Shown here in pieces: positions 1-64,000 of a stretch of 64,000 bases of DNA. The translations under genes were made by a program, and so were the position numbers. A model generated the notes under the pieces. It was not told where the DNA came from and ran no database searches. It saw nothing but the letters and a program-made list of their open reading frames with translations. How positions within the stretch are numbered: the first letter of the stretch is position 1; each line of letters begins with the position of its first letter. The stretch is taken from the NCBI GenBank assembly GCA_965285935.1, contig OZ260661.1, positions 54,002,001 through 54,066,000 of the forward strand, given 5' to 3'. Source of the DNA: Ophelia neglecta. Lineage: Eukaryota.

Positions 1-359
1 GTGAGGCTTGATCTCTTAAAAGAATTTACATTGATTTTGATGACCTCACATTTAGGCCAGTCTTCATTTGTAGTTTTCTGTAAGAAGGTAAACATTTGGA
101 CAGCTACTGTTGGGTTAACTGATTGCTATCATAATCAATATATGTCTGACATCGAAAGTAGTTCTGTATGTCTCATTCGTCCTTATTTATATATAAATTA
201 TGTGCATATAAGAAACACCCAGCAAAGAAACGTGCTGCGTTTTCTAGGAAATTGGGTGCATACACACGCCTTTCCCTCTTAAATAATGTGAGAGACTTTA
301 TTTTGAGAACTGTTATAAAGTTAGTAGTAAAGCGCAAACGTCATGTAGCGTTGCAGAAT

Positions 360-720
360 AACTACGCGTAAAAATAGACCTATCGTTTTTACGCCAACTG
401 TGGGCCGTTTAGTATTCGTAGGTTCCAATTGATTTGAGGCGAATGTACTATAAGTATGGGTCAGAAACGTTAGAAAAGTCGTCGCCTGGCCTATATATTT
501 TTACGCCTGCTAGATGGCGCTGCACATTTCCAGAAGACCAAGCATAGGGGACCATAAATAGGGTTTTCACAGATGTCCCACAAATAAATCAGAAAAAAAC
601 ACAGGCGTAAGAAGACTATATAAGATAAGTCTTCGCCGATCTATATTGTTTTACGCCCACTAACGTGTTAATGTTGCCACATAGGGTAGGCGTAAGAAAA
701 AGTCGACATGGCTGTAGGCC
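360..720. mobile_element. Probable DNA-transposon terminal region with subterminal TTTTACGCC/GGCGTAA repeats
   Basis: About six copies of the motif in both orientations, an end-like TAACGTGTTAA at 661-671, and a CTCF-like CTGCTAGATGGCGCTG at 507-522. Confidence 0.35.
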
Positions 721-1079
721 TGTTGTAAGAGAGCATTTTAGTGGGAAAAAGTAAATTTAGAACTAAATTTTCATTTCATTTAATAACAAGTTTCGCAAAA
801 TTCAGAGAGAATTCCTGTTAGAAGTAAAATAAATCCGAGACGCAGCAGAACATTGTGTGATTCCGATTTCCCAGAAGGCTTTGCAGCTCTTTCAGATCAG
901 TCCGCCTGCTCGCCGCGCGGTTTATCATCGTGTGCAATTTTTGAGAAGACGTTAAGTTCAATAAATCGTCGTTTCGAATGCTAGGCCCTACATGTTTAGT
1001 CTCCACAATTTCATGATGATGTATTCTGAAATAGGGACTTTTTTAAATACTACAGCAGCAAACCGATGAGGGCCTAGAT

Positions 1080-3830
1080 TCAATGATGAACAACTGTGTT
1101 CAAGAGACTAAGTGCATGTAAACAGCTCTGATCCACCTCTAATATGTGGCTTGGCTTTCGCTCATTTCCTCCAAAGTTTTTAAAATATAATAAGATTAAC
1201 CTACTTTCTATTCCCTCCGCCAAATGAACAAAAATGATAGCAATTGCCAGCATGGCACAATTTCGTGGCAAGAAATTCATTGCCGTTCCGATCTAGCTCC
1301 CAAACTTGATAACTTCGTTTCCTAGGGCTTATATTGTAAGCCACATAATACTCAATGTATAGGATAGCTCTGGTCTGCAAGAGATATGTGGAATTTTCAA
1401 ACGGTACCCGGGGCTTTTAATAAGAAACGCCTCAATCAAATCAATAGTTGACCGCCGGTGCCGGACAGCTGTCATCTTACGGCAAACCTTTGAATAATGC
1501 AAAATATCTCGAACCTAAGTGAAAAGAGGTAGCGCCCTTTAAGTCTCACTTGTGATCGTCTACACACACTTCAAACATATTGAATTTTTACGTTATCAAT
1601 ACGGTCTATAGATGGGTTACACTTCATATAATTTGTAAGAGATTAACACGGCAGCTGCTGGGGCTATTCAAACTTCTGTAGAGCCCGACAACATTTCAAA
1701 CGTCATTTCATGGTATTTAACCGAGAAACTCGACACAGCTTATGTCGAGGAATTTGTTTAAAAAGTGAAACAAGATAAAAGGCAACTAAGAAATGGAATG
1801 TAATTTACTTTCTAATAATAAATTACATATATTAAGACATACAGACATGTTTTCTAGCAAACTACGTATTACTGTAAGATTAAAGGATTTGAAATTAGTG
1901 CATTCTTAACAAAATACTTCCATTTAAATGATTTTTGAAACCAAATAAATTCATGTACTGCCGCCTTTAATTTCAAATATATGAACATCAAAGTAAAGAA
2001 CCATATAAAATGAAAGACACAATTTACATTTAATTGAAATAAATAATATTATAATTATTGTATTCAACATAATGCTAATGGCAAATGTAATTACAGTACA
2101 AAGCATTTTTTATTATAAGAAAGATTCAAGGCCCCTATGAATTGATGAAATGTTGTTGCTCATTGCACGTTAAATGCCCTATATGTATCTTATTGTATAT
2201 CAGACAGATGCAAAGAAAATTGTTTCAGTATGCGATTTAAGAACATAATTGGAAACATATTCATAGTAAAATTAGTAAAATTAGTAAAATAATAAAAGCG
2301 TTAAATGTATTTTTTAATAGATATGATTGATTGTTATGGGGCATTTATTTGGCCCTACATATACCAAAATAGTCAGAGGTTTTCGGACTACATAGGGGGC
2401 CTATTCCCGACCTGTACAATATATTGTCGCGAAAAATATCAATTTAATCAGTCCAAATTCCTTTAAAACTAGCACCTGCAGCGCCACAACAGGGGCAACG
2501 CAGCGACACCAACATCAGTCCCCACTCCTGCTCCCAACAGTAAATAAAATTAAAACAGAATTAAAAAATTAAAGCTGATATTACTTGCAGAATTAGTCAA
2601 CAGTTTTCCGTGACGTGAACATGACCACAATATAAACAAGCCAGTGGCCATGGGAAGACAATGGTGACCTATGCCCTAGGTGAGTCTAAGATTGAATAAA
2701 TTCACATAAATTTCAGTGTAATTGAAACCTTTAATTTACATTAGCATTGGGGTTTTACTGATTAAAACATCCTTTTGCATCTACGATTTATTCCCCAATA
2801 AAGCTCTTTTCGTCATTACCCCCAGGATATCTTTTGAACCCAAGTCACATGGTCAGCAAGTTTTTTTTCGAATCAAAAAGCAGTATACCTGCGGAATGTC
2901 TATGTTCCATACTCGCTCTAACAATACTACAATGATACGCTTAGTTTTACCAATAGATTGAAAAGCAGCGTAGGCATGAATCCATAGCCAGCAAGAACGT
3001 AGTCAAAAAAAAAGTTCTAAACCTACAGATCTACATGCGATAACAAGACGTGTGGCCTGCATCGAATTTGTATTAAGTAAAAACACCTTCACAAAAGACT
3101 CACTGTTCTCGTGCATTTTTATACCATTCTTCTGTTCATAGGGGTATAAAATCACTTATCGGCGCGGACGTTCACAATAGACAATATTATCGTTACAGCG
3201 TTGGATGCAATTGAACAAAGGGATTATTAAACCTAAAAGGATAGTTTCATTTAAAAATTACCAAGTTTTAAGTTTTCATTAAGTGCCTCAAGAAGGTTCC
3301 TTTGTGCTGCTATTTGACAATCCCTTGTCAATCAAACTTTCCATGGGGATTTCTTTGCTTTACCCACCATGATTTTCCGCAATTTGAAGGATAAGCATTC
3401 TAACCTCTTTTTGTGTTTGTTAAATTGCGAATGCCCTTTACATCATTGTAAACAGCTACAACGACACAATTCTTTGACTTGTTATTTGCTGTAATAAAAT
3501 TCCTTGTGATTTCTACATCAAACCAAGGAATTTTAATTTACTGTCGCATTTTTGTTTATTAGAGCTAATTCATCTAGTGCAGAAAGAAAACAATGTCCAT
3601 ACTAGTAAACTTTTACCAGCAGTTTAAACTTTATCACAGCTAGTTAGTTGTTACCAATCAACAGCCAATGGCGTCGTTTCCATCCCAATAGTTGTTCGTA
3701 TATCGTGAAGGAATATTGTAGTGCTAACCCAATTTACTATAGTAACTTTTTCAATGTACAAAATAGTAAACAAAGAATTTTTCAAACAAGAGACAAAACT
3801 CCTGACAACATAGATAATAATTTCCTCGTC
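1080..3830 (-). pseudogene. Possible decayed TIR-domain coding remnants (several segments)
   Basis: Minus-strand frames with scattered stops read ...DILHYS...SPGYRLKIPH..CRP...MNFLP...HLAEGIESRLILL (about 1515-1180), ...LYPYEQKNGIKMH...SMQATRLVIA...LRSCW...KRIIVVLLERV..DIPQV..LIRKKT (about 3160-2860) and PWFDVE...NCVVVAVYNDV (about 3530-3440). Similarity to the TIR consensus is by eye only. Confidence 0.3.
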
Positions 3831-5258
3831 TACCCTTTAATCAAACTTTTGTTATTTGTAACCAGAGTTAACTCATTACTCATGGTCTTAAGTAGAAGGT
3901 CTTAAAACTGGAGATTTAACGTTAAAATAAATAAGTATGTTTCCATTTGATCAGTTTCAACCAGTATATATGGTTTGTGTTGCGCAGGTGTTGAATTAAA
4001 ATAATTTAGATTAATTTACTTGCTCATGTGTTTTCGGTAAGGTAAATGGCAGTGTTAGTACCTGAATTAAATTAGAATCATTTTGTCCAGATCATCACAT
4101 CAATATTTGGAAGTGATGACATCAACCGATAAGGTCCATCACTTGTAAAGATGAGCGACATTGATTCAACAAGTAGGCCTACGCTCACAAGTCATACCCC
4201 TGCTACCATACTCATTAAACATTGAACTGATTTTGACCTATAATGATCCCTTAAACCCTGTCATTCTAAAAAAAAGTTGATATAATTTATTTTATGCGTC
4301 TTTTAACAGTATTGACTTCGTCAACGAGACAGGATTCCCGGACAAATGAAATTAAGGAGAGGAAATTCAACCTAGGGTCTGAGCAGAAATAACTCAACTT
4401 AACGATTAGGAATGCCATGTGTTGCTTTGAGCATCACCGTCTATGTGGGTTTACTGTGTGTTCAAGTCACGGTGTCGGAAAATGTGATTAGGCCGTTCAT
4501 ACATGGAGCCTTTGTAGTGTCAATAGAAAACGGTTCATTTCATTTGATGGGCAGACGACACGAATTTGTTCCGTTGATACCCGGGACGGGTCAGAAATGC
4601 ATACGGAGGCCATAATTGGCTAGACATGCTCGAAATCTCGGCTGACGTGAATAACGTTTGAATTGAAATGATCGATCGAAAGAAACGTTTAATCTGGAGG
4701 TAGAAGGTCCTTCTGCATGGTGGGATTTTTTATATCTGTCGACCAGCTACAACCTAGACTTTACAGTGTTAATGCAGATTTTTATAATATTCCTTTATAT
4801 AGGCCTACTACTAAGCATTAAACAGGCCTGTTCCCCTCAGCACAGAAAACCCGAGTCAATTTTGAATTTATACTGATCCATAATTGAGCAGACTAGCTAA
4901 GAGTGTTTCCAATCACACAAACATCATTTTCTCAAGACACATTTTTAGAAATTAAATTGGCATGGTCAAAACTGAATTAGATTTAAGATGAACATGGTTT
5001 AATCTTACAGATCTAATACAAAGTGACCTGCATCCTTCTAATAATTGATTAAAATCAACGGCAATAACAACGAAAGGAAGAAAAAAGGCCCAAGAAACAG
5101 GTGGTCCTCTGAACTGGCTTTTTATAGATAAACAAATCTTGTACATGATTTTACCTTAACTTTTTGTTTAGGTGCCATATACATCATTTCAGGTAATGAT
5201 AAGACATGCTAGTTGTACCTTGTTTTTACCGCAATGATGAAACTTTACCCAGTCTTGA

Positions 5259-5431
5259 CAGTGGCGGATTTAGGGGGGGGGGGTAGGAGACCCCCCCCCC
5301 CCCCAGGGCCGAATTTTGGACCCACGCAAAGTGGTTTCAAAGGGTTGGTACCGGGGACAATCCAAACATTGCCCTTGTCAACCTTGGAAAATTTGCCCCC
5401 CCCCTTTCCTGAAATCCTGGATCCGCCACTG
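5259..5431. mobile_element. MITE with CAGTGGCGGAT termini and 5-bp TSD (hAT-like, non-autonomous)
   Basis: Termini CAGTGGCGGATTTAGG...CCTGGATCCGCCACTG, internal poly-G/poly-C runs, flanked by CTTGA at 5254-5258 and 5432-5436. Confidence 0.85.
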
Positions 5432-6584
5432 CTTGAATATGACTTCAATTTACCGCCAAAAAAGCAAACAGACCTTACTGCGCTGCACGAACTTGATCAT
5501 TCTACTTGAATTTAAAAACTTAAATCCTCTGCATCTAAGAGTATCAATCTGATACCGCGTGGGATTGTGCTTTTTACACGCCTTTAAGATCTCGCTTTCC
5601 AATAGAGTAAAGTCCAACTAAAATGCTCAGGAGTGAGGAAGAAGTTTACATTTCTTACACCAAAATGACAATATTTTATTTTATAATATTGTATAGCAAT
5701 CCGAGTGAGATTCATATCATCAACCAAAACATTACCTCTACAGAAAGTATTAGTTTTAGAAAGTATTGGTTATTTATATATAATAAAATAATTATATCAT
5801 CTATAACTTTATAAAGTACGATACAGGCTCTATACGCCCTTGGTACATGTATTTACATGACAATGATTTCATGTGGAAATATCATGACAAATAACATAAT
5901 CAGAATAAATGTGTCACCAAATTGATGGCGTCCTGTCTTACATTCATAGGCAAAATATTAAGTTGGATACGTCTCTGAATATAGAGTCGTTCAGACAATT
6001 CATGAAAAGTATTTATTTAAAATCAGGCAAGGCAGGTGGACCTGTCGGTACCATACTGGTTGTTTGGAGCAAACTGTCTGTATATTTTGTTGTTTTTTCA
6101 AAGCCTTCGATCCATATTAAATCGTCATATTTTGTTCCATTTAATGGTTAAATCTAGTATTCGTAGACGGGTGATAGACACATTCCGTGATCTGTAAGGG
6201 GACCTGGAGGGTCAAGAAGCCTTCAGTTAGCCACAACTACACTCTTAGCCCTCTATTAGCATATTAACACATTATTATGCATATTATAGACGGATGCCGG
6301 AGATAACTTATTCCTTATGGTACAATCCAAATTCCAGACCATTCTAACATCCCCTCTCATTTATCGGTTGTTGAGAATGGGAGATTCTATCTGAAGGAAA
6401 GCCGTCATTATGATAGTGTTAATTGTGCCCCTTAATGAATGGTCATTTTACCATGTCATGATTAAATACAATTTACACATTTGATCCGAAATGCTGATCG
6501 ATGAACGGGTCAGATGACAGATTAGATCCCTAATTAGGTCACGTTTTACGGCGAGTCCCGCCGGATCATATGATCCAACCCAGC

Positions 6585-7592
6585 TGACAAGTCTATAGCG
6601 CGTGGTACAATATCAGCCCGGCTAACGAGTCTAGAACGTGCTGATATAATATCAGCCCGGATGAAGAGTCTAGAACGCGCTGATATAATATCAGCCCGTA
6701 TGAAGAGTCTAAAGCGCTGATATAATATCAGCCCGGATGACGAGTCTAGAGTGTGCTGTATAATATCAGTCCGGATTACGAGTCTAGAACGCGCTGTTAT
6801 AATATCAGTCCGGATAACGAGTCTAGAATGCGCTGATATAATGTCAGCCCGGATGAAGAGTCTAGAATGCGCTGGTATAATATCAGTCCGGATGAAGAGT
6901 CCAGAACGCGCTGATATAATATCAGCCCGGATGAAGAGTCTAGAACGCGCTGATATAATATCAGCCTGTATGAAGAGTCTAAAAGGCGCTGATATAATAT
7001 CAGCCCGGATGACGAGTCTAGAGTGTGCTGTATAATATCAGTCCGGATGACGAGTCTAGAACGCGCTGATATAATATCAGTCCGGATGAAGAGTCTAGAA
7101 CGCGCTAGTATAACATCAGCCCGGATGAAGAGTCTAGAACGCGCTGGTATGATATCAGCCCGGATGAAGAGTCTAGAATGCGCTGGGATAATATCAGTCC
7201 GGATGACGAGTCTAGAACGCGCTGATATAATATCAGCCCGGATGAAGAGTCTAGAACGCACTGATATAATATCAGTCCGGATGAAGAGTCTAGAACGCGC
7301 TGGTATAATATCAGTCCAGATGACGAGTCTAGAACGCGCTGATATAATATCAGCCCGGATGAAGAGTCTAGAATGCGCTGATATAATATCAGTCCGGATG
7401 ACGAGTCTAGAACGCGCTGATATAATATCAGTCCGGATGAAGAGTCTAGAAGGCGCTGATATAATATCAATCCGGATGATGAGTCCAGAACGCGCTGGTA
7501 TAATATCAGTCCGGATGAAGAGTCTAGAAGGCGCTGATATAATATCAGTCCGGATGAAGAGTCTAGAACGCGCTGGTATAATATCAGTCCGA
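6585..7592. repeat. 39-bp minisatellite, about 26 copies (consensus GCTGATATAATATCAGCCCGGATGAAGAGTCTAGAACGC)
   Basis: Directly visible tandem array. Each unit holds a 17-nt inverted repeat GCTGATAT-A-ATATCAGC plus CCGG and TCTAGA palindromes. It explains the 13-aa-periodic ORFs at 6751-7670. Confidence 0.97.
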
Positions 7593-10500
7593 TACACACA
7601 AACACCTGTCCTGGGGAGTAATTATCGTAATTATCGTGATGTCATGTACTCGCGGGTTAAAGGAGCCTAATACCCTTGTAAACATACAATCTCTCGTCTC
7701 GCAAGCTTCTTTGACGGGTGACATAGGCCTAAATACCACCGACGTATTTTACAAAACAGTTTGTATCGAAATGTTTAGTTAATATTGACAGTGCATGTCT
7801 ATTTTCAGCTTTCAAATATAAAGAAAACCGCCACCAACGGTGAACTTTTTTTGTCCTTAGATATAAGGCCTGAAGCATCTTATGAAGAAGTCTCACCAAA
7901 TTCAATTTTGATCGAATGAGGCAGTTAGCCGTAAGATAGAAGAACGTCTTAAGTTTTTGCGTATTATATATATCAAGGCCTAATGGATGGATGGCAGGCT
8001 CTATCTGATGATGTTGAAAAGAAAACTTACGAAGCTCATATTCAGTTACAGTACAGTTTCGAAAATGTGTGCAATGTTCGAGGTGGACGTAATTGAATTT
8101 TTAATATTCTTACAAATTTCGCAAGATGAGTTACCATATAATTGAAAGAAGTTCATGCTTACTTTGTATCTTCCATTGTAAGTAACTGGAATTTTCGCTT
8201 AATGTAATAACCGCGATTTCTCCTCCCCTTCAATTGCTGTATGCGTTGAATGTAATAGTCAAAAAGTAACTGTGATGTACATAGCAGCAAATTGAAAATC
8301 TTATGCATAAAATATATCAGTTTTTTTCAAATTTTTAAAACTGATGATTGAAAAAAGAATCTTATACTTTAACAATCTATAAAATAAGGAGAAAATGGGA
8401 TTGCTAGAGAATGTGGACAGCATCTTCATTCACTTAATTAATTGGCTGTCTGGGCGATAGGAAAGGTAATTACGGTACACCGCATTTATAAGTTAAGCAG
8501 ATATCTCTTTACAAATAGGCCTTTTATATGAAAGGACGGACACTGCTTTTTTACTGATTGCGGCGTGGGTTGCGAAATAAACTACTTTTGAGAGCTTCAA
8601 ATTGTTCAGCCCTTCCCATCGTCCGCGAAATGATTCAGAATTTAATTAAGTTCGAAATTGAACGGAAGCAGCGAACCCAACCGAATAGGAAGGCAGCTTA
8701 TATGCCAATATGATGTTTAAATATTAATATATTGTATCTTACATCTCACTTACAAAAAATAGGTACCCACTCAGTACAAATTCATTATTTCGAAATTTAT
8801 TTACAATTGTATCGACTCAAACTATGTTGTAATACAGGTATTATTGAAAAAAGTCTTCTATAACTTAAAATAATGCCGTATCGGTTTTAGATTTGAACCA
8901 CTTTTCAAATTTTGAAAATCCCTGCGTTTTAAAATAATTGAAAAAAGATGTACAATAATATACTACTTATATGGATGAACAAATGATTACCCTTTTAATA
9001 TTTTCATAATTTATGAATTAAATTTTCATCTCCTGGGATTGATTTCTGTTAAACAAAAAGTAGTATAAGGATTTCCAAACCAACCATTTGCATCGATACA
9101 TGTATGTTCGTTTAATGTTAACTGATGTACAGTTTGAACAAACTCGAGTTGGATTTTCTAAGAATTTTCCTTTCAAAAGGCCTGCCAAACTACATAGGCC
9201 TATACATTGTATAAGTATATAAGTTAACTTTTTGTTATGTTCACACTTGTTGATCACTTCTTTTTCGTATATTGACTTTCTTTTAATTTAGTTATAGGCC
9301 TATTGTTGACGTGAAACATCACACATTGTTACTCGTCCTTTCTCCGAAGTAAGGAGTGAAATATGTTTAAGAAAGTCTGGATAGTATGGATAGTATACAA
9401 AATGGGACTCTGTACTGGCAGTTTTGTAGACTTTAAAGAGTACAATAACCGCATCTGACATGCCTTATTGAATAATACCTGTACATCTTCCTGACAACTG
9501 TTCTTGACATACAGAGAGAGTAGAACCACAAATAGATCAGTGATGTCCAAAGACTCAGCTCTTGAAATCGAGTTCGGTAATCAACTTTAGTTTGGTAATT
9601 TAATTAATCCGACGTATTTATCTGCGCATAGATTATAAAAGCTTACTGTTGACTTGGTATAAAAACTGAAACATGGTCGACAGATAAAACATTATAAAAT
9701 CATACCACGGAAAGACTCATTAAGACTTACATTTGTTTCAATAAGAGTGATAAATATATGGATTTTACCTCCACTTCACGCTTCACAGATCATTGTCCCT
9801 GTCTCCTTACGTTTCAAATGTCACATTTTCGTCTCTATTTTCTGTTAGGCACTGTACAATTAAAATAAAGTTTCTTGTAGATTTATTTTTTTTTAAAGGC
9901 ACAATAAAAAAAATTGAAACGATATTTAAAATTTTAAAAATTCTGAAACTCTATGTCCATTGAGCCGAGTGCAATGTACTAAATTTAGCTGCAACGGTCC
10001 AAGCCTAAAGACACGGGGAGAGCTTACCCACAAGATGAATCCTACGTATCTATAACCCCCCCCCCCCCCGGCACCGCCACCATGGACCAGATGCTGCTGG
10101 TATGGGCATTCTATATGGGTTACCGGCGTGTTTGTCGATTTGTAGCATGTCAGTAGTCGTTTTGGGCAAGTAACCCACCAAGTCTGAAACCAACACAAAT
10201 AGCGGAGTGTAATTTTTAAAAAGGCTGATGTCGAAAACCATCAAACTAATTTAGAAATAAATAAAACGATAGAAGATGCACTAGATCACGGGGAGATCAT
10301 GCTGCAAGCGTCACAAGGTGTATCATAGTTGCGATGTCAGGCTCAACAACATTGGCTTCCGGCAAAATTGACGCCAGAGGTGTCTCATCACCACTAGGTC
10401 GATGATGAAGGCAATGTTATGTTCAACCTGACAAATTTTGCCATTCATAATGAGGGGCCCAGATTGAGGATAGTGTACCGATAGGTGCACTTGCCCTGGT

Positions 10501-11621
10501 ATGTGATACCAACACCTGGGCAGTTCTCACTGAGCCGAGGAACACAGCCTAGGATCCCTGAGAAGTTTTTTTTCCTCCTGTCGGTTGGTATTCAAAACAA
10601 AGCAAAAGCAAAATGTCACCCGGAACATGCTCATATTTGAAATTGTGAAGATCTGACGAACGATACCCCGAAATTGACATCTGGTATACTAGCATCGTTT
10701 AAAAAAAGAATGGGATCTAGGTTAGTGATTGAATAGGGATCTGAGAATCCGAAATGAACACCAATGTCAATTTGAGGACTTGACACATATGCAAAATGTG
10801 CTTTCCTAGAGGTTTCCTATGTTGTTGTGGGTTCTATCTCCTATAATTAAGGCTAAAAATCGTGATTTTAATGATTTGACCTTGAACATGATATATTAGG
10901 TCAAGTTCAAATCTGAAAATTATATTTTTCCACAAGTCTGTACACCCCCAATTGTAAATTATGTAATATATGGTCTAACTGCCGTAATAAAGAAGGTAGG
11001 CTGAATATAAATATTTCCTTTAGTAATTTCCGTTATCAATGAGAAGATAATGTTTTAAAGTTATTACTCAACACAATCCCGGATTTTGGCCCAAACTAGA
11101 TGCCCAAAAATGATTGAGGAAAAAGCTGCAACAGTCACCTTTGAATCGCACAATAAAGAAAAGTGTTGATTGGATTATTCTAGCTGCAAGAAAACAGAAT
11201 AAACAAATTCCAAAGGTTTTTTTCGATATCGCACGTAAAAGGACTTGGAATGTTGCATATAGTATGAATAAACATGTGCTTAAATTAGCCCAATCAAGCC
11301 TCATAAAGTCTAAAAAAGAGATCAAAGAGCAGTGACCAAATTATAGTAATACTACTTCATTTGGTAGCCGACGAACTATTTCATCAAATCCCCATCGTAA
11401 CTCCTATAGACGTATCATGTGTAAGGCCTACCTTTTTCTACGTAAAGGGACTTAAAATTTGTCTTAAATAATTTCCCTATTCCAAAGACATTTCCTGACA
11501 TTTCATTTATATCGAATTTTTGAAACAATAATACTTGCGAAAAGTAAGTTATTTACATCCCTACTTTTAAACCGTCATAGACTCTCTTGTGGCACATTTC
11601 ATCTCTGTCCCACTTTGACCA

Positions 11622-11670
11622 CTGACTCCTTTATTTTGTGATCTGACTCCTTTATTTTGTGATCTGACTC
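11622..11670. repeat. 21-bp tandem duplication
   Basis: CTGACTCCTTTATTTTGTGAT twice, then CTGACTC. Confidence 0.9.
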
Positions 11671-12207
11671 GCATCGAGGAAAACTGTTCACTGCTCCTCA
11701 TTACAAATGATATTCGAATGTTTATTTTTAATGTTTATTAACTGCTTGGAAACTGAACATTGATCTATTGATGCATGTGGTGCTGTGGCGACTGGTTCGT
11801 AATGATTTATACCCATTAAATGAACTAGTATAGAACAATGGTTTGACTTTGTCTGCCAGGTGTCCACTCCCGTTTTTTATTTTCGAATTAGATATAATTT
11901 TATGATTTATCTAAGTAACGCAAGCTCCTTGATTAGAAATTATTATACAGATACAAACTAACGCCTACAACAAATATTGTGTTGGCATTGTGATATGCGT
12001 TTGCCGGGAGCAAGATTTTGTGTCTTTAACTGTGCATGTCTAGGTATGCAGTTTGCAGTGAACAAGCTTAAGAGTTCCGATAGATCAAGAGTAGCTCAGA
12101 AGTGAGGTATGGCGCGACGAGCCGCTGGTCGATTTCGCGCCTCCCCCGCAAACTACACGAGCGACCAGCATCAAAATGGGCACAAAATTGCATGGGTGTA
12201 ATATGAG

Positions 12208-12240
12208 TATAAAAGAAGGGCTCTGGCCCATTGCTACATT
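12208..12240 (+). promoter_or_regulatory. Candidate Pol II core promoter (TATA box + initiator), probably of the kinin gene
   Basis: TATAAAAG at 12208-12215, with a CA(+1)TT initiator-like site whose A (12238) is 30 nt downstream. A CpG-rich patch (12110-12170) precedes it and a consensus donor AAG|GTAAGA follows 25 nt later. Linkage to the kinin exon is inferred. Confidence 0.55.
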
Positions 12241-12398
12241 AAAAGTGATATTGAAGATCAAGGTAAGAAATCAAAACATTTAGCTGCTTTACATTTCTAC
12301 CGTTTATAGATAAGTTTGCAAGTTTACAGTTGTTCTGACGTGATCTGTCCCGTCAAAGAAGGTAAACGGCCTGAGGGGGTGCTTTCTCTTGGCTCAAG
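12238..12398 (+). other. Candidate non-coding 5'UTR exons (12238-12262 and possibly 12330-12398)
   Basis: Two identical donor contexts TCAAG|GTAAGAAA (GT at 12263 and 12399) and an acceptor tttacAG at 12328-12329, defining a 67-nt intron. Neither candidate exon contains an ATG. A CRE-like TGACGTGA sits at 12336. Confidence 0.45.
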
Positions 12399-12599
12399 GT
12401 AAGAAACAATGAGTTTTTCTTCATTTTAATTCATATCATAATTAAGTAAAACAATTGATTAAAGTATTTGATTTGCTGACCTCCAGCACAATTAATGTAA
12501 TGAATTAAAAGTCAAGCGGCATGAGTGTTTTTCTTTACCTGGTATAAAGTTTAAGGGAGACCTATGCGAGAAGAAGGATAACTTGAATGTCAGGCAATA

Positions 12600-13200
12600 A
12601 GTTGTGATAGCAAAAACATTTATGATTTGGTATATTCAAAGAGAAATCGTAACCTACTGGGCACAGTTGCTGTGAATACAAGCTAGCAATACCTAGGTTT
12701 AGTCACTTTTTGTTTTTATGAACCTTCGCTCCAAAATGAATACTAGATTAATCAAAGCAGTGGTACAATGGCTTCTTGTGGAGCCAGGCAGGCCAACAGT
12801 GAAGAGATCAATACTGTCAAAACCATATCAACAGGGAGGCTTAAAAATGCCGATCTCAGTGCTCTTCGAATCACTTGAGTTGGAATGTAAGAACTCACCA
12901 TGTTGGTAGAGGATGGCTGGTCCTACGGAAAAGTGATATTCCGCCGGTAATATTGGTGTGAGCATGAGCAAATTTTTATATATTGCAAACAAATAGTACA
13001 TAGAAATATGTTATAAATATCCCTATTTGCAACATTTGTAGAAATTAGAAATTGCATACCTGTTAAATCCTTTGTGGGATGATTGATGTGCAATGTTAAG
13101 ACAAATGTTGGATGAAAACACAGAAAATGTTTAATATTCAATTAGTTTATTACGAAATTTAGCACAAACGATTATTTTTTAGGCTGTGATTATTTGATTG
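12600..13200 (+). mobile_element. Degenerate L1/Tx1-clade LINE ORF2 fragment (region C-terminal to the RT domain)
   Basis: Across frameshifts it reads RNRNLLGTVAV...LAIPRFSHFLF...PTVKRSILSKPYQQGGLKMP, resembling the L1/Tx1 pattern LTLLG+..+KSLA.PK..H...+KR..L..P...GGL.+. Stops and frameshifts are present; boundaries are approximate. Confidence 0.65.
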
Positions 13201-13887
13201 ATAGTTCGCCTCCTATTTTTAAGAACTGTGCCACTTCGTATTTGGATGACAATTGTTAGGCCTTAACAAAATACTTAAATGTGAAAATTTATCCTATGCA
13301 GCCAATTTGAATTTCATTGAAAAAAATGTAAATACTGCAAAGTATATATCGAGGATATCCTGTGACATAGAAGAACAGACGGGAAAACTTTGTTCTAATT
13401 GCCTTATAGGGTTTTTGTGGAAGCTAAACTGAGGAACTTTAAACTTTTCCGGTAAAGAAGATGGGTGGGTGGGGGGAAAAGGGTGTTCGATTGGGAGGGG
13501 GGGGGGGGGGTGTTAAAAAATGTACGATCCACTCTCCCCCCCCCCCTTTCCATTACGTAAATAACTACTCCTTACTACTGAAAAATGGTAGAATCCTAGA
13601 AAATATCTCGTTATTTCATACACTTATAAGTATACATTGACCAAACTTCCAGCAAGTGTAAAACTATCAAAACACCTATAACACTATAGAATACTCAGTA
13701 GACTCCGAAGAAATAGATAAGTGAGTGGTACTTAAATCTGGCAGTGAGAGAGCGAGAGGTTGGTAGTTAGGTCTTGCCGTTAGAAAGTAAATGAATGTGG
13801 TAGTAAGGTCTTGAAATGAACGATTGAGCAGTTAGGTCCGCTCGTCCGCTCGAAACCTACTTACTGACAAACTATGTAGGAAATAAT

Positions 13888-14200
13888 CTATGAACGCAGA
13901 TGATTCATTGAGTGTACAAAGAATGTACAGTTGAATCGGGAAGAATTTATCTTATACATTCGGTATACGATGTGCTGCCACAGGACTCTGGTCGCAGACC
14001 GAGCGATAAAAGGGAGTTGATACTTGGAAGACAAAACGATTTTTTCTTTAAATTGTCCATCAAGATAGTCCGTTAAATCGGTACCAGCAGGCCCGAAGTA
14101 AATGCGCGTGATTCTATTTTGTACACTGTCTGTCATACCCCCTAGCACTCTAACATATTTTATGCGCCTAGTCGCCAAGACAGTAATATCTTAGATACTA
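13888..14200 (-). pseudogene. Possible degenerate F5/8 type C (discoidin) domain relic
   Basis: The ORF reads IKYVRVLGG...ITRIYFGPAGTDLTDYLDGQFKEKIV...PFIARS..RVLWQHIVYR. This is collinear with the F5/8C pattern +TGV.TQG...VT.+.+.YS.DG..W.DY....K+F...PI.AR.+R+.P..W...I.+R, but conserved residues are lost. Confidence 0.3.
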
Positions 14201-17200
14201 TATTATTGTGCATTATCTCAGTGATATCATATACCATGAGATGATAATGAGATAATACACAATGTTTGGCATATAACATAATATATATATAGGCATTGCC
14301 TTCTGTGCGACCGAGGGTTTGTCTTTAAGAAATTGTACTACATGAGAAATTGATCTAACCATTCACGGAAATTCCGCGATCCGGGAAATGGTACCAAGTT
14401 CTAAATAGTTAAGACACCTAGTGATATTAAAATACGCGAGAATTCACGATAAGTCATGCATATTATCTGGGCGGACTTTCTCAGAGGTGTTATTTATTTC
14501 GGACCCCAAAAAGGATGACGCAATTCCCTAACCATGTCAGACTTATAATAATTCGAATGTCAAACGTGTAAAGCCCCTCTTGAAGCAAACCCCGCCTACG
14601 TTCTCGCATTGAAAAAGTAAAGAGAGGACAACGTTTATTTCTATATATTCGAATATGATGAGGTGATCTTCAGAAAAAAGTTCTGAGTTGTGAAATGCGC
14701 TATGATTTGTTTCGAAAAAGAAAAGCGAAAGTCACGCACTAGAAAGTTCGCTTTTAGTACCTTGAAAGGAAAACTCTGAATACGAAACGAGAGGAAATCT
14801 TGACTAGTAGTTCTACGTTACCACAAAAACTACTACGATTACGACGACAACAAACGGTAGAAACTGGCTTACATAATTTACAGGATTCTCATTCGATTCA
14901 GTTCACTTTCTGTTCATTTTCTAAGCGTTCTCGGTGTTATCTATAGTGCGAGCTAGGCTCTTCTGCTCATGGCACCTGCTCGGCTTCGCTCTCATATTAT
15001 ATCAACTACATTATGTACATATATTATAGATATACCAAGGCAGTTGAGCTGGATATTACCCATCATGGCAACTGTTGTACCCTTATTGTAAAAACTATAT
15101 AAAAACTAAGGTCGATACAGAGATTCGTCGACCTGGATTGTGTCTGTTTCTTCAACGTACTTCATCGGTCATATTTATTTTTAGGGCGCTTTTAAAATAC
15201 AGCATTATACTCTGTTCCAACGAAATCTTGATCTATTTGGCAATAAATTTGATCGGGTTACTTTTGAACAAGGCACTCGAGTTTAATTTATAATTGACTT
15301 AGTCAACTGGTGTTATTTCTATTAGATGTAAATTGTAAATCAATTATATATGATGTTATAATGTGAAATATCACATTTGTCATGAATATAAAAATCGTTT
15401 TAGAGTAGTTACCTTAGATGATATTTTCTGCTGTCCTCGAAAGCGTCTTTCAGAAAACCGGTAATGTGATTTTATATCTTCAGATCAGTAAATTGTCATT
15501 ATAGCACGAGTGATTGATTTGTCATTTTGATTGACAACCATGACAGAAGTCCAAACTGTGGGTTCTTCGCGTAAAAACTGTGCGCGGTTAGATGTATAAA
15601 CAATAATATAACAATTCTGCCCTCTAACGGTATAACAATAAGGCAGTATCATGATCCTGTAGATTCAATCATTCTGCATTTTACCGTTGAAGGGCAGAAT
15701 GGATGATTGTGTTTGTGGCAGGCTTGGTGTTTCCGGCATTACTTATATTAATGGTGCATTATAAAACTTACATGATACCACGTACAGTCAAAAGTACCCA
15801 TGAACTTCTCATCTCGTAGGTTGAGGCTAAATGATATAATGAATTATGCATATCCCTCCCATTTCATCATCTGTTTCTCTCGCTTTGTTATTTATAACCG
15901 CCCCGTTTGAAGACATAGAAATACATGGAAAGTCAAATAGTCTTTGATAGGAGCCAAGCTTATGGCAGAGCGTAGCCTTTGGCTAAATGGACAGATCGAG
16001 AGGCACTGAAATACTAAATAGGACAATCCATGTAAAGTGAATAGCAAAATAATTACCTTTTGGCCGTTTAATGCACACATACTATCTTATTCGTACGCTA
16101 ATTCAAACATCTAAGTCAGAGTTGTAGCTCGTACAGCCTATTTAATCTTTTGGACGGACCTCTTAAATGATTAATACACCGAAAACTTTTCAGCAAAGCT
16201 AGTCTTCACTCTAATAAGAAAAAGGTCTACTAGACATGCTTAAGATACACTGATTGACATTGTCGTATTTAGCTTGCAGAAAATACGGGAAATACTGTAG
16301 TAATAACGTAAATGAGAAATAGTATACGTATATATTATATACTAATTAATCTATTATTTTTGCATAAATGCATGCTAGAACTCCAATAAAGTTAATAAGT
16401 GTAGGCGTTAGACTCCTCAGTGAAACAAACTATCCTAGGCTATATACATTTTACCAACTCTGCAACATTAAACATTTAAGATATAATTATGTGCAATTAA
16501 GTATGAGAATGAAAAAGAAAAAAATATGATAATGAAAATAAGTAAATGTCGCAACATTTTAAAGTATCAAAATATATAGAATGAATAATTAAGATGGCAA
16601 ATACACCATATCTGTAGTGCTCACTATAGTCATGATGTTTGCCTATGCCTGTCAGTAAGCAGGCATACCGAAATATCAACAAGCAAAAACACAACGTTGT
16701 TTTCATTAAAGCATAGATATAAATGAATTTTTGATCACCTTGAGGGCATTGCTACAAATTACAATAGTTGGTTAGCACATATATATTAAATTGAATGTGT
16801 CTATGTGCTCTAGTAGGCGGAATGTGCCAAAGGCTTTGATATGGGCCTATTTAGATCCGACTTAAAGCAAGACTACTAACCTCTCACATTGCAAGACAAG
16901 CCATATTTAGAAATGAAATCCTTTTTGTCACCTTGCAACATATTTACTAAACCAAGCTTCTTCAGTCTTCTCATTAAAAGCATGTTTAGTTAAAAGACTG
17001 TTTGCCCCAATATGTTTCCGCTGGTCCTAAATGTATTAATGATTGATTTCTGCTAATGTATTTATTGACAGTATGATTGAAGATACCATTTGGGCAACAG
17101 TGTGTGGAAAAGTTTTATCACGTAATTTATTGTACATTTTAGGTCATAAAAAGGTAACAAATCTTCAAGTTAAACATACTTAACTATTTAAGGACCGAAC

Positions 17201-20200
17201 AAGCATGTGCCGAGAAAATAGACTATTTCTGCCTAATTCCCATCACAGCCCTTTTAAAGGTTAAATCAAAATGTTATTTGGGCTTGAAAAGCATTTTAAC
17301 AGTTTGATCTTAAGCGTAATTGACTGTCCGCTAGAAGAAAATTATTGATTTCTACATTGAAACCGATTTTGTTCGTTTTTACTCTATTTTTCTATTTTCA
17401 CCAGCATAGGCCTATATTGAAGCATGACTGAAAAACCTTCTCATTACATTTAGAGTTAGTGCTTAAAACATTAAGACAAAGTAATTTGAAACAATTTTAC
17501 GGACCTTGTTGGTTCCCTGAGAAGAAAAGTGGCAACATTTTGTACCAAAAACCATAGGAATTTGGTTTATGATGACATTTTAAATTAGCATACATATTAA
17601 GATGTAAGAAAAACATGACAAAATCATATGCTTCCCTTGAAGATTTTCCTTCCACATATGTGGGAGATGTTGGTCATTTATTCTGTGCTTAACGATATTA
17701 TATATATAGTGTGGGTGTAGAAAACTAGTATTCGGCCCGATGTGTACTAACCCATTAAATCAAAATATATATTTACACATTCCAGCCATTGGAAACTTTC
17801 ATGCTCAGCCTGTTGATATGAATGAGATAGTAGTTTATTTTGACAAGGCCATTTCATTCTTCCCCAGTATTTAAAACACAGTCCAAAAACTTTTGATGTT
17901 AGGTGATATCTTTCTAACTCGGCACGAGCTGTTAGCCCCATTTACAAATGATGTTTAGATCATTAGTTTATGGTCGAAAGTATTACATGGGCTAAACCTT
18001 AAACATAAATATTTAGAATGTGTATTTGTTTATTAAATAATTGAAGATGAAGCCAATGTTTTAGTCGACTGTGATTTATGTTTTACACTAAAAGACCATT
18101 TCATTGGTAGGTTTTTTTGTAGTTATCCATGGAACTAGTGAAATTAATTCATGCATGTGTTAACTAAAGACTCTGTTTGTTTGAATAACATGTCTATGTA
18201 ATTACGAAAAAAATACAAGACTTGTGTATCATAAAGCTCTTTAATTTCTGAAGTATACATCTTCCTTCCATGTTATACTATCACGGCTGTATTCCTAGAT
18301 CTAATAAAAAAGAAAATACAGGAAACCTTCAATAATAATAAGAAGAAATACAATTATGAACAGAAAGAACATTGCTGACAATGATTTTAAGCAACATGAG
18401 TATTGATACATAAATTACTTTCATCTATTGTTGGGGGCTTAAGTTCATATCGTTATCTTGCTACCCTGATCATCGCTGGTGACCAAACATGGCAGCTTTC
18501 CTTGTCATTTTTAACGCAGCGACACTCTGTACATAACCTCGACACCGTAATATCACCCTGTGCAAAACTGGAGTACCTAAATAGTCATGCAAGCAGGTAT
18601 TAGAACCTGGACCGGCGTCAATAGACATTCACCTACCCAGCCTAAAGTGCTGGATATCACGCCGTTCTCTCAAACATGGCAACAGCTCATAGAAAATAGA
18701 CCAGTTTTGTACCATTCACAGACAAAACAAATTTGATCAAGGTAAATGTATTAGGTAAGAGCAGCCCTCTGGACATAAAGGGCCGCCCTTTGTGTGCGTG
18801 CGTGTGTACGTGTCCCTGCTGTACGTGGGAGCGATGTGGATTATGTCTAATGCATTGGATACTAGCTCCATAATATACTCATACAAGCTGCTTATCTCAA
18901 ATTTTAGCTATTAGTAATTGCCGTGTAAGTCAACTCCTGAAAAAACCCACCCTTGTGCATATTAAATGAAACGAAAATGGTCAAAGAGTCACTTACAGTT
19001 TTGTCCTGCCATCCAAAGGTGTGCCACTAAAGCTTTTTATACATTGGTCATTATATTCGGAAAATTGAATAACATGGGATAAAGGGCGATACATTTTTCA
19101 ATTTCATCTTCGCGCTTTGACATATACACATTTAGTTCCATAGTGTTATGAAAATGCTTTTGTGATAAATTAATTGAAAACTGTGTTCACAGCCATAAAG
19201 GACGACACATTCAAACACTTTACTTGATTTGCGTAAGGACTGCATGCTAACTTTATATGATGTGAAACAATAATGGAATGAGAGTCTGTATTTTGAAACC
19301 CACCCTGAGTGCGCTTAAAACATTAAATTGAACAAAGAGCAAAACTGATAACAATAAAAGCACATTTTTATATTTAATATGGTTTAAACAAGCAAACTTT
19401 AGGTAAACAATTTTCTGACAAACTAGATCCTTACAGCGTGGATACTCAATTATTGTAATAATCTATTGACTTTTGCTATTAAATTATATATTTTAGTTTT
19501 GAAATGCTACAAGAAAATATATATTTTTTTTTCATTAAGTGCCAGGTTTTATTTTATTGGTGTCATGAAGGAGATTTAAATAGATTTTTTTTCCAACTCT
19601 TATTTACCTGACAAATGCCAGAATTATGTGTTAAAATAGCTACTTTAAATGTTATGGCAATATTAAAAGTTGTATATTATTAATACAAATCTAGATTTTG
19701 AACTCGCTTAACTAGTTATTTCATTTAAAATTATTGAAATCGTCCGAGAACATTTTGTATGGGGCGCCAATTCTCTGGGTCTATGATTTCCTGCTTAAAA
19801 ACATTTTCTGCTATCCCTAACTCAAGTTTTTATTTGGCCTTGAAAATTGGAAAAGTTAAGACAGAAGAAGCGTAAAACGCAGATACAAAATGTAATCTAG
19901 GGAGTTTCTTTAACTCAAACACTTGACCCGCTAGAGTAATGTCGAGAATGCCTTAGGAATCACTTTGACTATCCTGGCCCTTCATGGACCACACTGAGGC
20001 CACCGAACTCCTCTTCTTTATGGCGGCTCCTTCAACATATAATAAACTTTCGTCAGATGATTTGATTGTTTATTCATGCTAACAGAACATTTTTAAATGG
20101 TATCATTAGGTCTGAAATGCCCGAATAAAGAACGATATTTCTGTAATAGTACATGTAGTAGGTATGCATGTTCATAGGCCTACATAGGCTACCTTTGACC

Positions 20201-23200
20201 GAGGTACAGACTGGCTGAACGAAAGGCAGGAGTTTTTGGCTCGCAGAAGGATGCACTTTTTCAATAGTGGCTTTGTATTTTTCAATAGTACTGTTACTTG
20301 TGTGCGGCAATTTTCTGCCTTGTTGGGCAATTTAAGGCGATTAAAAGTGTATTTTTTCTATCCAGAATTAAAGCTGTCGTTATCTTTCAACAGCGTAGAA
20401 CTATGAAGAGTAAACACCTCTTTTTTTATTAGTTCATTTAAGTGTTAACACATTCTGTCATGCAAAAGCTCATTTACAAGAATATGTGCATTCTTGGTGC
20501 TCATATAGAGGGATTTGGCTAACCGCTATTTTTAAGCATGTATCTAGGAAAGCTTGGCAACCATATACGTGTTTTATTCCCACTGAATTTGTGCATCCCA
20601 GAGCTAATCCCCAGATTTTTGGCAGAAAATATAATGATGCGCATTTGAAACAGTATCTAGTTATCTAAACCTCGTAGCCTAATTGAAGAATATAACATGT
20701 AGGCTATTGGAGGTTTTCACGAGAGAACGATGACACGTTGATGAGACGGGCTCCAGGTGGAGAACCTTTCCGTCCAGTTCCTGAACTACATGGACCTATA
20801 TTTGCTGCTGGTTTACTATTTCTTCGATTCCTTCAGGGAAATATGCCGCGTCTATGATCAGAAACCTTCATACAACATCAGATTAGACTACTAAAGACGT
20901 ACCGAATGGGCCACCTTTGACCCATCAAACATAATTAGCTGTAAGCCAAGCAGGACAGGTCCAATGCGCCCAGGGACACAGTGTCCTTACATGCTAACAC
21001 CGCTCGATGGAAATAAAATCATAGGTCTAATGTATATAAAGAAGGGTACGAGAGTCGATCGACCATTCCGCTTTCCATACCTTGCCAACAATGGTATAGT
21101 TACTGTCCCCTGGAGTTAAAGAGAACCTTCACTAGACAAATATGAGCACGGTACGGTTCCCAAAACACTGATATACATATCTACTAGGCCTATTTAGCTA
21201 TAGCATTTGGCAACACATGTTGATTATTTCAAATCATTGAGGCGGCAGTACTCGTGAACAATAAGGTTCAAAAACTACCGTTCTCCCTTACACTTTCAGA
21301 CGCATAACCAACAATGGCCAAGCTTTACCTATATAAAAACTGATGTTCTTTCATAAGTCCTCCATTTTGAAATATGCGTGGCTCCGTTTGCATTCATAAA
21401 TATTATTTCCTATTTTATCTGATCTTTACTTAATGCATACAGTTGTCATTTGTGACTCGATATTTCCGTTGCCTGACATTTAAAGTGTATATCCGCTTGC
21501 TTGGTGAGCGGGTAGCAGAAGAATGGTAAGTGGCTAAAGCAAAGAAATATCGTCAATATATTAATCAAGAGGGACAGAGCAGGTAGTGTGGCCCAGAGAC
21601 AGATGCCCCAGGGGAACCCGAAGCTCTTGAAACATCAAACCTCTGAACGGTCACTGGAAGGCATTTCATCTCTTCAGCCTATAGACCCGCACAAATGATA
21701 TACGCTGGTTTCAGGTGTTCGGTAAACACAACTGCGACTATGAAACTGTTTATAACACCTTAATATAATGTTGTATAAATATATATTGTAAGGTCTCTAC
21801 CAAATATGTCTTACATTAAATTGTCAAGTCTATTTGTTATTATTATTACATAGCTAGTCAGGGTGATAGTTAACCCCTACAGGTTATATAAATATCGCCA
21901 CTATCAACATGATATAGTACGAAGCATTTTAAAGGAAGGCACAACGCTTTTCCTTTTTACAACAACACGCTTAATGTCTCTTCCTTGTCTCACAACACAA
22001 CGCTTTATTTTTGTAAAAAATGAAAGTATAGCAAAAGAAAGGAACTTTAGTATACTATCATCCGTGTTTGGTTAAAAACACTTAATACAGACGCTAACAT
22101 TTGTTTAAAAAAGACATTCTGATCAAGGCAAACTAATAATACCATATAGACATGAATCGCTAGATTTTGTGATAGTTTTTTTCCGCTCAAAGAGGAAGAC
22201 ATAACAAGAAAAGAGGTTAGATATAAGCAATGCAGGACAAGGTCAATTTTTTCGAAATTCTATTCCAGTTTTTATTCACATTGCTCTAGAAATCAAACCA
22301 TATTGTATGCGGTAGAATACTTATGGTACACGAAATTCTTTTCTTGCGGCTCCAAAACAATGAAATAAAACATGGTAACATTTATCGGTAGGCCTACTTT
22401 ATTTTACCTACAATTTGGCATTGCGGAAGGCCATTCTGCGGAAAGACTTCATTTGCTATAAGACAAAAACAATGTCTATAATATTTCCGATCCAACTTTT
22501 AGTGAGTACCCCATTTAAACTCTCGAAGGGACACTCTATTATCTTATGAGAAGATTGTGCTTCTGGAATAACCCATGAATGCACCCATGTGGCGTTAAAG
22601 AACACCTTGACAAAAAGATATTTAATAGGAAGTCCCGGTTAAACTCAACGTCACCGTAGGTTGCATGACATAAATTATGACTTTCTATCTGCACAAATTC
22701 GTAGTCAATACTTTGAAGGTCGTTATTTGTTTATATAAGGGATATATAATAATTATTATACGAATTATATGGATATAACTTAACAACCGAATATTAACAA
22801 ACAAAATATTTTTAATTTTCACCATGACAGTAAGGCGATAAATGGCGACTAGGATCGACTAATTAATGGATTTAAAGAAATACTAAAGCCACTTTAAGTA
22901 GAAGAGCAAATCCTTACCAATTTTAGGCGGAGCCTAACGTAAATGGAAAATTAAATAATGTGTAAAAAGCGCCACAAAAAAACTGACAAGCTTTATACGC
23001 TATGCTTGTCATTGACAGCGACACGGCAAAAAGGTATTGCTTTAAATAGGCCAAATCTAACAATAGCTTACTCAACAATTCGATTTTCGTAAAAATAGAT
23101 TCAAAACATGGAAAAGGACTTGTTTCCGGCAATCACAAAGGGGTTTAAATAAACGAATACATAAAACCACCTGGCTTAAAAAATGATACTCGATAGAACC

Positions 23201-26200
23201 GAGGCCACAAAATTATGTAGAATTTGCCTTAATATAGCAACCGGCCACAACAAAGAATATTATATCTAGAAATCTGAAACTACAATTTCGTGGATATTTT
23301 TCTCCGGGGCGATTAGAAGCCTGCCATGAGTTAAATGTCTGAATATAAAATGGGAACTGATGGCTGAATCACACACATGATGATCTTGTTACACATTGGA
23401 CGATTATGCATGAACCGATAATCGTTTGGGTGATCAAATAATGTGCGTGGTAACATAAATTAGCAGCTATTTTGGGGAAATATATCGTGAATATGAATAG
23501 CTGATCATTTCAGCGCCATTATACTTGTGCATTATAAATATTGTTGATGCAATTGGTGCAGCTACCTGGCAAAAGGCGAGATTCGATATTCAATTTCAAC
23601 GCGAAATCATTATTTTCATTACGAAAGAGATAATTGTTTCTGCGATTCTTAGTTTGTGATCATAAATAATTAAAGAGATGAACCTAAACGTTAACAAAAT
23701 AAACAATGACCTGCCCCATTTGACACAGACACATCTATGACCACTGGCCGTAATGAGGCTAGGGGTATAAATAAAATAATAAATCGTCTGTCTATAATAT
23801 CGTATTGTGTGTTTCTGTATTACACCAGTGGATTTTAAGGCCCCCTTGTGTGTTGCTATAGCCTACATGCAGAGAAGCAAACTCGGAGCTTCATTGTGGC
23901 CCATCAGCATAAGCTAAACACCAGAGACTTTTTGTATAACCGCAATTACTTTCTGGCCTAACTATGTTAAATTGTGCCCGATGATGACTTGTCTTGAAGG
24001 ACTATCAATTACTTTGTTCTGTGGCAAGTAGTTAAAATTCTTCTTTTATTGTTTTCCCAAGGAGATTGCGGGGGCTAATGATATTAGGGTTGCTAGGGCA
24101 TGTGTGTATACTGTGTTTGTTAGATTAATGTTGCTCACATGTACTGTAAAAAGGTGCCATTTGTCAGGGAAGGGACAAAAGAAATATATACAAGGTCGGA
24201 GAACATTCATGCTAGTACAAGGCCTCAATTTGATGAATTGTAGGTCAAGTTGAGTAATTGAGTAATGTTAGGAACTGTGGCGCTTAAGATTATCGATAAA
24301 CTAAAGCTAGAGCCCGACTGACATTTTATCTGTGCTCTCCTTTGTAGACAGCTGTGACAAAAGCATGTTGTTGGTAGCAGGTCCTGAAGACTAATGCGTG
24401 TGTTGCTTTGCAGGCAATCAATTCAATTTTCGCCTTTGTTTCTAGGACCACCAAGGGGGTACACAAATGGTCTCTGGGCGCCTACAGTTGGTAAAAATTT
24501 CCAGCTAAAACTAGCTGGCTACATCTAATATGACAAGAAACTAACTACATGCCTGTTACTCATTTCTAAGCGATGGGTCAGGAGAGAAGGGTAGCTTTTA
24601 GGCCTATATTAATTTATTTATTTCAAAGAATGGGCATGTTTAAGATATAGGGCGTGGCCAGAATAACGATATATTTTTATTTGAAGTGTCCAACCTGTGT
24701 AAGATGTAATTTTCCTAAAGTTATAATTCACCACGAATCTTGAAAACACTTAAACTGATAACTCATGACGGATTCCAATTTCAGAGCAGTCAAAACAAGT
24801 GCCGTTTGCGAACAGAACAAACATCAAATGCGATTTATTGGCCATTGACATTAAACACGAGCTAATCATGTATAATAACAGGGCAGCTTCTGAATCGTAT
24901 TCCTTTAATATATGAGATTAAAAACTCTGGTTTCATGGTCATGTTTATAAGGCTCACACATTATATGGTCAACGTGTTATTTGCACCATGAATGGAAAAA
25001 TGTGTTTATTAGCCAAATATGGAGTATGAAGGCTACCTGACATAACACGGCATTGCAGCTCGCCTTTAAAAGGTCTGGCCATTATGACACCTGCAGGCTT
25101 ATAGAAGGAACAATGTCATACCGATTGTGATATCTACTTAATATTCTATCTCGTAGTCTAAAGAAAAGGTAAAACTGATGAGTTTTAAGCCACTTGAGTC
25201 ACATAGCACAAGTGGATAATGTCAACAACGATTGTTTTTCAGGGACAGTGCCATATTGAAAAATGTTGCAGGAAATGCAATCCTATCTACAAATTAAATA
25301 GCCTCGCAACCAATAAGTGTCAACTTCTGATTAGAGCGTACCATTTGAAAGGGCGTGCTTTTTATTTTCTTTGTTTTCTTTTCCTCGCATTGTGAGGATA
25401 CTTAATTTGAGTCTCGGCTTTCGAAAGATTGTGCGCGTACAAATTCGCGAATAAACCATGTTTATTAAGTAGTATGCGTAATATGGAAAGTAATGCATAT
25501 ACAGAAAGGACACCAATATGAATCGTGTATATTGTCGGTCTATCGTCATGGAATTAGCAGAGCATCAAGTCAGACACAACCTGCCATCAAATGTAACTAT
25601 CAAGGTTTATGACAAAAGAGGGGATACCCGTGTCAACTTGACTGACAAGTAAACCTCATGTAAAGGATCTATTCGCGAAAACGAATTCGTTAATTGTTTG
25701 CATTTAAAAAATCTATTCTTTATTAAATACCCTTTTCGACACCAACGCTTAGTTTAATTTTAAGACGCAATGATTGTTTTAGGCCGATTATGAATACAGA
25801 GAAGTCACGTGTAGACACAGAAAGTTCAAAACGAAGACAGATAGCTGACAAAGACTACGTTTAATATATTTCAGCCATGTTTTGGGATCGAAAGGTATAA
25901 ATTTTTGACTGCACGTTCTAAACAGTGCAACGATTATGCTACTAGGTAATTATATTGAGGCCGGTTGTGTCAAAGGCTGTCCCTTTCAGACAATTCAAAA
26001 GCATTGAGCATTGACCCAGAAGATAGGCCACGACTCGACCAGCTGATAATATTTGCACATGGTCGTAAAGCCGTCATATAAGTACACAAATGTCTTTATC
26101 AAATTTCTCCGCTGGGGCGTTCACATATCAACATAGTGTTACTTGATAAAGGGCATAAAATGATGGCAAGAAAGAGTTTAACAACCATTGTTGCCTTAGT

Positions 26201-26360
26201 TTGTTTGGAGTCAAGCAAGTCACTGTTTGACTTGTCCATCGGTAAAGCTGGGTTTGTACATATGTTAAGAGCAACAAGGCGCGCGCTCTGGGCGTCCCCT
26301 GCCCCCTGTTCCGAGTAGGCGTCTAGCCTACAGTTATAACACACTCAGCCACCTGCACCA

Positions 26361-26384
26361 CTGACTTCTCTTCTATCTCCCCAG
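26361..26384 (+). other. Branch point, polypyrimidine tract and 3' splice acceptor of the kinin coding exon
   Basis: CTGAC (26361-26365), then ttctcttctatctcccc and AG (26383-26384), directly before the exon carrying the ATG. Confidence 0.85.
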
Positions 26385-26402
26385 GTGTGCCGGGAATTCA
26401 AC

Positions 26403-26963
26403 ATGTCCTTACGTCCAGCAACTTTCCAGCTTCACTTAGCCTACATGGCGTTGGTTGTCTTTTCCTTGGCCCAGTGCGCCTCCATTCTACGGGACTCTCA
26501 TCTCGGAGACACTTTTGGGGGACAGGAAAACACAATTTCAGACGTGATCAATGACTTAAAAGAGGACCCTCGTTTTGAGGCGCCGGCCGCCCTCAACGAC
26601 CTGTCTCTCCTTGGTGACCAGGAAGAAAAAAGGGCTTTCAATCCCTGGGGCGGGAAACGTTCGTTTAACCCTTGGGGAGGCAAAAGGAGCGACGAGATGG
26701 AACCCGTACGAAGAGGCTTTCAACCGTGGGGCGGAAAAAGATCATCTCCTTGGGGTAGACAGCGCAGCAATGCCTTTGGCCTTATAGGCACAAAACGTGT
26801 ATTTCAACCGTGGGGTGGTAAAAGGACGACATTGGATTCCCTACCGGACAGGATGAACGAAGTTTTAAAGAGAAGATTCAACGCATGGGGAGGAAAACGA
26901 GCCAAGCTTAACCGCTGGGATGAGCAGAGAGCGTTCGGAAGTCAAGTCAGCGAAGTCAAATAA
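26403..26963 (+). CDS. Lk: Kinin/leucokinin-type neuropeptide precursor (186 aa, single coding exon)
   Basis: ATG in CAAC-ATG context, 18 nt after a strong splice acceptor. Hydrophobic signal peptide (MSLRPATFQLHLAYMALVVFSLAQCA) and an acidic pro-region follow. Five peptides are flanked by KR/RR and end in the G-KR amidation/cleavage signal: AFNPWG, SFNPWG, GFQPWG, VFQPWG, FNAWG. These match the kinin C-terminal consensus FX1X2WG-amide. The ORF track's GTG start at 26385 is simply the exon's first bases. Confidence 0.93.
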   Translation: MSLRPATFQLHLAYMALVVFSLAQCASILRDSHLGDTFGGQENTISDVINDLKEDPRFEAPAALNDLSLLGDQEEKRAFNPWGGKRSFNPWGGKRSDEMEPVRRGFQPWGGKRSSPWGRQRSNAFGLIGTKRVFQPWGGKRTTLDSLPDRMNEVLKRRFNAWGGKRAKLNRWDEQRAFGSQVSEVK

Positions 26964-28469
26964 GTCGGCACTCGAAGAACATACATAAAGACGGTAAGGG
27001 AATCCAGTCATTTTTGGGAAATATTTTTCAGGCTTCTCAGAATGTTCTTGTTCTTTAAACAATGACATTTCCAAAAGCCTATAATTCTATAAACGAATCG
27101 CTTATAAGGAAAAAGCGAATTTGAGTTGAATCGAAGCAACTAAACCTACTATTTCTAATGTAGGTTGATCGCATAATGTTATGCGTAATGTATAGAAGCT
27201 TTCATTTCGTAAGTTTACGCCCCAATTTCTCGGATCTGAATGAATTTACCTCACTGTTCATGTGTACGTCCGGAATATGAGTCTTATTTGTATCCCTCTC
27301 CACACATGGCCATACTTCCTTTATTGCGCGGATATTTGTTATGAAGCAATAGATCCAATAAGCAAAAAACAAAGTATACCTATAGTTTAGGTCTTCGATG
27401 TTGCGTGTGCTAAAGGTAAACAAGAGTAGCATTGTTCTGTGACACCAATACATTATGAATGCATCAAATGGAGTCTTTAATCTATGTCTTAATGGCTTTA
27501 TAAAGACATATTTCCCTTAAGGGCCAATGAACTCGTGTGTCGCTGTATTCCATTAAATATATATTTAATTTGCAGAAGGTATAGGGGATATAGCCATACA
27601 CGTGATTCACCCCTAAAAGGATCGTTCCTTTAAATCATTGCCACTAGGTTACAAAAGTCCTCCCGATCCCTGCTCCCTAAACCTAAATTGTGATATTGGC
27701 CAACAAAAGTCAAAACCTCACCCTTTTTTTCGCTCGACGGTTTTTATTCTGTTAAGCCTTTTCTCGTGATGACACCGATTCAGGTCATTCTGCAGGCCAA
27801 GTAAATTACACATAGACCAGTAGACTGTCCAGGGACACTCTGAAGACGCCTTCCTATCTTTTATGTTTTCTTTGGGGTTTGCTTCGAGCGCATTGCAAAG
27901 GTACATTACAAATACTCCTCAGATCTAGGGGCTTGAAGAGAGTGCTATGAAACCGTGGTATTGTCGCAAAAAGTAATTTGAAATTTAGAAATAGCCATTC
28001 ACATATTAACATGTTCAATTAAAAACTGGAGATGGCTTATGAAATTAGAATTCTTAATATGGAATTGAAATTTCGATTTAAATGTTCTCTATTTTAACTA
28101 GGACGTTAGGTTTTTATGCATTTGATGTGTTTATATGGGGTAGCCCGGCGCTTCATGCCTCCAAGTCAGTCTGAATCGCAGTACGAGCAATAAGAGGAGC
28201 ACTTGGGACTTCATTGTGTTAGAAACACTAAACAGAAATACCCACAATGTAGCCCAGACATGCACGTGTATCTACTTTCAATAAGCACCGGTGTTTTTTA
28301 ACTGAATCGGGCCTACCAACCCGGTAAGCGCACATTATCGTATCACCACGAAAATCTCCTATTTGGATTTAGTCTATGACCATCTTGTTTTTCGTATTTG
28401 GCTACAGTACAATATCATCAGGGCTATTAGTACTCTACAGAATCACACGAAAGTAAATAACATAACCGT

Positions 28470-28612
28470 ATCTCAAACGGTTTTCGTTTAATCCAACAGA
28501 CACGATGCGGGTCCGATGGAGAGGGCGGACGCACGGACGCACGGAAAGGCGGATGAATACAGAAACTATTGTTCCCTCGCCCACTCGAAGAGTGGTGGAG
28601 GACTTCATTAAC
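28470..28612 (+). mobile_element. Helentron/HINE-like non-autonomous element 3' end
   Basis: GGACGCAC-GGACGCAC-GGA mini-repeat, then AAACTATTGTTCCCTC and a short hairpin CCACTC-GAA-GAGTGG extended by GAGGAC. This microsatellite plus terminal stem-loop layout is typical of HINE/DINE-1-like elements. Confidence 0.45.
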
Positions 28613-31600
28613 ATATAATTGGACAACATGAACAATTTTGTTTTAAATGCCATGCAATTATTTCCCATGTAACTAGAGATTTAATTTAATTGCCATATAT
28701 TAAATGAAATAAGTAGGTTGGACTATTGTCCAAAGTTTGGGATTTAATGAAAAAGAAATCTGAGAATCAGCTAAAATGCCTGTCAAGTATTACATACGGT
28801 TTTCTCTGACTATAGCTCCAGCTGTGATGTTCTAAAGCCAGGGCCAACTTAACATCTCTTGACCATTGCTGAATTGTTGTTGAGCATTTTTAGATTATTA
28901 ATATTTGGAACCCAATGTTCATGAACACATTCCTGATTGATAAAGAAAAAAATCTAATATTAGCTGCGAAATAAAACGGATGATATCCAACTCCATGCAG
29001 AACAATATGGAAAAATAGCTATAACTTCATAGTCTCAAATGTTTGGAAGCGAATCAGAGACATTACCAAAAAATCAACCAGAGTTATCGTATAAGATAAT
29101 TCAAATATATAGAAAAATCACAAACTCTGTGTTGCCGCTTTAGCATAAAGACATACAGGTTTACAAAATGAACCTGTTACATTTTAAACTACGCAGACAC
29201 TATTTGATATGATTGGACACCAATCTTAAACGTATTTTATTCTATCGTGTTAAGAGCTACTCAGTTTGATAGATTTGTAATATTAGCCAGAAGCAGGTGA
29301 TGTTTTCCGAGGACATTTACCCCAGCAAAATACCAAAGTCCGGATTAGTTAAAATTACTTCCTTAGAGGAAACTAATATTTGTTTATTGCAACTGCTTTC
29401 AACTTTGTTTGGTATCTTTAATAAACACTTTTTTTTCTCGACACGTTTACTGGAAAGTGCCTAAGTGTACCCTAGAACGCAATTACGTCACACAAGCATT
29501 ACAATATGACAAGATATTTAAATGTGGGAAAACATCGTATTTGATATTGACCACGAAATTAATCAAGTCTCTCCCGCCATGCCCAGGTTATTAAGGTTTA
29601 TGGTATATTAAAAAGTGCCGACAACCCGAGATATTTGCGCAGTCACCCAAACACTCCAAAAGTAGACCTAGAGTAAGAAGGCTGTTACAAGGTAAAAATA
29701 CGATAGTACAACGATATACCAATGATGCCAAGCCTCCCGTCCTTAGTCAACCTAAAAACGGGAATCCAAATTCGGAAATCAATGGAATAAATACGTAATG
29801 TAACAACTATTATCATTGGATTGCGAGTATATATTTTTGGACACGGGAGCGGCGATTGACCAATCAGAGAACCCCATTATTTTATAGCCGACAAGAATTG
29901 CTTCCACTTACGCCTTTCTATTTCGATTTGTCTGGGCCTATCTATAAACTGAAGTACGACATATTTCCCTATAGACAACACTTGCCCGCTCTTCCCCTTT
30001 ATTCAGTTGCCATTATGATAATGGATCTTTCGGCCATGCTTTAACTATCTCCTCTAATTGGCGGAACATTCGATCCACAAATCCTTTCATGCTAGCTGAC
30101 GGAGTCGGACAAACAAAACCTGAAGACCCCCTACGACGCATTTCTACGGCAAAGCAAAGGTGAAGGTTAAGCTTCGAATTTTGGAATAGCCTTATAAGCA
30201 CCCTAATGCAAACGTGTTAGGCTAACGCGAGTTTGTTTGTCGATTGGCAGGAATAGATTACTCTTAAAACCACTCTTGTTTTGGATAAATAAAGGTGAAA
30301 CATGTCGCTGGGCCTTCGAGGTTTCTCACGGCAGTGCCAATGAATTAGGACTAGCAGACACGCGGCCATCCGTCAAAATTTGACAGGAAGCTCCTTTAGT
30401 CCGACTGAGATGTGATACATTTTAACTCAGTTCAAAGGATTACTGGTCAAATTGAAAGACATTGAAACCAGCCCAAATGTATGTGGAACGAGCAACAGCC
30501 TACCCTGGCCAACGCGGCCGCGGCATACTTTTTATGCCTCAGGCCTAGTAACCTACCATTGTTAAAGAAATACCATACCTTTTATATTCTTCAAAAACAA
30601 ATACTACTTAGGCTTTATAAAGAGGGAGATTACGAGTATTCCTGGCAGTTTACAGTCAAGACTAGTGGAAAACAAAGTCAAATACAAGCTTAATCCATAG
30701 TTATTTGCTGTTAGATTGTATGAACACGATTGCGGTCACTACATAACTTGTTCCCGGAGCGCTCATTACTGGTGCAAGACTGACATCCCATAATCTACTG
30801 CGTTTAAATTATAATTCATCTGTGGGCTCTCCGAAATGTGCGAAATATCGCAGCTAAGATTGGGAACTAGCTAGTTTCAAGAAAGTAGTAATCACTGCGA
30901 AGGGGGTACGCGTAGATTTATGCTGTCTTAGCCAACCCCGCAAAGGAGTTTATCGTGCGTTACTGCTTCTAATTCTAGTTCCGGTCGAGGACAGTCTGAA
31001 AATACTAGTATGGCTGCGAGCTGAAGTCTTATCCTGGCAAATATTGGTCAAAAACACGCATTAGTCGCTAAAGTGGATATAAAATTTCCAAACAAATATG
31101 TTCGGAAAAAAAGTTTTACAAAACATATGTCTCAGAGCGTGCCACATTTTTTTGATCGCACCAAATTTGTTTTGATATAGTGCCTAGCCTACTTATCATC
31201 GTAAAATCCTCAAGAATAGAACTTCAGTATATAGCAACGTTCTTGTAGCTCCTTCGGCAACAGCTAAGCCTGCAGTAATAATAACAATATAACAACAATG
31301 ATATTTAAACTGAACAAGGTTAATTCAAGCCTAACAAATATTGGATTCCCTTGCCTTCATGCGCTTAGGCCTAATTTAGTTATTGCATTGTTTGACCACA
31401 GCAGGAGAATGAAGAGACTATTATGAAAACTTCATTAAAACATGTTAGTACTGCACCTTTAAACCGATTGACAATGGTACTATTACACTCATTAAGCTAA
31501 AAAGGATCATAATATGGCCAGAGTTTCGAATACTATCCAAACACAGAAAACTCCGGTTTAGGGACAATTGTAAAGAAACAAGAAAAAAATTAAGTCCAAT

Positions 31601-33219
31601 TGCTGCGTCAGACGACGAAAGTGCCATGTATAAATCACAGGAACTGCCGTGTCATCGATATTGATTGAAAATTAATTTGTCTTTTTAATAGAAAAGGTTA
31701 CAAATCCCTTAATGACTAAGTTACAAGGGGTCCTGTTCCTGTTCCATGGATTCTAAGTATATATAGTCGACCCCGTGCATTGAATTTAGTAGCCTTGGGT
31801 AACTATAGGCTTTAATGGTTCAATGTTACAACAAGTGCTATGCATTAATATCTTTGACTGAAGTTTGGGGCCATTAAAAACAAATGCTCCGCTCTTGTGT
31901 TCTTTCTGCTAATATTTGATATTATAATTAAGTAGGTATATACTACCTTATAATCATGATTGAACTTGACAAATGTTACTTCACTTAATGTAAATGTATA
32001 CACTTATGGGTTAAAGGCCGAAAATGCACGATTTCTGAGCTGTACACGTTAGGCTTACTTAAACCCTGCAAATGACAGAGATTACATTTACGAAGTGTCA
32101 TTAATGTTTAAGGTAACTGCGCTGATGTTGGACTCGAGCGGTCGGTTGCCCATAGTTTGGACTAGATAGCACTGACAAGTTGTCTTTATTGATGTCATTG
32201 ATTAATCTATCTTGACATGTTCTGCTAATTATTTTATGGGGCGCCTGGGGATGACAGGGACGCACAATCGAATTATATCTTAATATTTCAGGAATGTAAG
32301 TACAGTATGTCTCGCGAGAAACGAAGAAGCTGCGAGGCTACCTGATGGTATGACAATTAATGACGCGCCTCTTGTCGACGGCCAATTGGCCTACCCCAGT
32401 GTAAGGAAATTAGGCTGTAATGGCTCCCATTTGGTGGACCTTCTTTGTAATATGACCCGTTAATGTATCGACTTTGTAATGAGAACCAACAGTATGGTTG
32501 TGTTGACGACTGTCACCTACAGATACATGTTTCCGTCAATCGAATTGTATTGGGTACTGAAGAAATGTGCCTTCATCCTGACATTTAGATTATTAATGTT
32601 TTGATGTCTGTGCGGTCATTCGATTCGATTGATCATTAGTACACACAACAGATGATGATGACTAAGCCTTCGTTCTGCACTAAGCCATGCCGTACAACCA
32701 AATGTATGTTTGTTATAAAAGCTTTTTGGCTTTAGAGCAAAACATCGCCGTGTAAATACGCCGATGGTATATAAACAGCCTCCAGATGTCCGCTTGTTGA
32801 CACATTAACTCCAATAGTGTTCGTGTTCTAAAGTTGTTTAATATAGATATGATGTTTGAGGACAAACGTCTTATCCCGGCGTCCCTAAGTTTCACTGTGT
32901 TGTTTATCTTTATGTACAAATTTAACTACCATACTCTGAGAACGTTTAGATGATACAGCAGTTGTATACGAGTTTGTGCAGCGATCATATTATATACGCA
33001 GTTGGGTGCTAGTAGCCTGTACTATATGAATGAAACAAATTTGGAAATTGATCACATGAATCAATGTGCAGGCAATGTGTCATAATGGAAATGCTCAATG
33101 TATGCTCCCCTAGAGCGAAAAGCGAGAGAAATAGTTCCTTGGCACTTCATTGGGATGAAAAATAAATTGCAGTCATAAAAGGTCGGCACATTATGTATCC
33201 ATGCATTCAAATTGAGCAA

Positions 33220-33818
33220 TTGGAAAAAGTGACGAAACGGAGGAAGGGTATGCGCAGGTGCACGAATACCGCCGGTTAGTACATGCGGCCGCGCAGTCAC
33301 CTCCCTCGTTCAGTGCTTCCTGCGATATGCGCTATGACAGACATCTTTTTAAGTCGATACAAAATCTCTATTTCAATTCAAACATACATTTTTAAAACTG
33401 AAGGTATTATGAAGAACCTACTGTACGTTTGTCCATGTTTGCATGTATCGAAAAGATAGCGACGAAATAGCCCCTTTTCGGAAAATGGCCACAGTTCGTC
33501 TTCGAACCAGATTTCAGATGGCTCGCGGCTTTGACATATACTATTTTGACCATGGTAACATCATAATAAAGTATAGAATAAGTCGACCCGATTTCGGCCG
33601 CCATCTTTGCTAAAATCGGCAAATTTTGAATCAGCAATCTTCTATTAGAAACGGGTGATAGATGCGACTCGAGTGTGATGTTATTTGAAATGACCGTCAG
33701 AAATCCTTCTTTTTGGTCACTTAACTTGCATAATATAAATAAATGTACATAACAATGATTTGAGTTGACCTGTGCACAAGACCGCAAGTCGGCCATTTTG
33801 ACCGAAGACATGTACCTT
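33220..33818. mobile_element. CpG-rich non-autonomous DNA transposon fragment (possibly Kolobok-like)
   Basis: CpG-rich relative to flanks, with repeated GCCAT(C/T)TT/AAAATGGC motifs and an end-like GAAGACATGTACCTT. No partner terminus was found. Confidence 0.3.
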
Positions 33819-36800
33819 AGCTAAGAGCTTAACGCTCTTTATGTCTTATTTATGTACATCTATATCTACGTCTATCTACTCATCGACCTGGTTGATTTGA
33901 TATATATGTGTCAACTCATCGAAATGGTTGTTATACATTTAAACTGCTCCGTTAGGCTATTCATCATTATGAGTTCGACGTTGGGAGTAAGACTTGTGTT
34001 CCACTAACCTCTATATCGCTTCGACCAGGTACGCCACATAACATCCTGCACACATTATAGGCTCTTTGGTTAAGATGACACTACATTATTTATCCGGAGA
34101 GGATAAGTTCCGAGGAACATTAAAGTCTTCAATACAGGCTCGTGTTACAGAAATGCATCTCTAAACTGTTTAATGATTAATGCCCCAGAAAACACGATTA
34201 TGTCCCCGAATCCATGTTGAGTACTGCGACTCGCCTACAGACAAAAAAGGTGCGATATTAGTTTCGGTAAGACTTTTATTTTTGCCTATTCTCATTATCA
34301 CGGAAAAAGACGACGGGGTATCAACTTTTCACACAAGAGTAGTTGTTTCACTTGATTTCTGAAGTCATTCGCCGCTTTCCCCTTGTGAATTTATTTGGCT
34401 AAATTATATTATTTATGCTAGACCGCCCGAGCTTGACATACTTAACTGGCATATGTTTCTTAGTTTGCAATATTTCTACTTCATGGTAAATTCTTAAGAG
34501 CGATTTTCATCAAATTTTAACTTATTATATTCTGAGTTGGAACCTTATTATTATAATCATAGCAATGATATTGCAATGTTTAGAGCGTCTAGAAAAAAAC
34601 ATTATTTTCACAAAAGGGCTCTGGCGTTAAGAAAAAAGCACTCGATTTCCTAAATAGCAAGGTGATGCTTACATTTTTTCTAACATGGACCTATTAAATT
34701 TTGTGTTTTTGTCTATAACTAAGAATTTAGTAATAAACTATTTTCGGGCGGGCAAACTATAATGGTGTTTGCAAACCTTATTTAACCTACCTCTTGAACA
34801 AACCATTTTTTTCCAATGACTGTTTTTTTAAGTATGGCCCTAAAAACTCCTTTTCTTCATAAATGTTTTACGCACCCTTCCCCCACCCCCCACCCCCCAC
34901 CCCCCCTCCTCCAGCCCCAACGCCCCAATTATCGTATGGCGCCTGTCTTTCGCGGGTTTCAAGTCACTTATTTATGCTGCTTAAACAGTTGGCATTTATA
35001 ACATCATTGTGATGCGATTTAGAGAATTCTTTGTCCAAAATTTTATTTATTAATCCAGTTGAATTTTGAAGGCTAGTAAGAATGGCTATATATAAAATAA
35101 CGTCTATACCCTACTGCATAAACCGCCTCGTTTTTACCTCTTGGACAAGTTTATGGCATGACAAATTCGCGGCATGTTCTTGCACTTAAGCAGGATCAAA
35201 AGAGTGGATTTATTTGTAAAAACACCAGCATTATCCAAGCAAAGTGACTTAGCCCGAGTCCCCTGATCACATTTCCATGATTAGGATTTGGCATTTTACC
35301 ACACGTTATCACGTTATCTTTTACATTCACCTAAATCATGTTATTTTCCCGTACGCCCCATACAGTTTCCAGTGAGCCCACGTGGAATGAACAACAAAAA
35401 CGTCGTCTCACATCTAAGTTTAAGTCATGAACGCATATCAAATGGTAATCAATTAAACAAGCATGTCGAACATAATGATGGCTCATTGACTGCCACATTT
35501 TCAGTTTGTCTAGCTTGCCCTTCGCCTCTAATGGCGGATACCAAACAGTAATTAAACGGAAATCTATCAGGAAGCCCAGAGGTGACACCCGTTCAGCTTT
35601 ATTCTTATATGCCAGGTGCTAAATGGACATAAATTATTTCCTTATTATAATAATTAAGGCGGTTGGTGTCACACTGTAGCTTCAAATATCTGTATGCCCC
35701 ATTTAATTATGCGTGGATGATCGTTGTTTAATGTTAAAATGGGTTTATTTACAAGTAATTATCCTGACGTACGTCAAAAACACATTAGCCCGGAAACCGA
35801 GTGGAGAGAAATTGGTATGAAGCATCAAAATATTAGATAAACGAAAAATGACATTACGCCCCACGTAGCCGACCAGAGTCGGGTATTAACTCATCGATGG
35901 TGGTACCTTTACCCGAGATGACGTCTTTGTCGTCCCTGCCGATGACGGTCGGGTGTTAACCAGATTAAACCCCCAAGACAAATAACACACATTTAATGGT
36001 AGACATTAATAAGCAAAAAGTTTCTAATTTAAAAGGAAAGACCTATTGGTGTCTAAAGTCTACGTAGGCACACGATTTATGATACTCTCCAAATTCATTT
36101 TCTAAATAGCTTGGCTGTATGGTAATATGAAGTGCTGTACATTTAGAAATAACATTTTAATACATTTCGACGTTTTTGAAAGAATTGTGCGAATCCTGAC
36201 TTCCACCCAAGCAAAAGGGGTTAACTTATTTTTGCTAACTTATGAAACGAAACAAATTTTTATTTGAAAGATTGTCTATATCTGTAAAATCAATGCTTTA
36301 TTTCTCAGACGACCCCATATATATATATATATTGTGTTCTGTTCTGTTTGTAATGGACGGTGGAAGCCTTTTCACCATATCGTGACTATCTCGACATTAT
36401 ATTACATATATATTGTTTCAGTATATTTTACAAGGTGCTTATTAAATATTCTGTATGATCTATTTCAGTTCTGCACAAGTGTTTTAAACCTCCGAAATCC
36501 AGCGAAATAGGAAATCACCAAGTGAATACAGGACGGCATAAACGATTTCTTTGACTGGCTCTCTTCGCCTAGTTCCTACTTGAGTGCCGAAATGTGACAA
36601 ATGCACCTTAGACTGATAGCTGATAGAGACCTGACAATGTCTGAAGATTAGAGACAAAACTTTAACTACTTAAAATGACTGTATTGTCATCGCCCTGTGC
36701 GGCCAAACAGGAAGTACCCTACCAGGGCCATATTTTATTTTTTAGATCGTCGCTATTTAAAGGCTGTGTAAGTCGGAGGACGATGACAACATGCAAATGG

Positions 36801-39800
36801 ATGTGGCACAACAGCCTCAGATCATCCACTTTCATAATCATTAATTAGGTTTTGACTACGATATACTACTCGCGCTAATGAGAAGAAGAAACAACTTTAA
36901 TCTTAATAAACTAGTCGCAACCTAAAATGCAACATATTAAATAAAATTTAATGCCTCAAGATACTTCAGGGTCATATGGCAATATATTAATGGCATTTTT
37001 GATCAAACACTATCTCTATTTCCAATTCCCTGTAGAATAAATCTTGTTCGTGTGTTGTATCATTGTCTTACGTGGCTGTCTACTCATGTGCTCAGAGATA
37101 ACCAAGTAAATATCATATGCGTTAAATCTTTTTAGTGTACCGTTTTTTATTGTTATTCCATTTCACGGGAAAGCTGTGCTAGATATCAAAATTTGATATA
37201 TGCCTAGCTTAGGTTTGAATTATCCACTGTGAAACACGTGCGGTTCTGATGTATTACAGGTATATCAAGGACGAAATGCGTTTTTCTTAAGGCTGTTATT
37301 TAAGATAAGTCTATACGTCCAAACCTGTATAGGTATTGTCATATGCCTGTGTAGGTAAATTATTGTTATTGCTAGCAGAGTGATCATGATTTGTTCAAAG
37401 TGTGGACTTTACGGAAAAATGTCTAAGAAAACGAAAAAATAAGACCCTAAAGTGAGGTTAATGGTCAACAGTATCATCTTGTGGTAATCGAAATTATAGT
37501 AACATTCAATAGGTTTAAGGTTGAAAAAAGGAAATATTTTTCTTCAATATGATGAATCTTTCCTGTGGCAACTTAATGGTGTTCACGAGACTCTTCTATG
37601 TTTGCCCTAATCTATGCGGCTAACACATCGATCGGTCTGATAAGTATTTTCTTGAGCCAACAATATTTGTTAGAATATCTAAAGTAATAGGCAATTTCGA
37701 AATGAATCATCTCTTATATATTGTATGGGTTTTTTCGGGTCCCCTGTAGGTCTACGAAGTTATACAAATAGTTCTAAATTTACTGTACTGTATGAACCAC
37801 TTAAATTTCGTTGGATTAAATCGTACCTCTTATTGCATTTTTTATTGCACACTTTCTTTCGCAAACATACAGATAATCTTAACCTATACGGTGAAAGTAA
37901 TATTGTAATGCACGGATCGTGTTTCTTGCACTAAACACGTAAATGTTCAGTGGAATAATAGGTCTAAATGAGATCATGTCCGACTTTTACATCAACTTAC
38001 GGAGCAGCTCTTAAATTAAACCAGTCGTTTTTCGGTTTTGTCAATCCACTTTTGTCAACTTTTTTTATTACTCACTTCTAATACTTGGCATATAAGAGCG
38101 ACGGAGCGACGGCTGTTGGTTATTTTGGCGATTCAGATTTGTAAAAGCCTTGCGTGCGTCTCGGCCTTTAGTCCTTCTGAATAGCCAAAAAGAGCACGAG
38201 TTACCCCTTATATAATTGGAATTACGAGATTCAATTAGGCCTAAGAGGCATTCGCTACATATCATCATAATATAGGCTTTTTTTTGTATAAATATTTATT
38301 CTATAAATTTTACCCTGCAGTAACTTTTTATCTGTCTTCTGATCAACCATTTCAGTAGACCCCTGATATTTTATTTAATCAAGCTGCTGTCAAAGATACA
38401 TGACGATTAGTAAGAGTATTATAGGCTTACTGTCAAATAAGATAGTTCTCGATTTATTTTCACACGCACTCAAATAGTAGCGATGACCATAAACGTAGAT
38501 AAGTTTTTCACACACACACAAATAATAGCGATAAACGTGTATGTTATGATGAAAAACGTATCAAATATTAAAGTAATATAAAGGGAAGCACAATTGCATT
38601 TCTGAGTAACTGCAGCAGTACATTGTTTTCGTATTTATTTAGTAAATCAACACGTTATGAATTCTTGCCTACATTTATGAAAATCAAAAGTAATAAAGAC
38701 TACACTATTTACGCTAAGACATTTGTGATATACCTTTTAGGGAAAAAATTGCTTAACACTTTCTGTACCAATAATTGACCTTTTGCGAATATTACAGCGC
38801 CGACTATTTCATAATTATTTTTAGGTCAGAAGGGGCAGCATATATTGCTAAGCACCGGAGGTGACTGTAGTTAATACATGATGCTAATACACTGCACGAT
38901 AGCTGCTTTAAGCTTGCTTGAAACTGTACGTGTCGAAAATAAACGTATATGATGCTATATTGCATCATTTCGACAAATGTCGGCGACGAGGCCAAAAGGG
39001 TTAACTGTATTTGACCCAAACACAAAAATAAATAATGTTACATGAGTCATATCCAGGCATGCTGTACCAGAGTACTTTTTGTAATGTTATTATATTAAGC
39101 AATATGTTTGCGTTTCTAACTCATACACGGAGAGGATCGTGCACGCCACATTAGGCGGGACCGTTTAGTGTCCGAACTACATGTGCTGAGTTGAGCGCAG
39201 TCCGTACGCGTTGAGTGTCCGGTTATCGGGGTGAGTATGGTTTGTTTACTTCCGTGTTTTTCGCATGTTTTGCTATATATCTCAAAAATATATAAAGAAT
39301 TTATACCTTAAGGTTTGGAATGGGTTTTGAAGTAATCAGCTCAATATTTATCAAACATATAGTAAGCCAACTACCTGAAGAGTGTCCGTAATAAGTGGTC
39401 CGTTTGGACAATTGTAGCATGCAGCTCTCGCCTACTACATGAATTTCAATTTTAACATGAGCAACAATATGCACGTTTTTTTGCAAGTCAAGAGTTTTCA
39501 GGGTAATAATGCATCGTGGATCATATTTAATTATTGATGAAGAAAATCAAAATAAACTTTGAAATAATTAAAGGAAATTTAATTCAAGAATTGTCATTAA
39601 TTGATTTATGGGGCGGGAACAAACGACTGCTGGGTTAATCACAAGATTATTAAGGTATGGAAAGAGCTCTTTGACAGAGGACTTACGGAGTTGTGTGGGC
39701 CGTCATAAATCCGTGACGTATGTAAGTCACGATGTACCCATAATTATATCAATGATTAACATTGTTACGACGTAAAAATGTGACGAAGTTATGAAATCAA

Positions 39801-42800
39801 CACAAAAAACTGTCAATGTCCGCGCTGTCAAAGTCACCGTATTACACTATAGTGACTATAAAAACATCATTCTTCCTTGAAAAGTGATTTGTTGGTTTAG
39901 TCATTCACTTCAGGGTGTATTTTGTCTTGATGTGATAACGGTGGTTATTCTTACAGGAAAAAAAGTAACATAGAACGGCAAAACGTAAGACAACAATGAC
40001 AATATGGTAAACAAAAGAAAACGGTGAGCAATAACGCAAACAATAATAATGCATGTGGCGTTTGGCTGTATGTGGTTTAGGAATAGATACAAAATAAAGG
40101 GCAAGCTGAAGGAAAACACGTTCTGCGGAACCATATGGGTGGGGGGTTTCCGTGTGAAACGTGTGGAACTTAATTCCGGACATTTGTTTTCATTGAAGTC
40201 AAATATTTTTCTTCATTTAGTCTTTAATGCTGCCTTATTGGCAATGCTTCTCTTGGGGGGGGGGGGGACGAAAAGGAGTGCGTTTGATCCATATTATGAA
40301 AAGTTATCCAAATAAAATGCATAATTTTGAGAGATTAATTATCGGTTTGTGATTTCTCACAAGTTATTTTTTGGCGGGAAAACGCAGAAAACTTTTGTTA
40401 GAATGTTCAGGATTTTGTGTGGCACATCGAATCCCTCGACAATAAATTTTCCTATCTAGCATGACAAGCACACCATAAGACGACATTCCGTGAAGGACGC
40501 GGGTTGTCCCTTGATTCCAAACCTTCAAGGTGAATGTGTCTTTCGAGAGACTATTGAAAATGCTATGTTGAAAACCTAATTATTTTCAACGCCTCCGCAA
40601 GAGCCATTATTTGATTATGGCGTTTCATCGTGGCACCTTGAAGTTGATTAACCCTGGAAAGGTTGTTTGCATACACAGACACAAAGTTTTTCTTTTAAAT
40701 AGGTGCAGCCTTTATCTATAAAAAATAATACCCATTACTCTATTTTCCTCACTTCAATATGGGGACAATATTTTTAGGCGTACATTCTAGGCCTAAGTGT
40801 TGGCCACCTACCCTTAAATAGGGGGAGGAGCCAGCCTATCCACTAGTGTCGTAGCACTGTTTAAAGTTTAAACACTACGCTTTCTTTACACCTTTCTTCT
40901 TGCAAACAACCGGTCCTCTATCATAATGGTGATACTAGATAATATCATTATTGACTGTTCATTTAATCAAATGTTATTTTGATAGACAAAACAATCAATA
41001 CTGCTTGGCCCCCAACTAAAACAGCTGCTCAAGGGTTCCTGGAAATATCGGACATTTCAATAGAAATTTCTTCATGCGTGTTTTTACTTTTCTGTCGGGT
41101 ACCCAATTTTTAGACATTCTTGTCGTCTTTGACGCGAGTGTGCTAAAATGTGGCATACAAGGGACCCGTAACGACGTGAACACTGCACAGGTTGTCAAAG
41201 ACAAGTATTTGAATGTATTATTCGGGGTAAATCCGACACGCCAAGTCTGCCTCCATCCCAAGATGACAAAGTCGTACAACAAATATGTTGTTTAACTATA
41301 GCCTCTAAAATTGTCTTTATTGCACATGCTCTCTGTGATGATTACATTTAGATGTACCTCTCGGGTACGTGCGGAGGAGTCTCTAAGGCGCAAGCCTCTT
41401 AACCACATGCATTATTTCTATCGCTATTCATTCAAAGAGAACATTATATCGGGTTCAAAGAGGGGGGATTATTCCCTAGGAGATATTGACCCATTTAATA
41501 AGCTGGAACTCGTGGTAATAGTAACTTGTTAGGACCTTTTATTAATTAAACAGATCGATAGGCCTATAATGAGCGTAGGGCGTACGCAACAGGGGAGAAG
41601 CTTGTTTGCGACAGATGACAAACGCTCAATGTCAATGAATGATGGCCATTAGCTTGCGTTCCAACGAATTAAAAGTATTCAAGACCGCAGCCATCAGGGC
41701 CCGTGGGAATGTTTTGTAGGCCCTAGGGCCTATATAGGAGTTATGGCACGCGCCTTGTCACGTGGTCTGCTAGGGCGAAACGCGGCAATTATACGCCAAG
41801 GGGGTAGATGTTCAGGTTGACTAAAAAACACCTTTTTAAAAACTGACGCATGTTTGCTGAAGATTGTTTGGTTTGGTAAAATTGTCTTTTGTGTAAATGT
41901 TCCTTTCTACTCTACCTTGTACCCATAAATATGTATTACCCCATGTTGTTTATACACATGTATTTATCTTTTCATATATAATTATTTTATTCATGTATTT
42001 TTTTATTGACCATTTATGTTTTATTTTTCTTCATAAGTTGTCAAGTGCCATTGAACTAGTCAACAAGAAAATGAATACGAGTAATTTAAGATATATTTAT
42101 AATATTAAACGACCAATGATGATTCTATTCGTCTACACCTTGGGCCCACCAAGTGTGTGACTGGACAAGTGATTAATCTTTATGACATTTGGATGCAGAT
42201 AATGGAAACAGTTTTCATAGAGTTAGGCCGGGAGTGAACCCATGAGCGAATAATCTCTGAGTAGTTAAGCAAACTGCATAGTCAATCTATGAAGGGATGA
42301 GGGTGGGGGGAGAAAAATAAGGTATTGGGCGGTCAAGGTTAGATTGCGTGGAAAACAATTATTCACATACGCAAAACACCAGTCCCTTTCTTAATATTTT
42401 TAAGGGAATTGCCCAAACTAGAAACAGCCAGTAGTAGAAGGACTCAGGTGTTTATTTTAGAGGATTGAACGCTGTACACAATATACTTCCCATTATCTTC
42501 TTACAACTAAGTATAAACGTACAACGAAAAGCGCACTTTGTGCCTTAAGGTGAGTTTTTCAGCTAAAATGCATCATAGAAGCCGTTTGTGGGGTGAATTG
42601 ATAGATCAGCAAGGTCTTATATTGCTCCTAAATGCACCTCAGAAGTCGTTCATGAGGTGAATTGATAGCCTAATAACCTTCAGGCTTTGCACACTTTTCA
42701 ATATTGATAGCTAAAGGTAGGCTTGATCCTATTAAGATAAGCAAACGAGTTGTTTTAAGGATAAAACTTGATATATTGTGAGCTATGATCCATAATAAAA

Positions 42801-45800
42801 TGTGATGCCTGACACCGGCTTTGACCTCCTCCCGCAGTTAAGTTGAAACGGATATGACCACTTACCTGTGAAACTCGATCATTGACGATTCAATGTATAT
42901 CGATATACCAAAACATACCATGTTGCTCAGACTGATGAAAAAGAAAACTAAAATCTGTTCGGCCATGACAAGTTTCACTTCTAAAGGCAGAACTCCATGA
43001 CGAATTACACAGATACATATTGCATTACTTCCGGATGTTGGATAAAGCATGCGCACGTTTTGAGTTTCCGCTTAAAGCGCCCACATAGTTGTGAGCTATG
43101 TTAAGCTACGGGGACATAACTTGAGAGAGTTTAACGCTTTAAATGACAGCTCACACGGTATAATCCTAATGTTTTATAGTGTAACTAAATGCCAAATCAC
43201 TGTGTTATTGCTAGGAGTAAACGGAGAAGCGTTCACAGTTTAGGTGACATGTAAACATTTGCTTAATTTCGTATTTTATGCCACACTCTTCCGTATTTCG
43301 GGACCATTATTTAATAATACACATGGGACGGTTTGAGTAGCATAAAGGGCAATAAACTCCTTTTACCGTACCGCAAACGATGGGCATCGCCCCTTGCCAA
43401 AATAGCACCAGTTTTATAATAATATTTGAACTGGTTTGAATATTGGTGGATTAAAGCTTTGCAAGCACTTCAGCCGCCCAGTTATGTAAGTCCCAATGGG
43501 AAATCAATACAGTCATGTATATCAAATAACGCAAACATTTCTTTTTCATATTTGTTGAATATATTTAATAAAAGACATATACATGGCGATTCACAATTGG
43601 GAGATGGAATTTAGTTCTACCTTTTTCGTGATCGATTAGTCATCAATTCAGTTTGAAGAATATCATAGATTGTTGATAAGTCGAATTTTAAATCAAAAAC
43701 ACCTCATTTACCGGTATTGTTTCGTTCTCGAGGTGGTAGGTAGCCCGCAATCGAGATGCCAACAACAAAACTCCGCCGAACGGATACATTAATCCACGGA
43801 AAACTGCCGAGCGTATGTGCTCCGTGGGCATAATAATCCTGTACAGAACTTACCAAAAGAACATATATAGGATCTTTTAACTATCTTTCTGGCAATTGCT
43901 GTTCATACACAACTAAATACACATCACCTAATAGGACTTAAACCAAGACGGAACTCTCTCTATAAGACCCACTATACTACATTTTCGAAATGCCATCCTG
44001 CTGTATTTAAAGATATTTCTAAAACTGTTTTCTGAATGAGACAGAACTATCTTTTGTTTCAAAAGTAGCATTTACAAGCATTTACATTTACAAGGTGTCA
44101 AATACCGACAACAAATTCATGGACTAATAAAATGTAATGTAAGAACGCACATTAGAGGTGTCAATGAACGGTGGCTAGGCAGGAAAATAGTCAGATATAT
44201 TTACGAGCTTTATTTTCTTGAAGGTCTGGTTTCGATAGGAGTGGTCGGTCATATATGGCTACAAGGTAGGTCCCGTGTGCCTTTTGGTAGTAGGAAATCT
44301 TCTTTATTTTATTCAGCGTCCAAAACGGATTCAGAAAATGTTTGGTGCCAACCTGGCGATCCAGGCAGACTCGTTTTTAATATACATGTTTCCATGACAA
44401 CCATCTAGGTTGCTGGGAATCCTGCAAATGGTCATTCTGCATAGGCCTATGTCTTGGGAAAAATTATGTCAGTATTCATACATGTATGTATTCAAGCATG
44501 GGCTAGCTTATTCAATCTTGATATTATTGCAGTGATAAGTTCATTGATCAAAGTCGTCAATGTGAAGTGCATAAATCTATACTGTTGCGCAAAATCTGAC
44601 CAATGTGGACACTGCTTTTTTTTAAATAGGAATATCTTGGCATAGACTATTAAATTTTTCCTTGTCGCGTACAATGTATTGGGTTGATGAATATCAGTTC
44701 ACAGGCTGAAAAGATACTTTTACTGAACAGAGTATACACCGAGAACCGGTCTAGAATATACCTTTGTACTCATACCAAGAGAACGGGAGTTGACACCACG
44801 TTGCCAAGGCCAAATTCAATAGTAGGCCTATAATGCAACTGATTCTCATTTTATAAAGAACGGAAAAGCAGAAATAAAAGGCACGAATAAAGTAGGACTA
44901 CACGAAGGAAATTCTGCTATGATTTGAAGGTACACATATCAAATTTTATTGACAAAACACAGTAAAAAATGTGTTGTGCTAAGGCTACCCACGATGTACA
45001 TGTATATGCACAAAAGATAGCCTTTGCTTACTGCCAACTCTTAAAAAAAGGGCGTCCACCCATCATCTATAGGCTGGTTTAGTAGGAATGTTTTCTCTGA
45101 ATACCGTGAGTAGTGGTTACATAACCCTCGTCAGAACATTTTCGACCTTAATTCAGACTCAGTTCTCCGCGAATGTCTCCAATCGTGACTTACTAATACT
45201 TTCCTCTATACCTGTCGAAATATGATCGCTGCGTATCCATAATAACTTCTCCTCGACGCTTGCCGCCAACAAGTTTTACAGAGTATAAATGGTCTCAAGC
45301 TCTTATCACTTCCCCAGGCATTAAAGGACCGCCACCGTCACCCCATGACCACCACCCCACCCCACCCCGCCCTAAAAAAACGTACAGACTCCAATCAGCA
45401 TGCAGACAAGTGACGCCCTGAACTTTTAAACTCCACTTTATCAACAACTCTGATATACAAATACAGACTGCAGGGCTTATAAAGAAAAAAAACAGTTCAG
45501 AAAATGTTTCTCCTCACCTCTTCCAGGTCATTATAAAAGATTGGTAATTTAGTCAAGCCAACGACAGGGTATTTGTTACAACCCCCAATGAATTTTTAGC
45601 TGTGTAACAGCCTGAACGGGACACAGCTTGGGAAATTGTCTAGGTCCACACATATTCTTGTTGCTTCCTTCTATGAAAAAAAGGACAAGTAAAAATGAAT
45701 ATTTTCTTCATTGAAAACAAACAGAAGTTTGTTTTTTTACGCCTTCTCTTGTTTTCACAATACAGCCTTGTGACTTCTCTTCATTCGCCTAATCCCCCCG

Positions 45801-45814
45801 CCCTCTCTCAATCT

Positions 45815-45905
45815 ATCTATTAATAAAATTTGTTCGTAGGCCTATTTATAAGAGTGGACAACGTCACAGGAAGAAGAAAAATAGTGTCACTGTCATAATA
45901 ATAAC

Positions 45906-45986
<81 letters not shown>

Positions 45987-46063
45987 GCATCTATTGCTGT
46001 AATGTGTTCTTTATTAGAATGGACAACATCACAGGAAGAAGATGAATAGGGCAACTATCATAA
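45815..46063. repeat. Diverged local duplication flanking the (TC)n run
   Basis: 45815-45898 aligns with 45989-46063; shared core TGGACAAC(G/A)TCACAGGAAGAAGA..AATAG. Confidence 0.8.
45909..45984. repeat. (TC)38 microsatellite
   Basis: Perfect dinucleotide run. Confidence 0.98.
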
Positions 46064-46861
46064 ATATTATATTTCGGCCAGGGGCGTGGGGGGCTTTTAC
46101 GTGGACAGGGTGATCCCGATGGAGAATAACAGTTAGCATTCCTAGTTAGGGCACAGAGTTTCTTAACTATATGCATCAGTTATTGTAGGGATCTGGCATT
46201 AAATTATAAGAGCACATTCCGCTAAATGCTTAGCCTAATTAGGGAATTTTTAAATCTATATTTACCTATTTTATTATTCAATTTTTTTACTAATGAAGGA
46301 TAAGGGCAATCGCTTTTTCACTAACTTTTCACTTTTTCACATTTGGTAATGTATAAACATAAATTACGGCGCTTTGACCAAAAATAAGAGCCCTAGTTAG
46401 GGTGTTCTCGATCAACATTATGGTACTTGGAGGGGACCTCCCAAGCCTTGTAAAGAAAGTGCCCCCCCCCCCCTCGTGTATTTCATTTGTCTAACACCAC
46501 CTAGAAAATAATAATGGGCTGGGTTTCACCTTTGTTGTTGAGTTGATTGGGTCGACCGTTTCCATTTTAAAAGGTGTGACATTACAAGAAGTGAGGTCTG
46601 ATAGAAGGTCTTGTCTAAGGAGTGGTTTCAGATGATGAAACGACCATAATGAAATACCCGTGGCACTCATTTACGGCAAGCACTTAGGCTGGCTTTATTA
46701 ACGTAACACTAATTATAATGACGCCCTGATATAAGCGTACTCACAGTACCATTCATATAGGCTAGTACGTCGGGAAACTCGAGATCTCGGTCAAATGAGC
46801 TGATGCATTAATTGTAGATGATATTGGGTGGTATGTGTGCCTACTTTGGTGTAATAAATTG

Positions 46862-46940
46862 GGCCATTTATGAATATTTCGGCAGTTTTCGGAAATTGTG
46901 GCCATTTATGAATATTTCGGCAGTTTTCGGAAATTGTGGC
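46862..46940. repeat. Perfect 38-bp tandem duplication
   Basis: GGCCATTTATGAATATTTCGGCAGTTTTCGGAAATTGT twice, then GGC. Confidence 0.95.
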
Positions 46941-48604
46941 TATTCTCCTGAGCAGTACCCCTAGTGCGTGATTTTGCGATTGTGTATGTGTTTACTATAC
47001 AAATAAAGGGAGTTACTTCTAAAAGCTATGTCAGCTGACATTTGGACATAGGATGAAACATTTTTAAGCTAAGGCCCGAATCGTTAAAAATGTATTCATA
47101 TAAATGTATCGTCTCCTGTCATGGCACTCGCTAACATTACTACTACGATTCTATGAACTGTTTCGTGATATGGCGTGACGGATAACCGCGGCTTTTTACC
47201 AGTGAGGTATTTGGGAAACGGGCCTATGCGAGCACAGCTAAAAGGGCCGATGTTGGCCGGAGAATGTCGGGGAATTGCCAGTGTTCCGATCTGCTTAGGC
47301 TGGTAAATAAAACCTACCCTTCAGAAGGTGTTGTGTAGGAGTCCCAACGCTAACATCCCGCTCGCTCTCCACTGGGTAGATATATCTTACATTGAACAGC
47401 ATAATTTTAATAGACACACTAATGTTTTAAACATGACAAATAAAAAACAACAACAATTTATTATTCAACGTAAGAATTAGATAGGCATTTACTAAGTTGT
47501 TGAAGATGTGTTTTTGGTATCAATCATCTTTGTTGCTGGTAAACACCTTAGTATACTAATGTATTTAAAAGTTATATTAATACGCATTAACTTTATGGGT
47601 GCTTATAAGCTCTTATAAGCGTAATAATGTAACTTTTTGAGGTTATTAATCAGTGGCAATAAGTCAAAATACACAAGAATGGCGTTAAGCAATAAATGAA
47701 AAATAGTAGTGTTCATAGAAAAATCTGGCGGCGATCGTATAATGGCCGTTCAAGCGTTTAATAAGTTGTAGAAAGTGTTATCCTAGTCTTTTAGACATAT
47801 GTAAGTTGAGCTTTGTCAGACAATCCCCTTTCTTCTCTTCTTCTCATTTTAAATGAGTTTCATTTCTTTCTAAGAAATTGGGGGTAAACAAATGTTTCAG
47901 AATGGACACTCGGCAGTTATATGTCCAATATATACATATATATACATATGTACATTACATGTATACAGTATACATATATCCGAGCATAATGTGTTGAAAT
48001 CACTTGGTCCGTTCCGATATGTATAATGCTCAGAGAAATTATATCATTGTAAGGTACTGAGGAGACCAAATGAGCTAACAATAACAACTGAATAAATGGA
48101 TTCATTTTACACATTATTAATATAATCAAGTACCTTTTAGGCTATCTAGATTGGCTCCAAGGCTGTAAGCTTTCCTAAGCTAATATATTGACCCTGCCCT
48201 TAATAATTACATCGCGAACATTTTGAAAACTAAGTTATTGCTACTCACTACTCAAATTTGGGATTGAAGCAATTTTCAACCCTTAGGGTATCATTTTTGT
48301 AGACGCACACGAGGAAGTACCTTTTCTATCAATTAAAGAGACATGCATTTAAGAGCCACAATAACAATTGGTGAAAGAACGGGTAATTAAGTATAACGGT
48401 AAATAAATTTGGATAATTTGCATAAATAAAATCAAATAAAGTCCCATCTAAATTGGCGGAATTTCATATAATTAAACGTGCATTTGGATCATGCCCACTT
48501 TGATGGACTATGAATAGACTCTCTATCTTTTTAAGAAACTAAAGTTCAACATATGCAGACCATGGTTTTCTTACCTTATTAGAAAATCACAGCAATTAAA
48601 ATCA

Positions 48605-49900
48605 ATAAAAATAATAATAATAATAATAATTCAAAGTTGTTTATTGGTCCTTGAAAATAAATTTAAATACAAATTTACATGGATAAAACATACTGAAGTA
48701 ACTTCGATAAAAAATTAATAGGATGACCAATTACATTTTAATATGTACATCTTAAGAACAACGGGAAATGGACCTCCATGTCGGGTATATACCCGCCTAT
48801 AGAGGATTAACGAACTAACTTATACGGAGAACAACAGTGAAGGTATGCAATGTCAGTTATACATTAGATGACCAGGACAGGTTACATAGTAGTGGTTATA
48901 ATTTTAAGCAAAAATTGGGATAAGTAAAACGAGGATAGTAGTTGGGATGTAAAAGCGAAGAATGTATTGGTTTAGATTTCATCAAACAAAAAATACAAAA
49001 TTAAATGTATGCTGCATCAGTCTGGCCTCTTACCAAAGGCACACAAGCTCCCTCACAAGGTAGCAGCTTTTGGGGGAGGGCTGAAATAAAAGAAAAAGAA
49101 TAACGTTAATACAACGTAATGTATTCCCTTCGTAGCAGAGTACACAGCTCCGCTCTCTTCGCCTGTAGCAGTGATGCGGAGAAGCTATGCGATAAGCATT
49201 AGCCTCTGCTGCGAAGGGTACGTAATGTACAGACAATAATAAATACAATAGATGCAGGTTTCTAAAGACTAGTATCTTGTTAAACACCACAAAAGGATAA
49301 TAAAAAAATACAGACATTAAATACATAAACTAAGAGCTTTATACGACAAAACATTTAAAACAAGGTAATTAAAAACAAATATTTACAAAATCAGTGAACA
49401 AATACAACTAAAGTAAAGTAATGATAAATATCCCAAAAAAACTAGCACATGTTTTAAAGATACAATAAGACAAAAAATTTAAGACAAAACACTTCAACCG
49501 AAATCAAGCATATAAATCATTCAACTTATTCATTAGAATTATAAATTAAAAGCAAATTTCAACAAAACATCAAAATTAAAAATATATATAATTACATGGC
49601 ATACATCGAGGTAACAAAGACATAGTAGCAAGATAATTTAAGGAAATCAAATTAAAACAAACAAAGGGTTTAAAAAAATAAACAAATGGCAACTATAGGA
49701 TTAATAGAAAACGGAAACAATGATAACAAAATACAGCAGCAATTAAACAAATGAGATATGTGATACATAAACTAGAATTAAAACCTTAAATTAAATTACA
49801 ACAAAAGGTAATAATAATCATATTAGAACTATATTTGAAAGTTAAAACAGCATCTTTTTAATAACAATTAACGATAAAAACAGATTCTAAACAAAGCAGT
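48605..49900 (-). mobile_element. Possible 3' tail/UTR of a non-LTR retroelement
   Basis: On the minus strand, AATAAA (48640-48645) is followed by a (TTA)7 tail (48610-48630). The adjacent 1.2 kb is strongly A-skewed on the + strand and carries a roughly 57-bp motif (49024-49080) repeated at about 50267-50335. No ORF2 was recognised. Confidence 0.3.
49124..49219. mobile_element. About 96-bp mini-MITE flanked by 10-bp direct repeats
   Basis: Inverted repeats CCCTTCGTAGCAGAG (49126-49140) and CTCTGCTGCGAAGGG (49204-49218), one mismatch. ACGTAATGTA occurs at 49114-49123 and 49220-49229. Confidence 0.6.
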
Positions 49901-50099
49901 TACAATGGTGTTAATTATAAAATATCGAGAAGAAATAACAGAAAACCGTACTGACATTTATCTGTAAGACTCCTGGGCGCTGTAAAGGAATCTATAATAA
50001 AAGAAAATGTGGATGTTAGTAAATGACAATTATTCACAAATATAGAAATATTAAATGAGAAAAATAAAAACAAAATGCTGTTGTTAGTACATGACAGTG

Positions 50100-50189
50100 C
50101 CATCATATGTTTTGCCCCCCCCCCCCCCACTTTTTATGCCGATGATGTAGAGTTGGCCACCTCACTTAGATTTTCCTTCCTACGCCTCT
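50100..50189 (-). mobile_element. Truncated inverted copy of the 60053 MITE left end
   Basis: CATATGTTTTG-C(n)-ACTTTTTATGCCGATGATGTA...CTCACTTAGATTTTCCTTCCTACGCCTCT is a near reverse complement of 60054-60148. Confidence 0.7.
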
Positions 50190-51980
50190 TTGCTACTGTT
50201 AGTACATGAACATGAACACCATTTTAACTAGGTTACATAACCATTTTAACTAGGCTGCTTTAGTGAGGCCTTTACCGAAGGCACACAGGCGCCCCACCAC
50301 GACAAGGTAGCAGCTTTTTATTTGGGGGTGGGGGGGGGGGGGGACGAAATAGTAAATGGAAAACGAAACAAATTAATATAAGGGTCAGGTGCGGTCAGGT
50401 GAAGCCAGGTGCGGTATATCGACGAACTGTCTATCTAACCATTCCTGTTTCTTGATACTAAGATAACACCAATTTCTAATCCCCAACCTCACATAAAAAC
50501 CCATTTTCACATTTCCACCGCTTCCTACAAGTGTATTAGCAATTATCCACAGTTATAAAAAATATAGTTCTAAAGGAACAATAGACATTTGTCTATAAGA
50601 AAAAAGGAATCTAGGATGGAAAGAAAAGCTGTAAAGCTTACAGTAATAATTTTAATTAATTCTAAATAATAGTAATTAACATAAAACGATAACAACAATA
50701 TTCTAAAAGCAGTAATAGTCTTCTTTGACCCCCCCCCCCCCTCCCCTCCTCCCACACTTTTCCATCTAATCATACTACCATAGGACTAACGACCCCACTC
50801 CATTCTTTGTCTCACTGAATGGCTTCTTCTATATTATTCTCCCTGCACCCCCTCCCCCTGTGGTTGGTGGTGGGGTGGTGGGGTTAAAGCAAAGAGAGTA
50901 AGCCAAGGGATTTGTTTATTTTTATATTTCAAGGTTAATCAACATCATCAAGTAGTATGACTAAGGTGCGTGTTGCGGACGCAGGGATTGCGCTTAAGGA
51001 TTCTGTATGGACAGAAAAATAACTTACCTGCGCATGCTGCCTGAAGACTCGTAAATGATCACAAAAATCCCTACCGGGTATCACAGTCACTTTTACAGCT
51101 TCCAAATTTCCTCCGGATCAATGCCATAAACAGAATGAAGTATTTATTATTAGACCACACGGTGCAAAGCAGCAGTGGGATTGGAAATTTCAAAGTTCCG
51201 GAATCTGTATTTCATTTCACGAAGACCAATTCCGAACTTCGAAGAAAAGTTTGTTCGTTGTCGTGTGAATCGGCTACTCAGATTATGTTTACTAATCATA
51301 ACAGGAACCTTGAAAATGTAAAATGCAAACCAAGAAAATAGATATAGGCCTACACCTAAATTGGGCAGATGTAGGCCTACTCCGATATAAGATTTTCACA
51401 ATTGATTCCAAGATGTCTGCCTTTGCATAGCTTATAGTATAGAAGCCTATATGTATAGGAAAGACATGGCTAATGTCCTGCAGGTAACTCTTTCAAACTT
51501 GAACTATACGAGCAAAACCGCTTGGTTATTTGGTCCCTCAATTCTATTGGCGGATGCTGATACCATCCGGTAGCCAGACCAATGAGAAATAAGACACCAA
51601 TGAAGACAGAACCAAATAAGGGCAAAACTTCCGAATCCGATTAGACTTAAAAAGCGTGAAGTTGGACCATAGTTCATAGTTCATGGTTCATTATTCGAAT
51701 AGTGGTCTGGAGTGTGAAGTTGGCACCGAGTTCATGGTTCATTATTCAAATATTAAATTACTGCATGTAATTAGTTTGTAGTTCATAATTATTGAGTGGC
51801 TATCTGAGCACAGTCTGACTTTCTTCTACCCTTCCCCTAGGGGGTCTTGCCCCACCCCCGGGGCGTAAAATTTTTGAAAAATTACATTGTACAGGATAGT
51901 GTTTTTTATGCGTTTTAGCACCTAAGGATCATTTCTAGATATCAAATTTTGCATGTATTTTTGGGTCCATTTACACTTAG

Positions 51981-52394
51981 CCAAGCTCCAGCACGCGGTT
52001 CATTATTGAGAATCGAATAATGGTCTGGCCCCTCCCTCCCTACCTTCGATATTTTGGCCCACCAAAACCACCTAGTCCCCTCAACAGGGTGCTAATCTGT
52101 AGCATGGTATCAAAAAACCTACCCCCTGGACGTTTTTATAGCCCCAGGGGCCAAATTGCGACTTCGAATAATGGTCTGAGAAGTTGCAATTTCTTCCAAG
52201 CTCCAGCACGCGGTTCATTATTGAGAATCGAATAATGGTCTGGCCTCTCCCTCCCTACCATCGATATTTTGGCCCACCAAAACCACCTAGTCCCCTCAAC
52301 TGGCTGCTCATCTGTTAGATGGTATCAAACAACCTACCCTCTGGACGTTTTTATAGCCCCAGGGGCTAAATTTCGATTTCGAATAATGGTCTGA
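51981..52394. repeat. 215-bp tandem duplication (about 1.9 copies) inside a repeat-derived block starting near 51665
   Basis: The unit starting CCAAGCTCCAGCACGCGGTTCATTATTGAGAATCGAATAATGGTCTGG occurs at 51981 and 52196. The GGTTCATTATT...CGAATA motif is also present at about 51685 and, partially, 51735. Confidence 0.9.
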
Positions 52395-55300
52395 CTCCTA
52401 GTTCAGTATTCATTGCGGCCTCCTAGATACCTCAAGTTACGAAAAAAACCTCTTTTTACTTTTCGACTCAGTTTTCGATATGAACCATCCCAAAACCTTC
52501 TTCATTACACAAAAAGCTGAAAATTTACAGAAAATTGATGTCCAGCAGTTCAGCGCACAATTATAGGTGGAGGGGGTAGCAGGTGTATTTTGGGAACCAA
52601 AATTGACACAATGTTAACAGCTATAGGCCTACATGCATGCATGTACTCTAGACATTATTATAACTATTGTCAGTGCAACTCACAAGCAGCCATGCCTATT
52701 GTTGAAATAAACTCTTTACACAAACAAACATTAAAATATCCATGTTAAGTATACAACTCAAAGGGTCGATATAAAATACGTGTCATTGACTGTCTTTGTC
52801 ATTGGGTCAGCTAGGTTACACTGATCCAACACCAGTACCTTCGTCAGTGTCACCAGGGGCGGCAGACAGCTACAAAACACGTCTCATATGGCCAATGAAA
52901 TCATTCTTATTTGTAACATGGCAATTATATCTAAAACCAGTGATTTTTACACGGTATTAGACTAGGGCCTTTATAAAACATGTATACACCCATTCTTCTA
53001 AGGGCTCTTTTTCCTGAATGGCGGCCTTGAATAGCCAAATATAACAATTCCTTTATCATAGTTTCATAATGATCACGGAAACTTGCATCACGCAACTTCC
53101 GCAAAGGTATACGTACATCAGCCATGGGCTGTGCCAACTGCTGTTAACGCTCCAATGAAATCGATTGGACGGGTACATATACATGCCATAACGATTGCCC
53201 CGCTGTGTTTGCCTTTTTCTTTTCGTTCCGAAAATCAGCTGTTCTGAAGTTCATTCTAACGTTAGGAAGGATAATTTGATTGTGCATTATAATCGAATGT
53301 CAAGGTAAATGTCGTGATATATGATTGAGATGCCGCACAGCATAGACGGTTTATCGTAATAATTTGTCAAAGTAAGCAAGTACGGTTGTTCCCAAGTGGC
53401 TACTCAGAAGACGACAGGGCGTTACTAATTACAGAGGTGCAGGTAAACTCTGGTTAATTTGCGACTAATGGGCGAAAAATACACAATCAAAGCGTTACAT
53501 AGCATTTTCTTTGGAGCATTTTTGTTCCCCTTGGCAGCGCACGAAGGGATACTCGCGGAAGCAATATGGCTTTACTAGGAGAGTTATTATACTGAAATAT
53601 ATATGAAATCGAAAAAGGCCCAGTTACCAGCCGTGACCAGTCTCGACTTCGAAACCTTGAGAAGGAACTATGACTTTCCTTTGACCTTTGACCTAGGGCT
53701 TCAGAACAGGATTTTGAGAAACAATCGATCAACACCAATTCGTCCGGTGCCCGTTCACACTATCCTTTAATTTTAATCGAGTGATTGTTATTTGATTATA
53801 TGTACAATCCGCGCCAGTATACATCAATACATTGATACATTAATATATTGAATTGAAATACGGACTGTTTCCTATCATGTTACATAAGCCACAAAATTAA
53901 ATGGATTCTTGTGACATTTATGAAGCATCGGAATTAATGCAGTGCAGGTAAAAAAAACGCAAATTAGTTTCATCAGTAGTGCTAATGCCTCTGGTTAACC
54001 GAGTTTGTATGTGAACACGAGTGAAATATTTCAGACAACAATAAATTCCTCATGCCCCTTCACTTTCACCTCCTTCGGGTTTCTTATTAACATATAGATA
54101 TATAACCAAGAACTAGTTTTTCATTAAGCCCTCGTTATCACATTTTAAGCTTTACATGTTTTAAGGGACATGAACTAATGAGACTTGATTAAGAAATGCG
54201 CGGGTTCTACTGTTCAAAAAAAATACAAACAAGACGGTGATCTATAATTCACTAGTCAAATATGTATGCGAAATATTATTTTTTACATATTTCAACATTG
54301 GTTTGATTGAAAGTGATGTAGATTAATTAGGAGGACCTTGGCAGCGACCTTGACGCTGGATGAGAGCAGGTCTAGATGGTTGCCCCAGAAGACAGACATT
54401 GACAGCAGTCAATGGCGGCAGTCGTGGATTACAGACATGACGATGGAAACCCCTACTAATCATAAGTAGTCAGGGCGCACGTTATCGAGATAGAATAATA
54501 TGCTTTCGACCATGACGAGCAGACGTTGACGGTGAACCTTGAATTTTTAGACGCCTTTTTCCATCAAATTGTACTGGGTTGTTTGTTTATCTATGATGAT
54601 TCTGGCAACCCGTCCCACTCATCTAAATAATACATATTAAGTGGCTATATAAGGGCTCATACATGTAAAATGGTCAAATGATATATATTGGATACTGCAA
54701 ACGAAAAAGGTCTTTGCAATTGTAGCTAACCCTGATAAACAGCGTCACAGAGGAACTATCACAATGTTGATCTTTTTCGCCAAACAACCTTTCAACATTA
54801 ACTTAAAAGTGAGACCAAGATCAAATTTAATATCGTTACTTTATTCGTTGCACATGACTCCCTATATATTATTCAATACATCATGCATAGTTAAACCATT
54901 AGAACGCATCGAAGGTTCAGTTATCAAAATTTGATCTTTTGAATGGGGTTAAAAAGATATCAAATACCTTGTATTTGATTTTTCATTTATGAATAATTAA
55001 TTCGGATCTAGATTCCCAATGAAAATATTAATTATCAATTGACCTTGAAAATGGGACTTAAGATCAAATTCAAGGTCGTCAGTGGATTCTTTGAATATGA
55101 CTTTTTGTTAGTGTTCCATACATTTGCCCTGCTTATATTACACCGTTAAGGCATCAGAGGGCTCGTTAAGATTTATATACAACTGTTATACGATACATCT
55201 AGTGCATTATTCAACTAAACGGCCTGCTGGATGCAGAGAAGATTTTTAAAGTTTGATCAGGGGTTATCAGTAAAATATAAGTCACAATGTTTCTCAGCTT

Positions 55301-57692
55301 TCTTTTGGAGAAAGAGTCGAAAGAAGAAATCGTGGGCATACAGATGGATGGATGTCGGACATGATTTAATTAGCTCAACCCCTAAACTAACCCGGGTTTG
55401 GCTTACTAAACGAAAACCATTACAATTTATTAGACGAGTGTGAAGTGCAAATGAAAAATAGAAAAAAAAGCTGGATATAGCATAACATGGAGTCTTGCAG
55501 CAATTCCATGGCCATATACATGTAGTTTTAAAAGAATAAATACAAGCGTTATAACAGGAAAGTTTAATACTATTATTGAAAAAATAGTGCTGTCTGGAAT
55601 GTAGGACAGTGTTGGATAATGGGCCTAGTAGTTTTAGGAGGAGGAATATAAAGATTCGTCGTTTGGCTGGTAACTGTTCGTGGGTATCAAAGTTAAATTT
55701 GAACGGAGAGCAAATTACAAATGGCAATAATCCGATGAAATGTTTGAAGATAACGAGAACAGTGGAAGGCTTAGATTGACACGGGGATTGAGGGGATTAA
55801 ACTTGTCTCCGCAAAAATGGCGCAGAGTATGTGATCCAGTTATCGTTTGATCCAGTTATCAAACGACGTGCTCGTTTCTTGACTACTGCCGAGGGGTGGG
55901 AGTCCATAGATGGGGGTGGGGGTGGGGGCACATCTTTATACAGGCGGCCATATATTCAGTGGTACATAAACCAATAATACAGGGTGATTCTTATTTCAAA
56001 AGCAAAGACATTACCCGCTTAACAAATCATTCCCATGATTCTTGATACTTTGCCCTTTATTACATGTATGTGTTCTCAAATTTCTAATTTAATAATTCAT
56101 CAGTTATAACACCAATAGTTTTGTTGACTTAACAAGTTCTATTTTTTGACATTTAATGAAAAGTAAAGGTCATGAGCAAGTATATTCTTGCCTTTATTTG
56201 GAGTTATGAAAAATAATGATTTAGTATTTTAACATTCAAAGCTAGTTTTGTAATTCTTAGTCAATATCAATCTTGTTATTTCTAAGATTATAATTTCATC
56301 ATTTTATATGCAGGTTGGTTTACTCCCTGAATCTGGTCCAAGCGAATTTATTTTTAACAAATACCACGCAGAACGTTGTCTTTAACACATAGAAATTTTA
56401 CATTGAAGATAAATATTCTCCAAACTTTATGGCTAATACAAGTATCATATGACATGTGAGCTTTCATTTGACAAATAGTTGTGTTTTTCGAAAAGGTTAG
56501 AACTTAATTTGATTTATAATATATATATTAAAACATTTACATTGCATAAATAGAATCTGTCAAAGGAAGAACGATATTCCCCAATTTATTCATTTGTTTC
56601 TACTTTTAATAACATGGGAGTAACACGTTGCACATGAATATCGCCGATGAATTCCGATTTCAATTCCGGTAATATTTGGCGACCGGAAATAGAAATTATA
56701 TGAATAAATTCCCAAACTTTGCCCCATGACAGTAGCGATTGGATTGCATGTAGACGAAAACATTTAACTTCACCAAGAAGCTTGGAATGAATGTAATGAA
56801 GTCTTAATGGAAGATATGGACAAATCATACCTTTATATTATATATATATATATATAAATAGACAATGAAAAAATAAGTTTTGTATAAACAACAAAATATA
56901 AAAGATTAAATCCAGTCATGGTTATATCTTTAGTTATGTATATTACCAAAAAAAGATAAACTTACATATATACATTTATCTTGTATCAGGTCAAAACCTA
57001 AAACGAAGTGGTCCCTAGTCATTGGTTTTTTTCCACGCATGTTTCTCTATTGCTTTCCCTAGTGCCCGAAACTAACATTTGCTTTTAGGTTTTGAAATTC
57101 TTTATTCTGTCTCACATAACTTGACATTTATTCCACTGGAGCCCAATTGAAAACCAGATTATTAAAAGGAAAAACTTCTTTGCTTGGGTTGCTACAGTGT
57201 ATTTGTGGCCCCTGAGTAATTATCGGAGCCACCTTTTGTCCCATGACCCTTCGTTTTCCCCGCTGGCTTCGGTCACAGCTGCTCCGTCATGTCCATAGAT
57301 CAAGACCTGTCACAGCCCTCAATGGTATAAAGGCCTGTTGCTCCTACTGTACCCACGCAATAAATAGTTGTAGGCGGTCGACGTCAAAATTTATACGAGT
57401 AGTAAAGCAGGTGGTTAAATACATAAAATGAGTATTGGTGACGTCAAATTGAATTCTAACGCAAAGACCCGACTATCGTATGAATATACACGAGCCTAAC
57501 GATGAATAATATAAATTTCTCGTTATAACCCTATTGAGACTTCAGACAATAATCTGCATGTTGGCAATTATAGTCTAGTTTTTACACACAAAATGTGGCT
57601 CAGCAAACCTCAATATCCAGTTCAGTACATTATTATCGCTTGAAAATATGTATGTGACGTCACTCTATTCAGAGGGTAGTAGATTCGGAAGC

Positions 57693-57735
57693 ACGAATCT
57701 ACTGCTCATTGTCTCGAATCTACTGCTCATTGTCT
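57693..57735. repeat. 21-bp tandem duplication
   Basis: CGAATCTACTGCTCATTGTCT twice. Confidence 0.9.
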
Positions 57736-57775
57736 AAAGCCACACTAAATGACCATGCAAATATTCTAAGCCGCA

Positions 57776-57881
57776 GGGACAATTGACTCGGAGCGATAGA
57801 TTCGTGCAGATCGAATCACCTCGCCCCTGTCGCGCCTCGGTTATGCGACTGCACGAATCTACCGCTCCGAGTCAATTCTCC
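57776..57881. repeat. Long foldback hairpin, probably the core of a non-autonomous DNA element
   Basis: AATTGACTCGGAGCGATAGATTCGTGCAG (57781-57809) pairs with CTGCACGAATCTACCGCTCCGAGTCAATT (57849-57877) at 28/29. The motif GTAGATTCG/CGAATCTAC recurs at 57679-57723. Confidence 0.8.
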
Positions 57882-57916
57882 TATACATTATATGCCAGCT
57901 CCTTTGACCTATGGCC

Positions 57917-58101
57917 CAGGGGCGGATCCAGGGGGACTGCCCCCCCCCCCCTCCCACCCACAATAGGCGCCCTAAATATAGGCAACTAGACGAATGTATG
58001 TAACGTCTGTGGCTACCCCCCTCCCCCCCCCCCCCCGCGCTTTTCAATTCCTCTACCTGGAGTGCCCCCCCCCCCCCTAGAAATTCCTGTTTCCGCCCCT
58101 G
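57917..58101. mobile_element. MITE of the same class with 5-bp TSD
   Basis: Termini CAGGGGCGGA...TCCGCCCCTG, poly-C runs, flanked by TGGCC at 57912-57916 and 58102-58106. Confidence 0.85.
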
Positions 58102-58170
58102 TGGCCATATACCCAGAATTCTTGCTCACACGCATTTTTAGTCAAGTATTGGCAGTTATCTGCTAATTGT

Positions 58171-58344
58171 GATTTCAGGAAGGGGGGCCAAAATACAACC
58201 AATACATAAGCAGTGTACCCGAGTTCAGAATTGTAACGCCTTAATTCCGAGGGATTAGTACAAATGCTTTTCTATTATCATGACAAATAATCAATTTATA
58301 TTTATATAGATTAAATCCCCCCCCCCCCCCTAAATCCGCCACTG
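58171..58344. mobile_element. Truncated relative of the 5259 MITE
   Basis: The end CCCTAAATCCGCCACTG is the reverse complement of the 5259 left end. GATTTCAGGAAGGGGG at 58171 matches the reverse complement of its right subterminal region. The other terminus is missing. Confidence 0.55.
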
Positions 58345-60052
58345 TGTGAATAATCATTTATTCATAAGAAGTCGCACAATTTCGGCAGAATTTAGTCAAT
58401 TGTAGATTCTCTTTTGAAATATTTCATCTTCATTCTATGTTGACTAGGCCCTATAAACTGACTGCTACTTGTTTTAGTCTGAATCACATCATGAAAAACT
58501 GTGGACCACGCTCGACTCATCACAAGTATAGTTATTATCTTTGGGAGAGGGGGGAGCGGGGGGTTAACGCCATTGTTTTATTTATATATCACAGCCAATA
58601 GAGCAGGCATCAAGTAGCGGTTTGGAAGTGGGGAACCATTTCCAAATTTTGCTGTTTCTGTTGTCACGATGATTCAAGGCTCATTTGTGGCATTTGTTAC
58701 CAACCAAAGTACAAAACTTGTTAGTTCATGTGCGCTCGAAATGAATAAATCAAAACAGTCATGCGGTAGCCTATGGATCGTAGAAACAAATACTACTCGT
58801 TGCACAGATGAAAGTACATTGGATTCAAATTCGTGCCTGCAATTTGACCATTTTAGTGACTACTAAGTAGTAGTATTACTTCATACTTTAGTCGGCTAAA
58901 TCGACGCCGCACACTGCTCTCATAAATCGAGCCAGCACAATTCCTTATTTAAAATATTTAGTTGGCTATGTGATGTCTTAAGTACCAGGGCCCCTGCTTT
59001 GGAATTATGAAGAATGGCAGGTTTGTTTTTACTCAGTCTTCAAGAGACAGTCCTAGTTATTGTTTAAAGTAAGAGGTACATGATTTTGCGCCTGCTGTTT
59101 TTAAACAAATGCTTCGTGGTAATTGAGTCAAGGTGCAGTCTGGTTTAAGACTAGTGGTTGCTACTTATATTATACTATAATACTTTCTCGTTATCTTCGT
59201 GCCACTAGTCTTGCGACATTCGCAAATCTCGCCGTACTCACACTTAATGTTTTATGAAAATAAGGAAAAGCAAAGATGTGAACAGCTTGTATTAACAGAT
59301 TAATCCGCGTACCTGTCAACTTCCGTTTTGTCGTGATCACATGTTGCACTCACTGCAATAGTTTAACAGGCGTTTGGTTATACAATGCGACAACATGTGT
59401 GATAATACGCACCGAATTAGGGCTGTACTGGGATTGTACTCGGGTATACTCGCTGTGATCGAGAAGTTGGCTTTTGAGGATCTGTTCCTTTCTCTCCTCC
59501 GTTGACGAAGAGTTCGCGTGTAAATTTGATCATCGGCGCGTAAAAAAGTAGTTCGGAAATAAAGAGCAGATTTCGCGCATTTTATTGCCACATATATAAA
59601 TCTAAAGTTATATTCGGTGATATTTGTTGTTTGTTTAAAAAGAAATATGACCAGGTCTCTATCTCGCCCGAAGGTCTGTATCTGGTCAGCGATTGTCTGT
59701 AGGCGTCACAGCAAAGATTGAAGACCGAGTAGTATGCCAGTAAGCCAGTTCTAGCTTCATTTCACAGGACGGGTTTACACTACTCATTTAATGCATATGT
59801 ATATGAGGTTGTCTATCAGCACTTTGTCTGGAAAACTGTACGTGATGCCTATTTAGTAGGCTGATCAAGGTGGGTTAAGCATTTGGCCTATTAGCAATTC
59901 GATCATTTGAGTGATAGGTTACGTCACTTTATTGTTTTCAATAACAGTCATTTTCTTACGAAGATTCTGGCTATGCACTCCATACATTGTTATAGCAGAA
60001 AGCGAAACAGCCGGCAGACAAAGCCATTTCATTAATTAAAAGTGGTCCATTA

Positions 60053-60398
60053 CAGAGGCGTAGGAAGGAAAATCAAAGTGAGGGGGCGAAATTTACATCA
60101 GCGGCATAAAAAGTGTGTGTGGGGGGGAGGGGGGGGGCAAAACATATGCCCCACCCCACCCCCCTTTTCCTACGCAACTGTACATTGATTTTTACATGCC
60201 GAAAAACATTGAATAAATTCATTGAGGACGGACGCTTCTGACCACTGCTGCATTACACCATTTAGAGAGGGCAAAAAGTGAGGGGGTCATCATTAAAAAG
60301 TGGGGAGGGGGGCAAAACATATGATGGCCCCCTCCCCCATTTTTTAAGTGGGGGGGGGGGGCATGGACCCCCCCTCCCCCCCGCTTCCTACGCCACTG
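60053..60398. mobile_element. MITE with CAG(A/T)GGCGTAGGAAG termini and 5-bp TSD, internally duplicated
   Basis: Termini CAGAGGCGTAGGAAG...CTTCCTACGCCACTG, flanked by CATTA at 60048-60052 and 60399-60403. An extra internal right-end-like sequence (TTCCTACGCAACTG) ends at 60180, and the AAAAGTG-G(n)-CAAAACATATG block is repeated. Confidence 0.8.
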
Positions 60399-63099
60399 CA
60401 TTAATCTGTTCGGAATCATAAGTAATCAAAACCTGCTAACTGCAGTGCCAAAATCATCAATCCCCAGTACCCTTACAGTAAATAATTTTGTCTTAGGAAA
60501 CAAACAAAAATAATAAAAAGAAATTGGAATAGGCAACAACATTTTCTAATATATTTCTAAAAAAGTTGTCTCTCCTAAATATCACACCGCAATTTCCTGT
60601 CTGCTTATAACCGCGAAAACACGTGTGAATCCAAATTTACATGATGGAAGCCAAAAAAGGAAATAAAGTTCTTTGTCATGTTTGTCACCTGACTGGGAGT
60701 AATGCCATTTACGGTGAGGCCGGATTTCAAATGCACCTTAATGCTTTACATAGCGAAGAGCTCCGTTGCATCACCGCTTTTTGGTGCGATTGACCATGAG
60801 AAAATAGTTCTTAAGTTGAAACGGTTATTCTTATCATTCCCTTTTATTTTAATGTTACTTTTCTGCATAATATGTCATCTTAGAATCGTTGAAAAGTTTT
60901 CTTCTTGTCGTTTTAACTTTTTTTTATAACACTTCGATTGTGCGCCCGGCTCTGTCCTTGTGCGCCCCGAAAGTCTGTAGGCTTCATGGGGATAGTGAAT
61001 AAAGAAAAGTAGTATGATATTCATAGCATACCTTTCACCATGAGTAGTGCAAAAATGATCTGTGTATTATCAGCATAAGACCTACAACAAATCAATTTAT
61101 ATATGTTTATTTTAAGTCCATGAAGCCTATGTGTAGGCTGCCGTTAGCCGTAAAGAAGAGCTTTTTCTAATGTCAAGATACGGTTGATTGACAAAAAGCA
61201 TCTCCGGTTATTCCAATAACTGAAACAAGAATAACAAAACTTGGAATGCCGACTACTGAAATATCAGTCATATTTTAAACTAAACTACCTGAATTCGATA
61301 CATGAAACAAAATCTGAACTTTAGTAGCCAATACTTCCCTCGTCAAAAGTTAAAAGCTATGCCCAAACTACAGCTATTATTAGTTATAAATTGTATTGGC
61401 CAGGCGTACAGATGTGAAAATGTGAAGATTTTGATAAACAATAACCGTCTTTAGTTCATTTAGCGTTCGTTTCTGCATGATGCTTTAAATTTCTACGAAT
61501 ATCACTGTTGACATTTTGTATAAATGGATAGTTGTTCCTTCAAATCGATCAAATATAATAGATCCTTATAGTTAATATTAAGGGGTGTATTTCAATATTT
61601 AAAAAGCATTAGTGCTCCACATTAATTAAAACAATACGAATTTTTTTTAGCCTGCGAAGCACCGTAACCTCTTTTGTGTTGCCCTTGCTTATAATGCTCA
61701 TTGAAACGATTTTAACCTTAACCAGTCTCTGTATTGTTCACTTCTAATATCTCGGCACATATGAACCGTAGAAAACCGGCTGTCATTAGTGGACAAAAAG
61801 ACGTAGATCGTGGTCCTTTGGGCGTTTCAGATTCGTAAAATCCCCGACTTCATCTCGATTTTTACGGCTTTTTCTTACTCCATCTGAATCGCCAAAAAGT
61901 TACCCCTTATATATATTATATTAGGTGGTGCCTTGCGGTGTTCGCCTCCGCCTACAGAGTGGAGTGGCTTTGTTGTTGGAAGTTGTTTTACATATATTTC
62001 TGCAGAATTCGTTTGTCGGTATTTTGAGGCAAAAATATGGTATTCATCAAGTCAACGAAAGTGCTATAAACTAATTATTGTGTCAGCCCCGGTTTTATGT
62101 CGACTCCAGAAGACGCCTTAATATTTACTAAGATTAATTGCCCAATATTCATAGCTTTGACTTGATTTTTCTGCCTTTGCCTAGATTAAATTTTGACTTA
62201 AAAGTCAAAGATCGTTTCAAAAACAACTTAGTTTCAAATTTACTTAAGTCTCATGCCAAAGACGACGTCTAGTCAGGATTTTGTTTATTATTGCGCGGCT
62301 CTCGCATAAAATATCGCTTCCGTTTCTGAATGTTCACCTATTTATGGACAAGGTTGGATTGCAATTGCCAAATGTTGTCTAATCTAGTAGTGTAAATGAA
62401 TTTTAGTCATAACCGTAGCGTGGATGATACGCCATGCTAAGTGGTCACCCATGAAAGAAACGTAATATCTAGTAATATATTCGAATGGGTGTCGGTGCTA
62501 ATACTCCAAGTAAGCTGTCAGAAATTACAGCCGCCGAAATCCTATAAAGGAATTTGAATAAACCTACATGTAAAGGTTCCATTTGCCATTGTTTTAACGC
62601 CTACCCGGCAAAAGACTTCAAAGACTTTGAATTGCCTAGTGCGCTCATTCTAGAGGGTTAGAGGCTAGGAGAATTTTGCTTAATACCCATATAACATGGT
62701 ATGCGCGTTTTCAGTCAAAATAAATGTGGATGCACGTGTTCAGTCCAAATAAAAACGTGACTTGTTCACGTCAAAAATTTGCATCTGTCGGGGAGATTTG
62801 ATACCCTTTTCCTCTTTACACTTTACACCCTACAGTTGTCTCCTGTTTATTGAGACACATTTCATTAATAGACTAGTCTCTACATGTTAAGAGAGCTTAC
62901 TGTAGACCATCTTAGAATCTCAAGGAGAATTGGTCTCTCTCCTTCACTGACCACAGACTTGTTTGATTTGTTTTGACTCACATCATGGAAAATTGTGGAC
63001 TAATGTTACTTTTTATTGCAAGGGATATCAATATAATTTTTCAATCAGTTATCTGCTCTACAAGTTTATTAACTGTTTTGGAACTCGATTGGGATTGAT

Positions 63100-63550
63100 G
63101 TATGTGGGCCTGTGGCTGGTGGTTCCTGATGATTTAGGACCCAATTAATGAACAATTCTTGATTAATGACTTTGTTTTGTCTGCCAGCGCCGGGAATCTA
63201 TTCCCGTTTGGTTATTGTATGTATGATTTTCTGTGACCAAGAAAAATATTTTTAATTTGGACCGATTTGTATAATTCATTTTGATTTCTGGGTCAATGTA
63301 TCCACCTCGTTTTTCTCACTGTTGTTGGATAATTCATTCTTTATTATTAGATTTGCTTTGTCTGCGGTGTATCCACTTCTTTTTGGACGAGTTCGGTCCA
63401 TCGTGCTTGGCCTAGCTTCTGAGTATTAGGTTGACCTTCTTCAGTTAAATTGAATGTGGAATCATAATGATAGAAACTGCTAGGTTGATTTCTGTTAAAA
63501 TGTGTGTCGGGACATCGCGGCCCGCATGGTATTGGGGGAGTCTTCATCTT
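63100..63550 (-). mobile_element. Possible Penelope-like RT C-terminal remnant
   Basis: Minus-strand THFNRNQPSSFYHYDST and, after a frameshift, KRSGYTADKANLII loosely resemble the Penelope T.+YRK.T...YLH+.S and GY+ motifs. Weak. Confidence 0.2.
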
Positions 63551-64000
63551 AGGAGAATCTGATTATGTATTCTAATTGTATTCATGGTGGTATATATTAT
63601 ATTGTGAATGTAAATAAAATTTTACCTTTGTGATAAGTTTTGTTCCATTATATATGTAAAAATGGGAAAGTTGTTTTATTAATTTGTAAGATCTTCCTTT
63701 AACATCGATAATTTAATTTAACATCATGGGAAGTATATAGAAATTTGTCCGTGAAAAAGGTAGGTTTCATTTACTTTAAGTCATTGTTCGTCGCTTTATT
63801 CAATGAATGATACCAAATTATATGCAGGCCCAGTAAGCCAAAACTGAGGTGTTATTAAATATCCCTGGAACCGACCCTGATGCACTAGTGAACAGTTATT
63901 TACTACTTTTGGCACTAGGGAAGGAAAGGGATCCTGAATAAGAATAACAGTCTAGCCTGACACTTCTTAAAATAGGCATAAATCGATAGGGTGCTACTTT

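Follow-up and report, generated by a model that had tools for sequence, protein, structure and literature searches.

TAGGCCTA as a probable excision footprint of GG-tipped, Fot-like pogo transposons

Excision of a cut-and-paste transposon can leave a short footprint behind, the canonical one of Sleeping Beauty being 3 bases long. The mechanism by which such footprints arise is known and is set out in the relevant portions of PMC2874221, PMC4561436 and PMC3520976. Tc1 of C. elegans, for example, leaves the excision footprint taCATGta, described as rare in the pertinent part of PMC3520976. Excision footprints are likewise documented, in portions of the respective papers, for the pogo element Passer, ZB and Sleeping Beauty (PMC9976928, PMC7913693, PMC2874221) and for Stowaway/Osmar (PMC4561436).

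The window, meaning the whole 64,000-nt stretch of DNA that was analysed, contains 20 copies of TAGGCCTA (Table 1). A sequence-only reading had located these 20 by eye; every coordinate proved exact and the set complete. It had also expected fewer than one copy at a GC content of about 36%. GC content is in fact 37.3%, and Markov orders 0 to 4 predict 0.75, 0.71, 0.95, 1.36 and 3.9 copies (both-strand figures halved). The suggested check against a Markov background bore out the enrichment, with a Poisson p = 5e-17 against order 3 in the window and 69,501 copies genome-wide versus 3,592 of the reversed-word control, a total that takes in tandem arrays (e.g., one of 40-bp period near C1:0.64 Mb, among the matches listed). 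The genomic surplus over background is about 65,000, while chance should account for some 1–2 of the 20 window copies. Evenly spaced genome samples totalling 400 kb held 24 copies where 3.7 were expected, and the region around the window is denser still, with 63 in 264 kb. The flanks had been called unrelated, and indeed no long repeat family joins them, except that three sites (51345, 51372 and 52624) share one interspersed repeat. At six sites (38236 through 45837) assembly error can be dismissed, since every one of them is spanned by one or more contigs, taken from three public runs on a single sample, whose gap letters are too few to account for the loss of 6 bp. Where contigs were compared over 35–55 kb, with one repeat dominating the matches, the 12 indel rows listed out of 115 included none at a motif.

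Table 1. Positions of the motifs and of the control repeat within the window
Feature	Positions	Strand	Evidence
TAGGCCTA, probable scar	4174..4181	.	exact word match
TAGGCCTA, probable scar	4800..4807	.	exact word match
TAGGCCTA, probable scar	7724..7731	.	exact word match
TAGGCCTA, probable scar	9195..9202	.	exact word match
TAGGCCTA, probable scar	9295..9302	.	exact word match
TAGGCCTA, probable scar	17407..17414	.	exact word match
TAGGCCTA, probable scar; clustered with TACATGTA (20150) and TAGGCTA (20185)	20175..20182	.	exact word match
TAGGCCTA, probable scar	21185..21192	.	exact word match
TAGGCCTA, probable scar	22389..22396	.	exact word match
TAGGCCTA, probable scar	24599..24606	.	exact word match
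TAGGCCTA, probable scar	31366..31373	.	exact word match
TAGGCCTA, probable scar; diverged contig without indel	38236..38243	.	X3 record 17: 16 other letters, 0 gaps
TAGGCCTA, probable scar	40788..40795	.	X2 record 10: 0 gaps; X1 record 2: 22 unplaced gap letters
TAGGCCTA, probable scar; diverged contig without indel	41559..41566	.	X3 record 20: 7 other letters, 0 gaps
TAGGCCTA, probable scar; diverged contig without 6-bp indel	44442..44449	.	X1 record 4: 20 other letters, 4 gap letters
TAGGCCTA, probable scar; diverged contig without 6-bp indel	44823..44830	.	X1 record 4
TAGGCCTA, probable scar	45837..45844	.	X2 record 12: 0 differences
TAGGCCTA, 6-bp insertion private to window copy of repeat	51345..51352	.	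1/30 copies; 24/25 aligned copies 6 bp shorter
TAGGCCTA, 6-bp insertion at ancestral TA	51372..51379	.	1/30 copies; 28/28 aligned copies 6 bp shorter
TAGGCCTA, common to other copies of same repeat	52624..52631	.	repeat-copy comparison
Interspersed repeat, ancestral-state control	48557..52714	+	at least 40 genome matches
TAGGCTA at 16436, 20185, 20700, 30218, 33953, 46758, 48138	16436..48144	.	with TAGCCTA about 2x chance
TAGCCTA at 20675, 23859, 26324, 26437, 31185, 42666, 46231, 58767	20675..58773	.	exact word match
TAGGCCCTA and TAGGGCCTA adjoining, possible 2+3 / 3+2 variants	41717..41732	.	such a word is an indel at L315:4857

For a large part, TAGGCCTA is a recurrent six-base insertion that duplicates TA. 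Across 2 Mb of loci, 15 of the 46 testable sites have a homologous copy six bases shorter, whereas for 473 non-palindromic controls the figure is 5 (p = 2e-13); the motif-centred test had listed 16 events, from which one reversed false match (L283) was removed. In nine of these 15 the comparison is a single other copy and the direction of insertion is assumed; where many copies lack the insert, the direction is evident, a single ancestral TA having become TA, a short insert and a second TA. The recurrent indel at ancestral TA sites that the sequence-only reading had proposed looking for was found by repeat-copy comparison, with the private insertion at 51372 as its example in the window. Within the window such comparison covered 3 of the 20 sites. 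Neighbouring bases also differ between repeat copies at 51345, where the ancestral state would have been a TA; the site at 52624, judged from the other copies, is inherited with its repeat and marks no new event. In an unbiased catalogue of 39 TA-duplicating insertions, TAGGCCTA was the commonest word, making up 5 of 26 six-base events.

The word could conceivably stem instead from local slippage, from template switching or from amplification within repeats. Tandem arrays do add to the genome count, the copy at 52624 came with its repeat, and a 4-mer of the word lies nearby in 6 of 16 indel scars. This origin is very improbable, however, in that no template lies close to the other 10 (no GGCC, TAGG or CCTA within 30 bp), the same word recurs across unrelated families, and the excess persists in the evenly spaced samples.

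An over-represented palindrome in non-coding DNA also invites the thought that proteins bind it, substitutions having created the site and selection having preserved it; TACATGTA in Phytophthora has reportedly been argued to be such a transcription-factor site. TAGGCCTA is palindromic and denser in this unique-sequence region, and one repeat-family site switches by substitution among TAGATCTA, TAGACCTA and TAGGCCTA. As an origin, selection for binding is hardly credible, being contradicted by the occurrence of TAGGCCTA as whole 6-bp indels inside transposons. Decay to one-mismatch forms is also at the level expected without constraint, the one-mismatch excess in the region being 0.9–1.0x the exact TAGGCCTA excess. 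Single sites may have been put to later use.

The explanation we favour, with a probability of roughly 80%, is that TAGGCCTA is the end-joining footprint of an excised Fot-like pogo transposon with GG...CC tips and a 2-nt staggered cut, and that it is still arising. The element would insert at TA and duplicate it; on excision, the transposase would cut the non-transferred strand at either tip 2 nt into the element, leaving a GG overhang on each flank. Unable to pair, the overhangs would both be filled in and ligated to give TA-GG-CC-TA, and loss of one base would yield TA-GG-C-TA or TA-G-CC-TA. A minority of TAGGCCTA sites is due to chance, to inheritance inside repeats (52624) or to substitution.

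Young copies of GG-tipped elements are present in the genome. The proposed search for a GG...CC-ended, TA-targeting family and its transposase turned up seven TA-flanked pogo types with GG...CC tips (family 1, L273, L320/L321, L322, L327, L329 and L331). DDE transposases are present among them, as are terminal inverted repeats with TA on both sides in unrelated flanks. Family 1 (L225/L226) is 4.6 kb long, with copies 99.6% identical in unrelated flanks and one DDE_1 exon; it has 24 genome matches, left ends begin TA|GG in 19 of the 21 read, and a remnant (L007) is found some 30 kb ahead of the window. L273 spans 6.4 kb with a 728-codon frame encoding HTH_psq and DDE_1, and its tip has 28 exact matches versus 1 for the control. 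Pfam DDE_1 and HTH_psq both occur in L273, L322 and L327, the DDE_1 catalytic spacing is 35 in L273, L313, L320, L322 and L327, and DD35D is the core of each of the four GG types in which the catalytic residues could be read. Together with the TA-flanked inverted repeats, these features would make the donors Fot-like pogo elements. In a transposase tree of 20 rows from this genome alone (6 of 26 were dropped for want of a core), the GG types fall together with the AC and TC types (98/96) and separately from those with CCG and CAG tips. A purine stands before TA at 16 of the 20 donor ends, as it does at 23 of the 32 flanks of scars, versus 52% at all TA. That these donors made the scars is what we infer from the insertion pattern and from the GG-tipped, TA-flanked DD35D pogo elements, both of which are seen in the genome. 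No empty paralogous site was seen for the GG-tipped elements, no TA|GG inverted-repeat element was found within the 64-kb window, a nested-insertion screen gave no TA|GG insert, a look for inverted repeats around the first 30 DDE_3 loci, with flanks too short for the purpose, yielded none, and the 2 Mb of loci held no site in both filled and scarred form and none filled, empty and scarred.

Two other groups were rejected as donors. ISL2EU is abundant and young here, but its ends are mostly AT-bounded, and TA|GG...CC|TA occurred in 0 of 8 copy pairs. One left end among these pairs starts GG without a preceding TA. PIF/Harbinger elements of the mPing type have a 3-bp TWA target and mostly precise excision, according to part of PMC4561436; the empty sites here include G-TA-C and C-TA-G contexts.

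The shorter words bear on the form of the tips. At least 15 TAGGCTA/TAGCCTA sites had been read as members of a scar triad. The window count is indeed 15 (7 and 8, respectively) and 5 of 32 testable sites in the 2 Mb of loci are indels, but 6.7–7.3 are expected in the window (p = 0.008), so that with this roughly twofold enrichment about half are chance; across 664 kb the enrichment is 1.33-fold. The TAGCCTA at 26437, inside a neuropeptide-precursor-like open reading frame, is probably a chance occurrence. The same reading had derived TA-GGCC-TA, TA-GGC-TA and TA-GCC-TA from a TA-targeting element with GGC...GCC ends. The core of that proposal stands, in that the word is a recurrent TA-duplicating insertion and the genome has TA-targeting DDE elements with GG...CC tips. 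The tips of all seven GG types begin GGG, not GGC, however, and the triad therefore makes better sense if 2-nt GG overhangs were filled in as 2+2, 2+1 and 1+2.

An unseen GGC...GCC element with a 3-nt stagger would place the three words in one scheme, GC annealing giving TAGGCCTA and three-base annealing with a central mismatch giving TAGGCTA/TAGCCTA. The donor survey took in 150 of the 445 DDE_1 candidates and the ends of about 36 element types flanked by TA, so an extinct or non-autonomous family could have been missed. Such a donor is unlikely all the same: none of the roughly 36 types starts TA|GGC, against seven with GGG, and 0.76 Mb held no recurrent TA|GGC end family, its lone candidate TA|GGC...GCC|TA element (L013:561-900) being rejected since 18 matches place its TAGGC inside the end of a longer repeat. 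The scars are also recent, so the donor should still be present, and TACATGTA from CAG-tipped donors shows 2+2 fill-in at work in this host.

The 2+2 rule, with two bases contributed by each tip, also fits other donor tips. TACATGTA is an enriched insertion too, TA|CAG donors are in the genome, and the list of events has the insertion matching CA donors at 7 of 47, of which one or two are doubtful. For the AC donor, TAACGTTA was matched in 2 of 5, a correspondence noticed after the fact, and for GA donors TAGATCTA in 2 of 14, with doubt over one of the two. The count for nine further palindromes was 1 in 81, and donor-tip words differ from these at p = 1e-5 (trimmed counts, TATCGATA being counted among the non-donor words). 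Products of the 3-nt kind are lacking: TAGGGTA/TACCCTA were indels at 0 of 17 sites, and TAGGGCCCTA occurs 833 times versus 485 for its control. Two results count against the favoured explanation: CCG-tipped pogo families are numerous and young, yet TACCGGTA is 1.4-fold enriched with 0 of 2 events, and the TC-tipped element L324 (ends uncertain) predicts TATCGATA, which stands at 0.77-fold with 0 of 4.

Scars separate element copies about 98% identical, so activity is not past alone, and the earlier picture of heavy past activity has to be extended to the recent. In 73 copy pairs there were 10 GGCC indels per 5,192 substitutions, and scars made up 13 of 615 indels (about 2%); the rate was measured within transposons, in their interiors, and ranges from 0 to 17 per 1,000 substitutions between groups. 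By hand estimate, that rate would at steady state give one intact TAGGCCTA per 4.2 kb, to be set beside the 63 in 264 kb of the region. Scars outnumber surviving donors, which number tens of copies per family, by hundreds, a balance resting on an assumed mutation rate and an assumed excision rate. The imbalance would arise because elements likely hop or vanish long before fixation, while neutral scars accumulate.

That imbalance would also be accounted for if the same transposases left 2-nt tips through abortive or quickly reversed integration at TA, without a full stay. Scars are regionally clustered and, per substitution, 6-fold commoner in Fot-like copies (7 per 802) than elsewhere (6 per 4,390; p = 0.002), as such integration might also produce. 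Ordinary transposon excision runs near 1e-4 per copy per generation, and by hand estimate this suffices at an assumed mutation rate of 5e-9; the Fot-like excess amounts to 7 events at few loci, and no precedent was found in the literature searched. We accordingly hold abortive integration to be quite improbable.

Taken more broadly, and here we lean only somewhat towards the idea, TA-xy-y'x'-TA palindromes would form a readable, genome-wide ledger of cut-and-paste activity in which the tips of a donor clade can be told from its word. Elements of the GG-tipped Fot-like kind alone would steadily contribute about 2% of small indels, scars would exceed elements by hundreds, and abundant motifs of this form in other eukaryotes, e.g., TACATGTA in Phytophthora, may be scars, a strongly over-represented palindrome in non-coding DNA not being necessarily a binding site. 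Transposon activity is usually measured by surviving copies; judged by the scars, every survivor may stand for hundreds of completed jumps, and the scars offer a route to dating activity and reading cut offsets from sequence alone. Of 283 open-access papers containing TAGGCCTA, none of the 40 whose titles were listed deals with such scars, and the open-access literature yielded no paper on genome-wide TA-bounded footprints.

Set against the described systems, as far as the portions of the sources cited go, the elements here resemble Fot/Fot-like pogo transposons (PMC7386202) in their DD35D core, HTH_psq, TA duplication and short inverted repeats that have a run of GGGG further in. They differ in their GG tips, those in 13 animal rows of supplementary file 3 being CCG, CAG or CAA and none GG, and in reaching 6.4 kb against a stated pogo range of 1.2–5.2 kb. 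ISL2EU (PMC4482050, PMC4122938) shares GG tips and a 2-bp duplication, but its target is A|AT|T, whereas the empty scar sites here are TA. Passer, ZB, Sleeping Beauty and Stowaway/Osmar also cut and paste at a duplicated TA, with end joining that leaves 0–4 tip bases; those footprints come from marked-donor assays, whereas here natural germ-line sequence is read, one 4-base form dominates and the cut offset is a deduction. The Tc1 footprint, like TAGGCCTA, consists of TA, the first two and last two bases of the element, and TA; unlike Tc1, the tips here are GG...CC and the donor is of pogo type. The excision chemistry is already known, and it is the scale of the scar that stands out, about 65,000 above background where that of Tc1 is rare.

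The eight-letter palindrome TAGGCCTA (TA-GG-CC-TA) is clearly over-represented in the window, where GC content is 37.3%. All 20 copies located by the sequence-only reading proved exact and no more occur; chance expectation is 0.7–1.4 under Markov orders 0–3 and 3.9 under order 4. Once simple words are excluded, no window palindrome ranks higher. Genome-wide, the 762-Mb animal assembly holds 69,501 copies, including some from tandem arrays; the reversed word occurs 3,592 times. The 264 kb surrounding the window carry 63, while 400 kb of samples spaced evenly along the genome carry 24 (3.7 expected), so that the window region is about fourfold denser. The seven-letter forms TAGGCTA and TAGCCTA together number 15 in the window, in line with the reported minimum of 15, against about seven expected. 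Six window sites are spanned by contigs (three runs, one sample) with no 6-bp loss, and at four of them the contig differs from the window at several other positions; since the six bases are kept, the six sites are genuine, and haplotypes have them in common at least in part.

The word arises by insertion. In a motif-centred test of 328 sequences (2.0 Mb), in which a homologous copy lacking the six bases was sought, TAGGCCTA was six bases shorter in 15 of 46 testable events, compared with 5 of 473 for non-palindromic TA-N4-TA controls, bearing out the proposal that it recurs as an indel at TA; for nine of these 15 the comparison was with a single other copy, and their direction is therefore assumed. 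A sixteenth listed event (L283) was dropped as a false, reversed match. The seven-letter forms gave 5 of 32, and ten of the 16 listed scars (short insertions at TA, read as excision footprints) had no 4-mer of TAGGCCTA within 30 bp. In an all-against-all catalogue, 39 of 133 polarised insertions of 3–14 bp duplicated TA, the commonest of these being TAGGCCTA (5 of 26 six-base events). Single-site comparison covered three of the 20 window sites, all within an interspersed repeat at 48.6–52.7 kb. In a 30-copy alignment, the window copy alone carries six extra bases at 51345 and again at 51372, the latter cleanly inserted at an ancestral TA; 52624 is common to further copies. One site in this repeat varies by substitution, so some copies of the word are not scars. 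Enrichment and insertion origin are thus both established.

What elements could have left these scars? GG-tipped Fot-like pogo elements exist in the genome and are young. The L225/L226 pair, found among DDE_3 loci, is a 4.6-kb element with a DDE_1 exon, 99.6% identity, TA-GGG...CCC-TA ends and unrelated flanks; its family has 24 matches, and 19 of 21 left ends read start TA-GG. Searches with DDE_1 added L273 (6.4 kb, a 728-codon frame with HTH_psq and DDE_1, 28 tip matches) and the further types L320/L321, L322, L327, L329 and L331. The catalytic core, readable in four GG-tipped types, is DD35D in all. Among about 36 TA-flanked types with ends read, seven start GG, every one GGG, and none GGC; the GGC...GCC element first proposed is thus absent from these types, and is not needed for the explanation. 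In one GGC-looking candidate, L013, the GGC proved internal to a longer repeat end.

ISL2EU elements were also weighed as donors. Their families are many and young (L169–L188; DDE_Tnp_4 plus YqaJ exonuclease, 5–8 kb, copies 96–99.9% identical), but their ends are mostly AT-bounded and non-GG, in agreement with the description in PMC4482050.

Such TA-duplicating elements are described as cutting inside their tips, the end-joined break keeping tip bases (passages of PMC2874221, PMC4561436, PMC9976928 and PMC7913693), and the Tc1 footprint is given as taCATGta (PMC3520976). With a cut offset of 2 nt, each flank would keep GG, and fill-in of both overhangs would yield TA-GG-CC-TA. The 3-nt products that GGG tips should give are missing: in the motif-centred test 0 of 17 TAGGGTA/TACCCTA events were indels, and TAGGGCCCTA counts 833 versus 485 for its control. 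The base before TA is a purine at 16 of 20 donor sites and 23 of 32 scars, against 52% at all TA. We put at roughly 80% the probability that GG-tipped Fot-like pogo donors made the scars; the link is a well-supported inference rather than an observation, filled and scarred forms never having turned up at one and the same site.

Alignment of 73 disjoint copy pairs over 246 kb gave 5,192 substitutions and 615 indels, with ten GGCC and three GGC/GCC scars. By hand estimate, 1.9 scars per 1,000 substitutions and eight decaying positions predict one intact TAGGCCTA per 4.2 kb at steady state, the density observed around the window, although the agreement may owe something to luck: the sample consists of transposon interiors and is uneven, with groups ranging from 0 to 17 per 1,000. 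The one-mismatch excess is 0.9–1.0 times the exact excess, as steady state predicts. If mutation is assumed to run at 5e-9 and donors to number about 100, excision near 1e-4 per copy per generation would be required, which is an ordinary value. Scars number 7 per 802 substitutions inside Fot-like copies versus 6 per 4,390 elsewhere, small numbers that hint at either local hopping or abortive integration.

We infer that the two-base tip rule extends to other tips. With CAG donors, TACATGTA is enriched 4.3-fold (664 kb), with 7 of 47 events listed as indels, and is an indel in several repeat copies. TAGATCTA with GAG donors is enriched 2.7-fold (2 of 14 events, one doubtful). An ACG-tipped element was paired after the fact with TAACGTTA, which is enriched 2.8-fold (2 of 5); for nine further palindromes the motif-centred test listed 1 of 81. 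Against the rule, TACCGGTA shows hardly any enrichment although CCG donors are numerous, and no matching word excess accompanies a TC-tipped element.

The window also holds an open frame resembling a neuropeptide precursor, whose repeats echo the kinin FxxWG-amide consensus; it has no Pfam match, and an atlas search returned mixed neuropeptide precursors (0.87–0.91).

Coordinates of elements, candidate ends and other features in and beyond the window
Feature	Location	Strand	Details
GG-tipped pogo remnant, L225/L226 type	L007:7115-10000 + L008:1-31		~30 kb before window; 90-92% identical, right end intact
Candidate TA-GG inverted pair	L125:1314-1611		298 bp
Candidate TA-GG inverted pair	L185:934-6818		5.9 kb
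Weak HIRAN match in pogo element	L273:2890-3336		upstream of transposase; E 3e-4, below cut-off
Lone end like Fot-like TA-GGG tips	window 32887	-	partner absent; no DNA match to five donors tested
Neuropeptide-precursor-like open frame	window 26340-26963	+	hydrophobic leader, ~six F-x-x-W-G-G-K/R-R repeats
Tandem array, 39-bp unit	window 6590-7591		25.8 copies, 89% matches, several frames open
Small inverted-repeat elements in/near window repeat	window 49124-49219, 50099-50189, 57919-58345, 60048-60406		include G/C-run elements, also present elsewhere nearby
TACATGTA, Tc1-type footprint	window 5844, 9097, 20150, 44479, 44997, 47956, 54660, 55517, 56061, 62565		n=10

The footprint chemistry is already known; searches of open-access literature turned up no account of TAGGCCTA, of its donor type or of its genome-wide weight. 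The Fot/Fot-like group, as described in PMC7386202, has DD35D, HTH_psq and TA, a combination that the GG-tipped donors match; 13 animal rows of its supplement start CCG, CAG or CAA, whereas the donors here start GGG.
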